From NCBI GenBank assembly GCA_037135275.1, contig JBAXKQ010000002.1, forward strand, positions 1 to 63,884: a stretch of 63,884 bases of DNA. Direction: 5' to 3'. Position 1 is the first letter of the stretch. Each line of letters begins with the position of its first letter. Of the stretch, positions 1-63,884 are shown piece by piece. The notes under the pieces are model-generated. The model searched no databases. It was given only the letters and a program-made list of their open reading frames with translations, and was not told where the DNA came from. Made by a program: the position numbers and the translations under genes. Source of the stretch: a bacterium. Its GTDB lineage: Bacteria; Verrucomicrobiota; Kiritimatiellia; SPBP01.

Positions 1-96
1 TCCAACAATGCCTCGATTACCATTATCCCAGTCGTTCATGAATAGGGTCCGCTAGGGCTTATCCATGTTTCCGATATTGCCACAAATGATTCGGGT

Positions 97-894
97 GTGC
101 CGCGTGTTGATGCTATGTTTGCGGCCGCAGCCGCTCGCGCCCGTCACCCCATTCAGTCCTATATCAACTGTGACATCGTCATACTGGCTGATTTCCTGCC
201 TGCCGTGGCAAAGATTCCGTTCGAAAGGTTCCTGATGGTTGCGCAGAGGCATGATGTTGATATTGACACCCCTATTAATTTTGACTCCGCGAATTGGGAA
301 GCAGCGATCCGCAGTAAGGCTGTGGCTGAAGGGAATAAACTGGCCCCATGTGGTATCGACTTCTTTCTGCAAAAGGGTGGGGTGTGGGGTGAGTTGCCAC
401 CCATGGTAGTGGGGCGAGGCAAGTATGACAACTGGTTGATTTATCATTGTCGATCCCGGCACATTCCTGTGGTTGATGTGACGGATGTGGTGCTCGTTGT
501 TCACGAGAATCATGACTACAGGCACGTCCTTGGGGGGCAAAAGACCGTCCAGGATGGCGTGGAGGCGAATAGAAATCTTGAGCTTGGCGGCGGTTTGCGC
601 TACATGTTCACTATTCAAGACGCTGACTGGTGTTTGAGCCCGCGCGGGTTGGTTAGGAATTGGTGCCGTGGCGACTCAGTGCGCTATGGGCAGGTGTTTG
701 AGGTGCTGAATGGCTCAATGCCCAGCATCTTGTTGAGAATAGCACGCCTTTTGGCTGAAATAGAGTGTGAGTGTGTTGCACGATATCGGCAGGCACTAGG
801 AGGCCGAGTTGGGCCGCTGCTGAAGATGCCGGGGTGGTGTGCTTGGCGGCTGTTGTTGGCCGGTAGAACAAGAACAGGGAAGAGCAGGGAATGA
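97..894 (+). CDS. Uncharacterised polysaccharide-cluster protein, C-terminal part only (possible gene fragment; see inversion finding)
   Basis: ORF 97-894. The translation carries FLMVAQRHDVDI...GRGKYDNWLIYH...VVHENHDY, which I recall from an uncharacterised family encoded beside glycosyltransferases. The same frame is closed by TAG at 43-45, and the expected ~55-aa N-terminus is absent here. Confidence 0.5.
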   Translation: MPRVDAMFAAAAARARHPIQSYINCDIVILADFLPAVAKIPFERFLMVAQRHDVDIDTPINFDSANWEAAIRSKAVAEGNKLAPCGIDFFLQKGGVWGELPPMVVGRGKYDNWLIYHCRSRHIPVVDVTDVVLVVHENHDYRHVLGGQKTVQDGVEANRNLELGGGLRYMFTIQDADWCLSPRGLVRNWCRGDSVRYGQVFEVLNGSMPSILLRIARLLAEIECECVARYRQALGGRVGPLLKMPGWCAWRLLLAGRTRTGKSRE

Positions 895-1324
895 AACGGG
901 CATTGAAGAAGTTGGTTCCACGGGTCGTGTGTCAATGGCTTCGTGATGAAACGAATCTCGACAACCCCAAAGTGACTCATATCAACCGGTGTCTTGAGTG
1001 GCGTAAAGATGCGACTTATGTCGAATCGATGTCTTTAGGGGTGAGTACTGTGTAGCTGTCAAGGCGAGGATAGAGTTTTCTATCGACCCTGACCCTGTGG
1101 ATGTGGAAGGACTGCGCAAGCCTGGGGAGATTTGTTTCAAGGAGACGTCTGATGAGTCTTTTGAGGTGCATGCCAGGTCATGTCTTGGTGAGACCAGAGT
1201 AGATGCGGCGCTGGTGGGGGCTTGCACGAATTCAGGCAGGCACTCCGTTATGTCTTGAATCTTGAACCTTGCATGAAGGAAGACGGCATCATCTTTATTC
1301 ACGACTGTTTGTGCGAGGATATCA

Positions 1325-2761
1325 ATGGTTTTCGATTGTTTCGTGTTCTTTAACGAAGTCGAGTTGCTGGAGCTGCGCCTAAGGGAGTTGTGGGATGTTG
1401 TGGATCGGTTTGTTATCGTCGAATCCACCCTCACTCACGCCAATAAACCCAAGCCACTCTACTATCAGGTCAATCGGTCGCGGTTCGAGAGATATCAGGC
1501 AAAGATAGAATATGTCCTGGTTGAGGACATGCCTGATGGCGCTGACAACTGGGCTCGAGAGAATCACCAAAGGAATTGTATAGCTCGTGGCTTGACAGGT
1601 TGCAGGCCCGAGGACACCGTCCTCATCTCTGATGTGGACGAAATCCCCAATGCCGAGGTTGTTGGTCGCTGTTCACAGTTTTCGGCCCCGTGTTCATTCC
1701 AACAGGAATACTGCTGTTTCTTCCTCAACTTTCGCGGGGGCAAATGGAATGGCACCACGCTCTGCAGGTTCAAGGACCTGGCCGGAAAGAGCGTCCAGTA
1801 CTGGCGCGATCGTCGCGATCAATTGCCGCGCGTTGCGAATGGTGGGTGGCACTATACCTATCTTGGGGGTGCGCAGAGGGTTATTACCAAGCTGGAAGCC
1901 TATGCCCATCAGGAGTACAACAACAAGTCGATCAAAGATGGCCGGCTCATACAGTACGCCATGATCACGGGGCGTGATTTGCTGGGACGAGGCATGACCT
2001 TTGAGGTCATGCAACCCGACCTGCTACCGAGGACCGTGCAGGCGAATCCGGAGTTCTACAAACCGCTCATGGCGCTTCGGACTGAAGAGAAGCCGGGGTT
2101 ATACGGGACTGCATGTCCAGAGCGCCAGAAGCGGCGGATGAAGAAGCTCGCCGGGTCAGTGCGTCACCTCCACGGGGTCATCGTCGATATGGGGTGTGGG
2201 GATGGACCCTTTACGGTGCCTATTGCAAATGAGGTGTTCCCTGCGGATGTGTTTGCCGTCGACACGTGGGGCGGGCATCATCAGGCAAGTGTGGGTCATG
2301 CGTCTCCAGAAGGGGGCGCTCGGTGTGACTCGCTTCCACAGTTCGCCTGCAATATCAGGCACATGACCCGGAATAATGTTTTTCCCTTTATTATGACGAG
2401 TGCTGATTTTCTGCATAAGCTGAACAATCCTGTGAAATTCTGCCGTATTGAAGCATCACCTGATGAGGCCTGCATGTGTGCGGAGATCCGGGGCGTGGTG
2501 AGGCTCCTTGTTGACGGCGGTGTTTTGTGTGGTGAGTTGCGTGGGGGGGCTGGACAGAGTCTTCGGGAATTACTTCGCGGAGTCAAAGTGGAGGATGATT
2601 TCTGGTACTGGCGAAAGCCCTGTGGCTGGGGTGTCAAGACTTGGGTGCGCCTGTTGCTTGCGTACTTGCCTGCCGTGGCGATGCGCACGCGCATCGGACG
2701 ATGGATTCTGCCTCGCACATATGCTGTGTCGGCGTCCGAGGCGCTTCAATTGATGGGCTGA
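1325..2761 (+). CDS. Glycosyltransferase family 17-like domain fused to a SAM-dependent methyltransferase-like domain
   Basis: N-terminal FDCFVFFNEVELLELRL...VIVES...LISDVDEIP matches the GT17 (GlcNAc-transferase III-like) pattern. The C-terminal half has a motif-I-like VIVDMGCGDGPF. ATG start. Confidence 0.7.
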   Translation: MVFDCFVFFNEVELLELRLRELWDVVDRFVIVESTLTHANKPKPLYYQVNRSRFERYQAKIEYVLVEDMPDGADNWARENHQRNCIARGLTGCRPEDTVLISDVDEIPNAEVVGRCSQFSAPCSFQQEYCCFFLNFRGGKWNGTTLCRFKDLAGKSVQYWRDRRDQLPRVANGGWHYTYLGGAQRVITKLEAYAHQEYNNKSIKDGRLIQYAMITGRDLLGRGMTFEVMQPDLLPRTVQANPEFYKPLMALRTEEKPGLYGTACPERQKRRMKKLAGSVRHLHGVIVDMGCGDGPFTVPIANEVFPADVFAVDTWGGHHQASVGHASPEGGARCDSLPQFACNIRHMTRNNVFPFIMTSADFLHKLNNPVKFCRIEASPDEACMCAEIRGVVRLLVDGGVLCGELRGGAGQSLRELLRGVKVEDDFWYWRKPCGWGVKTWVRLLLAYLPAVAMRTRIGRWILPRTYAVSASEALQLMG

Positions 2762-2770
2762 GCGGGTCGC

Positions 2771-3835
2771 GTGGGTTCAAACAAGCATGACGGATACGGC
2801 GCCAGTAATGGTCGTTGCCTTGGGCCTGAATCAACTGCGCCGGGCCCGGGTGCCCCCGGTCAAACACCAACATGGTGGTATGGTTACCCAATCGTGAAAC
2901 AACAGCTTGTCAGTATAGTCATATCGGTTTTCCGGAGACCCGACTATCTTGCGGCGGCCATTCGCAGTGCGCTGGATCAGACGTGGGTCGAAACAGAGAT
3001 TGTTGTTGCGGAGGACGGCGGTTCGGACTGTGCAAGCGGCATTGTTGCTTCGTTCCTTCAACCGGACACAAAACTGCGGTTGATAAGACAGAGCCACAAT
3101 GTGGGAGCGGCCGCCAACAAGCTTGCCGCATGGCGCGAGGCGCGCGGCGAGTACATTGTCAACCTCGATGACGATGATCTGCTCGAGCCCGGCTTTGTTG
3201 AGGCGCTTCTCCCGCCACTGCTGTCTGACTCTTCGCTTGTGCTGAGCTTCTGTGATCACTTCATCGTGGATTCGCGGGGTCGTATTGACTCGCCGGCGAC
3301 GGAAGAGAACACGCGGATATGGAAACGAGGCAACCTCTCGCCTGGGGCGCATCGTCCGTTTCTGAGACAGGGACTTGTTGATCGGTCAATCCCATTTGCA
3401 ATGGGGGCCTTGTGGTGCCGCACCCGGCTTGATCTCAATGACTTTCGAATTGAAGCCGGGCCATCGTACGATCTCTTCATGACTTATGTGGCCGCCAGGA
3501 CCGGCTTGGGAGCGTACTATATTCCTAGGCGTCTTACCAAGTACCGTGTACATCCTGGTATGGAAACACGAACCGGCTCTGAACGTATTCACAGGGCAAA
3601 CATCTTTATCAATAAACGCTTCATCGCAGATCCGGCTTTGGCTGAGTGGCGGCATGTCTTTGTGGCCCGCTTGAGTGAGGCATATGCCGGGCTTGGTGTG
3701 GTGAAACTCAGGGCGCGCCACAGGTGGGGGGCGGGCATGAACTTCCTGAAATCAATTTGGACCCGGCCTACCCGTCGGGCTCTCGTAGGCTTCGTGCGCT
3801 GTGGGTTTCCAAATGGTCCAGAACGCGTCTACTGA
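2771..3835 (+). CDS. Glycosyltransferase family 2
   Basis: VSIVISVFRRPDYLAAAIRSALDQT...IVVAEDGGSD...NLDDDD (GT-A fold, DxD). The start is uncertain: GTG 2771 is 10 nt after the upstream stop, and GTG 2894 is an alternative. Confidence 0.75.
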   Translation: MGSNKHDGYGASNGRCLGPESTAPGPGAPGQTPTWWYGYPIVKQQLVSIVISVFRRPDYLAAAIRSALDQTWVETEIVVAEDGGSDCASGIVASFLQPDTKLRLIRQSHNVGAAANKLAAWREARGEYIVNLDDDDLLEPGFVEALLPPLLSDSSLVLSFCDHFIVDSRGRIDSPATEENTRIWKRGNLSPGAHRPFLRQGLVDRSIPFAMGALWCRTRLDLNDFRIEAGPSYDLFMTYVAARTGLGAYYIPRRLTKYRVHPGMETRTGSERIHRANIFINKRFIADPALAEWRHVFVARLSEAYAGLGVVKLRARHRWGAGMNFLKSIWTRPTRRALVGFVRCGFPNGPERVY

Positions 3836-3890
3836 CCAATTGTCACCGGGCAGCGTTCTCATCCAAGGCGGCGGTGCCGGAGCGCTTGTC

Positions 3891-5069
3891 TCATTGCTGG
3901 TGATGTTGTGACTGTACCTGGCATGTTACATGCCACGCCTGCATCAGTCTTGCCACGGCAGTAAAGGACCATGTCGCTGCATAAGAGGCATTCATCCGTC
4001 GGAGGGACGCCTCCTGTTGTTTGTTGCAGAGTACGTCCGTGAGACATTGTGTGAAATTCGACATGTTCTGCGGATCCGCCAGAATAAGTCCCGCTCCAGC
4101 TTCCGCCAGTTCGCTGAACGTTGCACAACGAGCTGCCACGATCGGTGCGCCGGCGGCAATACACCGGGCCACAGAAGCGGAACTGGTGACTTCGCCATAC
4201 GGTGCGGCAAATGCCGAGGCTGACATGAGGCCGGCATTCATCTCCTGTTCTGTGAGATAGCCGGTGACGACAAACCTCTCCTCCACTCCCAGTTGCGTTG
4301 CACGAGCCCTTAGTGTTTCGAGGTATCTTTCGGACACGGCGCCATTTGCGCCGCCTAACGCGCACACCACCACATCAACGGGCAGGCTTGGAATAAGGTC
4401 GATGAGCCGGTCATACCGCTTGCGCTCGAAGACGAAGCCGGGAACTCCGATGATGCGCTTTCCCTGGACTCCGAAGCGTGCTCTGAACGCTTCGCGCTCC
4501 GCTTCTGATGCCATGCAACAGGGAACCGCAAGTGGTATGACCCGCACTTGTTCCGCTGGTACGCCGTTCCTGAGAAGGGCTTCCTTCTGCCAATTGTGGT
4601 GTACGTGGATACCACGATGACGCTTCATGATCTCCAGCGGCAACGAACGTGGCACAAAGCGATATCCACTCAGGATGGTGAAGATGTGATCAGCCACCGT
4701 CCGCGGTCTGTCCATCTCGTGGTCATTCCTGAACCAGGGATGTTCATGTATTGTGATCACCAACGGGTGCAGGCACTTGCTGGAAAACACCTCGTAGCAG
4801 TCCTCAAACACCCGCACTCCGTTCCATCCGAAGTCGGCGTATTGCACATGGACAACTTCCGCCGCCAGGCTTCGTGCAAACGCGGCAACTTGTCTCCGCA
4901 TTTGCAGGAGAGTCAGTATCCGATGGCGTGGTGTCCTCCGTCCACAATACGGCATGCCGGTGACAGATGCGCTCTGCCCCGGCCATGCCCCGCACAGTGT
5001 GCGGACATAGTCCAGGATTCCGCACGGCCTGCCCGGGGGGACTGCCACCACCATGAGGCTTCTCGTCAT
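3891..5069 (-). CDS. Glycosyltransferase family 4 (GT-B, glycos_transf_1)
   Basis: 392-aa ORF. The C-terminal half GVPGFVFERKRYDRLI...VVTGYLTEQEMNAGLMSASAFAAPY is typical of GT4/GT1 retaining enzymes. Confidence 0.75.
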   Translation of the reverse strand: MTRSLMVVAVPPGRPCGILDYVRTLCGAWPGQSASVTGMPYCGRRTPRHRILTLLQMRRQVAAFARSLAAEVVHVQYADFGWNGVRVFEDCYEVFSSKCLHPLVITIHEHPWFRNDHEMDRPRTVADHIFTILSGYRFVPRSLPLEIMKRHRGIHVHHNWQKEALLRNGVPAEQVRVIPLAVPCCMASEAEREAFRARFGVQGKRIIGVPGFVFERKRYDRLIDLIPSLPVDVVVCALGGANGAVSERYLETLRARATQLGVEERFVVTGYLTEQEMNAGLMSASAFAAPYGEVTSSASVARCIAAGAPIVAARCATFSELAEAGAGLILADPQNMSNFTQCLTDVLCNKQQEASLRRMNASYAATWSFTAVARLMQAWHVTCQVQSQHHQQ

Positions 5070-5287
5070 GACTTCCCCTCTTCCCGGAGCACTGCTGTTC
5101 TCTCAGAACGCTCACGGCATGCCACGGCCTGCACGTAACCAGTCCCGTCCCCGAACAGGAGTATTTCGTCGTCAGGCGCTGCGGCGCACCAGCTCTTCAG
5201 GGCATTCATCTGTCGGATGCCCGTGGCACCGACAAATGGTTTGGCGGTAGTAAGAAACGTTATCACGCATGCACCAATGACTTTCAA
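5066..5287 (-). CDS. N-terminal fragment (about 56 aa of family-like sequence) of the same uncharacterised family as ORF 97-894
   Basis: MKVIGACVITFLTTAKPFVGATGIRQMNALKSWCAAAPDDEILLFGDGTGYVQAVA, then unrelated residues. The stop overlaps the GT4 start (ATGA at 5066-5069). Confidence 0.4.
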   Translation of the reverse strand: MKVIGACVITFLTTAKPFVGATGIRQMNALKSWCAAAPDDEILLFGDGTGYVQAVACRERSERTAVLREEGKS

Positions 5288-5514
5288 ACGCAGAGCGTGT
5301 TATCTGCACTGGATGATTGCACGATACCAGTCCATGTCGCAGTATGCCAGTCTTTATGCGGGTGTCAGGAACGTGGAGTGTCGAACGTAGGACGTGGCGG
5401 TGGGCGGGCATGTTGCTCGGCGATGAAAGCATCCATGCCGCCACCGGGCGTCGATCCAAATCGCTATTGGAATCGAGCCCGATAACGACTTCGATTGTGA
5501 TCTCGCTTCGGTAA

Positions 5515-5677
5515 CATTCGCCCCACGGTGTGGGGCTCCTACATGACGGTGGCGGCTTGTTGGATAGTGTTAGCCAATTGCGCGCCACGTTGAGTCACCC
5601 GGCCCTATCCAGCGGTTTGTGTTCCATCACCAGACCCGCCCACCTCCATGTAGGAGCGCCACACCGTGGCGCGATTG
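5515..5677. repeat. 163-bp imperfect palindromic element (about 51-bp inverted arms, 60-bp centre), MITE/REP-like or regulatory
   Basis: Arm 5515-5565 aligns with the reverse complement of 5626-5677. The outer 31 nt match at 28/31 positions. Each arm contains its own 7-bp-stem hairpin (GCCCCAC-GGT-GTGGGGC at 5520-5536; GCGCCAC-ACC-GTGGCGC at 5656-5672). Confidence 0.85.
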
Positions 5678-5752
5678 TGGAGTTGTGGAACGACAGAAGT
5701 GCTAACGCAAAGGTAGCGAAGCAAGCGAAGGGGAACCTTGGTCTCTGTCCCT

Positions 5753-5791
5753 CTGCCTTCCACGCTCTACATCCTGCCTTCCACCTTCCAC
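5753..5791 (+). repeat. Direct repeats CTGCCTTCCAC (x2, 21-bp spacing) plus a third CCTTCCAC, upstream of the giant gene
   Basis: CTGCCTTCCAC at 5753-5763 and 5774-5784. CCTTCCAC occurs again at 5784-5791. Confidence 0.8.
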
Positions 5792-5940
5792 ATCCCTTTT
5801 CACAAACAATTCACAATTTCCTGACAACATTCCATTAGCCGTTCTGGTACTATTTCGGCGTGGGGAAAGGGAATCGCGGCCGTTGGACGTGGTTCGGCCT
5901 TCCCGGAGTCCGGTCGAGTTATCGGAGAGGAAAGAACAAC

Positions 5941-8900
5941 ATGAACTTCATGCGCCTGTTCCAAAAGCTTTATCCATCGGCAAGAACCAGCCGGGCGACC
6001 AGAAGGCCGCGGATACCATCCCGCCTGCCGGTTGTGGCCGCCACGACCATAATAACCCTTGCCGCCACCGCCGCCTTCGCCGGCAGTGCCACTAACACAT
6101 GGAACATGAGCACCAACGCCGACTACTACATTGCACCGACCAATCAGCCGCTGATCATGATCGATTCGACTCAGGGGGTGGCAAGGTTGATTCTGTTGTC
6201 CGATGAAATTCATAGGTCAACATTTGGCGAATATGTCACCAACGGTTCTGCACATGTGTCCACTAAACTGGGGCCAGATGTCGCTCTCTCTCTAAAGCAG
6301 CTCGGCGGCGTGTACCAGAACTCCGGCACCTTCATTTCCAGGGTCTTGGACAGCGGTTCTCCGGCGAACACATGGCAGAAGATGTACGCCAGGGCTACGT
6401 ACGGTTCCATCATCAACAGTCCTGCGGAGATTCAAACAGGCGGCAGTGGGCCTGTTGCATTGTACCACCTGAATAGTGACTGGAATGATACGCTTGGGCT
6501 GCGCAATCTATCTCCAATGGCCGGAGCATCGCTGGTTACACCAGGGCAGTTTGGTGCCAAGTGTGGCTTCGTTGATGGCGGTGTGTCGGGCTACGCAACC
6601 AGCGCATCAGGCTTCCCGGAGATGAGTAAGATCACCGTGTCGATGTGGATCAAGGCATCACGTAGCCAAAGCCAGATTGTTCAGTATGTATTTGGATTGG
6701 GCAATCTGACCTTTGCGTTGCACATAAGTGGCTTCTATTCCGACGCTAACTCTGCGCCAGGTTCAATCACAGTTGTTGTGTCCTCAAATCCTTCGTCGAC
6801 CACGGGTGGACAGTTCACAGATAGCAAGGACGTTGGTGTGTGGCGGCACATCGTTGCAGTGTACGACTCTACTGCCGCACAGAAGACACGGATCTACAAA
6901 GATGGCGTCGAACTGCCGATGATGTCGCAGAAAGCAACAGGTACGGTGCCCACCACGGGAAGTATGATTGTGGGAATGCGGTATGACAAGATAATCGGCT
7001 TTCAGGGCGCCATCGATGAGCTTGCAGTATATGACCGAGCCCTTTCTCAGGAAGAAGTGCTAGACCTGTACAGCAGGGGGCTGTCGTTCTTCTTCCAGTT
7101 GCGGGGAGGGAACACGACCGCAGAAACCACAAACACTTCAAACCAGTTTACTGGCCCGGATGGCACCACCAACAGTTACTACTTCGGAGAAAACCGAATA
7201 CTCCAGACCGCCGGATCGTTCGATGTCACCAACCAGTATGCGCAATATAAGGCCTATCTGATCAAGGACACATCAGGCAACACTCCATGGTTTGATGCTG
7301 TGACCCTGTTCGGCGACCTTGGAATGGATGTGGACTATTCGTTCCTGGATTTCCGGCGCGGAGATATGTCCCAGAGCACCACGAATTACCCAGGCCTGTC
7401 CGACACGCCGTACCTGAGTTTGGCAAAGAAGGAGAATGGTGGGTACTACACCAATGGAACATACGTATCCAGGGCCATGGATGCTGGTAGCTCCGTCAAC
7501 TGGCGCAAGTTCGAATGGCAGGCCCCGGGTGAACTTACGAATGACATACAAGGCTTGATTGCGTTGTACCATCTTAAGAGCTGGGGTGATGCGCAGGGTG
7601 TTGTCGGTGGTGACAACACGCCGGCGAGTGTGACAATGGCGGACAGCTCAGGGAGTATGCCCAAGCTGGGTATGGATTGCGGTAGGTTCGATGGGGTGAG
7701 TTCGCATGTTACGGGCTTTCCAGGTCTGAGTACTAACATCATGACAGTGGAGTTCTGGATCAATGATGACAATCCGCAGGATGGCATCATGACGTTGGCC
7801 TCGTACTCGAATGGGCCGGCGTATCTCGCCATATCGAACGGTATCGTCATCACGCGGGGGTTCGCAAACATCACGCCACAGGTTTACGTGAATGGACTGA
7901 CGGGGTCACGAAAGCTGATGGCTGGTTGGAATCACGTGGCAATTACATTCGACAAGGTGCTTGCAGGTGCGGCACTGGATGTTGGAGTCGCCAATGGCGA
8001 CTATATGCAGGGGCTCATGGATGAGATGGCAATATACACTCGACAACTGTCCGGCATCGAGCTGAAGGCGCATTACCTCCTTGGCAGGCAAAGTGTCGGA
8101 GGTGTCGCGAAGTTTGCGTTTCGAACCGCCGATTCCATTGCGGCCCTGACTGGTGGGGTGTGGTCCACTGAGTCAACCACACCGTTCGACCCGAACTCCC
8201 TGGGGCAATATTTCCAGTACCGTCTTACTATGGAGGGCGATGGCAGTGCTTCGCCTGCGGTAAAGAACATCACGGTGGGGTATCTGAATCCAGGGTGGCA
8301 GTACATGTATGACCACGACCGGGAGGCAATATACCAGGGGGCGTTTGTCGGCGGTACCACTAAGTGGTCAGGCGACGAGGTTATGCTGGTAGATCAATCA
8401 CAGTGGGGGCCGCTGAATCTGTCCAGTCTTGAGGCCGGCCTTGTCGGTGAGTGGCGGCTTGATGAATCGTCGTGGGGTACCGTTTCCGGCACTCCCGGCG
8501 GCAACGGAACCGCCCTGGGTGGCGCCCAGCCTATTGTCGATGCAAGGGTCGGTCTCAGGTCAGCCCAGTTCTCAGTCACCAACCAGTATCTCACACTTGG
8601 AAGTCCATCGGTCGGAAGCGGCGATTTCACGGTTGGTGCATGGGTGAAGTCCACGGCCAGCAACAGGTGCGCCATTGTATCCACCTTTGCAGGGGGTGCC
8701 CACTACACCCTGGAGTTCAATGGGGACGGCACGACCAATGTCCCAGGCAAGGCTGCCTTGGTGATTGATACGGCGCCAACAGACAAGAAGGTTGTCGCCT
8801 CGGTCCTGACTGATATCAACGATGGCCGGTGGCATCATGTTGCCGGTATGCGGCGCGGCGACACGTTGCATCTCTATATCGATGGGGACCGGGTGGCCTC

Positions 8901-11900
8901 GGCAAACATCGGCAGTGCATACGGTAGTGTGGGGTCGGGCACCATCTATGTCGGAAAGTACGGCACCAGCAACCTGTTTCTTAGAGGGCAAGTGGATGAG
9001 GTTGTGGTGTTCCAGCGGGCCCTCTCCGATGCGGAAGTTGGGGAGCTGTCGGGAACCGCCTACCGCGTTCGCGACCGCGGCATCTACACCTCCGAGATCA
9101 TTGACGCCGGCAGAGAGGTTATCTGGCAGACGCTCTCGTGGAACGCCGATGCACCGTATAACAAGCCCCTCTCCACAGTCTATGACACCAATATAGTGGC
9201 GTTGTGGCACATGGACAGCAACACCCTTGACTCCGCAGGGACCTTTGATGGCACGTTGGCTGGAGGTGCAGGTTTCAACAGTGCCGGACGTTTCGATTCA
9301 TGCCTGTCCTTGAACGGGACTGTGCAGTGGATGGGCAATATCACTGATGCCGAAGAACTCAGGCCGCCAAACCTTACAGTTGAAGCTTGGGTCTATCCGA
9401 CTGCCGTGGATAGTAGAATCGTGTTCGACAAGAGCAGTGGAGGGCAGGGCTATCAGCTTGGCACTGACTCATCCGGCCGTCCTGTCTTCAAGGTCGGTTC
9501 AGTCCTTTGTATTGATCCCGCATTGTCGCTTCGAACCGGGGCATGGACTCATCTGGTTGCCACATACTCTGGCAGTGAACTTGCACTCTATGTGAACGGT
9601 GAGATCCGAGCCAGGGCGGCTGGCTCGGGCAGTATGGGCACACCGGATGCGCGGATAGGGGCGGATGGTGCCGGGAGTGGCTGCTTCGCCGGTTTCATAG
9701 ACGAGGTCGCTGTTCACGACCGTGTTCTTCAGCCAGTGGAAATCCTGGACCACTATCGAGCTGGCGCCGTAACCCTGAAGTTCCAGGCGCGATCGGGCAG
9801 CAATGCCACGCTCATTGCATCCGCCCCGTTTGTAGGCCCAGCCGGAACAACAAATTCGTACTTCACAGTTGCCACCGGTGAGGGTCTGCAAGCGGTCATA
9901 CCCAAGGGTCAGTGCTTCCAGTACAAGGCATACCTGGGTACCGAGAACCACAGGTTCACACCAAGACTTCACGGTGTCACCGTCGAGTCGTCGGGCTACT
10001 CGACTGAGAATCCGGCGGTGGAAACGGCAAGCGGTGTGTTCTTCCCCGGCAAGATCACCACGTTTGTTCACACGATGGCGACAAATAACGACGCATCGGT
10101 CCGCTACCAGATATCCGGAGACAATGGTGCCACCTGGTACTACTGGCCGCTGTTTACCAACGCATGGGTCAACGCGGACCTTTACGGCGGCGGTTGGGAA
10201 AATGCCAGCCCTGTTGGAACCGTGAATCAGTATGTCGGCAATTTCTATAGACAGCTTTATGAGAAGACCGGTGTCAACTTGTTGTGGCGAGCATTCCTCC
10301 ATTCGACCGGCAGCGATCAGGTGGCCATTGATGCTGTCTCAATTGGCTACTCAAGAGGTCGTGTTCTTGTGACGTTCCCGAGCGGTACCGAGACGGACAC
10401 CAGGTCGCTGGTTGTAGGCACGCCGTACGATATCACCTGGTCATGGCTTGGGACGGTCAGCAACAACATAACCGTCGAGCTGCTCGACGGGACGAATGTG
10501 GTTTCTGTCCTTGGTACCGGGTTGCCCAACAATGGGGTGTTTCGCACGGTGATTTCCGAGCAGCGGGGCACGAACTACTACATACGGGTCAAGGATGGCA
10601 ACGATCCGAACAACATCTGGGATTTGTCGGATGGTCCGTTCTGGCTGCGTGAGCAGCTCCACATGACGAGCCCGGACGGCGGCGAGAAATGGTATATCGG
10701 CCGTACCAACCTGGTTAGATGGGACTCCCCGAAGTGGGGCGCCCAGAACCTGGTGGGTCCCATTGACATCTGGTTCAGCGGGGACGCCGGCACGAACTGG
10801 TTCGTGGTGGCGACACCGACGAATGCCTCAGGGACCAACGTATACTACTGGAACACACCGCTGACCAACTGGCAGTTCGTGTCCGAAAACGCACGGATGG
10901 GCGTGGCGACACCCGGCGCGTTCGACCCGGCATCCGCCTTCTACGGCGATATCTCCGATGGAACCTACACCAACGCCGGGATCGTGGTGACATTCCCGGC
11001 GACGGGCAATGCCGTGAACATGGGAGAAGCCACGACGCTGGAGTGGTATGCCGCCGGGGCGGGCTCGCATGGCGTGACTGTGGACTTCTTTGACGGTGTG
11101 GCCTGGACCAATATCTCGACAAATGCCACCTGTGTCCCCGGCTACAACACCCTCGGCTGCGTGCTGGAGGCCAAGGATCCCTCCGAAGCGGCACGTATCC
11201 GAATCACAGCCAATGACGACCCGGTGAATGTGACCGGGATTTCGGGCATTTTCATCCTGGCGGACATCAACATCATCACACCCGTGGGCGGCAGCGAAGC
11301 GGTCAGGAGCCAGTGGCAGATCGGGACCACCAATTACGTGAGATGGACCGCCGCAGGTGCAGGCAGTTCGGTTGACATCACCTATTCGCCGGACGGTGGC
11401 TCGAGCTGGTACACGATCGCCAGCGGGTGGGCCAACACCAACAGCTCGGTTGGCAATGTTGTGACGAACGTGTCGCCGCCGTGGGTGGTGGCAGGTCCGC
11501 CTTCCTCCAATTCGATGATCCGAGTGAAGTCAGTGTCGCAAAGCAGCCTCTTTGCCACCACTCCGCCGTATTTTGACGTGTCCGGTGTGCAGGTGACGTA
11601 CCCGAACGGCGGCGAGTACTGGGAGTTCGGGCGGACGAACCTGGCCACATGGCTTCACCAGGCTGCCGGCGCGAATGTGGGGATTGACTGCGCATATATC
11701 AGCAGTCCGACTACGAACGATTACGAGAACATTGTCGCCTCTGCATCCATCTTCAACGGTCGCTGGGTGATCCCTGCCGCCAATGTCCGGCGGCCGACGA
11801 CGGTCGGCAAGCTGCGGATACGGGCCATCAGCCCGCCGTCCGGCATCCCGATGGAAGACTATTCCGATGCCACGTTCACTATAAGGGGCCTCTCGGTCAC

Positions 11901-14900
11901 GCAGCCGACGAACAGCGCCGCCTACACGCTGGGTACTTCGAGGACCAATGGCCTCGAGTGGTACTCGGCAAGGGCCGGCGCCAACCTGGCGACCGTCTAC
12001 TACTCCACCAACGGCGTCACATACAGCGATCTCATTACCTTCAGCGGTATCGGGTTCACCGGCAACCAGGATGCGGACCCGTCCATCAACCAGAAGACTT
12101 GGGACATCTCCCGGCGGCTGATGCCGTCGCTCACGGCCCGCATCAAGGTCGTGGTCGGCACGACCGAGGCGGTTTCCAGCCAGTTCACGCTGCGCGGCAT
12201 CCGGATGATCCGCCCGGCGCTCGGGTCGGTCTACAACATCGGGGCGGTGACCAATGTCGCATGGCGGCATGCAGGGCTGTCGGCCAATCCGTTCGTCTCC
12301 AACTCCATCTCGGTGTCGGGCGAGGGTGGACCGTACGTGCAGGGCGGGCTGCCGAACAATGCGTCAGTCCTGAACCCGCTTACGCCCTGGACTGTTGACG
12401 CCGAGCTCGACCCGACGACGAACGCGGTGATCAAGATGGTTGTGACGGCGCCGGCTCAGGACACGGACGTGACGACATACTCGGATCCATTCACCCTCCG
12501 TGGAATCAAGTTCCTGAGCCCGTACACCGGTACCAACTGGGTGCTGCGCGGGCAGGTGATGGTGTCGTTCAGGGTGGCTGGGATGGGGTCCGGCGCGTTT
12601 GCCGACATCTATTACTCGGCGGACGGCGGGGCGACATTCGATACGGTCAACCCGGTGGCAAGCGGTGTGTCGGTGAATGACGGCATCGTGAGCGTGCCCT
12701 GGACGATCGAGAGTACGCCGGCCCTGACCCGGACCCCTTCCACCAACGCCTGCCTGCTGGCGGTGTGCGGTTCCTATACAAGCAGGTCCAAGACCTTCCA
12801 GGTCAGCGGGTTGAAGGTGACGGCGCCGACGGCGGCCGACGTGCTGGCGGTGTCGGATGGAACGAACACCGTCGCGTGGACGGGTGTGGGCGTGTCGGGC
12901 ACCTATAACGTCAGTTTCACCAGGTGGCCTGAGACCACGCCGGTTGACTTCAGCACCCCGGTGTGGACGGAAGTCATTGCGACCGGGGTTTCGGGGTGGT
13001 CGTGCGACTGGGCAATGACCGCCAATGCCGTCGGTTCGAACGTGACGGTCACAGTCAGTGACGGTACGTTCACGGCGACGTCCGCGGTCTTCCAGGTTGT
13101 GTCGAGCCCGGCGATCAAGATCATCAATCCCACGGCCGGCGACTTCTGGAAAGTGACCGAGACGAACGAGATCAGGTGGGTGAGGGCCGGCAACGTCTCG
13201 AACGCGTTCTCGGTGGCATGGTCCCCGTATCCGTACGAGGTTACCAATGTGCTGGCAATCGGTGCTTTCCCCCTCAGCGGCGGTGTATTCAGCTATGCCT
13301 GGGAGAACATACCGAACTCCATCGGGAAGGTGCGGATCATCGTCACCAACCAGGTCACGGAAGGCGTGAGGGACCAGTTCGAGGACTTCGAGATAGCCGT
13401 GAAGTTCGCCATCGATCCGTTGATAGGCGACCTGTTCGCCCTGCAGACCAGGGATGTCAACTGGACGACGTACGGGTCCATCTTCTCGGGGGTGGACTTC
13501 TACTATTCGCTGGACCCGTTCCGCCGGACCAACTACTGGCGCAAGATCAACACGACGCCGTTCATGGCGGTGGCGAACGAGCAGCCCAGCATATACTCGT
13601 GGCAGCTCCCGAACGTGAAGACCAACACGGTGTGGCTGCGCATCCAGGATCATGCCTACTCCAACAGGCTGTTCGACGCATCCAAGCCCGGACCCTACAA
13701 CGACCTCGGCATGCTGAATGTCAGGTATTACACGGTCTACTGGGAAGTCATGGATGCGATCACCAGCAACGACCTGGACAACCTGGCGGTGATCGACAGC
13801 TCAGGCTGGTCTCAATCGGGGCTGACATGCGCGGGAGCCAATACCATCTCGCACGAGTATCCGTGGGGCACCTGGAACACGGCGTGGATGAGGGAGTTCT
13901 TCTTCGACAATGTCGTGATGTACTGGGAGAGTGAGAACTACGCACTCGGGAGCCCTGCTGTCTGGACCCAGCAGGTATACATGGTGCGCTCGACCGTTGA
14001 GCCGGACTACCGGGCGATGGCCAATTTCTCGTACGAGACGTCGAACAAGGTCTTCACGATCCACGCCTGGCTGGAGCGCGGCGGCGAGATACTCGACACA
14101 CCAAGCAGGTGCAGGATCACGGTCTACGACGAAACCGGCAATGAGGTGCGCGTGCTGGACAGCGCCGGATCGCCGCCCGACGGCAGCCTGCTGGACTACG
14201 GCGTGTTCTGGATGGCGTGGGACGCCTCGGCGCTCAGTCCCAGCAGCGTCTATTTCGCCAGGGTGGAGATCGAGTTCTCAGGCGTGTGGTATTCGTCCGG
14301 CTTGACGTTCACGCTCAGGGTGCCGGTTGGCGAGGAGATATCCGGCATGATCGGCGGCATCTCGAACCAGGTGGCAGGCGTCTCCAACCAGGTCATTGGC
14401 GTCTATACGAGCCTCGTGGCGCACGAGGTGGAGCAGGCGGCATTCAGGGGCAGGACGGACAGCAACCTGGCCACCATTGCCTCCAGCCTCGGTGTCCTGA
14501 CCAACCTGTCCGACATGGCCACGTCGGTAAGCAACCTCGTCGCCGCCATGCAGGAGGTGGCGAAGATGACGAATATCTCCACAATGGCCGAGAGTTTGTC
14601 GAATATCTGGGATGCGGTCACGAATATCGGAGGTGTCGAGGATCAGTTGTTGCCGAAGATTACAGCCCGATCCACCACGATCAAGACCGGCAGCACGAAC
14701 ATGTTCGTCTATCGCACGAGGATGGGGCTGGGTTCGGGTCCGGTGATCACGGTCCAGAACGCGGCAGGGGCGACCAACCAGCAGGGGAGCATGGCTGAAA
14801 TCCCGAATACCGGCCTCTACAAGGCCGAGGTCGTGTTCGACCAGGGCTGGGGATTGGGCGAGTTCCCGGTTTCCTGCCGCGACAGCGCTGCTGAGAGTGC

Positions 14901-16263
14901 GCCGGGCGACCAGATCACCATCCAGGTGGTCGGCGAAGGCTACTGGACCGATGCGCAGTCACTTGCGTCAATGACCGGCCGGCTGGCGTATCTTGAGACG
15001 ACGGTCTCCAATGTGTTGGTGGTTGTCGGCGCGGCCGATTTCGGCGCTAACTTCAGCAATGTCATCGCGTCGGTCTCCAACCTGGAGACGATCGTGAACA
15101 GCACCAGCGTGTCCAACGCCGCTGCGATGGTAGTCCTGCGGTCCGATGTCAGCAACGTGCTGGCGTCGGTCACGAATCTGCAGGACCTGGTGGGCGGGAT
15201 GGGTGCATCCAATGTGGCATCGCTGGTGGCGCTCGGCGGCAACCTCAGTAATGTATTCGCGGCAGTGTCGAACCTGCAGGTTGTCGTGAGCGGTTCCGAT
15301 TCGTCCAACACGGCGGCCATGGCATCGCTGCGTTCCGATGTGAGCGATGTGCTGGCGTCGGTCACGAACCTGCAGGACCTTGTGGGCGGCATGGGCGTCT
15401 CCAATGCGGCATCGCTGGTGGCGCTCGGTGCCAACCTCAGCAATGTGTTTGCGGCAGTGTCGAACCTGCAGGATCTTGGCGCCTCGAATGCGGCATCGCT
15501 GGTGGCGCTTGAGACCAATGTCGCAACCGCACTTGGTGTCGTGAACAGTCTGGGTTCGCTGACGAACCTGGCGTCGCTCACGAGCCTTACCAACCTTGTC
15601 TCGGCGTTGGCGGACATTGACCTCACCACCATACAGTCCGGTGTCGCGGATCTTCAGACCAGGGTGAACCAGATGGACTGGGCCCTGGTGCAGCAGACCG
15701 TGGCCGGGCTTGCCGCGATGCAGGCGACTGTGGACAGCTCGTTTGCCGACATCGGCGCGCAGATCACTGCTCTCGCCGGCGTGGCGGATTCTGTTGACGC
15801 GCTCAGCCTGCAGACTGGTGCGGCGATAGCCGCCGGTGAAAAGGCTGCCAAGGAAGCGCGGTCGGCCAAGACGCAGGTGACAACACTCCAGGGGGCGCTC
15901 ACAACTCTCAGGGCGGCGCTCGGTCAGGGTGACAGGGATACCGCCATGGATATACTGGGCGGCCTCAGGGCCCAGATGGCGGATGTTCAAGGCGCAGTGA
16001 GCAAGCAGGTGAGCCTGCAGCCGGTGGTTGACGTGATGGTGCCGATAGCGGCGGACATCAACGCGCTGGCGAAGAGGAAGAATCTGGATGAACTCGTGAA
16101 CATCCCCGCCGAGCTGCGCATGCAGACGCAGGTGACTGAGCAGGGCTTGATGCAGGCGAACAACAAGATGGCCGAGATGAGCGCCGCGATCGAGTTCCTG
16201 AACAAGCTCGTCGACAGGGTGGCGAATCCGCCGGAAGTCATGACCTACTGGACAACGGAGTAG
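5941..16263 (+). CDS. Giant (3,440 aa) secreted/surface protein: 4 LamG (laminin_G_3-type) modules, about 11 Ig-like beta-sandwich repeats, C-terminal repetitive alpha-helical region
   Basis: Single uninterrupted ORF. ATG 5941 (MNFMRLF..., basic stretch then VVAATTIITLAATAAFAGSA) is preferred over GTG 5860. LamG hallmark ends are DELAVYDRALSQEEV, DEMAIYTRQLSGIEL, DEVVVFQRALSDAEV and DEVAVHDRVLQPVEI. There are recurring ~100-aa repeats such as ITPVGGSEAVRSQWQIGTTNYVRWTAAGAGSSVDITYSPDGGSSWYTIA. The C-terminal region has SNV..VSNLQ heptad-like repeats. Confidence 0.9.
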   Translation: MNFMRLFQKLYPSARTSRATRRPRIPSRLPVVAATTIITLAATAAFAGSATNTWNMSTNADYYIAPTNQPLIMIDSTQGVARLILLSDEIHRSTFGEYVTNGSAHVSTKLGPDVALSLKQLGGVYQNSGTFISRVLDSGSPANTWQKMYARATYGSIINSPAEIQTGGSGPVALYHLNSDWNDTLGLRNLSPMAGASLVTPGQFGAKCGFVDGGVSGYATSASGFPEMSKITVSMWIKASRSQSQIVQYVFGLGNLTFALHISGFYSDANSAPGSITVVVSSNPSSTTGGQFTDSKDVGVWRHIVAVYDSTAAQKTRIYKDGVELPMMSQKATGTVPTTGSMIVGMRYDKIIGFQGAIDELAVYDRALSQEEVLDLYSRGLSFFFQLRGGNTTAETTNTSNQFTGPDGTTNSYYFGENRILQTAGSFDVTNQYAQYKAYLIKDTSGNTPWFDAVTLFGDLGMDVDYSFLDFRRGDMSQSTTNYPGLSDTPYLSLAKKENGGYYTNGTYVSRAMDAGSSVNWRKFEWQAPGELTNDIQGLIALYHLKSWGDAQGVVGGDNTPASVTMADSSGSMPKLGMDCGRFDGVSSHVTGFPGLSTNIMTVEFWINDDNPQDGIMTLASYSNGPAYLAISNGIVITRGFANITPQVYVNGLTGSRKLMAGWNHVAITFDKVLAGAALDVGVANGDYMQGLMDEMAIYTRQLSGIELKAHYLLGRQSVGGVAKFAFRTADSIAALTGGVWSTESTTPFDPNSLGQYFQYRLTMEGDGSASPAVKNITVGYLNPGWQYMYDHDREAIYQGAFVGGTTKWSGDEVMLVDQSQWGPLNLSSLEAGLVGEWRLDESSWGTVSGTPGGNGTALGGAQPIVDARVGLRSAQFSVTNQYLTLGSPSVGSGDFTVGAWVKSTASNRCAIVSTFAGGAHYTLEFNGDGTTNVPGKAALVIDTAPTDKKVVASVLTDINDGRWHHVAGMRRGDTLHLYIDGDRVASANIGSAYGSVGSGTIYVGKYGTSNLFLRGQVDEVVVFQRALSDAEVGELSGTAYRVRDRGIYTSEIIDAGREVIWQTLSWNADAPYNKPLSTVYDTNIVALWHMDSNTLDSAGTFDGTLAGGAGFNSAGRFDSCLSLNGTVQWMGNITDAEELRPPNLTVEAWVYPTAVDSRIVFDKSSGGQGYQLGTDSSGRPVFKVGSVLCIDPALSLRTGAWTHLVATYSGSELALYVNGEIRARAAGSGSMGTPDARIGADGAGSGCFAGFIDEVAVHDRVLQPVEILDHYRAGAVTLKFQARSGSNATLIASAPFVGPAGTTNSYFTVATGEGLQAVIPKGQCFQYKAYLGTENHRFTPRLHGVTVESSGYSTENPAVETASGVFFPGKITTFVHTMATNNDASVRYQISGDNGATWYYWPLFTNAWVNADLYGGGWENASPVGTVNQYVGNFYRQLYEKTGVNLLWRAFLHSTGSDQVAIDAVSIGYSRGRVLVTFPSGTETDTRSLVVGTPYDITWSWLGTVSNNITVELLDGTNVVSVLGTGLPNNGVFRTVISEQRGTNYYIRVKDGNDPNNIWDLSDGPFWLREQLHMTSPDGGEKWYIGRTNLVRWDSPKWGAQNLVGPIDIWFSGDAGTNWFVVATPTNASGTNVYYWNTPLTNWQFVSENARMGVATPGAFDPASAFYGDISDGTYTNAGIVVTFPATGNAVNMGEATTLEWYAAGAGSHGVTVDFFDGVAWTNISTNATCVPGYNTLGCVLEAKDPSEAARIRITANDDPVNVTGISGIFILADINIITPVGGSEAVRSQWQIGTTNYVRWTAAGAGSSVDITYSPDGGSSWYTIASGWANTNSSVGNVVTNVSPPWVVAGPPSSNSMIRVKSVSQSSLFATTPPYFDVSGVQVTYPNGGEYWEFGRTNLATWLHQAAGANVGIDCAYISSPTTNDYENIVASASIFNGRWVIPAANVRRPTTVGKLRIRAISPPSGIPMEDYSDATFTIRGLSVTQPTNSAAYTLGTSRTNGLEWYSARAGANLATVYYSTNGVTYSDLITFSGIGFTGNQDADPSINQKTWDISRRLMPSLTARIKVVVGTTEAVSSQFTLRGIRMIRPALGSVYNIGAVTNVAWRHAGLSANPFVSNSISVSGEGGPYVQGGLPNNASVLNPLTPWTVDAELDPTTNAVIKMVVTAPAQDTDVTTYSDPFTLRGIKFLSPYTGTNWVLRGQVMVSFRVAGMGSGAFADIYYSADGGATFDTVNPVASGVSVNDGIVSVPWTIESTPALTRTPSTNACLLAVCGSYTSRSKTFQVSGLKVTAPTAADVLAVSDGTNTVAWTGVGVSGTYNVSFTRWPETTPVDFSTPVWTEVIATGVSGWSCDWAMTANAVGSNVTVTVSDGTFTATSAVFQVVSSPAIKIINPTAGDFWKVTETNEIRWVRAGNVSNAFSVAWSPYPYEVTNVLAIGAFPLSGGVFSYAWENIPNSIGKVRIIVTNQVTEGVRDQFEDFEIAVKFAIDPLIGDLFALQTRDVNWTTYGSIFSGVDFYYSLDPFRRTNYWRKINTTPFMAVANEQPSIYSWQLPNVKTNTVWLRIQDHAYSNRLFDASKPGPYNDLGMLNVRYYTVYWEVMDAITSNDLDNLAVIDSSGWSQSGLTCAGANTISHEYPWGTWNTAWMREFFFDNVVMYWESENYALGSPAVWTQQVYMVRSTVEPDYRAMANFSYETSNKVFTIHAWLERGGEILDTPSRCRITVYDETGNEVRVLDSAGSPPDGSLLDYGVFWMAWDASALSPSSVYFARVEIEFSGVWYSSGLTFTLRVPVGEEISGMIGGISNQVAGVSNQVIGVYTSLVAHEVEQAAFRGRTDSNLATIASSLGVLTNLSDMATSVSNLVAAMQEVAKMTNISTMAESLSNIWDAVTNIGGVEDQLLPKITARSTTIKTGSTNMFVYRTRMGLGSGPVITVQNAAGATNQQGSMAEIPNTGLYKAEVVFDQGWGLGEFPVSCRDSAAESAPGDQITIQVVGEGYWTDAQSLASMTGRLAYLETTVSNVLVVVGAADFGANFSNVIASVSNLETIVNSTSVSNAAAMVVLRSDVSNVLASVTNLQDLVGGMGASNVASLVALGGNLSNVFAAVSNLQVVVSGSDSSNTAAMASLRSDVSDVLASVTNLQDLVGGMGVSNAASLVALGANLSNVFAAVSNLQDLGASNAASLVALETNVATALGVVNSLGSLTNLASLTSLTNLVSALADIDLTTIQSGVADLQTRVNQMDWALVQQTVAGLAAMQATVDSSFADIGAQITALAGVADSVDALSLQTGAAIAAGEKAAKEARSAKTQVTTLQGALTTLRAALGQGDRDTAMDILGGLRAQMADVQGAVSKQVSLQPVVDVMVPIAADINALAKRKNLDELVNIPAELRMQTQVTEQGLMQANNKMAEMSAAIEFLNKLVDRVANPPEVMTYWTTE
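15030..15510 (+). repeat. In-frame tandem repeat (192-nt / 64-aa period, about 2.5 copies) inside the giant gene
   Basis: The unit starting at 15109 (GTGTCCAACGCC...) recurs at 15301 (TCGTCCAACACG...) with near-identical blocks (GTGCTGGCGTCGGTCACGAA[T/C]CTGCAGGACCT). The sub-block AATG[T/C]GGCATCGCTGGTGGCGCT is present three times. Confidence 0.85.
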
Positions 16264-16471
16264 CGGGCATCTGGAGGGGGAGGGTTGTTTGCGGCCTGTC
16301 TGAAGGCGCCTCTTTTCTCCTCAGGCGCATGCGCCCCGGATCCCGATGGGAACGGAGCTGAACGATCCGGCGTGGATGCCCATTCTTGTCTGCATCCACG
16401 GCCTGAAGTGAACTGGCAACTTGCATCCGTCCGTTACAGTTGATAGTCTCGCAGCATACATGTGTAACCTC

Positions 16472-17785
16472 ATGAACATCACTGGTGTGGGACGGGGCGC
16501 CGTGGTGCCGGCATGGCGGTTTCTCGTGCTGTTTCTCCTCTCCGGTGTCTTGGCGGGCGGTGTATACGCGCAAGGCAACATTGTCCTGGCCATCAAGGCC
16601 GTCAATCCCACGCAAACCGACAGCACCGTCAGGGTCAGCGCATTGCTGCCGAAGGGAGTCAAGCCTGCGGATGTGGTGGACGCGGCCGGCATGGAAGTGA
16701 AGTATGATCCCAATGTGGCCCTGTACTGTGTCCGTGCCGAGGAGAGGCTGCCGGCGGGTGGCAACAGGGAATACCGGGTGGTGCTGCGGGATATCTGGGT
16801 TGTGCCGGCTGAGCTTATCGCCGAGCTGCGCACCCACGCCGTCGGGCTTGCCGGGCAGCTTGCCGGAACCAAGCGCAAAGACTCGGCCGCATCGATCAGG
16901 ATGCGGATCGAGGGCGGCCTGGACCAGCTGGAAAAGTGGCAGGAGCGGTATCGCGCCGGTCCCAGCGCCACGCCAGTCGCCCACATACAGGCGTACGGCC
17001 GCAGCATGGATCTCCTGAAGCGGGTGATTGATGACACCGGGATACTCGAAACCCAGGCGAAAGACGAGGGCATCTATGTGCCCAAGCCACTTGGACCGCC
17101 GCCGCCCCGCGCGGAGGCCGGTGAAGCGGCAGTCGGTGAGACGCCGCGCAAAATCAGGCTGGATATCCGCAATGCCGGCAGGACAGAGCAAAAGATTCCC
17201 GTCCGGAGTTACCTCCCGCGCGAGGTGCGTCCCGAGGACGTGAGCGGCGATGACCGTGTCGAGGTCAGGTACGATGCCGAGCGGAGCGCCTGCTACCTTT
17301 TCAGCGAGGGCATAGCCGTAGGCCCCAATGAGACGGTGAACATAGAGGTGCTGGTGGCAGACCGGTGGATAGTGGCGCCGGGGCGGTACGCATTACTCGA
17401 GACCAAGGCCACCAACGTGCAGGCAAAGGCGGTTCTTGCCGGCCGTGATGATGTCAAGAACCAGGCCCAGGCGCTGTTGAACCAGCTAGTGACGGTACGG
17501 GCGGCCGAGCGGCCGCCGTTCGGCGACGAGTATATCGCGGATTACCACCGGAAGGTGGAAGACGTCGACAGGATCGAGGAGGAGCTTCTCAAGCTTGAGG
17601 CACGGATGGCGCCGTCCCAGGAGCGACCGATATTCGATGCCTCGGTATTGAACCAGGTCGAGGCGCCGAGCCGGAGCACGACATGGATCATAGTCTTCAC
17701 GGTAATTGGCTTTCTTTTCTTCTTCAGCGTGCTATTGTTCCTTCGCTGGTACGGCAAGGCCAAGGACGAAACAATGTCAGGGTGA
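16472..17785 (+). CDS. Orphan exported protein with N-terminal signal peptide, two tandem copies of a beta-rich + helical module, and a C-terminal TM anchor
   Basis: ATG 16472 gives MNITGVGRGAVVPAWRFLVLFLLSGVLAGGVYAQG. Internal duplication: LLPKGVKPADVVDAAGMEVKYDPNVALYCV vs YLPREVRPEDVSGDDRVEVRYDAERSACYLF, and REYRVVLRDIWVVPAELIAEL vs ETVNIEVLVADRWIVAPGRYALL. C-terminal TM is TTWIIVFTVIGFLFFFSVLLFLRWY. The stop lies 2 nt before the alpha1 ATG. Confidence 0.75.
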   Translation: MNITGVGRGAVVPAWRFLVLFLLSGVLAGGVYAQGNIVLAIKAVNPTQTDSTVRVSALLPKGVKPADVVDAAGMEVKYDPNVALYCVRAEERLPAGGNREYRVVLRDIWVVPAELIAELRTHAVGLAGQLAGTKRKDSAASIRMRIEGGLDQLEKWQERYRAGPSATPVAHIQAYGRSMDLLKRVIDDTGILETQAKDEGIYVPKPLGPPPPRAEAGEAAVGETPRKIRLDIRNAGRTEQKIPVRSYLPREVRPEDVSGDDRVEVRYDAERSACYLFSEGIAVGPNETVNIEVLVADRWIVAPGRYALLETKATNVQAKAVLAGRDDVKNQAQALLNQLVTVRAAERPPFGDEYIADYHRKVEDVDRIEEELLKLEARMAPSQERPIFDASVLNQVEAPSRSTTWIIVFTVIGFLFFFSVLLFLRWYGKAKDETMSG

Positions 17786-17787
17786 CG

Positions 17788-19251
17788 ATGGACCTGAAGA
17801 TAAATCTCCTGCAATTGAAGGAACGCGGCGTTGTCGCGGAGATGAAGCAGGATATTGTGCACATCTCCGGCCTTGCCAACTGCATGAACGGCCAGCTCGT
17901 CCAGATCAGCGATGCGGCCGAGGGTGTTATCGTCGGTTTCGACCAGGAATACGCACTTGTCCTGCTGGTTGAGCAGCACGGCACAGTCAAGCCGGGTGAC
18001 CAGGCGACGTCGCTGATCAAGTCGTTTTCCATCCCGGTCGGCGACGGGTTCATAGGCCGGCGTGTTGACGCGCTGGCCGCCCCGCTGGACGGCCGCGGGC
18101 CGATCAATGCCACCAGGCAATACCCCATATTCGGGAAGGCGCCGTCGGTGCTCGAACGGCGGCAGCTTACCGAGGTCCTGCCCATGGGTGTGAAGATACT
18201 GGACATGATGATACCGATAGGCAAGGGGCAGCGCGAACTGATCATCGGCGACCGAATGACCGGCAAGACCACCGTAGCGACCGATGCCATTCTCATGCAG
18301 AAGCACACCGGCACGATCTGTGTCTACTGCTGCATCGGCAAGGCAGAGGCGTCGCTCGGGAAGGTGATCGAGCTGTTCGATACCAACGACGTCTGGAAAT
18401 ACGGCATAATCGTGGCCGCGACGGCGTCCGATTCCATGGGGAAGCAATACCTCGCGCCCTACGTCGCAACGAGCATTGGTGAGTACTTCATGTACGAAAA
18501 GGGTATGGATGTGCTGGTGGTTTTCGACGACCTGACGAAGCACGCCTGGACCTACCGGCAGATGTCGCTGCTCCTCGAGCGCTCCCCTGGCCGCGACGCC
18601 TACCCCGGGGATATTTTCTATCTCCACTCGCAGCTGGTTGAAAGGGCGGGCAGGTTGAGCATAACGCGGGGCGGTGGCTCCATGACCCACCTGCCGATCA
18701 TTGAGACCCTGCAGGGGGACGTGACGGGCTATATTCCATCTAACACAATTTCGATGACCGACGGGCAGGTCTACATGAACACGACCCTCTTCGGTGAGGG
18801 TTTCAAGCCGGCCATCGACGTCAAGCTGTCCGTATCTCGTATCGGCAGCAAGGTCCAGTGGCGAGCGATGAAGACCCTGGCCGGAATGATGCGGCTGGAA
18901 TACCTGAACTTCCTCCAGCTGCTCAAGCTGACGCGGGTCAAGGCTGGGGTTTCAGCCGAGGTGGAGGGCCGTCTCCGGCGCGGCAAAGTGGTGGCTGAAC
19001 TGCTCAAGCAGCCCAACAACGCGCCGGTACCGATGGAAGAGCAGGTTGTAACCCTCTACGCTTTCAGGGAAGGCTTTTTCGACGATGTCCAGCCGGAGAA
19101 TGTCCAGGCGCGGCTTGAGACCCTGTTGTCGAGCATGAGGCGCGGCAGGCCGGAGTTGATGGCCGAGCTGGTCAGGCAAAAGGATCTTACCGAGGAAATC
19201 AAGGAGGGGCTCAAGCATGAGTTCGCTCGGCTCCGGAATTCCGCTGTTTAA
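17788..19251 (+). CDS. atpA: F-type ATPase alpha subunit paralogue 1 (487 aa, divergent)
   Basis: GDRMTGKTTVATDAILMQK, DDLTKHAWTYRQMSLLLERSPGRDAYPGDIFYLHSQLVERAGR and LSVSRIG (Arg finger retained, CGT 18838-18840). ATG at 17788 follows the upstream TGA (17783-17785). Confidence 0.85.
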   Translation: MDLKINLLQLKERGVVAEMKQDIVHISGLANCMNGQLVQISDAAEGVIVGFDQEYALVLLVEQHGTVKPGDQATSLIKSFSIPVGDGFIGRRVDALAAPLDGRGPINATRQYPIFGKAPSVLERRQLTEVLPMGVKILDMMIPIGKGQRELIIGDRMTGKTTVATDAILMQKHTGTICVYCCIGKAEASLGKVIELFDTNDVWKYGIIVAATASDSMGKQYLAPYVATSIGEYFMYEKGMDVLVVFDDLTKHAWTYRQMSLLLERSPGRDAYPGDIFYLHSQLVERAGRLSITRGGGSMTHLPIIETLQGDVTGYIPSNTISMTDGQVYMNTTLFGEGFKPAIDVKLSVSRIGSKVQWRAMKTLAGMMRLEYLNFLQLLKLTRVKAGVSAEVEGRLRRGKVVAELLKQPNNAPVPMEEQVVTLYAFREGFFDDVQPENVQARLETLLSSMRRGRPELMAELVRQKDLTEEIKEGLKHEFARLRNSAV

Positions 19252-19252
19252 A

Positions 19253-20716
19253 ATGAAGCTGGCCGAGATCGGCCATGTTCGGGACGTGAAGAAGATCATC
19301 GCCCGCGTCACCGGCCTGCCGTCGTGCCTCAACGGCCAGCTGGTTGATTTTGGCGAGGGGGTGCGCGGCATCGTCATGGGCTTTGACCGCGAGGACGTCC
19401 TCGTCCTGGTCCTGGGCGACGAGACCAAGCTCCGCATGGGCAAGCCCGTCACAGGGATCAGCGAGCCGTTCACGATCCCGGTCGGTGAGAAATGCATCGG
19501 CCGCATGATCAACGCCCTGGGCGAGGCCGTGGACGGCAAGCAGTTGATCGTGCCTGATATGCGCCGCGCGGTCATGCGCGATTCACCCTCGATCACCGAC
19601 CGTGGCCCCGTGAATGAACCGCTCCTGACAGGCACCAAGGTGGTGGATATCTTCATCCCGGTTGGCAAGGGGCAGCGCCAGTTGATCGTCGGCGACCGCA
19701 TGACCGGCAAGACTGTCATCGGGGTCGACGCGATCGTCAACCAGAAGGGCAAGGATGTTATCTGCATCTACTGCTGCATCGGGAAGGCGATGTCGTCGCT
19801 CGAGAAAGCGGTCAGCGTCCTCCACGACTCCGGCGCGCTCGAGTACACGATTGTCATGCTCGCCCTCGACAACGCGCCGGCCGGGGAGCAGTACCTGCTC
19901 CCCTCGGCGGCCGCGACAATGGGCGACTACTTTGCCGAGAGCGGGCGCGATGTGCTGGTTGTCCTTGATGACATGACCAAGCACGCGTGGGCCTACAGGC
20001 AGCTCTCCCTGCTGCTCGAGCGGCCGCCGGGTCGCGAGGCTTATCCTGGCGACATCTTCTACGAGCACACGAAGATCATGGAACGGGCGGGCCGCTACTG
20101 CGAGAAGAAGGGCGGCGGGTCGATGACGTTCCTGGGCATTGCCGAGACGCTGGAAGGCGACCTGACCGGCTACATCCCGTCGAACCTCATATCCATGTGC
20201 GACGGGCTGGTGTTCCTGAGCAATCCGCTGTTCGGCAGCGGAATCCGGCCGGCGGTGGACTTCACGCTGTCGGTGTCGATCGTGGGAGGCAGAACCCAGC
20301 CACCCGTGCTGAGGGCGGTAAGCGCCGACCTGCGGGTCCAGTACGCCCATTATCTCGAGGTGTCAAAACTGAGCAAGCTCCAGGCCAGCGTGTCGGCCGA
20401 GGCTGAACGCGTGATACGGCGCGGTGAGGCGATAGCCTCGATCGTCCAGCAGGGGCAGTTTGCGCCGGTGTCCCTCGCGGAGGAAGTTGTTTTGGCGTTC
20501 GCCACGCACCGCGGCAGGCTGGACAGGCTGTCGGTCGAACAGCGGAAAGCCTTCTGCAAAGATGTGTTTGGTTTTACCCGCAGGAAGAAGCCGGATATCC
20601 TGGACCTCATCACCGAGGAGGCCGAATTGACTGTGGAGCTCGAGAAGAAGCTCAACGAGCTCCTGGACGAGTACTTTGCCCAGGACGACGGCGGCGGGCA
20701 GCAGGCGCAGCAGTGA
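19253..20716 (+). CDS. atpA: F-type ATPase alpha subunit paralogue 2 (487 aa, Arg-finger position substituted)
   Basis: GDRMTGKTVIGVDAIVNQK and DDMTKHAWAYRQLSLLLERPPGREAYPGDIFYEHTKIMERAGR. LSVSIVGG replaces SVSRVG (ATC 20279-20281). ATG 19253 is 1 nt after the alpha1 TAA. Confidence 0.85.
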   Translation: MKLAEIGHVRDVKKIIARVTGLPSCLNGQLVDFGEGVRGIVMGFDREDVLVLVLGDETKLRMGKPVTGISEPFTIPVGEKCIGRMINALGEAVDGKQLIVPDMRRAVMRDSPSITDRGPVNEPLLTGTKVVDIFIPVGKGQRQLIVGDRMTGKTVIGVDAIVNQKGKDVICIYCCIGKAMSSLEKAVSVLHDSGALEYTIVMLALDNAPAGEQYLLPSAAATMGDYFAESGRDVLVVLDDMTKHAWAYRQLSLLLERPPGREAYPGDIFYEHTKIMERAGRYCEKKGGGSMTFLGIAETLEGDLTGYIPSNLISMCDGLVFLSNPLFGSGIRPAVDFTLSVSIVGGRTQPPVLRAVSADLRVQYAHYLEVSKLSKLQASVSAEAERVIRRGEAIASIVQQGQFAPVSLAEEVVLAFATHRGRLDRLSVEQRKAFCKDVFGFTRRKKPDILDLITEEAELTVELEKKLNELLDEYFAQDDGGGQQAQQ

Positions 20717-20741
20717 CGGGGCGACGGGGGAATGGTTTCAC

Positions 20742-20972
20742 ATGTTTCACGTGACGATTCTCAACCCGAAGCACGTGGTTTTTGAAGGTGATGCGGAGAG
20801 CGTGTTCCTGCCGGGTGACAAGGGTGAGTTCGAGATTCTGACGTTTCACGCCCCGATACTGAGCCTGTTGAAGCCGGGCAAAGTTGTGGTAGACTGGAAA
20901 ACGACCATACCGATAAAGAACGGAATGGTTAAGTTCGATCACAAGGGTTGTGTGGTGCTGGTGCAGGAATGA
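20742..20972 (+). CDS. atpC: F-type ATPase epsilon subunit, beta-sandwich domain only (76 aa)
   Basis: MFHVTILNPKHVVFEGDAESVFLPGDKGEFEILTFHAPILSLLKPGKVVV resembles the epsilon N-terminal domain. The ORF ends before any C-terminal helical hairpin. The stop overlaps the next start (ATGA 20969-20972). Confidence 0.7.
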   Translation: MFHVTILNPKHVVFEGDAESVFLPGDKGEFEILTFHAPILSLLKPGKVVVDWKTTIPIKNGMVKFDHKGCVVLVQE

Positions 20973-21193
20973 ACATATTCAGAAATATCGTGGTCTTTCT
21001 CGTGCTGCTGGTGACGATTCTCGGGCCTTCAGCGGTTATTGCCGCCATCGGCCACGCGAGCATAAGGGCCCTCGGACGGAACCCGTCCGCGGCCCCGAAG
21101 ATCATGCAGGCAATGATCGTTGCGCTGATTTTCTCGGAGTCGATCGCGGTGATCGCGCTCCTGATACTGTTTCAGCTGTTCGCCGGCAAGTAG
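20969..21193 (+). CDS. atpE: F-type ATPase c subunit (74 aa hairpin)
   Basis: Two hydrophobic helices joined by a polar loop GRNPSAAP (cf. ARQPE). Helix 2 is IVALIFSESIAVIALLILF, with the conserved carboxylate at Glu57 (GAG 21137-21139). Confidence 0.75.
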   Translation: MNIFRNIVVFLVLLVTILGPSAVIAAIGHASIRALGRNPSAAPKIMQAMIVALIFSESIAVIALLILFQLFAGK

Positions 21194-21227
21194 TCCGGTC
21201 TCCTGTTGAAATTATGAAAGGGCAAAC

Positions 21228-21983
21228 ATGGACATGGGTATCCTGAAGGAAATGGCCGGTTCTCTGGCGATCATCCTGGTCGCGCAGTTCGTCGTATTCG
21301 CTGTGATCGTCATCGTTCTCCGGAAGCTGCTGCTCAGCGACACGATGAGCGCGATCAGCCGGATGAAGACGGTGGAATCCGAGCTGGCGAAGAAGGAGGA
21401 CGTGATCAGGCAGCGGATGGACGCCCACGAGCAGGAGTTCCTGAAAAAGCAGGCTGCCGCCCAGGAGGAGATTGATCGGCGCCGCGCGGCCGACGAACAG
21501 GATCTCGGCCGGCTGAAGGACAGGATCAAGGCGGAGGCCAAGACCGAGGCGGACAAGATCCTGGGCGACGCGCAGCTGGCCAAGGAGCGCATCCGCGAGC
21601 AGCTGGTCCGCGAGATGGCCGGCAAGGCCGTTGAGTACGCCGGCGACCTCTTCAAGATGGTCGTCAGCAAGAATGTGGGCGAGAAGCTCAATATGGCGTT
21701 TGTCGAAGAGCTGATAGGCGCCCTGTCGGAGGTGGACGAGACGAGCATCCACGTCGAGGCAAACGAGTCCGAGTTCATTGCCAGCCACAAGCTGGACCCG
21801 GCCCAGAAGGGCCGGCTCGAGGCGCTGCTGGCCCAGAAGTTCGGCGTGACGATCAACATCAACGAGAAGATCGACGAGACCCTGCTGGCGGGCCTGGTCA
21901 TCAAGCTGGGCAGCCTGGAAATTGACGGAAGCCTCCTGAATCGCTACAAGGAAGGCGTGAGCGAGATCAAGAAGCAGGTCTAG
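21228..21983 (+). CDS. F-type ATPase b subunit fused to a delta (OSCP)-like C-terminal domain
   Basis: N-terminal TM (LAIILVAQFVVFAVIVIVL), a long charged helix (EQEFLKKQAAAQEEIDRRRAADEQDLGRLKDRIKAEAKTEADKIL), and a C-terminal LLAGLVIKLGSLEIDGSLLNRYKE typical of delta C-termini. Confidence 0.65.
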   Translation: MDMGILKEMAGSLAIILVAQFVVFAVIVIVLRKLLLSDTMSAISRMKTVESELAKKEDVIRQRMDAHEQEFLKKQAAAQEEIDRRRAADEQDLGRLKDRIKAEAKTEADKILGDAQLAKERIREQLVREMAGKAVEYAGDLFKMVVSKNVGEKLNMAFVEELIGALSEVDETSIHVEANESEFIASHKLDPAQKGRLEALLAQKFGVTININEKIDETLLAGLVIKLGSLEIDGSLLNRYKEGVSEIKKQV

Positions 21984-22028
21984 CGTTGCAGTGGCGGGGC
22001 CCCTCAGGGGCGGACGGGGGAGATTGAC

Positions 22029-22949
22029 GTGCAGCTGAGCGAGCTAAAGAAGGAGATGAAGTTCAACAAGGAACTGCTGTCCCTTGCCGGCACGCTCAAG
22101 AATGTCGCCAGCTCCAAGTATCACATGCTGGAGCGCGAAAAGGAGCGGTTCGGGCAGTTCATGGAGGCCTTCACGGACTTCTTCAAGGTCGTCAACCTCG
22201 CCGATACGCATCATCCCCTCGTTCGCAGCGCCAACGACACTCTGGGCATCATCGCGGTCACATCCGACTCGGGCTTCATGGGCGGCCTCAACGCGGGAAT
22301 AATCGAGACGGTTCACAAGTTGCAGGGCGAAAGGCCCGACGACAAGACTGAGCTGATCGTTATCGGCGAGAAGGGCGCGGCAAAGCTCTCGGATGCCGGC
22401 CGCAAATTCAAGTTCTTCAATGGCATCGAGAACGAGACCCGGTACGAACAGGCCCTCGAAGTGACCGACTACGCCGTAAGGGAGGTCGAGGAAGGCCGGA
22501 TCGGCGTCCTTGTGCTTGTCTATCCCAACTCGCTCTCGTTCACGCGCCAGGTGATAGAGACAATCACCGTCCTGCCGTGCGCCGAACTGTTCGACAAGAA
22601 CATACCGGATCCCGGGGCGGAAAAGATCGAGGGCCACGGGGTCCTGGCGTCGTCGAGAAGAGTGGTCATCGAGTCGGCGTTTGAGGACATGGTCGAGTAC
22701 CTGGCGCGGACGTGGGTGGCGTCGAAGCTTTATGAGGTGTTCGAGGACAGCAAGCTGTCGGAGTTCGGAGCAAGGGCGATGCACCTGGAAGGCAGTGAGC
22801 AGAAGATGGAGAAGGAGTTGAAAAAGCTCCAGTACCGTGTCTTCAGGGCGTCGCACGAGAAGATCGACAAGGGTATGCGCGAGAGCTTCTCGGCCGGCAA
22901 TATCAGGAAGAAGAAGAGGAAGGCTGAAGCCAGGGCGGCCGCCGCCTGA
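22029..22949 (+). CDS. atpG: F-type ATPase gamma subunit (306 aa)
   Basis: LGIIAVTSDSGFMGGLNAGI (cf. STDRGLCGGLN), EEGRIGVLVLVYPNSLSF, and C-terminal helix SEFGARAMHLEGSEQKMEKELKKLQYRVFRASHEKIDKGMRE. GTG start. Confidence 0.75.
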   Translation: MQLSELKKEMKFNKELLSLAGTLKNVASSKYHMLEREKERFGQFMEAFTDFFKVVNLADTHHPLVRSANDTLGIIAVTSDSGFMGGLNAGIIETVHKLQGERPDDKTELIVIGEKGAAKLSDAGRKFKFFNGIENETRYEQALEVTDYAVREVEEGRIGVLVLVYPNSLSFTRQVIETITVLPCAELFDKNIPDPGAEKIEGHGVLASSRRVVIESAFEDMVEYLARTWVASKLYEVFEDSKLSEFGARAMHLEGSEQKMEKELKKLQYRVFRASHEKIDKGMRESFSAGNIRKKKRKAEARAAAA

Positions 22950-22993
22950 GGCGGCGGTGTCCGCGGGTCAGTCACAACAAGGAGACTCTAGAA

Positions 22994-24388
22994 ATGACCG
23001 AGGCATCCCAGTTTCAGGCGAAGCCGCCGAGGAAGGGCAAGGTTATCGGTGTGCAGGGGCCCGTCGTTGACGTGCTGTTTGCCACGGTGGAGGACATGCC
23101 GGACCTCAACGAGGTCGTGCACGCCCGGACTTTCGACAAGAAGGACGTCAAGCTGCTGGCGGCCGAACACCTGGAGGGCAACATCGCCAGGTGCATAGCG
23201 CTGTCCTCGACCCAGAACCTGCAGCGCAATTCCGTCGCAACGGCGGAGGGACAGGCGCTCACGATACCAGTGGGCAAGGAGTTGTTCGGCCGCATCATCA
23301 ACTGTATGGGTGATCCCATCGACGGCCTCGGCCCGATCGTCACGTCACAGAGGTCATCCATCCACAGGGACGTCAGCAGCGTGCGCGTCGACGTCGACAA
23401 GGCCGGTTCCAAGCTTGAGCTGTTCGAGACTGGCATCAAGATCATCGACCTGCTGTTCCCCGTCATGAAGGGGACGAAGACCGGCATGCTCGGCGGCGCG
23501 GCCTGCGGCAAGACGGTCATCATCCTCGAGCTCATCAACAACGTCGTGTCGAAGCACAGCGGGGCCTGCGTCTTCGGCGGCATCGGCGAGCGCATCAGGG
23601 AAGGCAACGAACTCTTCAACGACTTCCAGGACCACGGCGTTCTCGGCAAAATCATGATGGCGTTCGGCCAGATGGATGAGCCGCCCGGAGCCCGCTTCAA
23701 CGTGATCCTGACGGCCATTACACTCGCAGAATGGCTGCAGTCCCAGAAGACGGAAGTGCTGCTGTTCCTGGACAACGTATACCGCTTTGTCCAGGCGGGC
23801 GCGGAGATCTCCACGCTGCTTGGCAGGGTGCCGTCCGAAACCGGCTACCAGCCTACGCTCAGCTCGGAGGTCGGCGACGTGCACGAGAGAATCAAGGGCT
23901 CGGTCTCGGCGTTCGAGGCGGTCTATGTGCCGGCGGACGACCTGACCGACCCGGCTGTCGTGACCATCTTCAGCTACCTGGATTCGGTGCTGGTGCTTTC
24001 ACGCGACATGGTCCAGCTCGGGTTGTACCCGGCTATCGACCCACTCGCATCCTCCTGCAGCAACATGAACGCGGCAATCGTCGGTCAGCGCCACTTCGGC
24101 GTCGCCCAGGAGGTGATCAGGATCCTGACAAAGTACGACGAGCTGAGGCGTATCGTGGCGGTTATCGGGCTGGACGAGCTCTCGAAGGCCGATCGCATCC
24201 TCTACGAACGGGCGAAGAAGCTCCAGAATTTCCTTACGCAGCCGTTCTGCGTCGCGGAGGCCTACACTGGCAAGAAGGGGGTCTATGTGACGGTCGAGGA
24301 GTCCATCGCAGGGGCCGAGTCCATCATCGACGGGCGAATGGACAGCAGGCCCGACGAGTCCTTCTACATGATCGGCAAGATCGAGTAA
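22994..24388 (+). CDS. atpD: F-type ATPase beta subunit (464 aa, divergent P-loop)
   Basis: GGAACGKTVIILELINN, GIGERIREGNELF, QMDEPPGARF, LLFLDNVYRFVQAGAEISTLLGRVPSETGYQPTL and DELSKAD. Confidence 0.9.
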   Translation: MTEASQFQAKPPRKGKVIGVQGPVVDVLFATVEDMPDLNEVVHARTFDKKDVKLLAAEHLEGNIARCIALSSTQNLQRNSVATAEGQALTIPVGKELFGRIINCMGDPIDGLGPIVTSQRSSIHRDVSSVRVDVDKAGSKLELFETGIKIIDLLFPVMKGTKTGMLGGAACGKTVIILELINNVVSKHSGACVFGGIGERIREGNELFNDFQDHGVLGKIMMAFGQMDEPPGARFNVILTAITLAEWLQSQKTEVLLFLDNVYRFVQAGAEISTLLGRVPSETGYQPTLSSEVGDVHERIKGSVSAFEAVYVPADDLTDPAVVTIFSYLDSVLVLSRDMVQLGLYPAIDPLASSCSNMNAAIVGQRHFGVAQEVIRILTKYDELRRIVAVIGLDELSKADRILYERAKKLQNFLTQPFCVAEAYTGKKGVYVTVEESIAGAESIIDGRMDSRPDESFYMIGKIE

Positions 24389-24398
24389 CGCTGGCATT

Positions 24399-26036
<1,638 letters not shown>

Positions 26037-26146
26037 TGCCGCCTCACCGCGGGCAGGATGCCCCCCCCGAGACCAGGGAGGGCGCTCCGCCGCCGAACGC
26101 GCCGCCGGATGTTTGCGTCTGACAGGGAAGCACCACGGGATACACA

Positions 26147-27364
26147 ATGCCGCGTTTCACCTACAAGGCCAGGAATGCCGAGCTCAAGACCATCGAGGGC
26201 GAACTCGTTGCCGGGAACGAGGCGGAGGCCCTGGCCCGGCTCGATGCCATGGGCTATTGCCCTGTGTGGGTGAGGGAGATGGCGCAAGAGCCGGAGGATG
26301 CGATTCCGCGTGCGCGCCGGCGTGAGAGAATCCCGCACCGTGAAGTCACGGTTTTCACCCGCCAGATGGTCGGGCTCACGAAGTCGGGCGTGCCAATTCT
26401 CAAGGCATTGCGTACGGTCAGGGAACAGAGCGCCAACCCGAGGTTCTGCGCCGTCCTCGCCCACCTGGAGGAAACGGTCAGGGATGGGAGGATGCTGTCC
26501 GAGGCGCTCGCGCAGCATCCGCACGTGTTTTCACAGCTGTACGTCAACATGGTGCGGGCGGGCGAATCGGCCGGAATCCTTGATGTCATCCTCCTGCGGC
26601 TCGCGGAAGCGAGGGAGCGGGAGGACGCCATCAGGCGGAAGCTGCAGGCGGCTTCGGTCTATCCGCTGCTGGTGCTGGCCGTGGGCGTGGTCACAGTCTT
26701 TGTGGTCATTACATTCTTCATGCCGAAGATAGCCGGGATGTTCAGGAATGTTGACGACCTGCCGCTGCCGACGGCGCTGCTGATCGGCCTCAGCGAGGGC
26801 ATCCGGCACTACTGGCCCTGGGTGCTGGTGCCGGCGGTGCTGCTGGCTGCGATACTCAGGCGCATAGGCTCCGGGGCAAAAGGCAGGGCGATCCTGGACA
26901 ACGCCAGGCTGCGGCTGCCTCTCATCGGGGCTTTCACGCTGCAGGCGGAAATGGCCCGTTTCTCGCGGACCATGTCCCTCCTCATCAGCGCCGGCATACC
27001 GGTCGAGAAGGGTCTTGCCTTGAGCGCCGACACCATGACCAATAGCGTACTCAGGAACGAGATGGATGAGGTGCGGCGAACAACGGTGCAGCAGGGCAGG
27101 TCAATCGCCTCGGGCCTGAAGAACTCGAGGCACGTTCCGGCTTACCTGCAGAGCATGGCGGCTGTCGGCGAGGAGGGCGGAAGGCTGGATGAGGCGTTTG
27201 CCGACGTTGCCTTCTACTACGAGAACGAGCTCGAGCGGCAGATCGGCATGATGACGTCGCTGGTGGAGCCCATCCTGATCCTGGTCGTCGGGGCCGTGGT
27301 GGGGTTTATCGTTTTCGCGATGATGCTGCCGATATTCGAAATGACGAAGTCGATGGCCAGGTGA
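26147..27364 (+). CDS. gspF: Type II secretion / T4P platform protein (GspF/PilC family)
   Basis: 405 aa. MPRFTYKARNAELKTIEGEL... start, duplicated T2SSF-type halves and three hydrophobic segments. Confidence 0.9.
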   Translation: MPRFTYKARNAELKTIEGELVAGNEAEALARLDAMGYCPVWVREMAQEPEDAIPRARRRERIPHREVTVFTRQMVGLTKSGVPILKALRTVREQSANPRFCAVLAHLEETVRDGRMLSEALAQHPHVFSQLYVNMVRAGESAGILDVILLRLAEAREREDAIRRKLQAASVYPLLVLAVGVVTVFVVITFFMPKIAGMFRNVDDLPLPTALLIGLSEGIRHYWPWVLVPAVLLAAILRRIGSGAKGRAILDNARLRLPLIGAFTLQAEMARFSRTMSLLISAGIPVEKGLALSADTMTNSVLRNEMDEVRRTTVQQGRSIASGLKNSRHVPAYLQSMAAVGEEGGRLDEAFADVAFYYENELERQIGMMTSLVEPILILVVGAVVGFIVFAMMLPIFEMTKSMAR

Positions 27365-27490
27365 CGGCTGGTCCGGCAATCTCCAGTACGCGTATTTCAA
27401 TTCCCACAGTTTAAGGGTGTACGCTGGGATCGCTGTGCTGTATATTCGTGACGTATTGAGGCCGGTATTGTATCCATGGAGGTGTGCACC

Positions 27491-27910
27491 ATGCGCACGC
27501 GCAACCCGCGATCGGCATTCACGCTGATCGAGATCATGATAGTTGTCATCATTCTCGCAGCCCTCGCGGCCATGGTGGTGCCTTACCTGGGCGATGTGCC
27601 CGACACGGCCAAGAGCAGGATTGCGAAGGTGGAGATCAAGTCCATCGGCACGGCCCTTCAGCTCTACAAGCTCGAAACAGGCGGGTTTCCGAAGGACCTT
27701 GCGGCGTTGCAGTCCGTTCCACAGGGGGTTGCCGGGAGGACGACAAAGTACCTCATGAACGACCCCATTGACCCGTGGGGCGCCCAGTACAAGTACAAGT
27801 ATCCAGGGACGCGACAGAATACACCCGGTTATGACCTGTACTCGACCGGCCCCAATAAGTTTGACGACAATGGCGCCACCGATGACATCACCAACTGGAA
27901 ACAGGACTAG
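27491..27910 (+). CDS. gspG: Major pseudopilin (GspG-like)
   Basis: MRTRNPRSA|FTLIEIMIVVIILAALAAMVVP prepilin N-terminus, plus KVEIKSIGTALQLYKLETGGFP and DPWG...Y.Y typical of GspG. GGAGGTG lies 6 nt upstream of ATG 27491 (the listed ORF starts at 27476). Confidence 0.85.
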   Translation: MRTRNPRSAFTLIEIMIVVIILAALAAMVVPYLGDVPDTAKSRIAKVEIKSIGTALQLYKLETGGFPKDLAALQSVPQGVAGRTTKYLMNDPIDPWGAQYKYKYPGTRQNTPGYDLYSTGPNKFDDNGATDDITNWKQD

Positions 27911-28268
27911 CGTTGGTGCGGGCGGCTTCACCCTCATAGAAACACTTGTTTCTGTCACCATCCTCGCTTTCGGCATCGTGGGCGTCATGGCCGCCTTTGA
28001 CGTGTGCATGTCGACCCTGTCTTCGGCAGGGGAACGAATGAGGGCCACAGCCTTCATGAACGAGAAGATCTCCGGCATGGCATGCGGCGGCGAGATGGCG
28101 GCCGGCCAGGCGGCAGGCGCCGGCGACGGATTTGCCTGGCAGGTCGATATTCACCCGGCGGCCCGTCCGTCAGGGGCGGCGGTAAACGAAATCGTGGTGT
28201 CCGCATGGCTGCCGGGCAAGGAAGCCGCGGCCTATTCCCTTTCAACCTACGTCGTGGAAAGTCCATGA
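27882..28268 (+). CDS. Minor pseudopilin (GspI/GspH-like)
   Basis: Leader MTSPTGNRTSVGAGG|FTLIETLVSVTILAFGIVGVMAAF, which is a class III signal with Glu at +5. Small size. Confidence 0.7.
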   Translation: MTSPTGNRTSVGAGGFTLIETLVSVTILAFGIVGVMAAFDVCMSTLSSAGERMRATAFMNEKISGMACGGEMAAGQAAGAGDGFAWQVDIHPAARPSGAAVNEIVVSAWLPGKEAAAYSLSTYVVESP

Positions 28269-28918
28269 GCATGAAGCGTCATGATGGCAAATGCGCTGGG
28301 TTGACCCTGATTGAACTGCTGGTTTCGATCAGTATCCTCTCGGTGGTCGGCGGGGTAATACTGCTGGCCCTGTACTCAGGCATACTCGTGTGGGAAAGGG
28401 CTGGCGGCTACGATGACAAGCGTCTCGAGGCAATGCTGGCGCTTGAGGAGCTGGAAAGGGACGCCAGGAATGCGTTTCCGTTCTACGCCATAGCCTTCCG
28501 CGGCTCAGACTCCGTGGTGGCATTCACCGGTATCACAGAGGAAGACACGGGAGAGGGGCGGGTCCGGCGGTTCTGCGAGATCGAGTACTCGTTCGACTCC
28601 AAGGCCAGTGAACTCAACCGTCGCGTCAATGCCTTTCCCCCGGGGGGTGGCGCGGGGGAAGGAGCTGCAGCCGCGGTCATCACAGGTGTCGATTCCGTGA
28701 AGATCACATATCTTGATCCTCCGGCCACGCCGGGCGGCCCCGCAGTCTGGAATGACGCCTGGAGCAGTCGAAAGAGATTGCCGTCGGCGCTGAGGATCGT
28801 ACTTGAGTTTCGCGGGGAAGGCGGGGGCGGGCCGCTGACCATCCTGAAGACAATCGACCTGCCGGTGAAGACGCCGGCGGAGAAAGAGGATCCCGATGAG
28901 GCCGAAGGCAGTGCATAG
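28265..28918 (+). CDS. Minor pseudopilin (GspJ-like)
   Basis: MSMKRHDGKCAG|LTLIELLVSISILSVVGG. The ATG overlaps the upstream stop (ATGA 28265-28268). Confidence 0.65.
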   Translation: MSMKRHDGKCAGLTLIELLVSISILSVVGGVILLALYSGILVWERAGGYDDKRLEAMLALEELERDARNAFPFYAIAFRGSDSVVAFTGITEEDTGEGRVRRFCEIEYSFDSKASELNRRVNAFPPGGGAGEGAAAAVITGVDSVKITYLDPPATPGGPAVWNDAWSSRKRLPSALRIVLEFRGEGGGGPLTILKTIDLPVKTPAEKEDPDEAEGSA

Positions 28919-29954
28919 AGGCGGGCAGCGGTCGGGCGGGAGCGTTCTGATCGTTTCGCTGTGGACGGTGCTCCTGCTCGGCCTCATGGCGGCTGCGCTG
29001 TGCGCGCATGTGTCGAACCGCGCGGCAGCGGCCTGGGATGTCGCCAACAGGGCGGTGTGCTACCGGGCGGCGAGAGCCGGCGTGGCTGCGGCCGTGGCGG
29101 AGGTCCGGCACGGCACCAACGCGGAGAGCGGCGCGCTGTCCGCGTGGAATAACAATCCGGCAGGCATGAAAGACATTCCCGTGGGTGGCGGTGTGTTCAC
29201 TGTGCACCACACTGTTGGCGATGCCGGCGGTGTTGTGCACACGAACTATGGCGTGGCCGATGAATGCGGCAGGATCAACATCAACGGGATAACCAACGAG
29301 GTGACCTGCTGGCTTGTAACGTCGCTCCTCAGGGATGCGGCCTGCCTGAGCGACCAGGATGCGGAGAAGCTTGCGGCTTCAATTGCGGACTGGATCGACG
29401 AAGACGGGCAGGCGAGGGACGGCGGGAGCGAGGTCGGGCCGAACACGGCACTCGATGGGGCGTACGCCGTCCACAACGGGAGGATCACCATCCTCGAGGA
29501 GCTTCTCCTGGTGCGGGGAATGGATACGAACATCTTCTCCGCCATTGCCGACCACCTGACTATTCACGGCACTAACACCGGTGTGAACTTGAACACGGCC
29601 GACTATGCGGTGCTCCGGGCCCTGGCACTTGCGAGGAATGGCGCCCAGGATGCCGACGCGGAGGGGCTGGTGAAACGTATTGTTGAGTTCAGGGATGCGG
29701 GGAATGTCCTGCAAACGCTCGATAAGCGCGCGATCAGAAAGCAGCTCTTCGGGGAAGGGGAGATGTCCGCATCGCAGCGCGGCCAGTGGACGATACTTGA
29801 GTGGTTGCTGAATCATCACCTCATAGCTGTACAGGCCGGGTATTTCTGTGGTATATCCACGGGTCGATTGCCTGATGGGGCCGCAGTGGAGAGACGGATT
29901 GCCTTTGTGTTCGATGGCACGACTGGGGAAATGAAGGCCTGGCATGAAGAATAG
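28896..29954 (+). CDS. gspK: GspK-like minor pseudopilin (T2SS protein K family)
   Basis: GSVLIVSLWTVLLLGLMAAAL N-terminus without Glu at +5, ...DECGRININGI..., and helix-hairpin-helix-like LNTADYAVLRAL. 352 aa. Confidence 0.7.
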   Translation: MRPKAVHRGGQRSGGSVLIVSLWTVLLLGLMAAALCAHVSNRAAAAWDVANRAVCYRAARAGVAAAVAEVRHGTNAESGALSAWNNNPAGMKDIPVGGGVFTVHHTVGDAGGVVHTNYGVADECGRININGITNEVTCWLVTSLLRDAACLSDQDAEKLAASIADWIDEDGQARDGGSEVGPNTALDGAYAVHNGRITILEELLLVRGMDTNIFSAIADHLTIHGTNTGVNLNTADYAVLRALALARNGAQDADAEGLVKRIVEFRDAGNVLQTLDKRAIRKQLFGEGEMSASQRGQWTILEWLLNHHLIAVQAGYFCGISTGRLPDGAAVERRIAFVFDGTTGEMKAWHEE

Positions 29955-31392
29955 CCGATGGGCAAAGTGTGTAACCATTGCTGAAGCGGGGAACGACCGG
30001 ATCAAGCTGATCCAGGCCACGCGAGACCGTGACGGGGTTACACTCACCAGGGTGTTCGTCAGGAAGTTTGAATCCGTTGACGATGAGTTCATGCGTGGCC
30101 TGGCCGCCGACATCCACAAGCTCCGGCTCGGCAACAACCCGGTGCTGGCCTGCCTTCCCAGGCAGGTCGTAAATGTGCGGCTTCTCGAGGTCCCTTCCAC
30201 AGATCCTTCCGAAATCTCCGGCATGGTCGAGCTGCAGGTCGGGAAGCAGACGCCGTACTCCCGCGACGAGATTGTTGCCGACTACAGGGTGATAGGCGCC
30301 GGTCGTGAGGGGCACACGAGGATAATGCTCATCATGGTGCAGCAGAGCATCATGCGGCAGCGTTTCCGGCTTCTCGAGGAAGCCGGCCTGGAGGTTACCG
30401 GGATGACCGTCAGCTCCGAGGGGATGCTGAACTGGTACAAAATGATCCAGGCCGGGCGGACAGGGAAGGGCGGCGTTGTCCTGCTGGACGTGGATAGCGG
30501 CTATTCCGACCTCGGGATTGTGGTGAAAGGCCAGCTCGTCCTCACGAAGAGCATTCTTGTCGGGGCGCGCCAGCTTGAGCAGGCCCCCGAGAAGTGGCGC
30601 GAGACCCTGGCCCGCGAGATCGAGAACGCCATTGATGCGTACCGCGGCGAGGCCGGGGCCAACGCGCCGATCGAGAGTCTCGTGGTCTCCGGGGCGGAAG
30701 CCGGCATCGCGGGCCTGGATGCGGTGCTTGGAGAGCGCCTCAAGCTTGCGGCCCAGTCGCTGGATTCTCTCCAGAATGTCAAGAAGGGGCCCGGCCTGCC
30801 GGACCTGAAATCAGAAACCTGCAGGGGTGTCTCTCTCACGCCGCTTGTGAGCATGGCACTTGATCCCGGCGCCATGGAGTTCTCGCTGGTTCCGGAGCCG
30901 GTAAAGATGCGACGCGACCTGGAGGTGAAGGCCAGGGGCTTGACCGCCATGGGGACGCTGGTCCTGACTGTGGGTGTGCTGTTGTCGGTCATGGCAATTG
31001 TGCTGATGCACCAGCGGCTCGAGGTGGTGATGGACCTGCGCGCCCGGCTGAATGAGACTGAGGCGCAGGTGGCAAAAGTCAACCGGATGAGCGATACGAT
31101 CGGGACAATCATGGCGCGGCTTGACAGCACCCGCGCGCCGGTGAACATCCTGCTTGAGCTTGCCAGGCAAACACCGCCTGCGGTTGTGTATGATTCAATC
31201 GGATTTGAAAGTGAAGTCAGCCTGATTCTCAAGGGTCGCGCCCGCTCATTCCCCGATGTGGACCTGCTCAGGCAGAACCTCGAGCTCAGCAGCGTCATCT
31301 ATCCAAATGTTGTGAGCAGGCAACAGAGAATCGATTCCAAGACCGGCATGGTGGAGTTTGAACTGGCCTGTCTGGCCACAAAGGAGCCGTGA
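29944..31392 (+). CDS. PilM/GspL-like cytoplasmic actin-fold domain fused to a PilN-like TM + periplasmic domain
   Basis: 482 aa. Soluble N-terminal ~310 aa, TM LTAMGTLVLTVGVLLSVMAIVLM, then a coiled segment and a ~100-aa C-terminal domain. Its position after the pseudopilins matches the pilMNO/gspLM slot. Confidence 0.6.
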   Translation: MKNSRWAKCVTIAEAGNDRIKLIQATRDRDGVTLTRVFVRKFESVDDEFMRGLAADIHKLRLGNNPVLACLPRQVVNVRLLEVPSTDPSEISGMVELQVGKQTPYSRDEIVADYRVIGAGREGHTRIMLIMVQQSIMRQRFRLLEEAGLEVTGMTVSSEGMLNWYKMIQAGRTGKGGVVLLDVDSGYSDLGIVVKGQLVLTKSILVGARQLEQAPEKWRETLAREIENAIDAYRGEAGANAPIESLVVSGAEAGIAGLDAVLGERLKLAAQSLDSLQNVKKGPGLPDLKSETCRGVSLTPLVSMALDPGAMEFSLVPEPVKMRRDLEVKARGLTAMGTLVLTVGVLLSVMAIVLMHQRLEVVMDLRARLNETEAQVAKVNRMSDTIGTIMARLDSTRAPVNILLELARQTPPAVVYDSIGFESEVSLILKGRARSFPDVDLLRQNLELSSVIYPNVVSRQQRIDSKTGMVEFELACLATKEP

Positions 31393-31937
31393 TGGCGTTC
31401 GTCAACCTGGACAAACTGCTTCCCCGCGAGAGAATGATGCTTGCGCTGTGCTGCCTGGCGGTCCTTCTGGCTTTTGGCAACTGGGCCGTGGTGCGCCGCC
31501 TGCACACAAGGCTGGCGGACCTGTCGGCTGTTATCAGGGATGATTCCAAGCGGCTCGAGCAGAACTATTCCATAATCGCCAAGACCGACGAGGTGCAGGC
31601 GAAGTTCGACAGCATCAAGGCTCACATCCCCGCTGTGCCGGCAATCAAACCGACCGATGCGCTGTCCACCGAGATTGAACAGATGGCGGCACGGTGCGGG
31701 GTCAGTCTTCTGGACAGGAAGCCACAGGAGTCCGTGCGGACGGGATGTTTTGAGCAGTCCAGCGTACGGTTTGAAGTGGTCGGTGACCAGGAAGGTCTGA
31801 TGAAGCTGCTGTGTCGTATCGAGGCGTCACCCCAGTTGCTGCGCATCGGCAGGCTGGACCTTACGCGGAATCCCAAGGCCGGCTCTTTTCCCCTCAAGGC
31901 GATTCTGAACGTCACGGCTATTGCCGAGGCCCCCTGA
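31389..31937 (+). CDS. PilO/GspM-like bitopic assembly protein
   Basis: 182 aa. N-terminal TM MMLALCCLAVLLAFGNWAVV, a coiled region and a C-terminal ferredoxin-like-sized domain. ATGA-type overlap with the upstream gene (31389-31392). Confidence 0.5.
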   Translation: MMAFVNLDKLLPRERMMLALCCLAVLLAFGNWAVVRRLHTRLADLSAVIRDDSKRLEQNYSIIAKTDEVQAKFDSIKAHIPAVPAIKPTDALSTEIEQMAARCGVSLLDRKPQESVRTGCFEQSSVRFEVVGDQEGLMKLLCRIEASPQLLRIGRLDLTRNPKAGSFPLKAILNVTAIAEAP

Positions 31938-31965
31938 GTCACGCTTCGGGATGGCAAGTGCTCTC

Positions 31966-32742
31966 TCAGGCTGCCCCGTTTCCAAGTGGCAGCAGTTCCA
32001 GCGCGATTGACCGCCCGGCGGGCAGGGCCTGCACGTGGTAGTCCAGGAACATCCCGAGAATCCTCTCGATATCCACCAGCCGCCCCGGAAGGCACTTCAT
32101 CGGCACGACGTCCGCCGGGCGGTCCGCAGTCTGCCACGCCTGCATTGTGGAGAGGACCCCGGCGTCGAGCGGGGCGGACTGCGCGGGGTTTGTCACGGCG
32201 CATGACGGGCATACTATCCCCCCGGCATCGCACGAGAACCTGAAGTCGCCCTGCGTGGTGGCGGCTGCGCCGCACCTTGTGCAGCCGGACAACCTCGGGG
32301 AGAATCCGGCTATTCCCGTTGACCTCAGTTCGAACCATGACACAAGAGACCTCGTTGTTCCGTTCGCGCAGAGGAACGAAAGGCTTGCCTCCAGCAGCCG
32401 GAAGAACTGCGGACTTGGTGAGTGTGGCGGAGTCATGCGCGAAACGAGGTCGCAGAAGTACGATGCGCATACTGCCGACCGCCAGTTGCCGCGAAGTTGT
32501 GACCGGGTTTCGATGGGGGAGCATTCGCGGATGATGTGGATGCCGTTCCTGTCGCGGGAATAGAAGAGAAGTTCACAGGTGTAGAAGAGGTCGTACTGCC
32601 CCAGGAATGCGCTTTTGACGCGCTGTGCGCCTTTTACCAGCGTGGTCACCTTTCCGAAGTCAGAGGTGAACCACGTCACAATGTGGGACGTTCTTGAGAA
32701 TGGCGAAACCCGGAGGACAATCCCGGTGGTCTTCTCTATCAT
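31966..32742 (-). CDS. recO: DNA repair protein RecO
   Basis: MIEKTTGIVLRVSPFSRTSHIVTWFTSDFGKVTTLVKGAQR (OB-fold N-terminus), plus Cys pairs CTRCG...CPSC. The start at 32742 overlaps the ybeY stop. Confidence 0.85.
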   Translation of the reverse strand: MIEKTTGIVLRVSPFSRTSHIVTWFTSDFGKVTTLVKGAQRVKSAFLGQYDLFYTCELLFYSRDRNGIHIIRECSPIETRSQLRGNWRSAVCASYFCDLVSRMTPPHSPSPQFFRLLEASLSFLCANGTTRSLVSWFELRSTGIAGFSPRLSGCTRCGAAATTQGDFRFSCDAGGIVCPSCAVTNPAQSAPLDAGVLSTMQAWQTADRPADVVPMKCLPGRLVDIERILGMFLDYHVQALPAGRSIALELLPLGNGAA

Positions 32743-33239
32743 CGTGAACCTTTGCGTGTGCGGCGGGCGCCCGTAATGAGGGGCTTCCGGAGGAGGCCCG
32801 CGGCTGCCGCCGTCCTGAGCCAGCGCAGTTCCCGGCGACGCATTCTGGCATAACCGGCAGCGGTGGCGTCGTCTTCGCCGGAGAGATGGTCGCACCCGTG
32901 CGCGATATAGAGGGCCAGTTCCCGCGAACAGTTTCCGCGGGCCGCCTTGCTTTCCACTGCCTGCTCAACATTGACAAAGACCTCGCCGGATGCAGGGGCG
33001 TCATCGCCGGGAATCGGCAGATACCTGAACGATATTACATCAGTGGTGTCCGGAGAATCCAGAAACCGCATATTGATTCGCCTGATGCCAGGGGTGTCGG
33101 TGAGAACGAGCGACACCTCGCTCCATTTTGTGCCCGGGTCAGCCTTCTGCAGGTTCTCCGCCATCCTGGAGAGGAAGCGGGTTATCCGGCCGATGTCCAG
33201 CCCGAAGGACTTCTGGGTGTTTGTTATTAGGATCTTCAT
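32739..33239 (-). CDS. ybeY: Endoribonuclease YbeY (rRNA maturation factor), variant metal motif
   Basis: MKILITNTQKSF...VSLVLTDTPGIRRINMRFLDSPDTTDVISF...FVNVEQA...YIAHGCDHLSGEDD (cf. HGxLHLxGYDH). ATG at 33239. Confidence 0.75.
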   Translation of the reverse strand: MKILITNTQKSFGLDIGRITRFLSRMAENLQKADPGTKWSEVSLVLTDTPGIRRINMRFLDSPDTTDVISFRYLPIPGDDAPASGEVFVNVEQAVESKAARGNCSRELALYIAHGCDHLSGEDDATAAGYARMRRRELRWLRTAAAAGLLRKPLITGARRTRKGSR

Positions 33240-33299
33240 GGTATCGGGTCCGGTCCGGCGGTCTTGATTGCAGCAGACAGCTTCGTGTATATTCCAGAC

Positions 33300-34463
33300 A
33301 TGAGCGGTAAAACAGTAGCAGGTGGGGAGTCCAGGGGCAAGGCGACAAACGCCGCTCCGCATGGCAACGTATACCTCATCGGCGGCGATGACGAGTACCA
33401 GGCAAGTGCGCGGGCCAGGGAAATTGTCGATGCCCTGGTGCCGGCCGACCAGCAGGCTCTTGGCCTTGAGATCATTGAAGGCCGCACCGTCAACGCGGAC
33501 GAGTCCATGCGCTGCCTGAGGAAATGCATGGAAGCGCTCCAGACCATGGCCTTCATGGGGGGAGGAAAGGTTGTCTGGTTGAGGGATGCCGACTTCTTTT
33601 CGGTGGGGTCAAAGGCAAGGTCGGCGGACATGCAGCCTCTGGTCGACAGCCTTGTCGCGCTGATTGGCGCCGGGCTGCAGCCGGGGCACAAACTTCTCAT
33701 TACCATGGCCAAGCTTGACGGGAGATCTGCTCTCTACAAGGTCTGCGAGCGATGCGGTGAGGTGCTCGAGTTCTCCACCGTGGAAAAGCCTTGGGAGGTC
33801 GGCCGCCAGGCAGAGGATGTTGCGACAAAGGCATTCAAGAAGGCCGGCGCTACCGTCGGAAGGGACACGGTGCAGGCCCTCGTCGAGCGGGCCGGTTATG
33901 ACACCCGACAGATCACGAACGAGGTCGAAAAGCTCATGATCTATGCCGGTGCGCGCCGCGAGGTGACAAGGGCGGACGTCCTGGCCCTCGTTCCGGCCGT
34001 AAGAGAGACGGCCGCGTGGGATTTCGCCGACACGGTCATGGAGAGGGATCTGTCAAAGGCATCGAGGGTGCTTCGCCAGCTCATATTCCAGAAAGAAGCG
34101 CCGATCGGACTTGTTGCCGGGCTGGAAAAGAGAGTTGCGCTGCTCATTGTGCTGCGGACGGCCCTCGACCGGGGCTGGCTCAAGGTGCAGAAGAGGGGGT
34201 CGTGGGCCGACGCGATCTGGAAATCAGCTGACCCGGCGATGGAAAAGGCGCTTGGGTGTCTTGGCAAGGACGACCCGCGCACGATGAAGCCTTTCCGGGT
34301 CTGCAAGCTTGCGGAGCAGGCGGAGAGGTTCGCCATCGCGGAGCTTGTCAAAGCGAGGGGACTTGTCGGGGGGGCAAGGGAACAACTGGTATCGTCCGGG
34401 ATTCCAGGGCCGCTGGTGTTGGAGTTGCTCCTGATCGCCATTCTCGGGAAGCGGCCGCTGTGA
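33300..34463 (+). CDS. holA: DNA polymerase III delta subunit (HolA)
   Basis: VYLIGGDDEYQASARAREIVDAL..., YKVCERCGEVLEF..., TRQITNEVEKLMIYAG. Length and layout are typical of HolA. ATG 33300 is preferred over TTG 33264. Confidence 0.7.
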   Translation: MSGKTVAGGESRGKATNAAPHGNVYLIGGDDEYQASARAREIVDALVPADQQALGLEIIEGRTVNADESMRCLRKCMEALQTMAFMGGGKVVWLRDADFFSVGSKARSADMQPLVDSLVALIGAGLQPGHKLLITMAKLDGRSALYKVCERCGEVLEFSTVEKPWEVGRQAEDVATKAFKKAGATVGRDTVQALVERAGYDTRQITNEVEKLMIYAGARREVTRADVLALVPAVRETAAWDFADTVMERDLSKASRVLRQLIFQKEAPIGLVAGLEKRVALLIVLRTALDRGWLKVQKRGSWADAIWKSADPAMEKALGCLGKDDPRTMKPFRVCKLAEQAERFAIAELVKARGLVGGAREQLVSSGIPGPLVLELLLIAILGKRPL

Positions 34464-34653
34464 CAGCCGCAGCCGCACGATTTGTGAGCGAGGCCCCGTT
34501 GTTGATGCGAGGCTGTGCGAGAAAAAGCTTGTGAGCCGGGTGAGTCCCAAATAGTATGTCCGCCCGTTGTACCTGTTCTCCTGGCGGAGCCGGTGAAGGT
34601 CAGGTGTGGTGGGTTCCAGCGAAGCTACGGAATTGATCAATAGGGAGCTGTTG

Positions 34654-35004
34654 ATGAAGTCAGGGCCTTATTTTGTTGTCTTGCTTCTTGGTGTCGCCTG
34701 CGTTTCGCTGGCGGTCGCGCTGATGGTCGTGGCAAGGTCAAATCAGAAACTACAGGCCAGGCTGCAGCTCCAGCAACAGGCGCTGAGCCAGGGCATTCTC
34801 GGCCCGCGGGCCCAGCAGATAAGCAGTGGAGTTCTACTGGATCTTGTCAGTGCGGCTGAGGGTGGAAACACCGCGATACGGGACCTGCTGCAAAAGCACG
34901 GATACAATGTGCCTGCTTCCAAAACTTTGGCACCGGCTGCGGCCGCGGATGTCAAGCAGGTGGAGAAGAATACCACTACCGTGACGGAGGTGCCCAAGCA
35001 ATGA
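34654..35004 (+). CDS. Small bitopic membrane protein (116 aa), paralogue of the next gene
   Basis: AGGGAG lies 6 nt upstream of ATG 34654. TM YFVVLLLGVACVSLAVALMVV, a Q-rich coil, and ...VLLDLVSAAEGGNTAIRDLLQKHGYNV. Confidence 0.55.
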   Translation: MKSGPYFVVLLLGVACVSLAVALMVVARSNQKLQARLQLQQQALSQGILGPRAQQISSGVLLDLVSAAEGGNTAIRDLLQKHGYNVPASKTLAPAAAADVKQVEKNTTTVTEVPKQ

Positions 35005-35369
35005 GCCACCGCGAAGAAAAACCAAGTGTTTTCACGCCGTTCTGGCCACTGGTCCTGCTTTCTGTAAGCCTTGCTTTGTTCCTCGGCTGGCAGGTCGCCA
35101 TGGCAATGGTGCAGCAAATCGATTTGATCAGGCTTCAGGACAGGCAGGCTGTCCTGAGCAGCCAGGCCGCCCAGGCGGAGACAAAGCTCGAGTCGGTCAT
35201 TTTCGACTTACTCAGCCTTTCGAAAACCGATAGTGACGCAAAAGCTGTTGTTGAGAAGTACGGCATCAAGTTCAACCCCGAGGCGGCCTCATCCGGAACA
35301 CCTAAGAATGGTGCCGGGGAGGGTAAGACCGCGGGTTTGCCGTCAGAGAGCGCTGAAACTGCCGAGTAG
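35001..35369 (+). CDS. Small bitopic membrane protein (122 aa), paralogue of the previous gene
   Basis: ATGA overlap at 35001-35004. TM FWPLVLLSVSLALFLGWQV, a coil, and ...VIFDLLSLSKTDSDAKAVVEKYGIKFN. Confidence 0.55.
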   Translation: MSHREEKPSVFTPFWPLVLLSVSLALFLGWQVAMAMVQQIDLIRLQDRQAVLSSQAAQAETKLESVIFDLLSLSKTDSDAKAVVEKYGIKFNPEAASSGTPKNGAGEGKTAGLPSESAETAE

Positions 35370-35380
35370 CGGCATGCATT

Positions 35381-35456
35381 GCCAACGTAGCTCAGCTGGT
35401 AGAGCAGGTCATTCGTAATGATCAGGTCGTCGGTTCAATCCCGACCGTTGGCTCCA
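35381..35456 (+). tRNA. tRNA-Thr (anticodon CGU), CCA encoded
   Basis: Manual cloverleaf: acceptor GCCAACG/CGTTGGC, D stem GCTC/GAGC, anticodon stem GGTCA/TGATC with loop TT-CGT-AA, T arm GTCGG-TTCAATC-CCGAC, discriminator T, then CCA. Confidence 0.9.
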
Positions 35457-35485
35457 GAAGTCCCACCCGAACAATTCCGCCGTGT

Positions 35486-36349
35486 CTACCGGCCCATGAA
35501 CTTGTAGCTCAGCAGCTTGTAGACAAGCTTCGCTGCCAGGAAATCGGGAGCCTTGTTGTGATTTGAGGGGCAGAGTTCGACAACATCGCAGCCAACGACA
35601 TTTCGTCGCTCGAACACCGTCCGGAGGAGCTGGAGGACCTGGTACCAGCCCAGTCCGCCGGGCTCAGGGGTGCCGGTGGATGGCACCAGTGACGGGTCAA
35701 ACACGTCCAGGTCCACGGTGATATAGACGTTCCTGCTGAGCAGGGGCAGGACTCTTCGTATCCAGGCGGCATCACTCTTCATGGCGCAGATCCTCTCAGC
35801 CAGGAAGACCCGTTCTTCGTCCATGTTCGCAATCTCGGCGGATGCGATGCTCCTGATTCCCACCTGCACAATCGGGCACACTTTGCCAACCTTGTTCATG
35901 ACGCAGGCGTGGTTGTACTCAGACCCGTGGTATTCGTCCTGCAGGTCAAGGTGGGCATCCAGCTGGAGGACGGAAAGGTTTTTGAAAGACTCAGCATGGG
36001 CCCAAGCGGCCCCGATGCTTACGGAGTGCTCGCCGCCAATCACCACTGGGAATTTGCCTTTAGCCAGGTGGTTCCGGACACGCTTCTGTACAGCCGATAC
36101 CATCATGGCTGGTGATGAGTCCTCGGTGACGGGGCGATCGGTAAAGATTCCCTTCCCGCTGACTTCGTAGCCGGTCTCAATATCATACAGCTCAATGTGG
36201 GTTGAAGCCTCCAACAGTGCTGTTGGCCCCTTGTCGGCGCCCTTGATCCAGGTGCTTGTGCCGTCGTAGGGCACGGGGATGATCACGGCCGCAGCCTTTT
36301 CCAGCGCATCACGCCCCGAAGGCTGGTTGGCGAAGAGGTGACCGGACAT
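35486..36349 (-). CDS. speB: Agmatinase / ureohydrolase family protein
   Basis: GGEHSVSIG, LQLDAHLDLQDEY, ITVDLDVFDPSLVPSTGTPEPGGL (Mn-binding arginase-fold motifs). ATG 36349 is preceded by GGAGG. Confidence 0.8.
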   Translation of the reverse strand: MSGHLFANQPSGRDALEKAAAVIIPVPYDGTSTWIKGADKGPTALLEASTHIELYDIETGYEVSGKGIFTDRPVTEDSSPAMMVSAVQKRVRNHLAKGKFPVVIGGEHSVSIGAAWAHAESFKNLSVLQLDAHLDLQDEYHGSEYNHACVMNKVGKVCPIVQVGIRSIASAEIANMDEERVFLAERICAMKSDAAWIRRVLPLLSRNVYITVDLDVFDPSLVPSTGTPEPGGLGWYQVLQLLRTVFERRNVVGCDVVELCPSNHNKAPDFLAAKLVYKLLSYKFMGR

Positions 36350-36507
36350 AGAAGTGTTCCTCCAGCAGTTTGGCCAATGGTTCTGGATCGGTCGGCGCTT
36401 GCCCGCCCAAACAACCGATGAACCGCATATAGGCGAAAACTCCCGTTCTGTCAATCATTTACCCCATTTACCCTTTGTTCAGGCCGAAAAAGGGGTATCA
36501 TTTCTCC

Positions 36508-38250
36508 ATGAGCGCATCTGTGAAACGCCTCTTTGCGGGAACTGCCTGTGTGGCCTTGCTTGGAATCGGCCTGTTCCTGCTGTGGAGGATCCGGGCTCGG
36601 GTGGAACCCGGTGAAGAGGTCACGCCCTGGGGCGGGCAGGCCGAGACGCCAGCAAGGGAGATGCAGTCGGAGGTCATTTCGACATCGGTTGTGAGGTATG
36701 TGGCCGGCAGCGAGGCGTGGAGGGAGCACCCCGCGCCAGTTGCGCTACCGGCACCGTCAGCGCCTCCGCAACCGCGCACTAAGGCGCTGGTTGAGAAGAT
36801 TGTAAACGGTTCCAATTCTGTGCCCGGTGAATGGATCCTCCGGTTCAAGGACAGGGAGGCGATGCAGGAATTTCTCGGCAGTGACGGTCCGCACAGGGGC
36901 CGGGTGGCCGATGTCCTCCTGTCCCTCAACAGTGTTCGCATCGTTGACATGTCCGCAGAGGAGGTTTCGCGGCTTGAGCGGGAAACGCCTGGCGCCTTCG
37001 AATACTCCCCGAACCTGCGTGTGGAGCAGCCACGGGCCCCGGGGAAGTGGTCGGTGACACCGGACAGTGGCGTGCCCGGCGCCGGGTTTGGTCCGCAGAC
37101 ACTCGCCTGGCTGGGCATTGCCGGTGACCATAGGAAGTGGGGTGAGGGTGTGTCGATTGCCGTCCTTGATGTTGGGGTGGGCAGTTGCCCGAGCCTGGAA
37201 GGAGCCGGCGTGGTAAGGGTTGATATGACCGGAGAAACGCAGTCCGGCGCCCGGACAGCCAACTCGCATGGAACTGCGGTCGCAGCCATACTGTCAGGCG
37301 GCATCCCCGGCAGGGAGGGCGTGGCGCCGTCGGCGCAGCTCATCAGCGTAAAGGTGCTGGGCGACAACGGCAGCGGCGACAGCTTCACGCTCGCAAAGGG
37401 GATTGAGGAAGCCACCGCGAGGGGGGCGCGCATCATAAATCTCTGCCTTGGGAGCCGTGGCGATTGCCCCCTTGTCCGACAGGCTGTGGAGCGCGCGATT
37501 GCCGCTGGAGCAATAGTCGTCGCGGCCGTCGGCAACGACTCGACGGATGGGGTTTCGTATCCGGCCAGGTACGAAGGCGTGATTGGTGTCACGGCTGTGG
37601 ATGCGTCGGGAAAGCGGCTTGCTTTCGCCAACAGCGGGCCGGAGGTGGATATTGCCGCGCCCGGGCTGGATGTGTGGGCAGCGGCTTCGGCAGACACAGC
37701 AATGAGGATGAGCGGCACCTCGGCGGCAGTGCCGCTCGTTTCGGGGGTGCTTGCGTACCTGATCTCCGGGAATCCGGGGTTGACCGCGGCCGAGGTTACT
37801 GACGTTCTGCTCCGGAACAGCAATGACGCCGGTATGCCCGGTCGTGATCGGGAATACGGCTGCGGAATCCTGAACGCCGGCCGCATACTTGACCGTGGAA
37901 CCAGTGGTATTCATGACGCCGCCATTGCGGATAACTGCATTGATGCCGCTTCGGCCGGCGACGGGCAGCTGACCCTTGTCGTCTCGGTGCAGAACCGCGG
38001 CACGGAAGCTCTTCAGGGCGCGGACCTGCGCGTCATGATTGGCGAGTTCAGCAACGCCGTACGCCTCACGGATATCGGCGTGGGCGAGACGGCGGGTTGC
38101 CGTTTCCTGGTGCGCCTGCCGGGAGATGGTCCCACCAACGTGCTGCGGGTGGCGTCGGACGTTTCCATCAGCGGTGCCACGGATGACAACCCCCTGAACA
38201 ATGCCAGGACGACCGTCTTCACGATCAGCGGGCCGGCCGGCCAACGGTAG
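36508..38250 (+). CDS. Secreted subtilisin-like serine protease (peptidase S8)
   Basis: Catalytic triad contexts VSIAVLDVGV (Asp), NSHGTAVAAILSG (His) and MSGTSAAVPLVSGVLAYL (Ser). N-terminal TM/signal is LFAGTACVALLGIGLFLLW. Confidence 0.85.
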   Translation: MSASVKRLFAGTACVALLGIGLFLLWRIRARVEPGEEVTPWGGQAETPAREMQSEVISTSVVRYVAGSEAWREHPAPVALPAPSAPPQPRTKALVEKIVNGSNSVPGEWILRFKDREAMQEFLGSDGPHRGRVADVLLSLNSVRIVDMSAEEVSRLERETPGAFEYSPNLRVEQPRAPGKWSVTPDSGVPGAGFGPQTLAWLGIAGDHRKWGEGVSIAVLDVGVGSCPSLEGAGVVRVDMTGETQSGARTANSHGTAVAAILSGGIPGREGVAPSAQLISVKVLGDNGSGDSFTLAKGIEEATARGARIINLCLGSRGDCPLVRQAVERAIAAGAIVVAAVGNDSTDGVSYPARYEGVIGVTAVDASGKRLAFANSGPEVDIAAPGLDVWAAASADTAMRMSGTSAAVPLVSGVLAYLISGNPGLTAAEVTDVLLRNSNDAGMPGRDREYGCGILNAGRILDRGTSGIHDAAIADNCIDAASAGDGQLTLVVSVQNRGTEALQGADLRVMIGEFSNAVRLTDIGVGETAGCRFLVRLPGDGPTNVLRVASDVSISGATDDNPLNNARTTVFTISGPAGQR

Positions 38251-38282
38251 CATTCTCAGCACCGGCCGGCGCGCACGGCGGG

Positions 38283-38921
38283 TCAGCGTTGGGGGCGTGG
38301 ATCAAGGGCCTTCTGCAAGTGCGGCCAGTATGAGCGGGTGTAGACATACACTGAGAAGAAATTGATTATGAGCGCAACAGCCTCAAGCACGTACATCAAT
38401 TCCACCGGCAGGTACTTGACCTCTGCTCCCTCGTGGATATAGATGATGCAGATGATCGGGAAGTTCAGCGCGGTCCGGAGTTTACCCACCCAGTTGGCGC
38501 CCAGGTTCACGTTTTCGCACGACGCGCCAACGGCCCTGAGAAAACTGACCCACTGGTCGCGAAGCAGCAGCGAGACGGTCAGGCAGAGCAGCACGATGGC
38601 GTGTGTCGTGTGGGTGTTCTTTGTTGCCAGGAACACGAGGAGCGGAAGGGTGGCCAGGTAGAATACCTTGTCGCTGAGCGGGTCCGCGCAGGCGCCGAGC
38701 TTGGTGGTCACGCCGAGTCTCCTCGCCAGGTAGCCATCGACCAGGTCGCTCAGCGCCGCTGCAATGAGACAGGTGAGGGCGGCGGGAAACAGCCAGGAAT
38801 GGCACCTGCCGGTGATTGAGTCCGCAATGGCCCCGGCAAAGAAGAGGAATACCAGGGGTATCCTCACGCAGGTAAGGAAGGTCACGAGGTAGAATCTGTG
38901 ATACATATTCATGGATAACAT
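38283..38921 (-). CDS. CDP-alcohol phosphatidyltransferase family protein (PgsA-like)
   Basis: Motif DLVDGYLARRLGVTTKLGACADPLSD = D-x2-DG-x2-AR-x8-G-x3-D-x3-D. Polytopic membrane protein. Confidence 0.8.
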   Translation of the reverse strand: MLSMNMYHRFYLVTFLTCVRIPLVFLFFAGAIADSITGRCHSWLFPAALTCLIAAALSDLVDGYLARRLGVTTKLGACADPLSDKVFYLATLPLLVFLATKNTHTTHAIVLLCLTVSLLLRDQWVSFLRAVGASCENVNLGANWVGKLRTALNFPIICIIYIHEGAEVKYLPVELMYVLEAVALIINFFSVYVYTRSYWPHLQKALDPRPQR

Positions 38922-38968
38922 TGCTTCCGGGGATGATACTCCCCGGCCCCGGCCGGGTCGGGTTCAGG

Positions 38969-40360
38969 CTATCTGCCGTATCCCAGTTCCACTCTCTTGG
39001 CGACATCCTTGTAGGCTATATCAACCTGGTATATCTCCTTGAAAAACACCAGTGCGCCAGGGTGATCGTCCATAGCCTCCTTGATCAGCCCCATCTCGTA
39101 GTAGACGTCCTTCTTGGCGCTGTCCATGGAAATCAGCTCGGACGCTGCCTTTTCGAACTGGTCGAGGGCAAGGTCGAATTGTCTCTTGGCCTTGAAACTA
39201 AGCCCGAGGTAGTAGAGTGACTTGATGTGCCAGCGCGGGTTCCTGTGCGACAGCTGGAACTGCTGGATCGCCTCGTTGAACATGTCGCGGTCGTAGAGAA
39301 CGACTCCCAGCTCGTAACGCAGTGCCAGGTCGTTGGGATACTTCGAAACGCGTTGCTGGACGTCGTCGAAGTAGAACTGGTTCCGTTGGTCGCGTAGCGA
39401 GTCGGCGGCCTGGCGGCCTCCTGCGGCACTGAGCTCCGCTATCTGGTGATCGAATTTCTTGAGCATGGTGGCACTGATGCCTGCGTCGATCTCGGGATCT
39501 GCACTGCCCCTGATGTCCTGGGCCTGCTTGAGGGTGTCCACAGCTTCGTCGAACATCTTCTGTGTCACGTAGAGGTTCGCGAGGGCGCGGCGATAGTTGA
39601 CGTTCCCAGGGTCGCGATGGATCTTTGCCTTTGCGTCCTCAATCAGCGCTTCGGTGTCGGATATGCTGCGTACAGCCTTCGACTCCTTCTCGATGATTGC
39701 CGCCTCGCGCGTATCTTTCCGGACCGTCTGGTACCCGGAGGCATCGGCGGCGGCGTCCTCCCACCCGTCCTTGGTCAGGCTCTGAAGGGCCATCGAGTTC
39801 TTCAATTCCCTGAGGGCGGCCCCGTCAGCCGGCCGCAACCGGACTACCATCTCAAAGCATTCGCGCGCCTCTGCCGGCTTCTTGACCTCGAGACAGAGAT
39901 GGCCCAGCCTGGTCAGCAGGGTGACATTGGTCGGGAAGAACTCCTTGGCGGCAGTCAACGTCTGCACGGCCAGTTCAGGCATTCCAGCGGCCTCGGCCGC
40001 GCGGCAGTACATCGAGATGAACGTGAGATTGAGAGGCGCGTCGCGCAGGATCATTTCGAGTGTTCTCAGCGCTTTCATCGGGGCCCCGCGCTCTATGTCG
40101 ATAAAGGCCCTCAAGACGAAGGGGAATCCCGCAACCGTTGTCAGGAGGTCGGTGAGTTTGCCCGTCTTGCCGGCCTTGTATTTCCTTATCTCCACCATAT
40201 AGAGGAACTTGCGGACGTCGACAAGCGTGGGTTCCTTGTCGAGGCACGAGGTAAACGCGGCGATGGCATAGTCGTAATTGCCTCGCTCCATCGCGCCCAT
40301 GCCCTTGAGAAACAGGTCGCGAATATCCTGCGAAACAGCGTCAAGTGTGGTGACTGCCAT
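38969..40360 (-). CDS. Tetratricopeptide (TPR) repeat protein
   Basis: Repeated 34-aa TPR-like units (e.g. GNYDYAIAAFTSCLDKEP, ALANLYVTQKMFDEAVDTLKQA, LGVVLYDRDMFNEAIQQFQ). ATG 40360 is preferred over the longer ORF. Confidence 0.75.
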   Translation of the reverse strand: MAVTTLDAVSQDIRDLFLKGMGAMERGNYDYAIAAFTSCLDKEPTLVDVRKFLYMVEIRKYKAGKTGKLTDLLTTVAGFPFVLRAFIDIERGAPMKALRTLEMILRDAPLNLTFISMYCRAAEAAGMPELAVQTLTAAKEFFPTNVTLLTRLGHLCLEVKKPAEARECFEMVVRLRPADGAALRELKNSMALQSLTKDGWEDAAADASGYQTVRKDTREAAIIEKESKAVRSISDTEALIEDAKAKIHRDPGNVNYRRALANLYVTQKMFDEAVDTLKQAQDIRGSADPEIDAGISATMLKKFDHQIAELSAAGGRQAADSLRDQRNQFYFDDVQQRVSKYPNDLALRYELGVVLYDRDMFNEAIQQFQLSHRNPRWHIKSLYYLGLSFKAKRQFDLALDQFEKAASELISMDSAKKDVYYEMGLIKEAMDDHPGALVFFKEIYQVDIAYKDVAKRVELGYGR

Positions 40361-40437
40361 GCAAAAAACCTCGCCAATGCCCTTTAGAATCGGACGCAAG
40401 AGGGTACAAAGTCGCATACCACCATGTCAATGGCAAG

Positions 40438-40596
40438 TTATCGCGAGTCCGGGCCTTCGCCGCCCGGTTGACGGCCCCGCGAATCAGGTGCTGGATTCTT
40501 GGGCTTGAGCTTGTTGGCGACGAAACTCACCACAGCGTAGCCGGCAATGAATGCGACGACTATGACTCCAACCAGAAGCAGGTCACCGTTGTTCAT
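40438..40596 (-). CDS. Small single-TM protein (52 aa), not in the supplied ORF track
   Basis: Hand translation gives MNNGDLLLVGVIVVAFIAGYAVVSFVANKLKPKNPAPDSRGRQPGGEGPDSR. The ATG overlaps the upstream stop (ATGA). Confidence 0.4.
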   Translation of the reverse strand: MNNGDLLLVGVIVVAFIAGYAVVSFVANKLKPKNPAPDSRGRQPGGEGPDSR

Positions 40597-41759
40597 GCGC
40601 TCTCCTTTTTGTCAGGCCCGGATACCGGCCGGCGTTGCACACCGGGGCAGTCCGGACACTCGCCGGCGGCGGTGTTGAACTGGCAGAGGCATCGCGGACA
40701 ATAACCCGTTGAGACCCCGTCCCAGACAGGCTGCTGCCGGCACTCCCCTGAAGCACGGGCGCAGCCGGTTTCCAGGAAGCCAGTGATGGCAGCCAGTTCC
40801 GCCCTGGCGAACCAGGATGCCACTTCAAGGGTCTGTGCGTCACTCCTGTCCCAGCGCAGCGGGTGCTGCAGGTCGCGGACAACAGGACAGCAGAATCCAT
40901 GCGATTCATCACCCAGGAGCATGCGGGCGGTCAGGACGGGGTGGAAGTCCTGCATGGCCTCGAGTGAGACGAGGTCACATGCCCGGATCGCCACCGGCGG
41001 ACACAGTATCATCTGGATAACGGTCATGATTCTCTCGCCGCGCCTCGCGGGGTGGAGGATGCGATGTGCGCGGTAGTACTGAACCGCCACTGCCGCCGCC
41101 GCGGCCCACATGACCACGGCAACAGGCAGGATGACCCGTCCGAGCGGGAATAGACACGCCGTGAGCGGTACCGCAACGTACAGAAAGAGGAAGAAGACGA
41201 TACAGGTCCGCCGAACCCATGCTGTCACCCGGCCGGTCAATTCGAGCCGCGCGGCCGCGTCAGCCTTTGAAAATGAGCGGCGGATGAAGCCGGTTATGAT
41301 CTTTTCCCTTCCTGCCGCCGGCGACCCGCCGGCGTGTTTCACAAGTTCAGCAAGCGCCCTGGCCTGGTCGGCGGACCCGCACCTTGCAAAGCGGTCGCCG
41401 TTGATCAGGAGCCACCTGTCGTCGTGTCCAGCGGTCCGGACCTGATCGAAGGGCAGGGTGCGGCAGGACTGGTCGACCAGTGACGGCGTGCCGACTGTCC
41501 TGAGGTTTGTGTTGCTGACGCCGGCCGGAGATATCGAAACAGGGATCCAGAAACCGGCAAAGACCCGGCCAAGAGGCGGCAGAGGATTCAGGAATGCGAG
41601 GCCGCCGTTGTCGTTGCCGGCGAGGCGGCTCCCGGACTTCGTGCGCCAGCGGCGGCACCACGGCGAAACAAACAGGACTGATCTTTTCCTGACCCACAAG
41701 AGGCAGTCGAACGAATACAGGAGCGCCAGGATCAGGAAGAGCAGACTTCCTTCGCTCAT
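40593..41759 (-). CDS. Multi-pass membrane protein with C-terminal zinc-ribbon (388 aa), function unknown
   Basis: Starts MSEGSLLFLILALLYSF at 41759 (ATGA overlap with the upstream gene). Hydrophobic helices CIVFFLFLYVAVPLTACLF and VILPVAVVMWAAAAAVAV. C-terminal GYCPRCLCQFNTAAGECPDCPG. Confidence 0.6.
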   Translation of the reverse strand: MSEGSLLFLILALLYSFDCLLWVRKRSVLFVSPWCRRWRTKSGSRLAGNDNGGLAFLNPLPPLGRVFAGFWIPVSISPAGVSNTNLRTVGTPSLVDQSCRTLPFDQVRTAGHDDRWLLINGDRFARCGSADQARALAELVKHAGGSPAAGREKIITGFIRRSFSKADAAARLELTGRVTAWVRRTCIVFFLFLYVAVPLTACLFPLGRVILPVAVVMWAAAAAVAVQYYRAHRILHPARRGERIMTVIQMILCPPVAIRACDLVSLEAMQDFHPVLTARMLLGDESHGFCCPVVRDLQHPLRWDRSDAQTLEVASWFARAELAAITGFLETGCARASGECRQQPVWDGVSTGYCPRCLCQFNTAAGECPDCPGVQRRPVSGPDKKESA

Positions 41760-42607
41760 TGTTTCGATTCCGGCGATCGCCTGCGGGAGGTCAGTCGCGA
41801 GTAGACGCTCCTGGCCATGCCTGCGATGGCGATGGCGCCCACCACGAGAATCTTCCATAGCCACTTGAACAGGCCGGCCTTTGCCGCCACGGCCGCGGCT
41901 CCGCCGACAACAAGGGCGGACAACCCGTACTTGGCGATCTTGTCGCCCTCCCGCCACTCGGCGTATTTCTTTCCCTGCTTGAAGTCATACCCGGCGAGGA
42001 CGTCCTTGAACTTGGGCAGTGTCAGCGAATATGTTGCGGGATCGGCGACAAGCGTCACGCGCATCACGCCGCCGCGTCCGAGAAGCCGTGTGTTGTAGTT
42101 GACGATCTGCTGGCCCTCGCTTTCCGCCTTTATGGCCCATTCGAGGTTATGGGTGGTCTCGTTGTAGCGGGGGGCCTGCTCCCAGCCGAGGATATTCATT
42201 GTCGCCCAGCCGCGCCGCTGGCGTTCCTTGTTGCTGGCTTCCGTGCCATTCTTTATCGACTCCAGCATGGCGGCTGCATCGAGCGAGCCCTTCTCGTCGT
42301 CGCGCACATACCCGACATCCTCATATTCAAACACCACAAACCACTCAAGGCCCTCGGGGGCCACGAATCCCATCTCCTGCCTGCTGACGGGGTTGTGCAT
42401 GGCCTCCATCAGGACCTGCGTATCCTCGGCGCCGGCGAACACAAAACCGGCAGGCACCCGGATCTCCGCGAGTCCGTTCAAATCACCGACAGACGGGCCC
42501 GGCTGCCATTTCACTTTCTCCACCGGGTTGGGTGCCTGTGTCTGGCCGTTGGTTGCGATAGCGAAGATACACATTGCACCGAGAACGGCTGCTGCGCGAA
42601 TCGTCAT
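41756..42607 (-). CDS. DUF2167-like membrane-anchored exported protein
   Basis: ATG 42607 is preceded by AAGGGAGA. Signal MTIRAAAVLGAMCIFAIATNG, ...LGWEQAPRYNETTHNLEWA...NYNTRLLGRGGVM..., and a C-terminal TM pair. The family assignment is from memory. Confidence 0.55.
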   Translation of the reverse strand: MTIRAAAVLGAMCIFAIATNGQTQAPNPVEKVKWQPGPSVGDLNGLAEIRVPAGFVFAGAEDTQVLMEAMHNPVSRQEMGFVAPEGLEWFVVFEYEDVGYVRDDEKGSLDAAAMLESIKNGTEASNKERQRRGWATMNILGWEQAPRYNETTHNLEWAIKAESEGQQIVNYNTRLLGRGGVMRVTLVADPATYSLTLPKFKDVLAGYDFKQGKKYAEWREGDKIAKYGLSALVVGGAAAVAAKAGLFKWLWKILVVGAIAIAGMARSVYSRLTSRRRSPESKQ

Positions 42608-42767
42608 TCTTGATTCTCCCTTTTCTGTCGGATGCGAGTGATCAGGAGTTGCGTGTGCATACCCCGATCCTTCCGCAGCGTAGCAGCACGCGGCGGGAAG
42701 TTGAAGGTGAAATTGCGGATCGTCTGCGCTGCTGCCGGGCCGGGACAGGTCCGGCGTTCCGCGGCGC

Positions 42768-43820
42768 TCACGGCTTCGCCGGTGAGGCGCCCGATTCCTC
42801 ATGCGCCCGGAGCAGCTCCCTGTAGAATTCCCCGGCTGAGCGCCACCGGTGCTCCCGGTTCTTCTCAAGAGCCCTGCAGATCACGTCGGAAACATTCCCC
42901 GGCAGCGAGAGAATCTGTCCCGGCCGCGCCGCGAGCATTGTCTCGATATCGGCGTCCACCGGCACTGGCGGGTTGCCCGAAACCAGCTCATAGGCAATTG
43001 CGCCAAGGGAGTAAACGTCGGTCCGGGCATCGAGCGGCTCACCGCGTAACTGTTCCGGGCTCATGTACGGGGGGCTGCCCTCGACAATGGTCCTGCCGGC
43101 AGCCTGGATGGTGTCGATGCGGTGAGCCGTTCCGAAGTCCACTATCTTGAGGGTTGACTCGGTGGTGAGCATCAGGTTCTCGGGCTTCAAATCCATGTGG
43201 ATGACCCCGCGGGAGTGGGCGTAGTCGAGCGCCTTTGCGCACGCCTTGACCACCTGCATCACCGGCACCAGGGGCAGGACGCTGTGGCTGCTGAGGATGC
43301 GCCGGAAATCGCGGCCGTCGACAAACTCCATGACGAGGAATACGCGGTTGCGGTCCATCTCGAGGTTGTGGAGCTTCACAATGTTCTCGTGGGAGAGCTG
43401 CAGCGCGATGCCGGCCTCGTGTTTGAAGCGAGCCATTGTGGGGCGGTCGCGCGTGACGCGTTCGGGCAGGACCTTGATCGCGACCGCCAGACCCAGCATG
43501 CGATCCTCAGCCTTGTAGACAGTGCCGCCGCCGCCCTTGCTGATCAGTTCGAGCAGTTTGTAGCGGGTGCTGAAGAATGTTGCCGGGGTTACCGCCTCGG
43601 GCGTCTTCTGGGCTGCCGGCCTGGGCCTTGCATGCGGCATGGTTGCGTGGGCTGGTTTCGGTCGCGTGCCAGGTGTCATCTTCCGCAGCAGCGGGGCGGC
43701 AGCGGCGGGCCCGGGCTTGTGCTTGTGGGCATCTCCGGTCGCATGTTTCTTTGAAACAATCTTCATGACCTTTGGCCCGCCGTTCTGTTGTCCGGTGGGT
43801 CGTCTCAGTGGAAACGGCAT
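42768..43820 (-). CDS. Hanks-type serine/threonine protein kinase
   Basis: GGGGTVYKAEDRMLGLAVAIKVL (G-loop, VAIK Lys), HMDLKPENLML, DFGTA and PPYMSPEQ. Confidence 0.85.
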   Translation of the reverse strand: MPFPLRRPTGQQNGGPKVMKIVSKKHATGDAHKHKPGPAAAAPLLRKMTPGTRPKPAHATMPHARPRPAAQKTPEAVTPATFFSTRYKLLELISKGGGGTVYKAEDRMLGLAVAIKVLPERVTRDRPTMARFKHEAGIALQLSHENIVKLHNLEMDRNRVFLVMEFVDGRDFRRILSSHSVLPLVPVMQVVKACAKALDYAHSRGVIHMDLKPENLMLTTESTLKIVDFGTAHRIDTIQAAGRTIVEGSPPYMSPEQLRGEPLDARTDVYSLGAIAYELVSGNPPVPVDADIETMLAARPGQILSLPGNVSDVICRALEKNREHRWRSAGEFYRELLRAHEESGASPAKP

Positions 43821-43965
43821 AAGTGTTTCTCTTCCCCTGCTGATTTAGGCAAGCGGGCAAACATACACAGTCATCCTGGTTGATGGAAGAGTGAAAAGCG
43901 CCACACCCGGTTGCCGACCCCGGTTTGAGTCGCGCTGTGTGCCGATGCGCAGGCCCCGGTGCCGG

Positions 43966-46314
<2,349 letters not shown>

Positions 46315-46579
46315 TTGCGCATTCTCCGTTGTTTGGCGTCTCGCACGGATCATTCAAGACGGAGGCTGGATCATAGATGCGCGGGGCCGGCAGGTGAAGC
46401 AGGAAATGGGGCATCCCGGCCAGATTCTCGCGGCAGCGGACCGTCGGCCAGAAGCCGGGCGCTTTGCGCCAGGCGTGGGTTTTATGAGGTTGGATTCAGG
46501 ACCGGCCATTGCTTTTGACTTTCGGGAGCCGGCAGCCTATCTTCACGGGCTTGCACAAGGTCCCGCAACTGGGAGAACG

Positions 46580-47797
46580 ATGTCCACCTGGAAAGATAAA
46601 GTAGAAGTAAAGACAGGCCGCATTGCCCTGGTATATCCCAAGGCGATAGGCGATCTCGTGTTTCTCATTCCGGCGCTCCATTCACTCAGGAAGGGGCTGC
46701 CGGAGGCACATCTCACGCTCGTGGTGAAGGACAAGCAGGAACCACTTGCCAAAGGTTTCAAGGGCAGGATCTGTGATGAGGTCCTGTCGATAGGCGCTGG
46801 TACCGGCATTGCGGAAGTCAGGCGGCGGCTGGTGGAAGACGGGACCGACCTCTTCCTTGATCTCGCTGGCAATGACAAATCGGGCATGATCCTGGCATTC
46901 CAGAAGGGGGGGAGCCGGCTCAGGCCGGACAAGACGGATTGCCGTGGCATGTCGGCGCTCTACTCCGCCTTTGCAGACAGCCTCCAGCCGTCGGCCAGGC
47001 ATCTGCACAGGGTTGATCAGCTCATGGGGTGGGTGCAGGAGATCTCCCAGTGCGAGCCGGTGTATTCGTTCCAGATGTATCTGGACAGCGAAGCGGTTGA
47101 GCACGCCGAGAGGATCATTGCCAGGCATTCCCTGAGGGAAGGCAAAGTTGTTGTCCTGAATGTCGGCGCCAGCAGGAACACGAAGCGATGGCCTGCCAGC
47201 CATTTCCAAACCCTTGCCGCCGAATTGAGGAAAGAGGGTTGCAGGGTGGTGTTCACCGGGGCAAACGAGTTCAGCAGCGACGGGCACTACGACCGGCAGA
47301 TCTCGGATGAATTGCGTGGGAAGCGGGTGTTTGACGGTGAAGCGTGCATTGACCTCATAACTGACGAGGATATCACTCCAGGCATCCAGCTCCAGCGCGA
47401 TGCGCATTTCCTCAGGTATTCGGGAGTGCCCGCTGTTGTTGTCGGCTGCGATACCGGACCGATGCAGATTGCCGGCTCCGTGGGATCCGATGCCCATCAG
47501 ACGACTATTTCGCTCTTCGGCCCCACAAGCTGGCGCAGGTATGCGCCTTACGACCCGTCGAGGGTTTACCCCGGCAGGACGAGGGGGGCGTACAACTGGG
47601 TGCTCACGGCCGGCGATGTGGTGTGCCGTCCCGCGGGGATTGAAGAGTCGTGCGGGAAATACCGGGCTGGCTGCAAGAGCAGCGAGTGCATGGCGAAGAT
47701 AATGCCCGAGACTGTGTTGAAGGCCACACTCGACACGGTCTTTAAGTGTGGCACCATATCCGGAGAGGTGATGAATGATGGCAAAAGGGCTTCTTGA
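46580..47797 (+). CDS. Glycosyltransferase family 9 (heptosyltransferase-like)
   Basis: ATG 46580 after GGGAGA. RIALVYPKAIGDLVFLIPALHSLRKGLPEAHLTLVV and VVLNVGASRNTKRWP are typical GT9 motifs. The longer listed ORF overlaps tex. Confidence 0.7.
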   Translation: MSTWKDKVEVKTGRIALVYPKAIGDLVFLIPALHSLRKGLPEAHLTLVVKDKQEPLAKGFKGRICDEVLSIGAGTGIAEVRRRLVEDGTDLFLDLAGNDKSGMILAFQKGGSRLRPDKTDCRGMSALYSAFADSLQPSARHLHRVDQLMGWVQEISQCEPVYSFQMYLDSEAVEHAERIIARHSLREGKVVVLNVGASRNTKRWPASHFQTLAAELRKEGCRVVFTGANEFSSDGHYDRQISDELRGKRVFDGEACIDLITDEDITPGIQLQRDAHFLRYSGVPAVVVGCDTGPMQIAGSVGSDAHQTTISLFGPTSWRRYAPYDPSRVYPGRTRGAYNWVLTAGDVVCRPAGIEESCGKYRAGCKSSECMAKIMPETVLKATLDTVFKCGTISGEVMNDGKRAS

Positions 47798-48620
47798 GGT
47801 CTTCTACAGGCTTGCGGCCACCGGGTGGGTTCCGCGCTCCTTCTTTGCGCCGGCTCTGCCGGCCGTCGCGAGGAACAAGACGGTGTCGGATCCCGGGCGA
47901 CCGCTCAGCCTGGAGATTGTGAGTCACTGCTGGCGCTATGCCCATATGCTCACCTACCAGATCAGCTCCCTGATCATCCATCCGCCACGGCAGGTGCAAG
48001 TCAGGCTGACGGTCTACTATTCACGCGAGGACATTGAGACTGTGCGTCTGCTCGAGTGGGCGGGCAGCCAGAAAGTTCCCTCGGTCACCTGGAACTGGGT
48101 GGATCTTGAGAAGACGCACCTCTTCCGGCGGTGCATCGGGAGAAATATGGCGGCACGCGCCACCGAGGCCGATTGGATATGGTTTACCGATTGTGACGTG
48201 GTGTTCCATGACGGTGGTGTGGACAATGCCGGGAAGGTCCTGCGCGGCCGCGATGACTTTCTTGTCTTCCCGGGGGAGACGAGGGTGACTGGCCTGTTGA
48301 AGGACGATGACCCCATGTTCGAAACGGCCCGGCAGTGCCTCGCCACCGGGCAATTGCGGCTCCTGGATATCGATCCGGCCCGTTTTGTGCCCGAATTCAG
48401 GGACCGGGCGATAGGGCCGTTCCAGATCGTGCGCGGTGACGTTGCCAGGGCCGGTGGGTACTGCGGCACAATTGGCTTCTACCAGCGCCCGCTCCCGCGG
48501 TGGCAAAAGGCATATGAAGACCGGACTTTCAGGTGGCTTCTTGGCACGCAGGGCACGTCCACCAGCATCCCGGGCCTCTACCGCATAAGGCACCATGCGA
48601 AGGGGCGCAAGACCGGATAG
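47775..48620 (+). CDS. Putative GT-A-fold glycosyltransferase (uncharacterised)
   Basis: 281-aa ORF overlapping the GT9 stop by 23 nt. WIWFTDCDVVF is a DxD-like motif. No firm family assignment. Confidence 0.4.
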   Translation: MMAKGLLEVFYRLAATGWVPRSFFAPALPAVARNKTVSDPGRPLSLEIVSHCWRYAHMLTYQISSLIIHPPRQVQVRLTVYYSREDIETVRLLEWAGSQKVPSVTWNWVDLEKTHLFRRCIGRNMAARATEADWIWFTDCDVVFHDGGVDNAGKVLRGRDDFLVFPGETRVTGLLKDDDPMFETARQCLATGQLRLLDIDPARFVPEFRDRAIGPFQIVRGDVARAGGYCGTIGFYQRPLPRWQKAYEDRTFRWLLGTQGTSTSIPGLYRIRHHAKGRKTG

Positions 48621-48670
48621 GATGTTTGTTCCCGGCGCGCAATCCGCCACCGGGATCCGGGGCGGTGGCC

Positions 48671-49690
48671 CTATAGCCCGCTTCCCGCCGGAACGCGGCG
48701 GCCGGAGGCGAAGATGTTGGCTTTCAATCCGCGGACAGCCGATACCAGATGCCTCGCCGACAGCGCGACTACCGATTGCCGGAGGATCTGCCAGTAGCGG
48801 TTTCTGAGGCGGAGCCGGAGCGCATTGGCGTTTGTGAGGCCACCTCCCGATCGAGCCCCGCGCTCCTCGGCCGCAAGCGCCGCCGCAAGCCGGGCATCGA
48901 GGGCGTCAATCGGCCGGCTGCGCAGGTCCCGGATTCTTCCAAGCTGGTGGAGACGGATGGCGTAGAGAGGATGCTCGATACTCAGCGCCTGCGTGATCGT
49001 TGAGGCGACGCCGGTCGTGTATTCCCAGTCCTGGTGGCGGACCAGCGACTCATTCCATGGCCCGAGTCGCCTGCACAGGGTCCTGCGGTAGAATCCCAGC
49101 ACGGCATTGGGCGGCATGCGGTGCATCTTTCCTGCGCCCACCGGGGAGGGCGGGGAAGTCACGATGCGGTTGCTCATCCGGGCACGCGCAAATTCCTCCA
49201 TGCGCGCGTGCTCCACGTTGACGCGCCTTGAAAAGACATAATCCACGGCGGGCGTATCCTTCAGGGCATTCACGCTGGCTTCTGTCTTTTCCGGACAGAG
49301 AATGTCGTCGGAATCAAGGAATTGAATGAACTCGCCCCTGGATTCAATCAGCCCCAGGTTGCGTGCCGCGGGCGCTCCGCCGTGAGACTGAGACAGGAGG
49401 CGGACACGGAACGCGGCATCCTCGTGTTCCCGCTTCCATCTATCCAGCAGGGCCGTGGTTTCATCGGTGGAACCGTCGTCGATGACCAGCACTTCAATGG
49501 GCCGGTACGTCTGGCGCAAGGTTGATTCCAGCGCATAGGGAAGCAGCATTGAACGGTTGTAGGTTGGCACGACTATGGACACGAGGCCGGGCTCGTGGTC
49601 TGCCGCCATCCAACGGCCGTGGACGGTCTGGCTGGCGAAATCCTGTTCCGCGTTCATTCTCTGTGACTGCCTGCAGGATGCATTTTCCAT
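48671..49690 (-). CDS. Glycosyltransferase family 2
   Basis: LVSIVVPTYNRSMLLPYALESTLRQTYRPIEVLVIDDGSTDET and FLDSDD. The exact start is uncertain, with several in-frame Met codons. Confidence 0.8.
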   Translation of the reverse strand: MENASCRQSQRMNAEQDFASQTVHGRWMAADHEPGLVSIVVPTYNRSMLLPYALESTLRQTYRPIEVLVIDDGSTDETTALLDRWKREHEDAAFRVRLLSQSHGGAPAARNLGLIESRGEFIQFLDSDDILCPEKTEASVNALKDTPAVDYVFSRRVNVEHARMEEFARARMSNRIVTSPPSPVGAGKMHRMPPNAVLGFYRRTLCRRLGPWNESLVRHQDWEYTTGVASTITQALSIEHPLYAIRLHQLGRIRDLRSRPIDALDARLAAALAAEERGARSGGGLTNANALRLRLRNRYWQILRQSVVALSARHLVSAVRGLKANIFASGRRVPAGSGL

Positions 49691-49994
49691 GATAGCTCGC
49701 GTGCGCCCGTTTGAATTCGAGGCCGGGAGCTCGCCACCCCGGCAACCACGGCATCGCCTGACCCCGCAGACCTTGTGCGAGGAGGCACGGCGGGCAGCAC
49801 GTGCCGCCTTGAAAGCCGCTCACCGCCGGCTCGGGCGGCAAAAGCGTTTCGAATCTACCCTGAGCCGGCGCTTCTGCGCAATAGTTTTCACAAAGCCACT
49901 GATCCCGGCGTAGCGCCGGCGCGCAATTTTCATCTTCGCTACCGGCTGGGGTTGGTGTAGGATTACACCCAGACAAAACAACAGCGAAGACCGG

Positions 49995-50381
49995 ATGAAT
50001 CGAACAATCATAGCATCGTTTATGTGTATGGCCTTGGCGGTGGCCACATTGGGGTGCGACCCGATGGTCCTTGATGAGGGTGAGCCGACCAATGTGAACA
50101 TCGCCGGGACCTGGTCCTATACAGACACCGGCGGCGGACGATCAACCTGGGTGCTGACGCAGGCTGATGACGATTTGGTGGATGGCACGGGTACGGCAAG
50201 CGAGACAATCACCGGGTACGTACGGGAAGACAACGTCCAGCTGACAGTCATCTACTCCAGCAACCTGACGGCAAGTGTGTCCGGAACCGTTGCGGATGGC
50301 GTGATATCGGGAACCTTTACCAACTCGATCTCGGTTCGTGGAGCCTGGGTGGCTTACGCGATGGATCAAGCTGTGCCGTAG
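49995..50381 (+). CDS. Small lipoprotein, unknown function
   Basis: MNRTIIASFMCMALAVATLGC has a lipobox (LGC). Beta-rich mature part. Confidence 0.55.
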   Translation: MNRTIIASFMCMALAVATLGCDPMVLDEGEPTNVNIAGTWSYTDTGGGRSTWVLTQADDDLVDGTGTASETITGYVREDNVQLTVIYSSNLTASVSGTVADGVISGTFTNSISVRGAWVAYAMDQAVP

Positions 50382-50401
50382 ATTCCCTGTGGAGATGAAA
50401 C

Positions 50402-51208
50402 ATGGCGAGTCTGGTGAGGTGTAGCCTGGTCAGCGAACGGAGACCGGCGATGATGCGGCGGGCGGGGCATGGCTGTCTCCTGTTGCGTTCGATCGGGATG
50501 GCGGTGTTCCTGGCGGGATGTGCCGTGGCGGAGCATTCGTGGTCTGCAGGGCAGGGGACCAACGCTCCGATCACGCCGAAAGAGGTCATGCTCCTCAAGA
50601 ACGAGAGCATTCCACTTCTCATAGAGGGGCAGGTTGCCGGTTACGCGACATATCGGCGCGGGGCTGTGCTGAAGGTGGACGGTGTTGTCGGGGACAAGAT
50701 CGTGGTCGTTGGCGGGGATGAAAAACACCTGATACCGGTCGCATCGACGGATTTCCAGGAGCGGGTCGACCGTCTGGTGAAAGCGCGGCAGCCGGCGGCG
50801 GCCTCTGTCGGGCAGGAGCCGGTGAATGCACGGGATGACGCGAAGCTGAAGGCTCTTGCAAGGAAGTACAGGGCCGGCTTCTTTGTCGGTTCAATAGAGC
50901 GTATCGCCAGGGAAGGATTCTACGTCAAGATTGACTGGATTGGAACGCCGGGAGCTGAATACAAACGCAGGATAGGTTGCCTGGACGACTACAGCTATCC
51001 CGTGGGAACGGTCTTTGTGGCAGGCCTCGACACCTCGGACCTTGAGGTGGGCGACAGGTGGAGCAGCGGCTCCGAAGTGGGCGGTCAATCCGTTTATGGT
51101 GACGGGGTCTTCACGAACTCAGGCGGGCGCGAATGCCTTCGCTACACCCCTGATTTTGAGAAGTACTACACCGCCCTGACCAATGCCTTGCCGGCCGCCA
51201 CGCCCTAG
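50402..51208 (+). CDS. Lipoprotein, unknown function
   Basis: LLLRSIGMAVFLAGC lipobox. 268-aa ORF. The start is uncertain (Met codons at 50402 and about 50447). Confidence 0.5.
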   Translation: MASLVRCSLVSERRPAMMRRAGHGCLLLRSIGMAVFLAGCAVAEHSWSAGQGTNAPITPKEVMLLKNESIPLLIEGQVAGYATYRRGAVLKVDGVVGDKIVVVGGDEKHLIPVASTDFQERVDRLVKARQPAAASVGQEPVNARDDAKLKALARKYRAGFFVGSIERIAREGFYVKIDWIGTPGAEYKRRIGCLDDYSYPVGTVFVAGLDTSDLEVGDRWSSGSEVGGQSVYGDGVFTNSGGRECLRYTPDFEKYYTALTNALPAATP

Positions 51209-51237
51209 CCCTGATACAGCATCGATGGCAGATGTGG

Positions 51238-51323
51238 TGGTGCCCGGGGAGGGAATCGAACCCTCATGACCTTACAGTCGAGGGATTTTAAGTCCCTTGC
51301 GTCTGCCGTTCCGCCACCCGGGC
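51238..51323 (-). tRNA. tRNA-Leu (anticodon UAA), long variable arm, CCA encoded
   Basis: The reverse complement folds as acceptor GCCCGGG/CCCGGGC, anticodon stem AGGGA/TCCCT with loop CT-TAA-AA, variable arm CGACTGTAAGGTCAT, and T arm GAGGG-TTCGATT-CCCTC. Confidence 0.9.
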
Positions 51324-51783
51324 ATGGTTCACAGGCACTCATCCAATAGCAGAGTCGCCTCGAGAACTTCGAGCACAAACGGCAGGATCACGTCAACAGT
51401 GATACAAGAAGTGATGCCACTTTCGCCAGCGTTCTCTGTCCTGGCGCCAGGTGATACCACGTTCGCCCTTCCGTAACCCGCAGTCCGTCATGAACGCACG
51501 CACACGCCCAGAAAGCGACTGTCGGACTTGTGCATTCTCCAATACTCCTTGCGCGCCTCATTGCTGATACGGGTGTGCAGGCAATTCACGCAGCAGAACA
51601 CATCCCGTGGCAAGATGTCATAGGGCAGTTCGAGAACCAGACACTCTTGTTTGTTGGTTATCACTCCTTTGATTGTATGTCGAGAGCAGGTCTGGCGTGC
51701 TTCTTCACGGATTCCCGGTTGCACATTGTCAGAGCATCATGCATAGTGTGCCGAGTTGTTGATGGAAAGAGATTCTCTACACA

Positions 51784-52062
51784 ATGAAGATCAGCGTTCC
51801 CTATCGATTGGCGTTTTGCGTCGCCGCCGCCGCTCTCGTGCTGTTATCCCTTACGACCATTTCGCTTCCGTGTGATGAAGACTGCGAGGTAGAGGCGCCA
51901 ACGTGCGAATGTGCCTGCGTATGCCACGGTATCGACGTTGCAGTAGCACCGGAAAACTATGTCTTGTTTGGCGTGAACATCGTGCGATACGCCGGACAAC
52001 TGGAATCATCATTGCGAACCTTTCTCTTGAGCGCCGACATCTTCCGGCCGCCAATCGTTTAG
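51784..52062 (+). CDS. Small Cys-rich exported protein preceding the heavy-metal efflux operon
   Basis: Signal-like MKISVPYRLAFCVAAAALVLLSL, then PCDEDCEVEAPTCECACVCHG (six Cys and one His in 20 residues). Confidence 0.45.
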   Translation: MKISVPYRLAFCVAAAALVLLSLTTISLPCDEDCEVEAPTCECACVCHGIDVAVAPENYVLFGVNIVRYAGQLESSLRTFLLSADIFRPPIV

Positions 52063-52225
52063 ACCAATCGGGCGGCATGCGCGTCACTCCACTGCGGGCT
52101 CTTGTCAGCCCGCGCGTTTGAGTAAACCCCGTCCGCTCTTTCGTACTCACAGCCAGGATCTGTCTGGCGCCGCCATCCCAGGCTATCCGTTGTTGACGCC
52201 ATAGAAAGGAACTCGTAGAGGACAC

Positions 52226-53503
52226 ATGACAAAACAAAAACACCACAGTGCGTTGCTGCTTCTCCTCACCGTGTGCCACGGCCTTTGCCTGGCGGTACAT
52301 GCGGCCGAGGAACCCACCGGCATACTTACACTCGCCCAGGCCCTCGCGCTGGCTGAAGAACGCTACCCGGAGCTGAATTCCGCGCGCCTGGACGTGCATG
52401 CCGCTGAGTGTCGAGTCACCAGGGCCTCGACACGCCAGAATCCCACACTCTCGTTCGAAGCAGAGAACTTCGGCGGCAAGGATGAACAGAAAGGCTTCGA
52501 CACGGCCGAATACACCGCCCAGCTCGAGCAAACCATGGAACTGGGCGGCAAACGCGGCAAGCGCATCCGTGTTGCGCAATCCGAGCAGAAGCTCAGCACC
52601 CTGGACATGCAGAGGACGCGCCTTGATGGTCGTGCGGAGACAGCTCGCAGGTTCATCTCTCTCCTCGGCGCCCAAGAGCAGGTGGCGCTGGGCAGGGAAT
52701 CGCTGGTTCTTGCTGAGGAATTAGTGCAGGCGGTTGCCGCCCGCGTATGTGCCGGCAAGGGATCGCCAATGGATGAGGACAAGGCGCGTATCCTCCTGGC
52801 GCAGGAAAAGGCGGCTCTTGAGACGGCGCAAGGGCAACACGAGGTGGCTCGTGTTCAATTGGCCGCCATGTGGGGAAGCGCCAGCCCGCGCTTCGACCGG
52901 GCAGCTGGCGACCTTCAGACCGTCCCGCCAGTTCCGGATTTGCCGGGCCTGGTAGTTCGTCTGGCCGCCAATCCCGACCTGGCCCGCTGGGCCGCCGCAG
53001 TCGAACAGTGCAGGGCGGTACTGGCGCGGGAGAGAGCCGCGAGACTGCCCGACGTTACGCTTGCAGGCGGTGTTCGCCGGTCCGCCGAAACGGACAGTCA
53101 GGCCTTCCTCGCAAGCCTTTCAATCCCATTGCCTGTCTTTGACAGCAATCAGGGGAACGTACATGAAGCCAAGCTCATCCTCGAAAAGGTGGAACAACAG
53201 AGCCGCACCGCAGAGACGGCGGCGGCCGCGGCGCTCACTGAAGCGCATCAAACTCTCTCGACTGCGTTGAACCGGATCACCACCCTCAAGAACGAGGTAA
53301 TCCCCCGCTCCAAGGCTGTTTTCGACGCCGTTCAGACTGGTTACGCCGAGGGGAAGTTCGGCTATCTCGAAGTCCTGGATGCAAGGCGCACGTTCTTTGG
53401 CGCCCGTGGAGAATACGGCCAGGCCCTCGTGTCGGGACAGAAGGCGATGATAGATGTTGAACGAATTGTCGGGGGCGCCTTATCCGTTCCCGGGAAGAAC
53501 TGA
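52226..53503 (+). CDS. czcC: Outer membrane efflux protein (TolC family, CzcC-like)
   Basis: 425 aa. Signal peptide, then two OEP-type repeats (LTLAQALALAEERYPELN...; ...NPDLARWAAAVEQCRAVLARE...). Confidence 0.8.
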   Translation: MTKQKHHSALLLLLTVCHGLCLAVHAAEEPTGILTLAQALALAEERYPELNSARLDVHAAECRVTRASTRQNPTLSFEAENFGGKDEQKGFDTAEYTAQLEQTMELGGKRGKRIRVAQSEQKLSTLDMQRTRLDGRAETARRFISLLGAQEQVALGRESLVLAEELVQAVAARVCAGKGSPMDEDKARILLAQEKAALETAQGQHEVARVQLAAMWGSASPRFDRAAGDLQTVPPVPDLPGLVVRLAANPDLARWAAAVEQCRAVLARERAARLPDVTLAGGVRRSAETDSQAFLASLSIPLPVFDSNQGNVHEAKLILEKVEQQSRTAETAAAAALTEAHQTLSTALNRITTLKNEVIPRSKAVFDAVQTGYAEGKFGYLEVLDARRTFFGARGEYGQALVSGQKAMIDVERIVGGALSVPGKN

Positions 53504-53527
53504 AGTAATCTCAAGGAGGCAAGGGCG

Positions 53528-54841
53528 ATGATGAAGCATGTCGGGCTGTGGCTGGTTGTCGTTGGTGTTTCTCTCGGGGTGGTCGGCTGCAACAGGAATG
53601 TGGCGGTGCCAGGCGGTGAAGCCGGCTCCGCAGGTGAAGAGCAGGAGTTCGCCGTGGGCGATCTAACGGCCGAACAGGTGATGCAGGCCAAGTGCCCCCA
53701 CGGGCTCACGATCGAATGCGCCGAGTGTCGCTACGAGGTCGGTGTCGTCAAGGTGGATCCATCGCTCACGAAGCAGGCCGAAGGCTCTGGCGCCGGCTTG
53801 GTCACAACCATGCAGGTGGCGAAGCGCAATATGACTACGGCCGTTGACATCACCGGCGAAATCCGGATGAACGAGAACACAGCCGTGCATGTCAGTCCGC
53901 GGATTCCAGGCATCATTCGCGCCGTTAACGTGGATATCGGGGCCGAGGTCGGGAAGGATGACGTCCTTTTCACCGTGGACAGCGTCGAACTCGCCCAGGC
54001 GCTCAGCGACTACGAGAGGAATGTCACTTTGGCGGAACTCTCAGGCAGGATGTTCCAAAGGGAGAAGAGCCTCTATGAACAGAAGGTCGCATCAGAAAGC
54101 GACATGATCGAGGCGCAGATGCGGTTCGAGGAGCATCAGGCAGCCCGCAAGGCGTCTGAACAGCAACTCCACGTGTTCGGTTTGTCCGCGAGCGATATTG
54201 CCGCTCTGAATCCCACCAACCATAGCAGTCCAAGCGGCGCGCTCGCCGTCCGTGCGCCGATGAGTGGCACCGTTATTGAGAAACACGCGGTCGTGGGAGA
54301 ACTGGTTGAGCCCGGAAAAGACGTCATGATCGTGACCGACCTCAACAGCGTGTGGATGTGGGGTGGCGTATATGAACGTGATCTGGGACTTCTGCTGAAA
54401 CGAAACCTGGCCGAAGGAGTCCCCGTGGAAATATCCGTTCCCGCCTTTCCCGGGACCATCTTCCATGGCCGGATGAATCACATGGGTTCCGTCATGGACG
54501 AGGCCACGCGCACAGTTCCGGTGCGGACCGTCATCGACAACAGTGACCGGCGTTTGCGGCCGGGGATGTTCTGCCAGGCCCGAATCGTCGTAAATACCGA
54601 CGAAGAAGTGCTGGCCATTCCGAAGGTGGCGCTGCTCTCGGATGAGGGAGTTGATTTCGTTTTCACGCACATGAAGGATGACTATTTTCTCCGGCGGAAC
54701 GTGACGAAGGGACGTGAGTTCGTGGACGGCGTCGAAATCCTGAAAGGCCTGACGCCGGGCGAGACCATCGTCACCGAGGGCGCATTTCCCCTGAAATCCG
54801 ATGTGCTGCGCTCCAAAATGGGGGCGGGTTGCGCCGATTGA
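53528..54841 (+). CDS. czcB: Efflux RND periplasmic adaptor (MFP, CzcB/CusB-like), lipoprotein
   Basis: Lipobox GVVGC. HlyD_D23-type barrel-sandwich/hairpin region (VRAPMSGTVIEKHAVVGELVEPGKDVMIV). N-terminal CPHG...CAEC motif. Confidence 0.8.
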   Translation: MMKHVGLWLVVVGVSLGVVGCNRNVAVPGGEAGSAGEEQEFAVGDLTAEQVMQAKCPHGLTIECAECRYEVGVVKVDPSLTKQAEGSGAGLVTTMQVAKRNMTTAVDITGEIRMNENTAVHVSPRIPGIIRAVNVDIGAEVGKDDVLFTVDSVELAQALSDYERNVTLAELSGRMFQREKSLYEQKVASESDMIEAQMRFEEHQAARKASEQQLHVFGLSASDIAALNPTNHSSPSGALAVRAPMSGTVIEKHAVVGELVEPGKDVMIVTDLNSVWMWGGVYERDLGLLLKRNLAEGVPVEISVPAFPGTIFHGRMNHMGSVMDEATRTVPVRTVIDNSDRRLRPGMFCQARIVVNTDEEVLAIPKVALLSDEGVDFVFTHMKDDYFLRRNVTKGREFVDGVEILKGLTPGETIVTEGAFPLKSDVLRSKMGAGCAD

Positions 54842-54878
54842 CGAATAGTGTTCGGGGTTTCTCTAAAGGAATACTCTT

Positions 54879-57800
54879 ATGAATCAACTCATTAAGTTCA
54901 TTCTCGCACAACGGCTTCTGGTCATCATGGCCTTCGCCGTGCTGTCTGTCGCCGGCATCCTGGCGTGGCGGACACTGCCGATCGACGCTTTTCCTGACGT
55001 TACAAATGTGCAGGTCATGGTCCTGACGGAGGCGCCGGGTCTCGCCTCGGTGGACGTTGAACAGCGCGTGACATTTCCCGTGGAACTGTCCGTGCAAGGC
55101 TTGCCAAAGGTCCGGCAGATTCGCTCCATGTCAAAAGCGGGATTCTCCCAGGTCATCGTGGCCTTCGAGGATGACGTGGATATCTACTTTGCCCGGCAAC
55201 TGGTTTTTGAACGGCTCCAGGCCGCAAAGGAGCAGCTCCCTGAGGGGGTTGAGCCCGAAATGGGGCCCATCAGCACGGGACTGGGCGAGATCTATCAGTA
55301 CACGCTGGAGAGTGACCGCCGCTCACCCATGGAGTTGCGCACCCTTCAGGACTGGCTCATCGCACCACAACTCCGATCCATTGCCGGCGTGAACGAGGTC
55401 AATAGCTTCGGCGGTTTCGTGAAGCAGTACCACGTGCTGGTGGATCCAGCGCGTCTGCAGAAGTACCGGCTTTCGTTGAAGGATGTCCTCGACGGCCTGG
55501 AGAACAACAATGCCAACGCCGGCGGCAACTTCATCACCAGGGGCTGGGAACAGGCGTATGTCCGCAGCGTGGGAATGATTCAGCAGATCGAGGACATTGA
55601 GAACATCGTCCTGCACGCCAACGACGGTACTCCTGTGTACTTGAAGGATATCGCCGACGTGAAGATCGGCCCGCAGACGAGACAGGGCGCCGTCACACAG
55701 GACGGCCGCGGTGAAACCGTGGCAGGCATGGCCATCATGCTGCGCGGTTCGAACTCGAAGGTGGTTGTGGACAGCGTCAAGAAGGCGATACCGGACATTC
55801 AGGCCAGCCTGCCCAGGGACGTGAGCATCAAGCCGTTCTACGATCGCACCTCGCTGATCCAGGCCTGTATCGAGACGGTCGCAAAGGCGTTACGGGAGGG
55901 CGCCTTCTTTGTGGTCCTTGTCCTCTTTCTCCTGCTCGGGAACTTCCGCGGCGCCCTGATCGTCGCGCTGTCGCTGCCCTTCACCGCATTCTTCACGTTC
56001 GTTCTCATGGGCTGGCAGGGCGTCACGGCCAACCTGATGAGCCTGGGAGGGCTGGCTATCGCAATCGGAATGGTCGTCGACGCGTCCATCGTCGTTGCCG
56101 AGAACATTGCGCGACACCTGACTGAGAGGGCTGGATCCGGTGTGCCGCGGCTCATCATCATCCAGGAAGCGGTACGCGAGGTGGCGCGCCCCGTTATCTT
56201 TGCCATCCTGATCATCATCATCGTGTTCCTTCCGCTCTTCACGCTTGAGCAGATGGAGGGGAAGATGTTCAAGCCACTGGCGACAACCATGTGCTTCGCG
56301 CTATTGGGGTCTTTGCTGGTGGCACTCACCATCATCCCCGTACTGTGTTCGCTATTCCTGCGCGGCCACGCAACCACGCGCGACAGCTTTTCGCTTCGCC
56401 AATTGAAGCGTTTGTACCTGCCCGTACTTTCGCTGGCGCTCAAGTACCGCAGAACTACCGTGGCCGTGGCTCTTGCCATCTTCGTCGCCACCCTGGCGCT
56501 CGTGCCCCTCCTGGGAACGGAGTTCCTGCCGCAATTGAACGAGGGTGCAATCGCGATCAACGTGGTTCGACTCCCTTCCGCATCGCTTGAAGGTTCCGTG
56601 GCGGTCGGAACGGCCATGGAGCAACGTCTCCGCAGGTTCCCGGAGATCGAGACCATCGTCACCAAGACGGGCCGTGCCGAGATTTCCGAGGATCCCATGG
56701 GGCCGGAGCAGAACGATCTGGTGATCATGCTTCATCCGGAGAAGGAGTGGAAGACGGGGCGGACGAAGGAGGAGCTTGTTGCCGCGATCAAGGAGGATCT
56801 CGCTGCGATTCCAGGGGTGCGACTGTCATTCTCGCAGCCGATTGCCTTGCGTGTGAACGAACTGATATCCGGGGTCAAGAGCGATCTCGCCGTGAAGCTC
56901 TTCGGTCCTGATCTGGACGTCCTCAAACCACAAACCGACAGGATTGCCGCCATTATCGGCGGCATTCCCGGCGCCGAGGACGTCAAGGTTGAACAGATCT
57001 CCGGTGCCGCGCAGGTTCAAGTCGCCGTGGACCGCAAAGCCATCGCCCGCTACAAGATCAACGTGGCGGACGTTAACGACCTGATTGAAACGGCTGTTGG
57101 CGGCAGGGTTGCCACAACCGTCATCGAGGGGCAGATGCGTTTTGCCGTGCTGATGCGGTTCCCCGAGAAAGATCGCGGAGACATCGCAGCACTGGAACGG
57201 CTTCTGGTGCCTTCCCCGGACGGCACGCTGGTTCCGCTGGCTCAACTCGCCCGGATCCAGGCCGTGGAAGGCCCCGCCCAGATCAGTCGGGAAAAAGGCA
57301 TGCGGCGTGTGATCGTGGAATGCAACATCCGCGGTCGGGACATGGGCAGCTTTGTGGCTGAAGTCAAACGGAGCCTTCAGCCTGTTGTCAGCACGCTCCA
57401 GACGGGCTACTTCATCGAGTATGGCGGCCAGTTCGAGAACCAGCAACGAGCCATGAAACGACTCGGAATAGTGGTGCCGATATCCATTGGCCTGATTTTC
57501 CTCATGCTGCTCTCCGGGCTCGGCACCCTCCGAAGTGCCCTGATGGTCTTCGCGAACCTGCCATTTGCCCTCGTCGGCGGCATCCTGGCCATGGTTCTGC
57601 TCCAGATCAATTTGAGCGTGTCGGCTGCTATCGGGTTCATTGCCCTCTTTGGAACAGCTGTCGGCAACGGGGTCGTGCTGGTTACTTTCTTCAACCAACT
57701 CAGGCAACAGGGCATGAGCACGGACGAGGTGGTCAGGAAGGGCTGCGAACTTCGATTCCGCCCCCTGCTCATGACGGCGCTTGCGATGCTGCTAGGCCTG

Positions 57801-57965
57801 GTGCCCATGCTCTTCGCCACCGGCAGCGGCTCGGAGATTCAGCGCCCGCTGGCCGCCGTCGTTCTCGGTGGCTTGATCTCCTCAATGCTCCTGACCCTCG
57901 TCGTTCTGCCGGCCATCTATCACCTGGTCGAATCACGACGCGAACGTGCGGAAACGAATGCCTGA
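54879..57965 (+). CDS. czcA: Heavy-metal efflux RND transporter (CusA/CzcA, HME family)
   Basis: 1028 aa. MNQLIKFILAQRLLVIMAFAVLSVAGILAW..IDAFPDVTNVQVMV is the typical HME N-terminus. 12-TM layout. Confidence 0.9.
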   Translation: MNQLIKFILAQRLLVIMAFAVLSVAGILAWRTLPIDAFPDVTNVQVMVLTEAPGLASVDVEQRVTFPVELSVQGLPKVRQIRSMSKAGFSQVIVAFEDDVDIYFARQLVFERLQAAKEQLPEGVEPEMGPISTGLGEIYQYTLESDRRSPMELRTLQDWLIAPQLRSIAGVNEVNSFGGFVKQYHVLVDPARLQKYRLSLKDVLDGLENNNANAGGNFITRGWEQAYVRSVGMIQQIEDIENIVLHANDGTPVYLKDIADVKIGPQTRQGAVTQDGRGETVAGMAIMLRGSNSKVVVDSVKKAIPDIQASLPRDVSIKPFYDRTSLIQACIETVAKALREGAFFVVLVLFLLLGNFRGALIVALSLPFTAFFTFVLMGWQGVTANLMSLGGLAIAIGMVVDASIVVAENIARHLTERAGSGVPRLIIIQEAVREVARPVIFAILIIIIVFLPLFTLEQMEGKMFKPLATTMCFALLGSLLVALTIIPVLCSLFLRGHATTRDSFSLRQLKRLYLPVLSLALKYRRTTVAVALAIFVATLALVPLLGTEFLPQLNEGAIAINVVRLPSASLEGSVAVGTAMEQRLRRFPEIETIVTKTGRAEISEDPMGPEQNDLVIMLHPEKEWKTGRTKEELVAAIKEDLAAIPGVRLSFSQPIALRVNELISGVKSDLAVKLFGPDLDVLKPQTDRIAAIIGGIPGAEDVKVEQISGAAQVQVAVDRKAIARYKINVADVNDLIETAVGGRVATTVIEGQMRFAVLMRFPEKDRGDIAALERLLVPSPDGTLVPLAQLARIQAVEGPAQISREKGMRRVIVECNIRGRDMGSFVAEVKRSLQPVVSTLQTGYFIEYGGQFENQQRAMKRLGIVVPISIGLIFLMLLSGLGTLRSALMVFANLPFALVGGILAMVLLQINLSVSAAIGFIALFGTAVGNGVVLVTFFNQLRQQGMSTDEVVRKGCELRFRPLLMTALAMLLGLVPMLFATGSGSEIQRPLAAVVLGGLISSMLLTLVVLPAIYHLVESRRERAETNA

Positions 57966-57998
57966 ACCCTTAACAACAAACACAGGAGGCAGTCTGAA

Positions 57999-58340
57999 AT
58001 GAAACTGATCACTGCATACATCCAGCCATTCATGGCCGAGAAAGTCACAGATGCTCTACGAACCGCGAGTGTTCGCGATGTCACCCTGGTTGCTTGCCAA
58101 GGCTTCGGTGGCGTTTCCGGGGAAGGGGCCCCGTGCTATCTCGATGAAGGAACTGAGTTCGGCTTCGCGAACAGGACCAAAATCGAGATCTTATGCGGCG
58201 ATGCGGCGGTCGAGGAGACAATTGCCATCATCCGCGACCACGCCCATACTGGCCACCAGGGCGATGGCAGGATACTCGTCTCAGATGTCGGAGTGGTCGT
58301 GGATATACGAACGGGCAATCGCGGAGTGGACATCCTCTGA
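57999..58340 (+). CDS. P-II (GlnB)-like signal transduction family protein
   Basis: 113 aa. MKLITAYIQPFMAEKVTDAL...IEILCGDAAVEETIAIIRDHAHTGHQGDGRILVSDV matches the PII fold pattern with a divergent T-loop. Confidence 0.6.
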   Translation: MKLITAYIQPFMAEKVTDALRTASVRDVTLVACQGFGGVSGEGAPCYLDEGTEFGFANRTKIEILCGDAAVEETIAIIRDHAHTGHQGDGRILVSDVGVVVDIRTGNRGVDIL

Positions 58341-58405
58341 AAAGCAATCGTGGACGGCCAAACGCGGCGCCCCTGCCGCATGTGCCGACTGAAAGGAGAA
58401 CAAGA

Positions 58406-58660
58406 ATGATGTGGCATGCTTTCCATGAATCCCTCTTTTTCGTCGGGCTGATCACGTTCCTGTTCAGCTTTCTGGGCCTCTTGATCAGGGACTTGGACAA
58501 CCCGTTCGGTTACTACGATGGCGCGTCCGGCGAGGACGTGTCGCTCAGACCTCTCGGCGCCACGGCCGATCGACTGCGCGACGCTACGGCCGATCACCAC
58601 GCCGCAGGGCGGGAGATGTCCGCTCAACCGGTGGGCGCATTCTCCGTCACCAATGCATGA
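58406..58660 (+). CDS. Short membrane ORF resembling the C-terminal part of DUF4239 proteins (possible fragment)
   Basis: AAAGGAGA RBS before ATG 58406. FFVGLITFLFSFLGLLIRDLDNPFGYY. Only 84 aa. The family call is from memory. Confidence 0.3.
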   Translation: MMWHAFHESLFFVGLITFLFSFLGLLIRDLDNPFGYYDGASGEDVSLRPLGATADRLRDATADHHAAGREMSAQPVGAFSVTNA

Positions 58661-60018
58661 TTCGCAAAGTGAGTAGCAGGTTTGCCTTGGAAACCGGGAG
58701 CACAAACGGCAGACTGATTTCAGCGGTGTGCGTCGGCCAGAGCCGGGTAACATCGGGGCGTTTACTGTTTTGTGGAGGGCGAAAGACCGTGATATCCCGA
58801 CTGCTGGTTGGCACGTGGTTGTGTCTGCTGTTCATAGCGCCCGTCTCCCGGGCGGGGGAAGTAAACCTCGCCGCGGCGTACGAGATGGCCCTGGCGAAAA
58901 GCGAATCGCTCCAGATCAGCGCCGCGGAGTGGCGGGCAGCAGAAGCCCGCTATCGTCAGGCGCTGGGAGCGATGTGGCCCGAAGTGAACGCCAGGGGCGA
59001 CGCCAACTGGGCCGATCAAAGTGACAGCGACACCCGCCGCGCAGGTGTCGGCACAACCTGGACTGTCTTCGACGGTTTCCGCAATGCCCGCACTGCCGAC
59101 GCCCGGCAGGCGGAAGGCGCTGCCCGTGCACAAGATGTGGAATACGCACGTCTGTTGCTCTACGAAGACGTCGCGGACGTGTTCTATCAAACCCTGTCAT
59201 TTCAGGACCAGCGGGCGGCGGTGAAGGAACAGCTCAAGGCGCTGGAAAGCCGGGCAACCGAGGTGGACCGCAGGATAGGACTCGGGCGCTCGAAACGATC
59301 CGATCTGCTGACGACGTCTAATCAAATAGCGGAAGTGCGACTGACGATTGAGCAACTCAACCAGTCATGTGCAGCCGCTTTGGAACTGCTGGCGTTTGTA
59401 ACAGGACGACCGGCATCCGATCTGCAAGTTATCGACCAGACGCCTCTGCCCGCAATTGGCGAGGTGAATAGGTACCTTGCGACTGTGTCGACCCGGGCCG
59501 ATATCAAGGCCGGGGAGGGCAGAGTGGATGCCTCACGGTCGGATATGGAGGCGGCTAAGTCGGAACGCGCGCCCCTTGTGACCCTGGATGGAAACGCCTA
59601 TCCCCTGCGCGACCCGGGGGAGCAGGGCGAGTGGGACTTGACCTTGAGCCTCAAAATGCCTCTGTTCGACCGTGGCATGCGCTCGGCACACACCGCGGAA
59701 ATGAGGGAACAGCTCAGAATCAGCGAACTGCGATTGGCGGAACTGCGGCGATCCTCGGAGCGGGACGTCAGACAGGCCTACCAGTCACTGTTCTATGAAT
59801 TGAGACAATGGTCTGAACTCCAGGCGGCAATAGGAATAGCCGCTGAAACACTTGCGCTTCTGCAGAAGGACTATGAAATGGGACGCGTCAACAATCTTGA
59901 AGTTCTCACAGCATCAGTACAGTTCCGGGGGTTACGCCAGCGTGAAGCGGCCCTCGCCCATCAACTTCGCGCCGACATGATCCATCTCCATGTGGCTGCA
60001 GGAAGGACAACGCCATGA
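58657..60018 (+). CDS. Outer membrane efflux protein (TolC family), second copy
   Basis: OEP repeats (LAAAYEMALAKSESLQISAAEWRAAEARY...). A signal-like LLVGTWLCLLFIAPVSRAGE suggests a later internal start is possible. Confidence 0.75.
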   Translation: MIRKVSSRFALETGSTNGRLISAVCVGQSRVTSGRLLFCGGRKTVISRLLVGTWLCLLFIAPVSRAGEVNLAAAYEMALAKSESLQISAAEWRAAEARYRQALGAMWPEVNARGDANWADQSDSDTRRAGVGTTWTVFDGFRNARTADARQAEGAARAQDVEYARLLLYEDVADVFYQTLSFQDQRAAVKEQLKALESRATEVDRRIGLGRSKRSDLLTTSNQIAEVRLTIEQLNQSCAAALELLAFVTGRPASDLQVIDQTPLPAIGEVNRYLATVSTRADIKAGEGRVDASRSDMEAAKSERAPLVTLDGNAYPLRDPGEQGEWDLTLSLKMPLFDRGMRSAHTAEMREQLRISELRLAELRRSSERDVRQAYQSLFYELRQWSELQAAIGIAAETLALLQKDYEMGRVNNLEVLTASVQFRGLRQREAALAHQLRADMIHLHVAAGRTTP

Positions 60019-63000
60019 CATTATCCGAGTTCTCAATCCGACGTCCCGTCTTTGCCTGGATGCTCATGTTCGGCCTGATCGTGTTCGGAGCCATCAGTCT
60101 CAACCGAATGGGAATCAGCCAGATGCCCGATGTGGATTTCCCCGTTCTCGAGGTGCGAGTGTCCTGGGAGGGGGCAGCTCCCGAGATCATGGAATCTGAA
60201 CTCGTCGACAAGATAGAGCAACTCGTGATCGCGGTGGACGGGGTGAAGGAGATACGGTCCAACATCCAGCAGGGACAGGCAACGGTCACCTTGGAATTCG
60301 ATCTCAAGCGCGACATTGACGCCGCTCTCCAGGAAGTCCAGGGGGCACTGGCCGAACTCCGCCTGCCTCTGAACGTGAACCCTCCGGTCATCCAGAAGAA
60401 CACGACCGAGGGAGAACCCATACTCCGCATCGGAGTGGCTGGTACGCAATCATCGCGTGAGATGGTCGATTACATCGAAACCTTCCTGCTGGATCAGCTC
60501 CAGGTGATTCCCGGCGTCGGGGAGGTCGGTCTTTTCGGGCTCGGGCAGCGCAACCTGCGTCTCTGGGTAAACACAAAACAACTCCGGGACTACGAGTTGA
60601 CCATCCTTGATCTCGTGCAGGCTATCCAGCAGGAACATACCGAGATGGCGGCCGGGTACATCGAGAACGCGAACGAGGAGGTGAATCTCCGAAACATGGG
60701 TGAAGGCCTGACCGTTGAGCAGGTCGCCGATACTCCCATCACGCATCGTGGTGGACAGCCGATCCAGGACGTTACCATCCGTTTGAAGGACGTATGTCGC
60801 GTCGAAGATGGTCTCACCGATGTCCGTCGCATTGTCCGGACTTCCGGCGAACCAGGGGCGGTCATCGGAATAAGCAAGCAACGCGGGGCCAACGAAGTGG
60901 AGGTTGGCCGCCTGGTCAGGGCGCGGATAAATGAGCTCCAGAAGTCCCTGCCCAAGGGCATGACGCTCCAGGTCAACGCAGACTTCACCCAGCCGGTGGA
61001 ACAGGCCGTGAAGGCCACGCAGCACGAGTTGGTCGTCGCCGCAATCCTGACAGCCTTGATCTGCTTCCTGTTCCTCGGAACGTGGAGTTCAGGGTTCAAT
61101 ATCATCCTTGCCATTCCGACCTCCATTATTGGCACGTTCTCCATCCTGTATTTCGCGGGGTTCACGCTCAACACGTTTACGCTCCTCGGCCTGGCGCTGG
61201 CCATTGGTATCGTGGTTGACGACGCGATCATGGTGCTCGAGAACATCGTTCGGCATTTCGACATGGGAAAAGGCAAGGTCAAGGCTGCCGAGGTCGGGTC
61301 ACGGGAGATCATCTTTGCGGCCATAGCCACTACAGCCGCCGTCGTGGCGATTTTCCTGCCAGTCGCGTTCATGTCCGGGGTGATTGGACGGTTCTTCTTC
61401 CAATTCGGTGTGACAATGGCGGCAGCCGTGGCCCTGTCTCTGCTGGAAGCCGTCACTCTTACCCCGATGCGGCTTTCTGTCATGATGTCGCACCGCAAGA
61501 AGGAAGCGGGATGGCTTGAGCGGAACTCAGGTGCCGCGTTCGGCTGGTTGAGCCACGTCTATGCCCGGGTCCTGCCCCTGGCCTTGCGATGGCGCTGGGC
61601 GGTTCTCGCGGGGGCATTGCTCATCTTTGGTTCGTCCCTGTGGCTGGGGACCGTGCTCCGGCGGGAGTTTGTGCCGCCGCAGGACCAGTCCTATATTGGC
61701 GTCAACCTCCGGGCGCCGGTCGGATCGTCTCTTGCACTGACCGATGCGCGTGTGCGGGAAGTCGAGGCATACTTCAAGACCAGGCCGGAGATCCTGCGGT
61801 ACTTCACCATGGTTGGCAGCGGTGGCCAGGGAAATATGGGCCTCACGCTGGTGGACCGCAAGAAACGCAACAAGACCCAGGCCGAACTGACCGACGTGTT
61901 CCGCCGTGATTTACAGAGCATCAAGGGGCTGCGCATCTCCTTTCAGGATATGTCGACGCGTGGCTTGACGGCGCAGCACCGGAGCCAGCCCGTTGAGTTC
62001 AATATCCGGGGATCAGACTACGCCGTGCTGGAGTCCACGGCCCGGAACATGACGGCCCGGCTTGAGAAGACCGGCTTGGTCACAGACCTGGACAACAACT
62101 ATCGAACCGGCATGCCGGAAGCAAGAATCGTCCCGGATCGGCAGGCCGCGGCGGCGCGAGGTGTCACCATGGAGGATATCGGCCGGACTGTAAACGCAGC
62201 GATTGGGGGCATCCGCCAGGGCAAATTCACGCGGGACGGGCGCCGGTACGATGTCCGGCTGCGCCTGGCGCCGGAAGACCGCCTCAGCGCTGAAGATGTG
62301 AAGGATCTGACGGTCCGCAATTCATACGGAGAGCTCATCCCCCTGGGGTCAGTGGTGCGTCTGGAAAGCGCCAAGACCCTGCAGAACATCAGCCGCGTCA
62401 ACCGCCAGCGTTCGATTTCCGTAACAGCCAATCTGGCGACTGGCGCCTCACAGGCCAAAGCAATTGGCGAGGCGGAGAAGATTTCGCGGGAACTCCTGCC
62501 GCCAGGCTACACGTTCCACTTGCAGGGCGGCGCGCAGACGTTCACGGAATCGTCCGGCGGCCTCTGGTTCGCGTTTGTGCTGGGGATCCTGGTGGCCTAC
62601 ATGGTGCTGGCTTCGCAATTCAACAGTTTCGTCCATCCCTTCACCGTCCTGCTGGCCCTGCCCTTCAGTATCACCGGCGCGTTGATAACCCTTTGGGTTA
62701 CCAACCAGTCGCTGAACCTCTATAGCGCCATCGGGATCATCCTTCTGATGGGCATCGTGAAGAAGAACTCCATTCTACTGGTCGAGTTCATCAACCGCAA
62801 ACGCGCGGAAGGTATGCCGCTGACCGAAGCGATCATGACGGCTGCGCCGATACGGTTGAGGCCAATCCTGATGACGTCCGCCGCTACAATAGCTGCGGCG
62901 GCTCCTATTGCGCTTGGCATCGGAACCGGAGCGGAAACACGGCAACCCATGGCATTGGCCATCATCGGAGGCGTCTTTGTTTCAACCCTGTTCACCCTGA

Positions 63001-63068
63001 TCGTTGTCCCCTGTGCCTATTTCCTTATGGCCCGTCTTGAGCGAGGCAAATACAGTCCTGCGGGGTGA
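60015..63068 (+). CDS. RND multidrug efflux permease (AcrB/HAE1-type)
   Basis: 1017 aa. FSIRRPVFAWMLMFGLIVFGAISLNRMGISQMPDVDFPVLEV is typical of the AcrB family. ATGA overlap with the upstream OMF gene. Confidence 0.9.
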   Translation: MTLSEFSIRRPVFAWMLMFGLIVFGAISLNRMGISQMPDVDFPVLEVRVSWEGAAPEIMESELVDKIEQLVIAVDGVKEIRSNIQQGQATVTLEFDLKRDIDAALQEVQGALAELRLPLNVNPPVIQKNTTEGEPILRIGVAGTQSSREMVDYIETFLLDQLQVIPGVGEVGLFGLGQRNLRLWVNTKQLRDYELTILDLVQAIQQEHTEMAAGYIENANEEVNLRNMGEGLTVEQVADTPITHRGGQPIQDVTIRLKDVCRVEDGLTDVRRIVRTSGEPGAVIGISKQRGANEVEVGRLVRARINELQKSLPKGMTLQVNADFTQPVEQAVKATQHELVVAAILTALICFLFLGTWSSGFNIILAIPTSIIGTFSILYFAGFTLNTFTLLGLALAIGIVVDDAIMVLENIVRHFDMGKGKVKAAEVGSREIIFAAIATTAAVVAIFLPVAFMSGVIGRFFFQFGVTMAAAVALSLLEAVTLTPMRLSVMMSHRKKEAGWLERNSGAAFGWLSHVYARVLPLALRWRWAVLAGALLIFGSSLWLGTVLRREFVPPQDQSYIGVNLRAPVGSSLALTDARVREVEAYFKTRPEILRYFTMVGSGGQGNMGLTLVDRKKRNKTQAELTDVFRRDLQSIKGLRISFQDMSTRGLTAQHRSQPVEFNIRGSDYAVLESTARNMTARLEKTGLVTDLDNNYRTGMPEARIVPDRQAAAARGVTMEDIGRTVNAAIGGIRQGKFTRDGRRYDVRLRLAPEDRLSAEDVKDLTVRNSYGELIPLGSVVRLESAKTLQNISRVNRQRSISVTANLATGASQAKAIGEAEKISRELLPPGYTFHLQGGAQTFTESSGGLWFAFVLGILVAYMVLASQFNSFVHPFTVLLALPFSITGALITLWVTNQSLNLYSAIGIILLMGIVKKNSILLVEFINRKRAEGMPLTEAIMTAAPIRLRPILMTSAATIAAAAPIALGIGTGAETRQPMALAIIGGVFVSTLFTLIVVPCAYFLMARLERGKYSPAG

Positions 63069-63206
63069 AGGATGGCGATTGGCCGGTTCCAGAGGACAAC
63101 CCCGGAGAAGTCCGCGGGTGTTGCGGGGCAGGCCATGTGGCAGCCACCCGTCTCCAATCCCTGCGCTTCTTCATTTTCCCATTCGCGCCGGGTGGGACAG
63201 GGCGCG

Positions 63207-63839
63207 CTATGCAGTCCGGGTCGGGTCAAGCGGAAGGGACAGGACGAACCTGGTGGCATGTTCGTCGCTCTGCTCAATGATCACATCACCGCCGTGGGCA
63301 CGTGCAATTTCCCTGGCCAGGCTGAGTCCCAGCCCGGAGCCCTCGATCACGCGGCCGCGTGACTTGTCCCCGCGATAGAACCTGTCGAACACCTTGCACT
63401 GGTCCTCCCGCGGGATCGGACGCCCGGTGTTTGAGACAGAGAAAAGAGCTTGCCCGCCCCGGGTGCGCAGTGCCAGTTCTATCGTCCCATTGTCGTCGCT
63501 GAACTTGACGGCATTCGAGACCAAGTTCTGGAATACCTGGTTCAACAAGTCGGCATCCCCGGAGATCGGGAGATCCGCGGGCGCCGTGGAGGTGACGAAA
63601 CGCCCGGGGGTCAGCCAAATGACTCCGGCTTCTTCCCGGAGATCCCGCAGTACCCCGGCAATGTTGTACTTGCCAGGCCGACCGAGCGTTCGGTCACCGC
63701 CAACGTCATGCTGAACCGGGCGGCAAAGGCGAGACTCATCTACGGAGCCGAAGGCAAGCCGGAGCGGGAGACGGCCGTGTTCGAGTTCGCCGCCAGCACC
63801 GTCATGTCTGTAACACGTTGGCCAGCCACGTGTTGTAGA
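63207..63839 (-). pseudogene. Sensor histidine kinase remnant (HATPase_c domain intact, upstream part disrupted)
   Basis: GDADLLNQVFQNLVSNAVKFS, DRFYRGD and GSGLGLSLAREIARAHGG. The frame stays open upstream of the listed Met but hits TGA at 63840-63842. An adjacent frame carries the plausible continuation QRVTDMTVLAA, which implies a frameshift. No H-box is visible. Confidence 0.5.
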
Positions 63840-63884
63840 TCATCTGAAAGCTATAAACTTGGGCATGCTTCCTGCATCTAACTA

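Follow-up and report, generated by a model that had tools for sequence, protein, structure and literature searches.

An F-type ATPase that seems unable to pump ions, encoded between a giant surface protein and a pseudopilus module in a Kiritimatiellia bacterium

The co-location of F-type ATPase genes and type 4 pilus genes has already been reported in the Omnitrophota by Seymour et al. 2023 (Nat Microbiol, PMC10066038), and in the accessible parts of that report the two clusters lie no more than 10 kb apart in 57 of 66 contigs. These "symbiotic", nonrespiratory loci resemble the one analyzed here in that an ATPase gene set adjoins genes for GspE/PilB, GspF/PilC, and pilins of a type 4a pilus, and the role proposed for them there is likewise attachment or motility. 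A separate "respiratory" clade of alpha subunits and V/A-type ATPases have also been reported for the Omnitrophota (a 2026 preprint; Seymour et al., PMC10066038, in its accessible parts). According to the preprint, V/A-type subunits occur in 70 to 99% of Gorgyraeia outside one order, and F-type alpha and beta occur with no recognizable gamma in most genomes. Because Seymour et al. reported this co-location, the present locus is a variant of an already known locus type, and the view of an earlier note on this DNA that operons joining an F-type ATPase to GspE, GspF, and pseudopilins were unknown is outdated. The accessible parts of PMC10066038 make no mention of a missing subunit a or of Met/Gln variants of subunit c, nor of an anchor module or an adjacent giant gene. 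Two Omnitrophota loci (L030 and L032) share with the present locus a b/delta fusion, a short epsilon, a near-identical c, the anchor module, and a giant gene with LamG or Ig repeats. The present locus differs in coming from the Kiritimatiellia, in placing two alpha genes first, in having a duplicated alpha of which one copy lacks the arginine finger, and in splitting giant and anchor into two genes.

The gliding motor of Mycoplasma mobile comprises a G1-ATPase (MMOB1660/1670) and the giant leg proteins Gli349 and Gli521. In this motor and in the Mycoplasma type 2 and type 3 F1-like clusters, nonsynthesizing, F1-derived alpha and beta subunits are likewise linked, genetically and functionally, with giant surface proteins. 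In M. mobile, the hydrolysis of ATP powers cell-surface movement, as it would here. Its proteins scored 396 and 375 against the NCBIfam model for MMOB1660 (cut-off, 600) and 410 against that for MMOB1670 (cut-off, 850), were under cut-off for MSC_0619 and MSC_0618 as well, and are nearer to canonical F1 than to the Mycoplasma F1-like proteins. Unlike the M. mobile motor, the ATPase keeps c, epsilon, gamma, and b/delta, and it belongs to a diderm envelope with a type II secretion-like machine, which mycoplasmas do not have.

In the type IX secretion and gliding apparatus of the Bacteroidota, the rotary motor GldLM, driven by proton-motive force, drives the giant adhesin SprB. The analogy lies in the pairing of a secretion machine with a rotary motor of the inner membrane, from which a periplasm-spanning bitopic protein would transmit energy to a giant adhesin. 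However, there is no homology, the motor considered here would use ATP rather than proton-motive force, and its secretion part resembles type II and type IV filament systems rather than type IX. Yeast Voa1 and mammalian Ac45/ATP6AP1 and ATP6AP2 are type I proteins whose extracytoplasmic domain is large and whose C-terminal transmembrane (TM) helix lies in the V-ATPase c-ring. The anchor protein described below has the same topology as these luminal single-pass proteins, which are a structural precedent only, as no similarity in sequence or fold was found; we know of no F-type c-ring with such an inserted helix. The N-ATPase (alternate F1Fo, atpDCQRBEFAG) is similarly a second, nonhousekeeping F-type gene set spreading among bacteria, but it keeps subunit a, AtpQ/AtpR, and an ion-binding c and pumps ions; the present proteins scored 467 to 490 bits against N-ATPase models with cut-offs of about 750, and the gene order is different. 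Compared with the canonical type II secretion system (GspC to GspO), the locus has GspE, F, and G and I-, J-, K-, L-, and M-like proteins in the usual order, with no GspC, GspD secretin, GspH, or GspO in the open reading frames (ORFs) scanned; E, F, K, and M fall under cut-off, and the place of GspL is taken by an Amuc_1101-like PilM-PilN fusion.

Gene content and conservation of the locus

The window, that is, the whole stretch of 63,884 nucleotides that was analyzed, holds 17 tightly packed genes at positions 5941 to 31937, all on the plus strand (Table 1), as the earlier note had listed them and as the ORF listing, Pfam, and NCBIfam confirmed. The spacing that it gave was also correct: 208 nt between the giant and anchor genes, 2 nt between anchor and alpha1, 1 nt between the two alpha genes, and 10 nt from the beta stop to the gspE ATG, where the junction sequence was inspected. 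Of the ATGA overlaps that it had noticed in the ATPase block, that between epsilon and c was read directly in the sequence. On the opposite strand, the block is flanked by an ORF of 73 aa that ends at 5287 and by the gene for RecO at 31966 to 32895. No terminator-like site that would separate the blocks was found in the gaps at 16264 to 16471 and 24389 to 24398, which is weak evidence. The ATPase inventory was right in the genes that it named but had not stressed the absence of a subunit a gene.

Table 1. Features of the cluster, in gene order, with window coordinates and basis of assignment
Feature	Position	Strand	Basis
Giant LamG surface protein, 3,440 aa	5941..16263	+	Pfam Laminin_G_3, three stretches, E 5.5e-78
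Membrane anchor, 437 aa	16472..17785	+	N-terminal signal peptide, C-terminal TM helix
F1 alpha-like paralog 1 (alpha1)	17788..19251	+	Pfam ATP-synt_ab and ATP-synt_ab_C; NCBIfam atpA
F1 alpha-like paralog 2 (alpha2)	19253..20716	+	Pfam; NCBIfam atpA
Epsilon, 76 aa	20742..20972	+	Pfam ATP-synt_DE_N only
c-subunit-like hairpin, 74 aa	20969..21193	+	Translation; homologs with PF00137
b/delta fusion, 251 aa	21228..21983	+	Pfam OSCP and weak ATP-synt_B match
Gamma, 306 aa, strongly diverged	22029..22949	+	Pfam ATP-synt, E 1.7e-33
Catalytic beta, 464 aa	22994..24388	+	NCBIfam atpD
GspE/PilB-type assembly ATPase	24399..26036	+	Pfam T2SSE, 429 bits, and N-terminal MshEN
GspF/PilC-type inner-membrane platform protein	26147..27364	+	Pfam T2SSF, two stretches
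Major pseudopilin GspG	27476..27910	+	NCBIfam GspG; Pfam T2SSG and N_methyl
Minor pseudopilin, GspI-like	~27882..28268	+	N_methyl motif GFTLIE; weak GspI/XpsI matches
Minor pseudopilin, GspJ-like	28265..28918	+	Pfam T2SSJ and N_methyl; weak NCBIfam gspJ match
Minor pseudopilin, GspK-like	28896..29954	+	Pfam T2SSK_1st
PilM-PilN fusion, GspL-like platform protein	29944..31392	+	Pfam PilM_2 and PilN
GspM/PilO-like, final cluster gene	31389..31937	+	Pfam T2SSM_b, T2SSM, and PilO, all weak

Within the DNA retrieved, the order anchor-alpha1-alpha2-epsilon-c-b/delta-gamma-beta-GspE-GspF was identical in each of the 18 GTDB species MAGs to which the anchor sequence led, even where the anchor drops to 25% identity. 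Contigs picked up through alpha2, from the Kiritimatiellia and elsewhere, have the same core. Judged as far as the retrieved DNA reaches, the order from anchor through ATPase to GspE and GspF extends to these 18 species-level MAGs and about 10 metagenome contigs, with carriers in the Lentisphaerota, Kiritimatiellia, Verrucomicrobiota, and Omnitrophota. The ATPase genes are reordered (epsilon-c-b/delta-alpha(-alpha)-gamma-beta) in the Omnitrophota loci L030 and L032 and in L031, an unassigned metagenome contig, but still lie between the giant protein or anchor and GspE/F; the linkage thus persists despite a different internal order and fusion of the giant and anchor genes. The anchor, or an anchor module fused to the giant, adjoins the ATPase genes in every locus, and ATPase-GspE-GspF adjacency is universal where the retrieved DNA reaches that far. 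The giant gene is absent beside the core in L025, in one further contig, and in L001/L002, which have an IS1595 transposase upstream. Since the arrangement recurs in every related locus examined, it is far beyond chance, and the synteny is conserved rather than local. The block is probably one functional unit of a PVC-group locus family, a judgment made jointly with the motor reading below and at the same rough figure.

The F1 head, rotor, and stator

Alpha1 keeps both the P-loop (GDRMTGKT) and the arginine finger (SVSRIG), and these motifs are conserved in 21 of 21 orthologs. Alpha2, which is 43% identical to alpha1, keeps the P-loop but has Ile at the arginine-finger position (SVSIVGG), as do all 21 of its orthologs and 118 of its 120 closest database homologs (the motif was not located in the remaining 2). 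In beta, the P-loop (GGAACGKT) is intact, as are the catalytic Glu (GIGERIREG) and Walker B, and every complete ortholog keeps all three. The three proteins exceed the NCBIfam cut-offs (alpha1, 514 bits, and alpha2, 492 bits, against 484 for atpA; beta, 545 bits against 463 for atpD), and in the PDB each is most similar to a canonical F1 subunit (alpha1, E = 2e-132; beta, E = 2e-139, with a weaker match to Mycoplasma G1-ATPase beta at E = 3e-97). The retained beta motifs and the alpha1 arginine finger predict an active ATPase. Because alpha2 is without an arginine finger, catalysis may be impaired at one or two of the three sites, and smooth rotation through all three is not assured.

The scores of gamma, epsilon, c, and b/delta lie far under the canonical NCBIfam cut-offs. 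Gamma scored 82 bits against 194, with a PDB match to gamma at E = 5e-9, and epsilon scored 50 bits against 67, covering model positions 1 to 79 of 130. Epsilon is the N-terminal beta-sandwich alone, with the regulatory C-terminal helical domain absent, and its orthologs measure 75 to 92 aa. The b/delta protein, which is far under every canonical cut-off, combines a TM helix at its N terminus with a b-like helix and an OSCP/delta domain; among PDB entries, it most resembles mycobacterial b-delta fusions (E = 3e-9), and it is presumed to be the peripheral stalk, or stator. The c subunit has an RNP loop and Glu57 and no GxGxGxG motif. It is among the best-conserved cluster proteins across phyla, with 675 database homologs, most of which carry a precomputed PF00137 assignment, and those named Omnitrophota by NCBI are 81 to 84% identical. 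The best 120 of the 675, whose identity is otherwise 73% or higher, comprise 102 with Glu and 18 with Met at position 57; the residue is Met in L011 and L013 and Gln in the Omnitrophota locus L030. As Glu57 is kept in about 85% of c homologs, it may matter for ion binding or ring stability. Subunit a was not found in about 30 loci, and ATP-synt_A is absent from the precomputed Pfam lists of 11 related contigs and from all ORFs scanned in the 64-kb window, the part of the source genome that the search for subunit a or a second ATPase covered.

To judge from these features (no subunit a, Met/Gln variants of c, a short epsilon, and the Ile of alpha2), the enzyme is not an ordinary ATP synthase and does not look like the housekeeping one, a possibility raised with the earlier note. 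It seems to be an F-type rotary ATPase unable to pump ions and would therefore probably be an ATP-driven mechanical motor.

The giant surface protein and its membrane anchor

Besides a Sec-type signal peptide (N-terminal hydrophobic segment, residues 29 to 47), the giant protein has LamG domains and Ig-like repeats, and its C-terminal region is helical; its tail reads ...LVDRVANPPEVMTYWTTE, and TM prediction found no C-terminal TM helix. Nearly every related locus has a giant ORF directly 5' of its anchor gene. The 437-aa anchor matched no Pfam or NCBIfam family, and a Foldseek search with its AlphaFold2 model (mean pLDDT, 77) gave no PDB match below E = 0.01. Its signal peptide is followed by two tandem modules, each a beta-sandwich with a three-helix bundle, then by a linker and, at the C terminus, by a TM helix, the topology of a type I membrane protein. 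The highly conserved TM helix (PxxKTTWLIIYIILGFLALVSLLFFLRW) ends in an invariant Arg-Trp (Arg425). Residues 401 to 426 are the top-conserved segment among 26 orthologs, with a column conservation of 0.79 for the helix versus 0.39 to 0.58 in the preceding blocks. No covariation between c position 57 and Arg425 was found.

The anchor family has 890 representatives at 50% clustering, and its members also occur as the C terminus of giant proteins. In P0268 (L030) and P0193 (L031), both encoded directly upstream of epsilon-c-b/delta-alpha-gamma-beta-GspE-GspF, the anchor module and TM helix form the C terminus of the giant. The final 1,087 aa of the window's giant protein are homologous to residues 741 to 1463 of the fused giant P0196 (E = 3e-47), and in alignments with fused proteins, its tail falls on the junction just ahead of the anchor module. 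By these alignments, the 437-aa protein is the giant's membrane anchor, detached from it; the earlier description as an orphan bitopic protein thus holds for the signal peptide and TM helix but not for "orphan." This Rosetta-stone fusion of giant and anchor module strengthens the link of the giant protein to the ATPase.

A possible mechanical motor and its alternatives

We hypothesize, with a probability of roughly 60%, that the locus encodes an ATP-driven, nonchemiosmotic rotary motor coupled to the giant surface protein and the pseudopilus machine. The alpha1/alpha2/beta head would hydrolyze ATP at beta, and the gamma-epsilon-c-ring rotor would be turned against the membrane-anchored b/delta stator. 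Since subunit a is missing and the c-ring carboxylate is dispensable, rotation would move no ions and would be taken off as mechanical work within the inner membrane. This work would go to the TM helix of the anchor, whose contact with the c-ring or the b/delta helix is hypothetical and which would carry the giant LamG/Ig-repeat protein, in trans here and in cis in other lineages. The GspE/F/G-M machine from the same operon would export the giant protein, mount it, or work alongside it. The output is likely ATP-powered movement or tensioning of a giant adhesin, for attachment, surface motility, or the handling of substrate or prey. The gene content, its conserved linkage, the catalytic residues, the loss of chemiosmotic features, and the fusion of giant and anchor are observations; we infer the rotation, the transfer of torque to the anchor helix, and this cellular output. 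The earlier proposal of a dedicated ATPase-driven apparatus with the giant protein is supported, the choice among secretion, fiber, and motility being inferential. If this is true, a rotary F-type ATPase acts as a mechanical motor, not an ion pump, in PVC-group bacteria.

It is possible, but unlikely, that the motor serves the pseudopilus instead, for instance by rotating or retracting the GspF/pseudopilus assembly in place of the missing PilT-type ATPase, with the giant protein as cargo. Only 10 nt separate beta and gspE, the cluster has no PilT homolog, and ATPase-GspE-GspF adjacency is universal within the retrieved DNA while the giant gene is missing beside some cores. However, the anchor or its fused module adjoins the ATPase genes in every locus, and ATPase subunits and Gsp proteins showed neither fusions nor conserved contacts with one another.

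Type II secretion depends partly on proton-motive force, and the ATPase might move ions through an unrecognized substitute for subunit a (for example, GspF or the anchor helix, given its invariant Arg), a local ion gradient then supplying the need of the secretion machine. We regard this as quite unlikely. Glu57 in 102 of the 120 closest c homologs and the invariant Arg-Trp at the end of the anchor helix are consistent with it, but the entire locus, Arg425 included, is retained in lineages that have Met or Gln at position 57; this Arg lies at the cytoplasmic end of the helix rather than mid-membrane, and a single helix could not form the two half-channels of subunit a.

FliI, FliJ, and FliH are homologs of alpha/beta, gamma, and b-delta, respectively, and by analogy the present proteins could form a nonrotary export or unfolding ATPase that feeds the giant protein or pseudopilins to a membrane machine, a reading that suits the position of the ATPase genes, which come after those for the giant and anchor and before that for the assembly ATPase. 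It is very doubtful, since type III secretion ATPases have no c-ring subunit or epsilon, whereas the full rotor set is kept here, epsilon and a very conserved c included; the giant and anchor have ordinary Sec signal peptides, and NCBIfam FliI/SctN scores are far under their own cut-offs and under the canonical F1 scores.

Finally, an ordinary F1Fo ATP synthase that has its subunit a gene elsewhere and neighbors the secretion genes by chance is highly improbable: alpha1, alpha2, and beta do pass the NCBI atpA/atpD equivalog cut-offs and match canonical F1 subunits best, homologs are named "F0F1 ATP synthase" by their sources, most c homologs keep Glu57, and the subunit a search was limited to the window within the source genome, but against this stand the lack of subunit a in about 30 loci, the loss of the c carboxylate in a considerable minority where purifying selection is otherwise strong, the conserved dead arginine finger of alpha2, the truncated epsilon, the scores of gamma, epsilon, c, and b/delta well under canonical thresholds, a linkage to GspE/F and anchor that outlasts phylum-level divergence, reordering, and fusion, and the separate "respiratory" alpha clade and V/A-type ATPases reported in Omnitrophota (PMC10066038, accessible parts; 2026 preprint).

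In the pseudopilus module, GspG passed its NCBIfam equivalog cut-off (94.2 bits against 88.85), whereas GspE (571 bits against 630; PilB model, 528 against 676), GspF (344 against 424), GspK (77 against 130), and GspM (40 against 60) did not. The GspI-like protein starts at either ATG 27882 or GTG 27912. The PilM-PilN fusion, with matches to the pilM and Amuc_1101 families that are both under cut-off, has one TM helix at residues 331 to 349. The ORFs scanned in the window include no secretin and no prepilin peptidase; a secretin lies upstream in some relatives.

Conservation of the gene cluster

The cluster of 17 plus-strand genes that the earlier note described was borne out by the ORF list and by Pfam and NCBIfam searches, as were its gaps of 208, 2 and 1 nt, the ATGA overlap between the epsilon and c genes, and the 10 nt that separate beta from gspE. 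It opens with a giant LamG protein of 3,440 aa and a 437-aa membrane protein without a family match in Pfam or NCBIfam, here called the anchor. Two alpha-like genes (alpha1 and alpha2), epsilon, c, a b/delta fusion, gamma and beta follow, and then GspE, GspF, GspG, pseudopilins resembling GspI, GspJ and GspK, a GspL-like PilM-PilN fusion, and a GspM-like protein. The GC content of the cluster is close to that outside it. A terminator or promoter between the blocks, which the earlier note had named as grounds for giving up its reading, was searched for in the intergenic gaps; the scan found no terminator-like hairpin and no promoter-like site there, site counts not being above chance.

Features of the window and of related loci
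Sequence	Coordinates	Strand	Feature
Window	5941-31937	+	Whole cluster
Window	5941-16263	+	Giant LamG protein
Window	6001-8000	+	5' part of giant gene, low GC
Window	16472-17785	+	Anchor
Window	17788-19251	+	alpha1
Window	19253-20716	+	alpha2
Window	17788-20716	+	Alpha pair with late start
Window	24399-26036	+	GspE
Window	29944-31392	+	PilM-PilN fusion
Window	1325-5069		Upstream flank, ordinary chromosomal genes: three glycosyltransferase genes (GT17-like, GT2, GT4/GT1) immediately upstream of giant gene
Window			Downstream flank, ordinary chromosomal genes: RecO, YbeY, holA, arginase-family gene, tRNA
Window	40593-41957		454-aa ORF without annotation
Window	41756-43820	-	Ser/Thr protein kinase and DUF2167 genes
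Window	52226-63068		Two RND efflux sets: OEP, HlyD-type adaptor and AcrB-type pump; then OEP and AcrB
L001	15-980		IS1595 transposase
L002	7390-8786		Split beta gene
L028	18670-19686		Y1 transposase
L030	16635-19266		GspE homologue fused to PilZ domain, and separate MshEN protein before it
L032	7811-8383		One-module secreted protein, 190 aa

The anchor had few close homologues, and the same neighbours were found on all of their contigs. An alignment of these homologues, run against a single genome for each GTDB species, recovered 18 MAGs labelled Lentisphaerota, Victivallales or Verrucomicrobia. The earlier note had held that missing synteny in relatives would speak against a joint function; instead, a tblastn map showed the core order, from the anchor through the ATPase genes to GspE and GspF, to be identical in 18/18 MAGs as far as the DNA reaches, at identities to the window down to 25% for the anchor, near 70% for beta and near 80% for c. 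In nearly all of these MAGs, an ORF of about 3,000 aa immediately preceded the core. A search with alpha2 returned a much larger family whose members are named Lentisphaerae, Kiritimatiellae or Verrucomicrobia by their sources, and the same core was present in all five contexts examined.

The linkage extends to loci with other gene orders. In an Omnitrophota locus (L030), a giant fused to the anchor module (P0268) lies directly upstream of epsilon, c, b/delta, alpha, gamma, beta, GspE and GspF. A metagenome contig (L031) has another fused giant (P0193) in this position and the same gene order but two alpha genes, one with SVSRIG and the other with SVSIIG at the arginine finger. A third locus (L032), an ENA metagenome contig whose assignment to Omnitrophota comes only through the identical c protein P0397, places a LamG giant, a one-module protein and a two-module anchor ahead of epsilon, c, b/delta, alpha, gamma, beta, GspE and GspF; its c is 82% identical to that of the window. 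The alpha of L030 and L032 is 47-53% identical to alpha1, and the b/delta fusion, the short epsilon, the anchor module and the adjacency of the ATPase to GspE are common to the window and both loci. Since the linkage outlasts reordering and fusion, chance adjacency of the blocks is ruled out. The ATPase is obligately linked to the anchor or giant and to GspE and GspF.

Some copies carry mobile elements or damage. In L001 and L002 the position ahead of the anchor gene is taken by an IS1595 transposase instead of the giant gene; L028 has a Y1 transposase after GspF, and L002 a split beta gene. It may be that the locus is degenerating in certain populations.

Divergence of the F-type ATPase

The NCBI atpA and atpD cut-offs are exceeded by alpha1, alpha2 and beta, all three of which are similar to canonical F1 subunits. 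The catalytic motifs of the canonical head are present in beta, which keeps the P-loop, the catalytic Glu and Walker B, and in alpha1, which keeps the arginine finger (SVSRIG). In alpha2 (SVSIVGG), by contrast, the arginine-finger position is Ile in 21/21 orthologues and, among the 120 closest database homologues, in 118; in the remaining two the motif was not located. The alphas are only 43% identical to each other, and their duplication is therefore old. In PDB alignments, the start of both, as of homologues P0009-P0128, lies about 15-22 residues beyond that of canonical alphas, so that little is left of the N-terminal segment to which delta/OSCP normally binds; attachment of the head to the b/delta stalk may differ from the canonical way.

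The cluster encodes an intact catalytic beta and a full set of rotor and stator genes. Epsilon has 76 aa and consists of the N-terminal sandwich alone; it falls far under the canonical NCBIfam cut-off, as do gamma (82 versus 194 bits), c (20 versus 122) and b/delta (47 versus 328). Subunit c is strongly conserved, homologues named Omnitrophota being 81-84% identical to that of the window, which carries the ion-binding Glu57. The carboxylate that is invariant in canonical c subunits is, however, not invariant in this family: among the 120 closest homologues, 18 have Met at position 57; of the loci, L011 and L013 have Met there and L030 has Gln. A Pfam search found no ATP-synt_A match, the signature of subunit a, in any ORF scanned across the 64-kb window, nor did the Pfam annotations precomputed for 11 related contigs include the domain. 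Because subunit a was missing from the loci checked, selection seems to act on something other than ion coupling. The ATPase is probably not a normal synthase and appears to have lost its chemiosmotic hallmarks.

Membership of known divergent classes was rejected on NCBIfam cut-offs. For the N-ATPase, alpha1, alpha2 and beta reached 467, 490 and 481 bits versus cut-offs of about 750, and a, Q and R genes were lacking. For the Mycoplasma type 2/3 ATPases, the corresponding scores were 396, 375 and 410 bits versus 600 and 850 (MMOB1660/1670) and 304, 270 and 376 bits versus 520 and 570 (MSC_0618/0619). The Mycoplasma sets are without c, epsilon and b/delta genes, whereas the cluster has c, epsilon, gamma and b/delta. 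The match of the window beta to the beta of the G1-ATPase in PDB was weaker than its matches to canonical betas. FliI/SctN membership was ruled out likewise.

The anchor, the giant and the pseudopilus machine

An AlphaFold2 model of the anchor (mean pLDDT 77) predicted two tandem modules, each a beta-sandwich with a three-helix bundle, then a linker and a C-terminal transmembrane helix. Foldseek returned no match to PDB below an E value of 0.01, so that no function can be assigned from the fold. Among 26 orthologues the transmembrane helix is the most conserved segment. A helix that served only as an anchor would not usually be so constrained, and a specific intramembrane contact is suggested. 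No compensating change of this helix was found in lineages with Met57 in c; Arg425 and the remaining helix are unchanged, so that a Glu-Arg pair finds no support.

A profile search of 1.84 billion representatives returned 890 anchor relatives, including giants of 1,100-3,700 aa that end C-terminally in the anchor module and helix, several of them named Omnitrophota. The last 1,087 aa of the window giant are homologous (E 3e-47) to the region before the module in one such fused giant (P0196), on a contig that ends too early for a linked ATPase to be visible; the C-terminal tail of the window giant lines up precisely with the junction in the fused proteins. The fusions and this alignment together indicate that giant and anchor are two halves of one membrane-anchored surface protein. 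Victivallales-type giants (L012, L014, L015, L017, L019-L021, L023, L024) end in a conserved tail, ...RFYRIxxLxE*, that differs from the ...NxPV(I/V)xxW/LxxE* tail matching the junction; therefore, at least two giant classes may dock on the same anchor. The extra protein between the giant and anchor genes of L032 is a single anchor-type module (beta-sandwich and helices) with no transmembrane helix. The 5' part of the window giant gene has a GC content of 0.54 versus about 0.61 in the rest of the cluster and could be a repeat-rich or recently exchanged N-terminal region. The glycosyltransferases upstream might glycosylate the Ser/Thr-rich giant or be unrelated envelope genes.

The type II secretion gene set comprises E, F, G, the minor pseudopilins I, J and K, L and M. 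GspG exceeds its NCBIfam cut-off (94.2 versus 88.85 bits), and the other Gsp proteins are recognisable under theirs. No GspD secretin, GspC or prepilin peptidase GspO was found among the ORFs scanned across the window, and no PilT-like gene in the cluster; in two relatives a secretin lies upstream of the core. The machine differs from a type IVa pilus, which has the retraction ATPase PilT, a secretin PilQ and a PilA-type major pilin, in that its major subunit is of the GspG type, and its PilB (528 versus 676 bits) and PilC (282 versus 700 bits) matches fall below cut-off. GspE has an N-terminal MshEN domain of the c-di-GMP-binding kind, with a sub-threshold match to the MshE-related c-di-GMP motif; in L030 a separate MshEN protein precedes the PilZ-fused GspE homologue. 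These domains hint that the machine may be under c-di-GMP control. The second-best NCBIfam match of the PilM-PilN fusion is the Amuc_1101 family (70 bits versus a cut-off of 650), to which the PilM-like protein of the Akkermansia pilus complex belongs; the match suggests kinship between the machine and the Akkermansia Amuc_1098-1102 pilus-like cluster.

A possible mechanical motor

Co-location of such an ATPase with a pilus cluster is already known, because it has been reported for Omnitrophota. Seymour et al. (2023, PMC10066038) describe a non-respiratory F-type ATPase beside type-4a pilus clusters in every Omnitrophota class, the two lying within 10 kb in 57/66 contigs, and propose attachment or motility by analogy with Mycoplasma. 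Their alpha phylogeny separates a 'symbiotic' clade from respiratory alpha, and the likeness of the window locus to L030 and L032 speaks indirectly for a possible membership of its alpha in that clade. The window has both within 10 kb as well, with the gspE start 10 nt from the beta stop. According to a 2026 preprint, most of the complete genomes of Omnitrophota encode F-type alpha and beta but no gamma that can be recognised, and V/A-type subunits occur in 70-99% of Gorgyraeia outside one order; this is consistent with a diverged, non-housekeeping F-type set. A 2023 preprint on Omnitrophota giant genes reports type II secretion-like loci beside them and mentions no ATPase. Searches of the literature for F-type or F1-like ATPases in connection with type II secretion, pseudopilins, Lentisphaerae or Kiritimatiella returned nothing relevant, the precedent emerging only from the Omnitrophota papers. 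As far as the available text of these papers extends, the occurrence in Lentisphaerota, Kiritimatiellia and Verrucomicrobiota, the absence of subunit a with the Met/Gln variants of c, the dead arginine finger of alpha2, and the anchor module with its fusion to giants appear not to have been described before. The locus type is thus not categorically new, having been noted in Omnitrophota; it is found here in another phylum and with added mechanistic clues.

Rotary ATPases make ATP or pump ions, and the only well-studied exception of which we are aware is the Mycoplasma gliding motor. The ATPase-driven surface or secretion apparatus that the earlier note inferred was refuted by none of the three tests set for it, and an ATP-driven rotary motor coupled to the giant and to the pseudopilus machine is somewhat more likely than not. 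We further hypothesize, with a probability of roughly 0.3, that the locus encodes a kind of bacterial motor not recognised so far, in which an F-type ATPase no longer translocates ions. ATP hydrolysis would turn gamma, epsilon and the c-ring against b/delta. As ions would have no route, the torque would go into mechanical work, the ring acting as a crank on the conserved anchor helix. This helix might sit inside the c-ring, as the single-pass proteins Ac45/Voa1 do in the V-ATPase, or at the site where subunit a would sit, and the giant adhesin would be moved or tensioned through it. The dead alpha2 site might turn rotation into a stepping or oscillating stroke. The pseudopilus machine would export or mount the adhesin, or work beside it, the whole forming an ATP-powered organelle for surface motility or prey handling in Omnitrophota, Lentisphaerota, Kiritimatiellia and Verrucomicrobiota.

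A motor serving the pseudopilus alone would fit the adjacency to GspE; the linkage equally includes the anchor or giant, and we consider this explanation unlikely. Ion pumping with a partner other than a recognised subunit a would agree with Glu57 in the window and is likewise unlikely given Met or Gln there in relatives. An export ATPase of the FliI type would suit a secretion locus and is improbable for a set that includes c, epsilon, gamma and b/delta. The housekeeping enzyme that the earlier note had weighed against its own reading, a usual ATP synthase whose atpB lies elsewhere, would match the canonical scores of alpha and beta but is highly improbable in view of the lack of subunit a in the loci checked, the Met/Gln variants, the short epsilon and the alpha2 Ile.

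The motor that we propose would suggest a second, much more widespread bacterial group in which a complete F-type rotor has become a mechanical device on a pilus or secretion machine with a giant adhesin; among the members of this group are abundant degraders of polysaccharides as well as ultra-small predators or epibionts. The co-occurrence of a missing subunit a, a dispensable c carboxylate, the dead alpha2 finger, the anchor helix and the giant-anchor fusion yields a concrete, testable structural hypothesis, and the locus would be of interest to researchers on rotary ATPases, on secretion systems and on the biology of the PVC group. Annotations of "F0F1 ATP synthase" in PVC genomes can mislead metabolic reconstructions.

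Elsewhere in the window, the consecutive RND efflux sets indicate a diderm envelope with outer-membrane channels. The kinase gene overlaps that of the DUF2167 membrane protein, and the unannotated ORF adjoins this pair.

Follow-up and report, generated by a model that had tools for sequence, protein, structure and literature searches.

An F-type ATPase module without subunit a in type II secretion-like gene clusters of uncultured bacteria

Our analysis reveals an F-type ATPase gene module that, in well over 100 uncultured bacteria, always lacks the ion-channel subunit and lies inside a type II secretion/pilus cluster. Hence, it is probably an undescribed ATP-burning motor in the service of this machinery and not the ATP synthase of the cell. 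With moderate confidence, we see in it an accessory ATPase devoid of subunit a, which forms a fixed, co-transcribed part of a type II secretion-like (type IV filament) cluster and performs mechanical work driven by hydrolysis. In textbooks, F-type ATPases exemplify how tightly a rotary head can be coupled to an ion channel. In this module, the channel subunit is systematically lacking and the ion-binding residue of c can be dispensed with, while strong selection acts on everything else; this points to a use of the c-ring other than ion transport. The strict linkage to systems resembling type II secretion (T2SS) suggests a novel means by which type IV filament machines could be powered or regulated. 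The window, i.e., the whole stretch of DNA that we analyzed, has 63,884 nt (GCA_037135275.1 JBAXKQ010000002.1:1-63884), and the module occupies positions 17788-24388.

Gene content, order and distribution

All seven ATPase genes are on the plus strand (Table 1), as established by ORF calls, Pfam and direct reading of motifs. Pfam backs every subunit assignment and, together with the translations, confirms the list proposed in the first-pass annotation: two alpha genes followed by epsilon, c, b/delta, gamma and beta. The same annotation held that this order differs from that of the N-ATPases (atpDCQRBEFAG), which the gene map, with no Q, R or a genes, bears out. The alpha2 gene overlaps alpha1 by 35 nt, and the start of c overlaps the stop of epsilon.

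Table 1. The ATPase module and its neighbors in the window
Feature	Coordinates	Strand	Support
Giant secreted/surface protein, 3467 aa, LamG/concanavalin-like domains, repeat-rich C-terminal part	5860..16263	+	Pfam Laminin_G_3 5.8e-78
unk, signal peptide and C-terminal TM helix	16472..17785	+	ORF directly upstream of the ATPase genes
alpha1, F1 alpha-like subunit 1; P-loop and arginine finger kept	17788..19251	+	Pfam ATP-synt_ab 1.9e-70
alpha2, F1 alpha-like subunit 2; P-loop kept, arginine finger replaced by Ile/Val	19217..20716	+	ATP-synt_ab 1.3e-66
epsilon, N-terminal beta-sandwich only, 76 aa	20742..20972	+	Pfam ATP-synt_DE_N 3.6e-15
c subunit, 74-aa hairpin	20969..21193	+	Pfam ATP-synt_C 27.6 bits (cutoff 24)
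b/delta-like peripheral-stalk protein	21228..21983	+	Pfam OSCP 40 bits (cutoff 22.3), weak ATP-synt_B
gamma, 306 aa, GTG start	22029..22949	+	Pfam ATP-synt 1.7e-33
beta, 464 aa, catalytic motifs intact	22994..24388	+	ATP-synt_ab 1.7e-59; TIGR01039 atpD 545 bits (cutoff 463)
GspE/PilB-type assembly ATPase, N-terminal MshEN domain	24399..26036	+	Pfam T2SSE 1.3e-128, MshEN 1.1e-19
GspF/PilC platform protein	26147..27364	+	Pfam T2SSF 1.2e-57; TIGR02120 GspF 1.3e-102
GspG major pseudopilin	27476..27910	+	Pfam T2SSG 2.8e-18, N_methyl 9e-07
Minor pseudopilin-like ORF	27768..28268	+	Prepilin-type N-terminal motif GFTLIETLVSVTILAFG in translation
GspJ-like minor pseudopilin	28004..28918	+	Pfam N_methyl 1.5e-06, T2SSJ 2e-06
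GspK-like minor pseudopilin	28896..29954	+	Pfam T2SSK_1st 7.5e-11
GspL-like assembly-platform protein (PilM-like and PilN-like)	29944..31392	+	PilM_2 1.1e-10, PilN 7.1e-05
GspM-like small bitopic protein, last gene of the unit in the window	31389..31937	+	Position conserved in most loci

Past beta, the window holds a core set resembling that of a type II secretion system: GspE, GspF, pseudopilins with the prepilin motif, and GspL/M-like proteins. GspE (571 bits, cutoff 630) and GspF (344 bits, cutoff 424) score below the strict equivalog cutoffs and are clearly superfamily members. The minor pseudopilin-like ORF and the GspJ-like ORF probably have internal true starts, the former just ahead of GFTLIETLV. 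The GspM-like protein of the window has no Pfam match, and its ortholog in locus L002 matches T2SSM weakly. Neither the secretin (GspD) nor GspC turned up in the cluster or in the scan of window proteins; a secretin gene may lie elsewhere in the genome. The secretion genes that begin 10 nt past beta were absent from the first-pass annotation, and they offer the best lead as to function.

The module recurs in 72 species-level GTDB genomes of Kiritimatiellia, Lentisphaerae/Victivallales, other PVC bacteria and Omnitrophota. In the PVC members, the order unk-alpha1-alpha2-epsilon-c-b/delta-gamma-beta-GspE-GspF-GspG...GspL-GspM is essentially invariant, and the same order is found in independent metagenome contigs (the longer ones of 80 loci). 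The Omnitrophota-type order is c-b/delta-alpha-gamma-beta. There are zero to two alpha genes per cluster, and an alpha2 lacking the arginine finger is typical of PVC bacteria. Some variants are more extreme: L068 has only gamma-beta-GspE, with no alpha in the cluster, and the distant L082 (gamma 28% identical), also without alpha, has the ATPase genes between the secretin gene and GspE. With gamma as the marker, the family comprises 231 sequence clusters at E<=1e-10. Linkage to GspE spans phyla and holds down to about 25% gamma identity: GspE lies at most 600 nt from beta in 93 of 95 loci (the exceptions being L058 and L071), with a median gap of 24 nt in the first locus set. Recurrence in more than 100 independent loci excludes chance as the source of the gene set. 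One could still regard the cluster as a functionless, decaying remnant of an ATP synthase operon, given the loss of subunit a and the unusual motifs. However, the seven ORFs are intact in well over 100 loci, beta is 70-94% identical among the best 120 database relatives, c is about 85-95% identical across phyla, and gene order and tight spacing are preserved. This conservation effectively refutes the idea, to which we give almost no credence.

The subunits compared with those of ATP synthases

The module shares with the canonical F1Fo ATP synthase (atpIBEFHAGDC) homologs of alpha, beta, gamma, epsilon, c and b/delta, intact catalytic motifs in beta and a c hairpin with an R-x-P loop, and the Omnitrophota-type gene order mirrors the canonical one. 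The head subunits pass the equivalog profiles: alpha1 (514 bits) and alpha2 (493.5 bits) exceed the TIGR00962 atpA cutoff of 484, as beta does that of atpD, and the best match of beta among solved structures is 2qe7 (469 bits). The altered motifs reported in the first-pass annotation can be read directly in the translations: GDRMTGKT in both alphas, CIGKA in place of IGQK, and GGAACGKT in beta. So can the catalytic features it regarded as retained, i.e., GERIREGNE in beta and SVSRIG, the arginine finger of alpha1. Family-wide, beta conserves GGAxCGK[TS], GERIREGNE, YVPADDLTDPA, DELS and Walker B; GGAACGKT is a minority form, most relatives having GGAGCGK[TS].

The two alphas, about 43% identical to each other, both begin some 22-25 residues into the canonical alpha models. 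The arginine finger is kept in alpha1 of all 65 relatives. The corresponding position of alpha2 is Ile or Val in 62 of 62 relatives (SVSIVG in the window), a feature of the PVC modules that sets them apart from canonical enzymes. Such an alpha2 would cripple at least one catalytic interface, which would be hard to square with smooth three-step rotation.

Gamma, epsilon, c and b/delta fall below every equivalog cutoff; the Pfam domain models, which are broader, are the only ones they pass. For this ATPase family, NCBIfam offers no dedicated model. Gamma, which is divergent and has a Lys/Arg-rich C-terminal tail, reaches 82 bits against a TIGR01146 cutoff of 194, epsilon 49 against 67, and the best c model 19 against 122. 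The ATP-synt_DE_N match spans the whole of epsilon, and its C-terminal helical domain, present in the canonical subunit, is missing. Across the family, the median length of the epsilon ORF is 87 aa, even with the earliest possible start codon taken as its beginning. In bacterial F1, the C-terminal domain of epsilon inhibits hydrolysis. The functions of b and delta, separate in the canonical enzyme, are combined in one stalk protein, in which an N-terminal TM helix is followed by a long b-like helix and then by a C-terminal part resembling delta/OSCP. It has full-length, sub-threshold matches to the long b of N-ATPases (TIGR03321) and to the mycobacterial b/delta model.

Could this nevertheless be a split housekeeping F1Fo, with atpB and atpI elsewhere in the genome and an incidental secretion-gene neighborhood? 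Alpha1, alpha2 and beta pass the atpA/atpD cutoffs, public records label these genes F0F1 ATP synthase subunits, most c subunits keep their Glu, and the absence of subunit a concerns the loci. Against this, an incidental neighborhood would hardly be linked to GspE in so many loci, across phyla and at such low gamma identity. In addition, the c carboxylate has repeatedly become M, Q or G with all other genes intact, every alpha2 has lost its finger, epsilon is short, and four subunits fail all equivalog cutoffs. A preprint on complete Omnitrophota genomes also reports V/A-type ATPases alongside F-type alpha/beta matches, with gamma not recognizable in most, which again speaks against a housekeeping role. 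We thus consider a split operon highly unlikely. The first-pass suggestion of a functionally reassigned rotary ATPase, distinct from the housekeeping enzyme, is upheld by the GspE linkage, the missing subunit a, the losses of the c carboxylate and of the alpha2 finger, and the short epsilon. In metabolic reconstructions of these uncultured groups, the module is probably mistaken for an incomplete housekeeping ATP synthase.

The missing channel and the c-ring

The module also departs from the canonical enzyme in that subunit a and AtpI are lacking in the loci studied. The first-pass annotation had remarked on this near the ATPase genes, and it holds throughout the 64-kb window, where we reviewed the ORFs with at least three predicted TM helices and where the gaps between ATPase genes are small. 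The proteins with this many helices are GspF, two AcrB-type pumps, a CDP-alcohol phosphatidyltransferase and a 454-aa protein without assignment (40.6-42.0 kb). Nor was a subunit a found in the related loci whose length allows a judgment (roughly 115). In the first locus set every intergenic gap is at most 400 nt. The metagenome set has a few apparently larger gaps (up to 2183 nt, in L165), which we provisionally attribute to genes missed by the profiles or to overlapping matches. Polytopic ORFs near the clusters include TauE, PntB, prepilin peptidase, VTT, DUF7544 and MotA/ExbB, with no ATP-synt_A among them. A 435-aa polytopic ORF without a Pfam match lies near one cluster, on the opposite strand.

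The c subunit is nearly invariant. The window has Glu at the ion-binding position (FSESIAV), as do 63 of the 72 loci (88% of this unbiased set); the others have M (5), Q (3) or G (1), so that this carboxylate, unlike that of the canonical enzyme, is not invariant. On the beta tree these nine replacements correspond to at least six independent losses, in clusters that are otherwise intact. Around 40 other positions are 97-100% conserved, including the invariant loop ALGRNPSAA that contacts gamma and epsilon.

The frequency of Glu, often followed by Ser as in Na+-type c subunits, raises an alternative: the ring could bind H+ or Na+ and work with a non-homologous stator, as a pump or an ion-driven motor. 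From the sequences, an ion-binding role with an unrecognised stator partner is conceivable. The candidates for such a partner are GspF and the TM helices of b/delta and unk. The unk protein is predicted to have a periplasmic part with two repeats of a beta-sandwich plus a three-helix bundle (AlphaFold2, pLDDT 77); it has no match in Pfam or NCBIfam, and its model no significant fold match in the PDB. Its TM helix (..TTWxIIxxIxGFLxxxSxxFFLRW..) is nearly invariant, with a conserved Ser and Arg, and in the Omnitrophota-type order unk fills the slot usually taken by atpI/atpB. Yet the Arg is at the cytoplasmic end of the helix and not mid-membrane, is kept with or without the Glu of c, and is lost in L022, L063 and L066. 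In most loci unk immediately precedes the ATPase genes, but some variants lack it, e.g., L082. Subunit a forms two half-channels, which a single TM helix cannot do, and the independent carboxylate losses also speak against ion coupling. Hence, we regard a substitute stator as quite improbable.

Related machines and proposed function

If the module is not an ATP synthase, what does it resemble? The N-ATPase ("alternate F1F0 ATPase") is an extra, laterally mobile paralog of the F-type enzyme, as the module may be, and it shares with the module the lack of a separate delta and a long b; the stalk protein of the window aligns end to end with TIGR03321. However, the N-ATPase is an ion pump with subunit a, AtpQ/R, a Na+-type c and a different gene order. 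An N-ATPase identity was rejected, since the scores against TIGR03324/03305/03323/03321 are far below cutoff (alpha 467 and 492 of 750, beta 481 of 752, gamma 28 of 282, b 41 of 225).

The type 2 (G1, gliding) and type 3 (F1-like X0, MIB-MIP) ATPases of Mycoplasma are F1 derivatives that probably do mechanical work across the membrane, and their clusters, which are linked to surface machinery, encode a signal-peptide protein and membrane proteins of unknown fold (PMC12994834; PMC3369863). The module resembles them in the probable co-option of F1 for non-bioenergetic work and in its genetic tie to surface machinery. They differ in being restricted to wall-less Mollicutes and in having no homolog of c or b/delta, whereas the module has both, belongs to diderm bacteria and has a T2SS-like partner. 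Furthermore, the seven-gene Mycoplasma cluster includes a 12-TM protein, which the cluster of the window lacks. The corresponding models (NF045863/NF045858/NF045936/NF045934) also stay below cutoff (396 and 375 of 600, 410 of 850, 304 and 270 of 520, 376 of 570), and among F-type structures it is the solved G1 beta that matches the window beta least well (330 bits versus up to 469 for canonical betas).

A third comparison is with the flagellar/T3SS export ATPase (FliI/SctN-FliJ/SctO-FliH/SctL), an F1-related complex with homologs of alpha/beta, gamma and b/delta that serves a secretion machine. By analogy, the module could be a non-rotary export or assembly chaperone, in which the head unfolds, loads or energizes giant proteins or pseudopilins while the c-ring and stalk are anchors. 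The attachment of T3SS ATPases to a secretion system is a precedent for this, FliI/SctN models do match the module proteins, very large secreted proteins are encoded upstream, and the alpha content varies. Nevertheless, those matches (160-185 bits) are far below the roughly 500-545 bits of atpA/atpD, and the T3SS complex is a homo-hexamer with neither a c-ring nor alpha/beta differentiation, whereas the partner of the module is a type IV filament system. A full rotor and a peripheral stalk are both conserved, which would be needless in a simple anchor. In addition, it is normally Sec or Tat that takes T2SS substrates across the inner membrane, and their secretion occurs in the folded state. 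We therefore judge a chaperone unlikely.

The core set downstream of beta looks like that of ordinary T2SS and type IV pilus systems, while the embedding of an F-type ATPase in a secretion-system operon separates the module from canonical F1Fo. In the literature we searched, we found no description of this module, nor of any T2SS or T4P system carrying an F-type ATPase module.

This brings us back to the reading we prefer, a hydrolysis-driven mechanical device. Its parts list, as read from the genes, is that of a rotary machine: gamma, the N-domain of epsilon, a peripheral stalk, and c with its invariant loop. Keeping both a central and a peripheral stalk would be pointless unless the head and the ring have to rotate relative to each other. 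Beta and alpha1, with the finger-less alpha2 in PVC bacteria, would form the catalytic head; gamma, epsilon and the c-ring the central rotor; and the b/delta-like protein the membrane-anchored peripheral stalk. The enzyme would most likely run only in the direction of ATP hydrolysis: as the beta sites fire, gamma/epsilon and the c-ring could turn against the head held by the stalk. Because no half-channels are encoded, no ions would pass across the membrane. The enzyme would then generate torque or cyclic mechanical work within the inner membrane, and the load may be the GspE/F/L/M platform, the periplasmic unk via its TM helix, or both.

A bolder and more tentative version, which we think possible but less than even in its chances, is a composite nanomachine. 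The channel-less F1 head and c-ring would then be an ATP-driven rotary engine geared to the type IV filament apparatus, with torque transmitted through the c-ring and either the unk TM helix or the GspF/L/M platform. In PVC bacteria, Omnitrophota and related uncultured lineages, it would drive secretion, pseudopilus dynamics or the movement of giant surface adhesins. If this is correct, no earlier case would exist of a c-ring serving purely as a mechanical rotor, nor of a T2SS-like system that has a second motor from another class. The series of variants (zero, one or two alphas; c with or without Glu) is natural material for studying how rotary motors are repurposed.

The whole system would handle large surface or secreted proteins, e.g., the 3467-aa LamG protein encoded upstream, which is a candidate cargo or adhesin. 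The module may also help to explain how giant surface proteins are deployed in Omnitrophota, Kiritimatiellia and Lentisphaerae, in which such proteins abound. The C-terminal part of the LamG protein is conserved upstream of unk in at least 20 loci. The slot for a large protein is variable, with TSP3/beta-helix or CarboxypepD_reg proteins in other loci. In Omnitrophota, a homolog of unk is fused to GGDEF. Finally, the LamG gene of the window contains a 96-nt tandem repeat at 15173-15478.

Subunit genes and neighboring secretion genes in the window

The window carries seven tightly packed genes (17788-24388), each with a Pfam match, which bears out the seven F-type genes recognized in the first-pass annotation. 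Together they encode an F1 head, a central stalk, a c-ring subunit and a peripheral stalk. The altered motifs that it described (GDRMTGKT and CIGKA in alpha, GGAACGKT in beta) are present in the translations, as are the catalytic features that it considered retained (GERIREGNE in beta, SVSRIG in alpha1). The products of alpha1, alpha2 and beta pass the NCBIfam equivalog cutoffs for atpA/atpD (514, 493.5 and 545 bits). Gamma (82 vs 194), epsilon (49 vs 67) and c (at most 19 vs 122) miss theirs, and the b and delta models all score below cutoff against the window proteins. Both alphas begin about 22-25 residues into the canonical models, and epsilon consists, across the family, of the N-terminal beta-sandwich only. 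The C-terminal tail of gamma is rich in Lys and Arg in the window and in the family (e.g., RKKKRKAEARAAAA), a trait absent from canonical gammas.

Coordinates of features in the window and in related loci (L-numbers)
Sequence	Feature	Position	Strand	Remark
Window	3467-aa ORF	5860-16263		several LamG/concanavalin-like domains; Ala/Ser/Asn/Val-rich C-terminal part
Window	tandem repeat in the C-terminal part of the 3467-aa ORF	15173-15478		96-nt unit, 3.2 copies
Window	unk	16472-17785	+	437 aa
Window	alpha1	17788-19251	+	
Window	alpha2	19217-20716	+	35-nt overlap with alpha1
Window	epsilon	20742-20972	+	76 aa
Window	c	20969-21193	+	74 aa; start overlaps epsilon stop
Window	b/delta-like stalk	21228-21983	+	
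Window	gamma	22029-22949	+	
Window	beta	22994-24388	+	
Window	GspE	24399-26036	+	N-terminal MshEN domain
Window	Ser/Thr kinase and two further genes	40593-43820	-	genes overlapping or adjacent
Window	two RND efflux sets	52226-63068		
L045	9-11-TM protein	13981-15288	-	
L138	9-11-TM protein	12763-14058	-	
L144	9-11-TM protein	15028-16335	-	
L068	gamma-beta-GspE			Omnitrophota; these genes only
L069	unk homolog	4869-6902		Omnitrophota; fused to GGDEF domain
L078	GspE	10664-12880		C-terminal PilZ domain
L080	gamma-like gene	10001-10894		JGI 3300042261, 179-kb contig
L082	eps-c-b/delta-gamma-beta	7855-11477		metagenome contig SRR22388197_307091; between secretin gene and GspE
L082	GspE	11479-13746		C-terminal PilZ domain

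The first-pass annotation was right about the ATPase genes and overlooked the secretion genes that follow beta. A GspE/PilB ATPase starts 10 nt past the beta stop and is followed by GspF, GspG, J- and K-like minor pseudopilins, a PilM/PilN-type GspL and a GspM-like gene, all on the strand of the ATPase genes and with minimal spacing. The ATPase module is thus co-located with a type II secretion (T2SS)-like system, and the tight spacing suggests that the two are co-transcribed. A scan for promoters and terminators gave nothing above chance. Directly 5' of alpha1 lies unk, encoding a predicted periplasmic single-TM protein that matches no known family; this gene is itself preceded by the large LamG-domain ORF. 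The C-terminal part of this ORF is conserved 5' of unk in at least 20 related loci, and in other loci the same slot holds different large proteins (TSP3/beta-helix or CarboxypepD_reg).

Farther downstream, two successive RND efflux sets comprise an outer-membrane factor, an HlyD-type adaptor and an AcrB-type pump, then an outer-membrane factor and an AcrB-type pump. The minus-strand genes for a Ser/Thr protein kinase, a DUF2167 protein and an unknown 454-aa protein with about three TM helices are not related to the ATPase finding.

Conservation and gene order across loci

Relatives of beta at 70-94% identity are abundant in MAGs of Lentisphaerae, Kiritimatiellia and Verrucomicrobiota, and the first three neighborhoods inspected have the gene order of the window. 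With a gamma alignment as the query, a search of GTDB species, each represented by one genome, yielded 72 loci, which we profiled with purpose-built HMMs; taxon labels are those of the MAG records. In the PVC loci of this set the order unk-alpha1-alpha2-eps-c-b/delta-gamma-beta-GspE-GspF-GspG...GspL-GspM hardly varies. A variant with a single alpha and a canonical-like order, (unk)-eps-c-b/delta-alpha-gamma-beta, then GspE, occurs in three Omnitrophota loci and in L071, a "Verrucomicrobiota" MAG in which GspE lies 4.5 kb downstream.

The gamma family is much broader. When 1.84 billion cluster representatives were searched exhaustively, 231 clusters matched at E<=1e-10, many merely 25-45% identical to the window gamma; several distant gammas lie on contigs shorter than 3 kb, where little or no neighborhood is visible. 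Two distant relatives on long contigs show the arrangements giant-unk-alpha-eps-c-b/delta-gamma-beta-GspE(+PilZ)-GspF-GspG (L078) and secretin-TPR-eps-c-b/delta-gamma-beta-GspE(+PilZ)-GspF-GspG...PilMN (L082), the latter with no alpha gene within 20 kb. An independent scan of metagenomes, with a c-subunit alignment as the query, gave 80 loci, and the same three architectures recur in the roughly 40 that exceed 6 kb. Among the non-redundant loci with a visible downstream gene, beta and GspE are no more than 600 nt apart in 93 of 95 (exceptions L058 and L071).

In a Victivallales-like subgroup (L045, L138, L144) the cluster ends after GspE, so that GspF and the later genes must be elsewhere; the next gene, on the other strand, encodes a protein of 431-435 aa with 9-11 predicted TM helices, whose L045 copy has no Pfam match. 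A lone full-length gamma-like gene, which shares 31% identity with the gamma of locus L005, was found in an archaeal-looking neighborhood (eIF2-alpha, ribosomal S27e, RIO1, SRP54) with no other ATPase subunits nearby.

Subunit a, the c carboxylate and the second alpha

Neither subunit a nor AtpI occurs among the window proteins with three or more predicted TM helices, in agreement with the first reading of the sequence: in 64 kb these are only GspF, two AcrB-type pumps, a CDP-alcohol phosphatidyltransferase and one unknown protein 16 kb distant. Intra-cluster gaps leave little room for such a gene in related loci. In the first set their medians are at most 63 nt and none exceeds 400 nt; in the second the median is 11 nt, and the few larger apparent gaps, up to 2183 nt (L165), look like genes missed by the profiles or overlapping matches. 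Eight polytopic ORFs near related clusters gave no ATP-synt_A match when scanned with Pfam; as candidate a subunits they were rejected, seven of them belonging to unrelated families and one having no Pfam match. The loci lack subunit a throughout.

The c subunit is 85-95% identical even across phyla, and its cytoplasmic loop ALGRNPSAA is 100% invariant. In ion-translocating c subunits the ion-binding residue is invariant. Here, this position is Glu in 63 of the 72 gamma-derived loci, Met in five, Gln in three and Gly in one. Mapped on the beta tree, Glu was replaced at least six times independently, and its column is 87% conserved in the non-redundant alignment, where some 40 other positions score higher. 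The c-derived metagenome set contains Glu only, but one search pattern included this residue and the set is therefore biased and unusable for estimating its loss. Judging from these alignments, the carboxylate can be dispensed with in several lineages. Its retention in 88% of loci could indicate an ion-coupled enzyme with a stator non-homologous to subunit a. We regard this as improbable, since Glu has been lost repeatedly and no channel-forming candidate was found.

Conserved in beta across the family are GGAxCGK[TS], G(E)RIREGNE, YVPADDLTDPA, DELS and the Walker B region, and the arginine finger (SVSRIG) is present in all 65 alpha1 and single alphas. All 62 copies of alpha2 retain the P-loop and have Ile or Val at the finger position, which we take to be Arg373 of bovine alpha (motif SVSRVGSAAQ); the matching flanks make the two positions homologous. 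A finger-less alpha should inactivate the neighboring catalytic site, and alpha2 may serve asymmetry, slower stepping or regulation. It shares about 43% identity with alpha1 and scores slightly higher against family alphas (450-520 bits) than against natural solved alphas (at most 420), which suggests duplication inside the family, the comparison set being one without canonical PVC alphas. L038 and L041, PVC loci that branch among relatives with two alphas, have lost alpha2 and also the c Glu; six other loci lacking this Glu keep alpha2 (L039, L059, L026, L074, L030, L031) and one has a single alpha (L071).

These features bear on whether the module is a housekeeping synthase whose genes have been split. 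The universal linkage to GspE, the losses of the c Glu and of the alpha2 finger, and the failed equivalog tests make this highly improbable. That it is a decaying remnant is excluded by its conservation to the point of being negligible.

A putative motor for secretion and its relation to known systems

The claim that this rotary ATPase is functionally reassigned, rather than the housekeeping enzyme, held up well: we are confident that it is a repurposed, secretion-linked F-ATPase lacking subunit a. The fuller reading, an ATP-driven motor for the T2SS-like apparatus that works without ion transport, is one that we favor by a narrow balance of probability. A peripheral stalk is needed only for resisting torque. 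Since both central and peripheral stalks are conserved, head and ring probably still counter-rotate, and the lack of encoded half-channels and of the inhibitory epsilon domain makes a motor driven by ATP alone probable. ATP hydrolysis would turn the head against the c-ring with no ions moved. A ring that spun freely would achieve nothing, hence a load is expected; candidates are the TM/periplasmic protein unk and the GspE/F/L/M platform. Alternatively, the module could act as a non-rotary export or assembly chaperone resembling FliI-FliJ-FliH. This is unlikely, if somewhat less so than a non-homologous stator, because it leaves the conserved c-ring, its loop contacting gamma/epsilon and the peripheral stalk unexplained.

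The module differs from canonical F1Fo in the absence of subunit a from the loci and in the non-invariant carboxylate, and from N-ATPases and Mycoplasma type 2/3 enzymes in model scores, gene content and taxa; the models of N-ATPase and of the type 2 and type 3 "exceptions" all fall far below cutoff for the window proteins. In its working it would be most like the co-opted F1-like ATPases of Mycoplasma; a 2026 paper (PMC12994834) shows that the MIB-MIP surface system depends on the type 3 enzyme of that group. The T3SS ATPase complex resembles it in concept. Unlike both, the module keeps c and b/delta, and its partner system is different. No model in NCBIfam release 20 is dedicated to it, and the full-text literature searched on F-type or F1-like ATPases with type II secretion, GspE, pseudopilins or giant genes, or in Kiritimatiellae, Lentisphaerae and Omnitrophota, does not describe it. 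The Kiritimatiella description and a deep-sea PVC paper hold nothing relevant, and a preprint on giant genes reports T2SS-like loci beside them with no mention of ATP synthase. We see an addition to the co-opted F-type ATPases for which no family model or description was found; there is a fair, though less than even, chance that it is an outright new composite machine. A 2026 Omnitrophota preprint on complete genomes counts F1Fo alpha/beta in 125/176 and gamma in just 30/176; most Gorgyraeia have V/A-type ATPases. The alpha/beta counts may include genes of the module, its gamma being divergent enough to fall below strict cutoffs, and so read they indirectly support the presence of a separate housekeeping ATPase alongside the module in Omnitrophota.

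According to its AlphaFold2 model (8-sequence alignment, pLDDT 77, moderate confidence), unk would have a signal peptide, a unit of beta-sandwich and then three-helix bundle that occurs twice, and a TM helix at the C terminus. Searched against the PDB with Foldseek, the model had no match below E=0.02; the similarities seen are of a generic beta-sandwich kind. The near-invariance of the TM helix (PPSxKTTWLIIYIILGFLxxxSLLFFLRWYG) suggests a specific intramembrane contact. The Arg of this helix was considered as a substitute for the arginine of subunit a and rejected: it sits at the cytoplasmic end of the helix and varies independently of the c Glu, being kept whatever the state of the latter and replaced in three loci.

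Finally, there are hints of c-di-GMP control. The MshEN domain of the window GspE has a sub-threshold match to the MshE-type c-di-GMP motif model, GspE of the distant relatives L078 and L082 carries an added C-terminal PilZ domain, and one Omnitrophota homolog of unk is fused to a cytoplasmic GGDEF diguanylate cyclase domain.

Follow-up and report, generated by a model that had tools for sequence, protein, structure and literature searches.

Non-respiratory F-type ATPases encoded beside type IV pilus genes have been described in Omnitrophota, in which Seymour et al. (2023, Nat Microbiol, PMC10066038) reported 'symbiotic' F-type ATPase/type-4a-pilus loci, for which a role in host attachment or motility was proposed. 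In these loci divergent F-type ATPase genes adjoin genes for GspE/PilB, GspF/PilC, pilin and PilMN, often near giant open reading frames, and the alpha subunit is distinct from respiratory alphas; the locus analysed here shares these properties. The F-ATPase/T4aP locus is therefore already known, and what is new is the alpha paralogy with loss of the arginine finger, since that paper mentions neither two alpha paralogues nor the arginine finger, and neither Kiritimatiellia, Lentisphaerae nor Verrucomicrobia. Our literature search found no two-alpha F-ATPase, and no secretion-system-linked F-ATPase beyond the Omnitrophota locus.

The window, that is the whole stretch of DNA analysed, comprises 63,884 nucleotides of contig JBAXKQ010000002.1 (assembly GCA_037135275.1; Kiritimatiellia; SPBP01), with the alpha pair at 17788-20716. 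The cluster is composed as follows.

5860..16263, + strand: giant Laminin-G/ConA-like protein of 3467 aa, with which the cluster opens (three PF13385 domains), syntenic in relatives
16421..17785, + strand: conserved envelope protein with an N-terminal signal or anchor, whose C-terminal TM helix closes with a conserved lRWyG; syntenic in ~25 loci; no Pfam or NCBIfam match
17788..19251, + strand: alpha1, the Arg-type, finger-bearing alpha subunit, 487 aa (Pfam PF00006 and PF00306)
19217..20716, + strand: alpha2, the fingerless, Ile-type alpha paralogue, 499 aa (Pfam PF00006, PF00306 and PF02874)
20742..20972, + strand: epsilon subunit, 76 aa, beta-sandwich domain only, without the C-terminal helices (PF02823; E. 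coli epsilon 1e-6)
20969..21193, + strand: c subunit, 74 aa, a hairpin with the conserved helix-2 Glu (PF00137 matches weakly in relatives)
21228..21983, + strand: b-delta fusion (peripheral stalk), 251 aa (PF00213 and a weak PF00430; E. coli b 2e-5, E. coli delta 4e-8)
22029..22949, + strand: gamma subunit (PF00231)
22994..24388, + strand: beta (catalytic) subunit, single copy (NCBIfam atpD 545 bits, cutoff 463)
24399..31937, + strand: T2SS/type-IV-pilus-like block with GspE/PilB, GspF/PilC, GspG, minor pseudopilins (J, K), a PilM-PilN fusion and a GspM/PilO-like protein (Pfam)

The order of the pilus-like block is the same in ~30 loci, and the direct succession of beta (end 24388) and GspE (start 24399) is likewise repeated in ~30 loci. 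As in the definition of a 'symbiotic' F-ATPase/T4aP locus, the ATPase genes lie within 10 kb of type-4-pilus/T2SS-like genes and alpha stands apart from the respiratory alphas: in a tree built by neighbour-joining only, alpha1, alpha2 and the Omnitrophota alphas, which are sequences so labelled in the source and not the reference set of Seymour et al., group together with 100% bootstrap to the exclusion of 22-30 canonical representatives. Alpha1 groups with these Omnitrophota-labelled alphas and the gene order is the same, except that the alpha pair was moved ahead of epsilon in the lineage of the window. Among named homologues, those nearest to the window proteins come from MAGs of Lentisphaerae, Kiritimatiellae and Verrucomicrobia, the taxon names of relatives being those of the source labels only. 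Of 75 sequences compared, at least 90% retain the helix-2 Glu of the c subunit. No gene called in the seven loci with gene tables had a Pfam match to subunit a, and the genes of the window's cluster are all assigned otherwise; a phmmer search of every window ORF with E. coli subunit a, a weak test confined to the window, gave nothing at E<1. Judged by its genes, the cluster presents itself as a pilus/secretion-linked, non-respiratory F-type ATPase and not as a housekeeping ATP synthase. This setting of the alpha pair was absent from an earlier note on the same DNA, which had been made from the sequence alone.

Both alpha genes encode complete alpha-type proteins with the three-domain architecture (beta-barrel, nucleotide-binding domain and C-terminal bundle). 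HMMER comparison with PDB F1 alpha chains gave E=2e-132 for alpha1 and E=8e-133 for alpha2, and both pass the NCBIfam atpA model TIGR00962 narrowly (514 and 493.5 bits, cutoff 484.45). Alpha1, whose start codon at 17788 is kept in orthologues, has all canonical alpha features, the finger Arg included. The P-loop of the non-catalytic site reads GDRMTGKT in both, and 26 alpha1 and 38 alpha2 sequences show no variation at its G, K and T. The two proteins are 42% identical to each other and each is ~36% identical to E. coli alpha, which agrees with the earlier view of a diverged pair and no recent copy; the two complete open reading frames in tandem on the + strand support an old tandem duplication. 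It was also correct that both N-termini are shorter than canonical: in alignments to solved alphas and to E. coli alpha both begin at about residue 22-30, thus the N-terminal delta/OSCP-binding helix (~20 residues) is absent, and only ~12 residues in alpha1 and ~19 in alpha2 precede the barrel.

The arginine finger of F-type ATPases is a residue of alpha (E. coli alphaR376, bovine alphaR373) that is supplied to the catalytic site of beta. The positions that matter for the comparison of the two alphas are the following.

18838..18840, + strand: alpha1 R351, codon CGT, in LSVSRIG (arginine finger, column of E. coli alphaR376)
19201..19207, + strand: AAGGAGG Shine-Dalgarno sequence for alpha2, within the alpha1 coding sequence and 9 nt ahead of the ATG at 19217
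20279..20281, + strand: Ile at the finger column of alpha2, codon ATC, in LSVSIVGGR (I355 counted from the start at 19217, I343 if the start were 19253)
20291..20293, + strand: Arg four residues past the finger column (the 'GGR' Arg of alpha2), codon AGA

The HMMER alignment to PDB alpha chains and to E. coli alpha places alpha1 R351 and the alpha2 Ile in the finger-Arg column of SVSRVG, and this residue-level alignment bears out the earlier claim that alpha1 retains the finger whereas alpha2 carries an Ile. The earlier note had also raised the question whether orthologous clusters keep this dichotomy, and they do. All 36 alpha1-class ORFs in the fetched loci have Arg at this position, with four different Arg codons in use, whereas Ile is found in all 53 alignable alpha2-class ORFs of the fetched loci and in 120 of 120 database homologues of alpha2 (56-87% identity); the Omnitrophota-type fingerless alphas have 42 Ile, 2 Thr and neither Arg nor Lys. 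Among canonical alpha representatives, 62 of 64 have Arg. The Ile codons of alpha2 show synonymous turnover (ATT 17, ATC 22, ATA 1). The split between Arg and Ile thus goes beyond chance, holding in each of the orthologues examined with synonymous codon turnover, and Ile at the finger is a fixed, selected state of one clade of fingerless alphas.

These fingerless alphas are monophyletic in the neighbour-joining tree (93% bootstrap), and the branch of alpha2 is the longest, with more changes at conserved alpha positions than any other. A fingerless alpha directly follows an Arg-type alpha in 26 longer loci and in L004, L086 and L089, L004 being the one locus that matched in a single-protein search of genome contigs with alpha2. 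An Arg-type alpha alone was found in otherwise identical clusters (L015, L031, L087, L088 and L090), and a fingerless alpha as sole alpha in none of the loci examined. Alpha1 and alpha2 are ancient, co-inherited alpha paralogues of a non-respiratory F-type ATPase. Since the machine works without the fingerless alpha in the single-alpha clusters, the contribution of the latter may be modulatory.

The start of alpha2 had been placed at 19253 in the earlier note, giving two alphas of exactly 487 aa separated by one nucleotide. This equality is an artefact of the start call. In ~35 orthologous loci the codon matching 19253 is mostly a non-start codon (ATC, ATA, CTG, CTT, GTC), whereas the upstream ATG at window position 19217 and the peptide that it opens, MSS..GS.IPLFK, are present in the great majority; the AAGGAGG is kept exactly or with 1-2 changes in most orthologous loci. 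For these reasons we assign alpha2 the start at 19217 and a length of 499 aa; the codon at 19253 is an internal Met, and the first 35 nt of alpha2 coincide with the end of alpha1. Equal length and the 1-nt spacer were dropped as an argument for tandem duplication because the start codon had been miscalled. An overlap of 35-38 nt with an internal Shine-Dalgarno sequence is found in the window, L001 and L003, a 1-nt overlap in L086 and a 12-nt gap in L089; judged by this spacing, translation of the two alphas appears to be tightly coupled everywhere among the loci compared.

Several explanations of the missing finger have to be weighed. If alpha2 were a pseudogene or a neutral relic, and Ile an accident of this genome, the missing Arg itself would be the only point in favour. 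The alpha2 ORF is intact in all loci examined with start and Shine-Dalgarno sequence conserved, its dN/dS of 0.06-0.21 is similar to that of alpha1 (0.02-0.17), and Ile is fixed in at least two phylum-level groups while its codon changes between ATT, ATC and ATA. We consider the pseudogene possibility, which had been raised earlier, refuted by the conservation of Ile, the codon turnover and the dN/dS, and give it next to no probability. Another explanation is that the finger is compensated: the Arg or Lys at +4 in GG[RK] would reach the beta site, all three sites would be active, and alpha2 would differ in structure only, for example in docking to b-delta through IPLFK. A basic residue at +4 is indeed invariant in the whole clade (Lys or Arg in all alpha1, all alpha2 and all single-alpha relatives) whereas canonical alphas differ at this position (A 27, S 8, K 7, others), and Arg is enriched there in the fingerless copies of both lineages, with 34/38 alpha2 against 10/26 alpha1 in the window's lineage and 16/44 fingerless against 1/68 Arg-type copies in the Omnitrophota type; moreover, the alpha2 N-terminus is conserved and extends 4-7 residues beyond that of its Arg-type partner. 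However, the basic residue is also present in the Arg-type and single-alpha relatives, so it is older than the loss of the finger and not a replacement specific to alpha2, and 28 of the 44 Omnitrophota-type fingerless copies retain Lys. In addition, the Thr of SITDGQ at the catalytic interface, invariant in 64/64 canonical and all Arg-type alphas, is changed or relaxed in the fingerless copies only (Cys in 37/38 alpha2, variable in the Omnitrophota copies), which would be unexpected under normal catalysis. The suggestion in the earlier note that the Arg of 'GGR' might take the place of the finger thus fails in its simple form, the residue standing at +4 and not at +3 and being shared with relatives that have the finger; what stands is a Lys-to-Arg shift specific to the fingerless alphas, and this preferential shift could be a partial functional replacement. 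Full compensation we regard as unlikely.

It is also conceivable that the two alphas have separate roles and that alpha2 acts outside the head formed by alpha1, either in an inactive or nucleotide-binding alpha2(3)beta(3) complex or as a regulator, assembly factor or adaptor, for example as a bridge between the ATPase and GspE/GspF. Its long branch with many changes at conserved positions would fit such a role, as would the single-alpha clusters, which do without it. Yet alpha2 has preserved the full three-domain architecture, the P-loop and almost every residue that is universal among alphas. Its translation is coupled to that of alpha1, it never occurs without an Arg-type alpha, and each cluster has one copy only of beta, gamma, epsilon, c and b-delta. 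We therefore judge separate roles to be quite improbable. The search for changes elsewhere in the ATPase gave the following picture. Beta has its catalytic residues intact, with conservation of the P-loop, GERIREG, the Walker-B Asp and the adenine Tyr, and no new compensating Arg that tracks the presence of alpha2 was seen; positions 33, 86 and 376 of beta, 35 of gamma and 230 and 242 of b-delta correlate weakly with a fingerless alpha in a comparison of 2 tandem with 4 single Omnitrophota-type loci, and none of them lies in the catalytic site. The idea that the P-loop of the Arg-type partners had decayed in a complementary way was rejected, since GDRM[IL]GKS and GDKMIGKT are valid Walker-A motifs.

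The reading that we favour, with a probability of about 0.5, is that the ancient alpha paralogues and the single beta form one head of mixed alpha1/alpha2/beta composition, in which hydrolysis would be impaired at one or two sites. That one copy is fingerless in every relative examined points to a rotary head that would be asymmetric by design. The single beta would assemble with alpha1 and alpha2 into one alpha/beta heterohexamer, and the beta site or sites completed by alpha2 would, by analogy with the finger-Ala Bacillus F1 (PMC5380711), bind nucleotide but hydrolyse it far more slowly. Because these sites would lack transition-state stabilisation, the head would be inherently asymmetric: in place of three equal strokes it would have one or two functional sites and a slow or parked position as part of its build. 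The slightly longer conserved N-terminus of alpha2 (...IPLFK...) might, more speculatively, assign alpha2 a place of its own with respect to the single b-delta stalk. Tentatively, and with some doubt, the machine might then be a natural hybrid motor, in which the fingerless alpha holds a defined position in the head, possibly fixed by its N-terminus to the b-delta stalk, and one site permanently holds nucleotide without firing. In members of the PVC group and Omnitrophota that are associated with hosts or surfaces, it might in this way act as an asymmetric, indexed stepper in partnership with a giant adhesin and a type-IV-filament machine.

To our knowledge, every characterised F1, V1/A1 and F1-like head has one catalytic and one non-catalytic subunit type and three chemically equivalent sites, and we know of studies on the number of sites needed by a rotary motor, and on the effect of asymmetry on stepping and torque, only with engineered hybrids. 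If the mixed head is real, both questions could be studied in a natural experiment, on a fingerless alpha that has been conserved by selection. The fingerless alpha would also provide a handle on the pilus-linked 'symbiotic' F-ATPase of Omnitrophota and relatives. Annotation pipelines call both genes "F0F1 ATP synthase subunit alpha", since both pass TIGR00962; the shared name masks the paralogy and inflates inferences of chemiosmotic capacity for these lineages.

Compared with canonical F1Fo, both alphas share the domain architecture, the P-loop and the passed atpA cutoff with AtpA, whereas the finger Arg is shared by alpha1 only. Differences are the Ile at the finger of alpha2, the missing N-terminal delta-binding helix, and a Lys in both alphas (26/26 alpha1, 38/38 alpha2) at the alpha-Q200 position, which corresponds to the catalytic Glu of beta and is Gln in 51/64 canonical alphas; furthermore, epsilon is truncated, b is fused to delta and no subunit a was found in the cluster. 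The Mycoplasma type 2/3 F1-like ATPases, such as the 'twin motor' of M. mobile gliding (Gli-alpha MMOB1660, Gli-beta MMOB1670), are also non-respiratory and linked both with giant surface proteins and with attachment or surface motility, and M. mobile Gli-alpha likewise has a Lys, K179, at the Q200 position. Unlike alpha2, however, Gli-alpha retains the arginine finger and forms a plain alpha3beta3 head, and the window cluster differs in retaining recognisable epsilon, c and b-delta. The family scores are far below the cutoffs, with 396/304 for alpha1 and 375/270 for alpha2 in the MMOB1660/MSC_0619 families (cutoffs 600/520) and 410/376 for beta in MMOB1670/MSC_0618 (cutoffs 850/570). The N-ATPase (alt_F1F0) families do not match either, the scores of alpha1 and alpha2 being 467 and 491 against 750, that of beta 481 against 752 and that of gamma 28 against 282. 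A duplication of ring subunits after which each paralogue became required is known from the proteolipid ring of the fungal V-ATPase (Vma3/Vma11/Vma16); unlike the alpha pair, which belongs to the catalytic head, these paralogues form a membrane c-ring and no catalytic residue was lost. In Bacillus PS3 F1, Ala at the finger slows rotation 10^3-10^4-fold and about halves the torque, and rotation is still unidirectional (PMC5380711). Such hybrid and mutant PS3 motors, with at least one site lacking a key catalytic residue, are laboratory constructs, whereas here the defect is carried by a dedicated, conserved paralogue.

Only the upstream one of the two tandem alpha genes encodes the arginine finger, the alpha residue that is given to the catalytic site of beta.

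Features of the cluster
5860-16263: giant Laminin-G protein (3467 aa, three Laminin_G_3/ConA-like domains), heading the cluster
16421-17785: conserved unknown envelope protein, directly upstream of alpha1
17788-19251, forward strand: alpha1, full-length F-type ATPase alpha-type subunit (PF00006, PF00306)
18838-18840, forward strand: CGT, alpha1 arginine finger R351 (HMMER alignment column)
19201-19207, forward strand: AAGGAGG, 9 nt before ATG 19217
19217-20716, forward strand: alpha2, full-length F-type ATPase alpha-type subunit (PF00006, PF00306, PF02874)
20279-20281, forward strand: ATC, alpha2 Ile at the finger column (HMMER alignment column)
20742-20972: epsilon, N-terminal domain only (76-aa beta-sandwich without the inhibitory C-terminal helices)
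20969-21193: c subunit
21228-21983: b-delta fusion (251 aa), sole peripheral-stalk protein
22994-24388: beta

Both proteins match solved F1 alpha chains over nearly their whole length (HMMER, E ~1e-130) and narrowly pass the NCBI curated atpA equivalog cutoff of 484.45 bits (alpha1 514, alpha2 493.5). In residue-by-residue HMMER alignments the canonical LSVSRVGG falls on LSVSRIG in alpha1 and LSVSIVGG in alpha2; therefore R351 is the arginine finger and alpha2 carries Ile in the same column, as the earlier note had read from the sequence. The copies are, as it also stated, clearly diverged (42% identity to each other, about 36% of each to E. coli alpha), and their shorter N-termini were confirmed: both start where canonical alphas have already reached about residue 22-30, and the N-terminal delta-binding helix is thus absent from both. 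In contrast, the claim that both have 487 aa and lie one nucleotide apart proved to be an artefact of start-codon choice. In about 35 orthologous loci, the codon matching 19253 is mostly ATC, ATA, CTG, CTT or GTC, which are not start codons, while the upstream ATG at 19217 is kept in the great majority and the peptide encoded from it, MSS..GS.IPLFK, is likewise conserved. Because this ATG, the AAGGAGG and the N-terminal peptide are conserved, alpha2 has 499 aa with the Ile at position 355. For alpha1, the start at 17788 has good support, and the first 35 nt of alpha2 lie within the 3´ end of alpha1, which is a translational-coupling arrangement.

The division between Arg and Ile, which the earlier note wished to see compared elsewhere, is kept in orthologous clusters without exception as to Arg versus non-Arg. 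All of the best 120 database homologues of alpha2 (56-87% identity; labelled at source as Lentisphaerae, Kiritimatiellae and Verrucomicrobia MAGs) have Ile at the finger column, followed in almost all by GG[RK]. Among 80 metagenomic loci retrieved with the c subunit as specific probe, Arg was present in 36/36 alpha1-class ORFs and Ile in 53/53 alignable alpha2-class ORFs, one more being gapped at this column. The Ile is encoded by ATT (17), ATC (22) or ATA (1) and the Arg by four different kinds of codon, a variety showing that selection, and not recent common ancestry, holds the residues. When the fingerless alpha of L086, a related locus, served as the query, 42 more Ile and 2 Thr were found, the other matches being Arg-type paralogues; none of these 44 fingerless alphas has Arg or Lys at the finger column. 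No non-Ile fingerless alpha was seen apart from the two Thr proteins, P0439 and P0441 (MSFSTVGG[KR]). A pseudogene, which the earlier note had considered for alpha2 in relatives, is excluded by pairwise dN/dS values of 0.06-0.21 (alpha1 0.02-0.17).

Of the positions that 64 canonical alpha representatives conserve to at least 85%, just three are altered specifically in alpha2 (E. coli numbering): S295 to T, T349 to C and R376 to I. T349, the Thr of SITDGQ, is Cys in 37/38 alpha2 sequences; according to the uncA mutant literature, segments 347-351 and 373-376 of E. coli alpha both belong to the catalytic alpha/beta interface. Omnitrophota-type fingerless alphas are relaxed at this Thr (T 36, L 5, A 2, V 1), which is invariant in 68 Arg-type paralogues. 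The P-loop is intact in both alphas. Beta, better conserved than any other protein of the cluster, retains the P-loop, the GERxRE Glu and Arg, the Walker-B Asp and the adenine Tyr, and none of its Arg residues tracks the presence of alpha2. The cluster encodes a dedicated alpha paralogue, maintained by selection, that is unable to supply the finger Arg; it is co-translated with a normal alpha, and the single beta beside them is fully competent.

Two further peculiarities concern non-catalytic sites. Near residue 345 of beta (ASSCSNM), Asn replaces, throughout this beta family, the canonical Arg of DSTSR, the homologue of the alpha finger that faces the non-catalytic site, and every alpha of the clade carries Lys at the position of the alpha Gln (Q200/Q208), which looks like a charge swap across this interface. 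The Arg-type partner in Omnitrophota-type tandem loci frequently carries an unusual Walker-A, GDRM[IL]GKS (or GDKMIGKT), and not GDRMTGKT (L086 10001-11458, L089 7001-8458, and the proteins P0301, P0304, P0326, P0333), the known single-alpha relatives having GDR[ML]TGKT; the partner's non-catalytic site may have co-evolved.

Three architectures were found among the related loci (flanks up to ±10 kb; taxon names are source labels): an Arg-type alpha standing alone at the canonical position, eps-c-b/delta-alpha-gamma-beta-GspE (L015, L031, L087, L088, L090); a pair in that place, b/delta-alphaR-alphaI-gamma-beta, the second alpha likewise of Ile type (L086, L089); and a pair shifted so as to precede epsilon, as in the window and about 26 loci. 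Every fingerless copy seen has an Arg-type alpha directly upstream, whereas Arg-type alphas also occur alone. In neighbour-joining trees, alpha1, alpha2 and the Omnitrophota-type alphas form a clade apart from canonical alphas (100% bootstrap) and all fingerless alphas fall into one clade (93%), alpha2 having the longest branch; with bootstraps of 25-68% at the nodes concerned, single-alpha lineages may either have lost the fingerless copy or predate it.

With a probability of about one half, we favour a mixed alpha1/alpha2/beta hexamer in which the site or sites bordered by alpha2 are impaired in hydrolysis. Both alphas would alternate with beta within one hexamer, beta sites with alpha2 on the finger side would hydrolyse poorly, and the head would gain a built-in slow or parked position. 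In Bacillus PS3 F1, exchange of the finger for Ala preserves unidirectional rotation, which is 10^3-10^4-fold slower with about half the torque (PMC5380711). Since the fingerless alpha is never the sole alpha, a non-firing subunit that depends on a partner describes it better than an independent alpha2(3)beta(3) enzyme does. Action of alpha2 outside a mixed head is improbable. Simple decay can hardly be credited, given dN/dS of 0.06-0.21; that one hydrophobic residue (Ile, rarely Thr) is nearly invariant, with no scatter of substitutions, argues for a specific structural role at this interface.

It might also be that the finger is compensated, the Arg of GGR replacing it as the earlier note had considered; this we regard as unlikely, if less so than action outside the head. 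The residue lies at +4 from the finger column, not +3. Every clade member has K/R there, alpha1 (RIG[SN][KR]) as well as the single-alpha relatives, while canonical alphas vary (A 27, S 8, K 7, others). It is therefore older than the finger loss and not an alpha2-specific substitute. However, +4 moves towards Arg in fingerless copies of the window's lineage (alpha2 34/38 versus alpha1 10/26) and of the Omnitrophota type (16/44 versus 1/68), counts that are phylogenetically non-independent but show a trend by which partial compensation is conceivable. The remaining probability belongs to readings outside these four.

The cluster is distinct from a housekeeping ATP synthase. Its order (giant protein, envelope protein, alpha1, alpha2, epsilon, c, b-delta, gamma, beta, then GspE/PilB, GspF/PilC, GspG, minor pseudopilins (J, K), a PilM-PilN fusion and GspM/PilO-like) was found again in 26 longer loci. 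Alpha and beta pass curated F1Fo cutoffs; gamma, epsilon, c and b-delta stay far below. Subunit a was not found in the window or in relatives' clusters with retrieved gene tables, and the helix-2 ion-binding Glu of c is kept in at least 90% of 75 sequences; either something else supplies the stator/ion path, or the Glu is otherwise used. The envelope protein, without match in Pfam or NCBIfam, carries a signal or anchor at its N-terminus and, at its C-terminus, a TM helix whose conserved end, 'lRWyG', has its Arg on the cytoplasmic side; in L015 the giant protein ends in a fused domain homologous to it, and a GGDEF protein takes its slot in single-alpha Omnitrophota loci. Homologues of the giant protein exceed 3400 aa and reach >8400 aa (L003, L087, L088). 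Three glycosyltransferase genes upstream (GT17-like, GT2, GT1/GT4; 97-5069) might serve to glycosylate it.

Among known systems, the curated atpA model accepts both copies, but alpha2 lacks the finger hallmark and both lack the N-terminal helix of canonical alphas. Since subunit a was not found, the cluster does not qualify as a complete F1Fo set. Curated cutoffs for the Mycoplasma type-2/3 F1-like family and the N-ATPase are not reached; M. mobile Gli-alpha shares the Lys at the alpha-Q200 position with the window's alphas but, unlike alpha2, keeps the finger. The cluster agrees with the description of the sF-ATPase/T4aP locus found across Omnitrophota, proposed to serve attachment or motility on host cells (Seymour et al. 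2023, PMC10066038), and its giant gene beside T2SS-like genes with the association reported for Omnitrophota by West-Roberts et al.; two alphas and the arginine finger are absent from both texts, and Kiritimatiellota from that of Seymour et al. As a whole, the system is of a known kind, described from genomes only, while a conserved fingerless alpha paralogue appears undescribed in the literature searched, which leaves out most subscription journals, and bears on the rotary-motor mechanism and on the understanding of pilus-linked ATPases.
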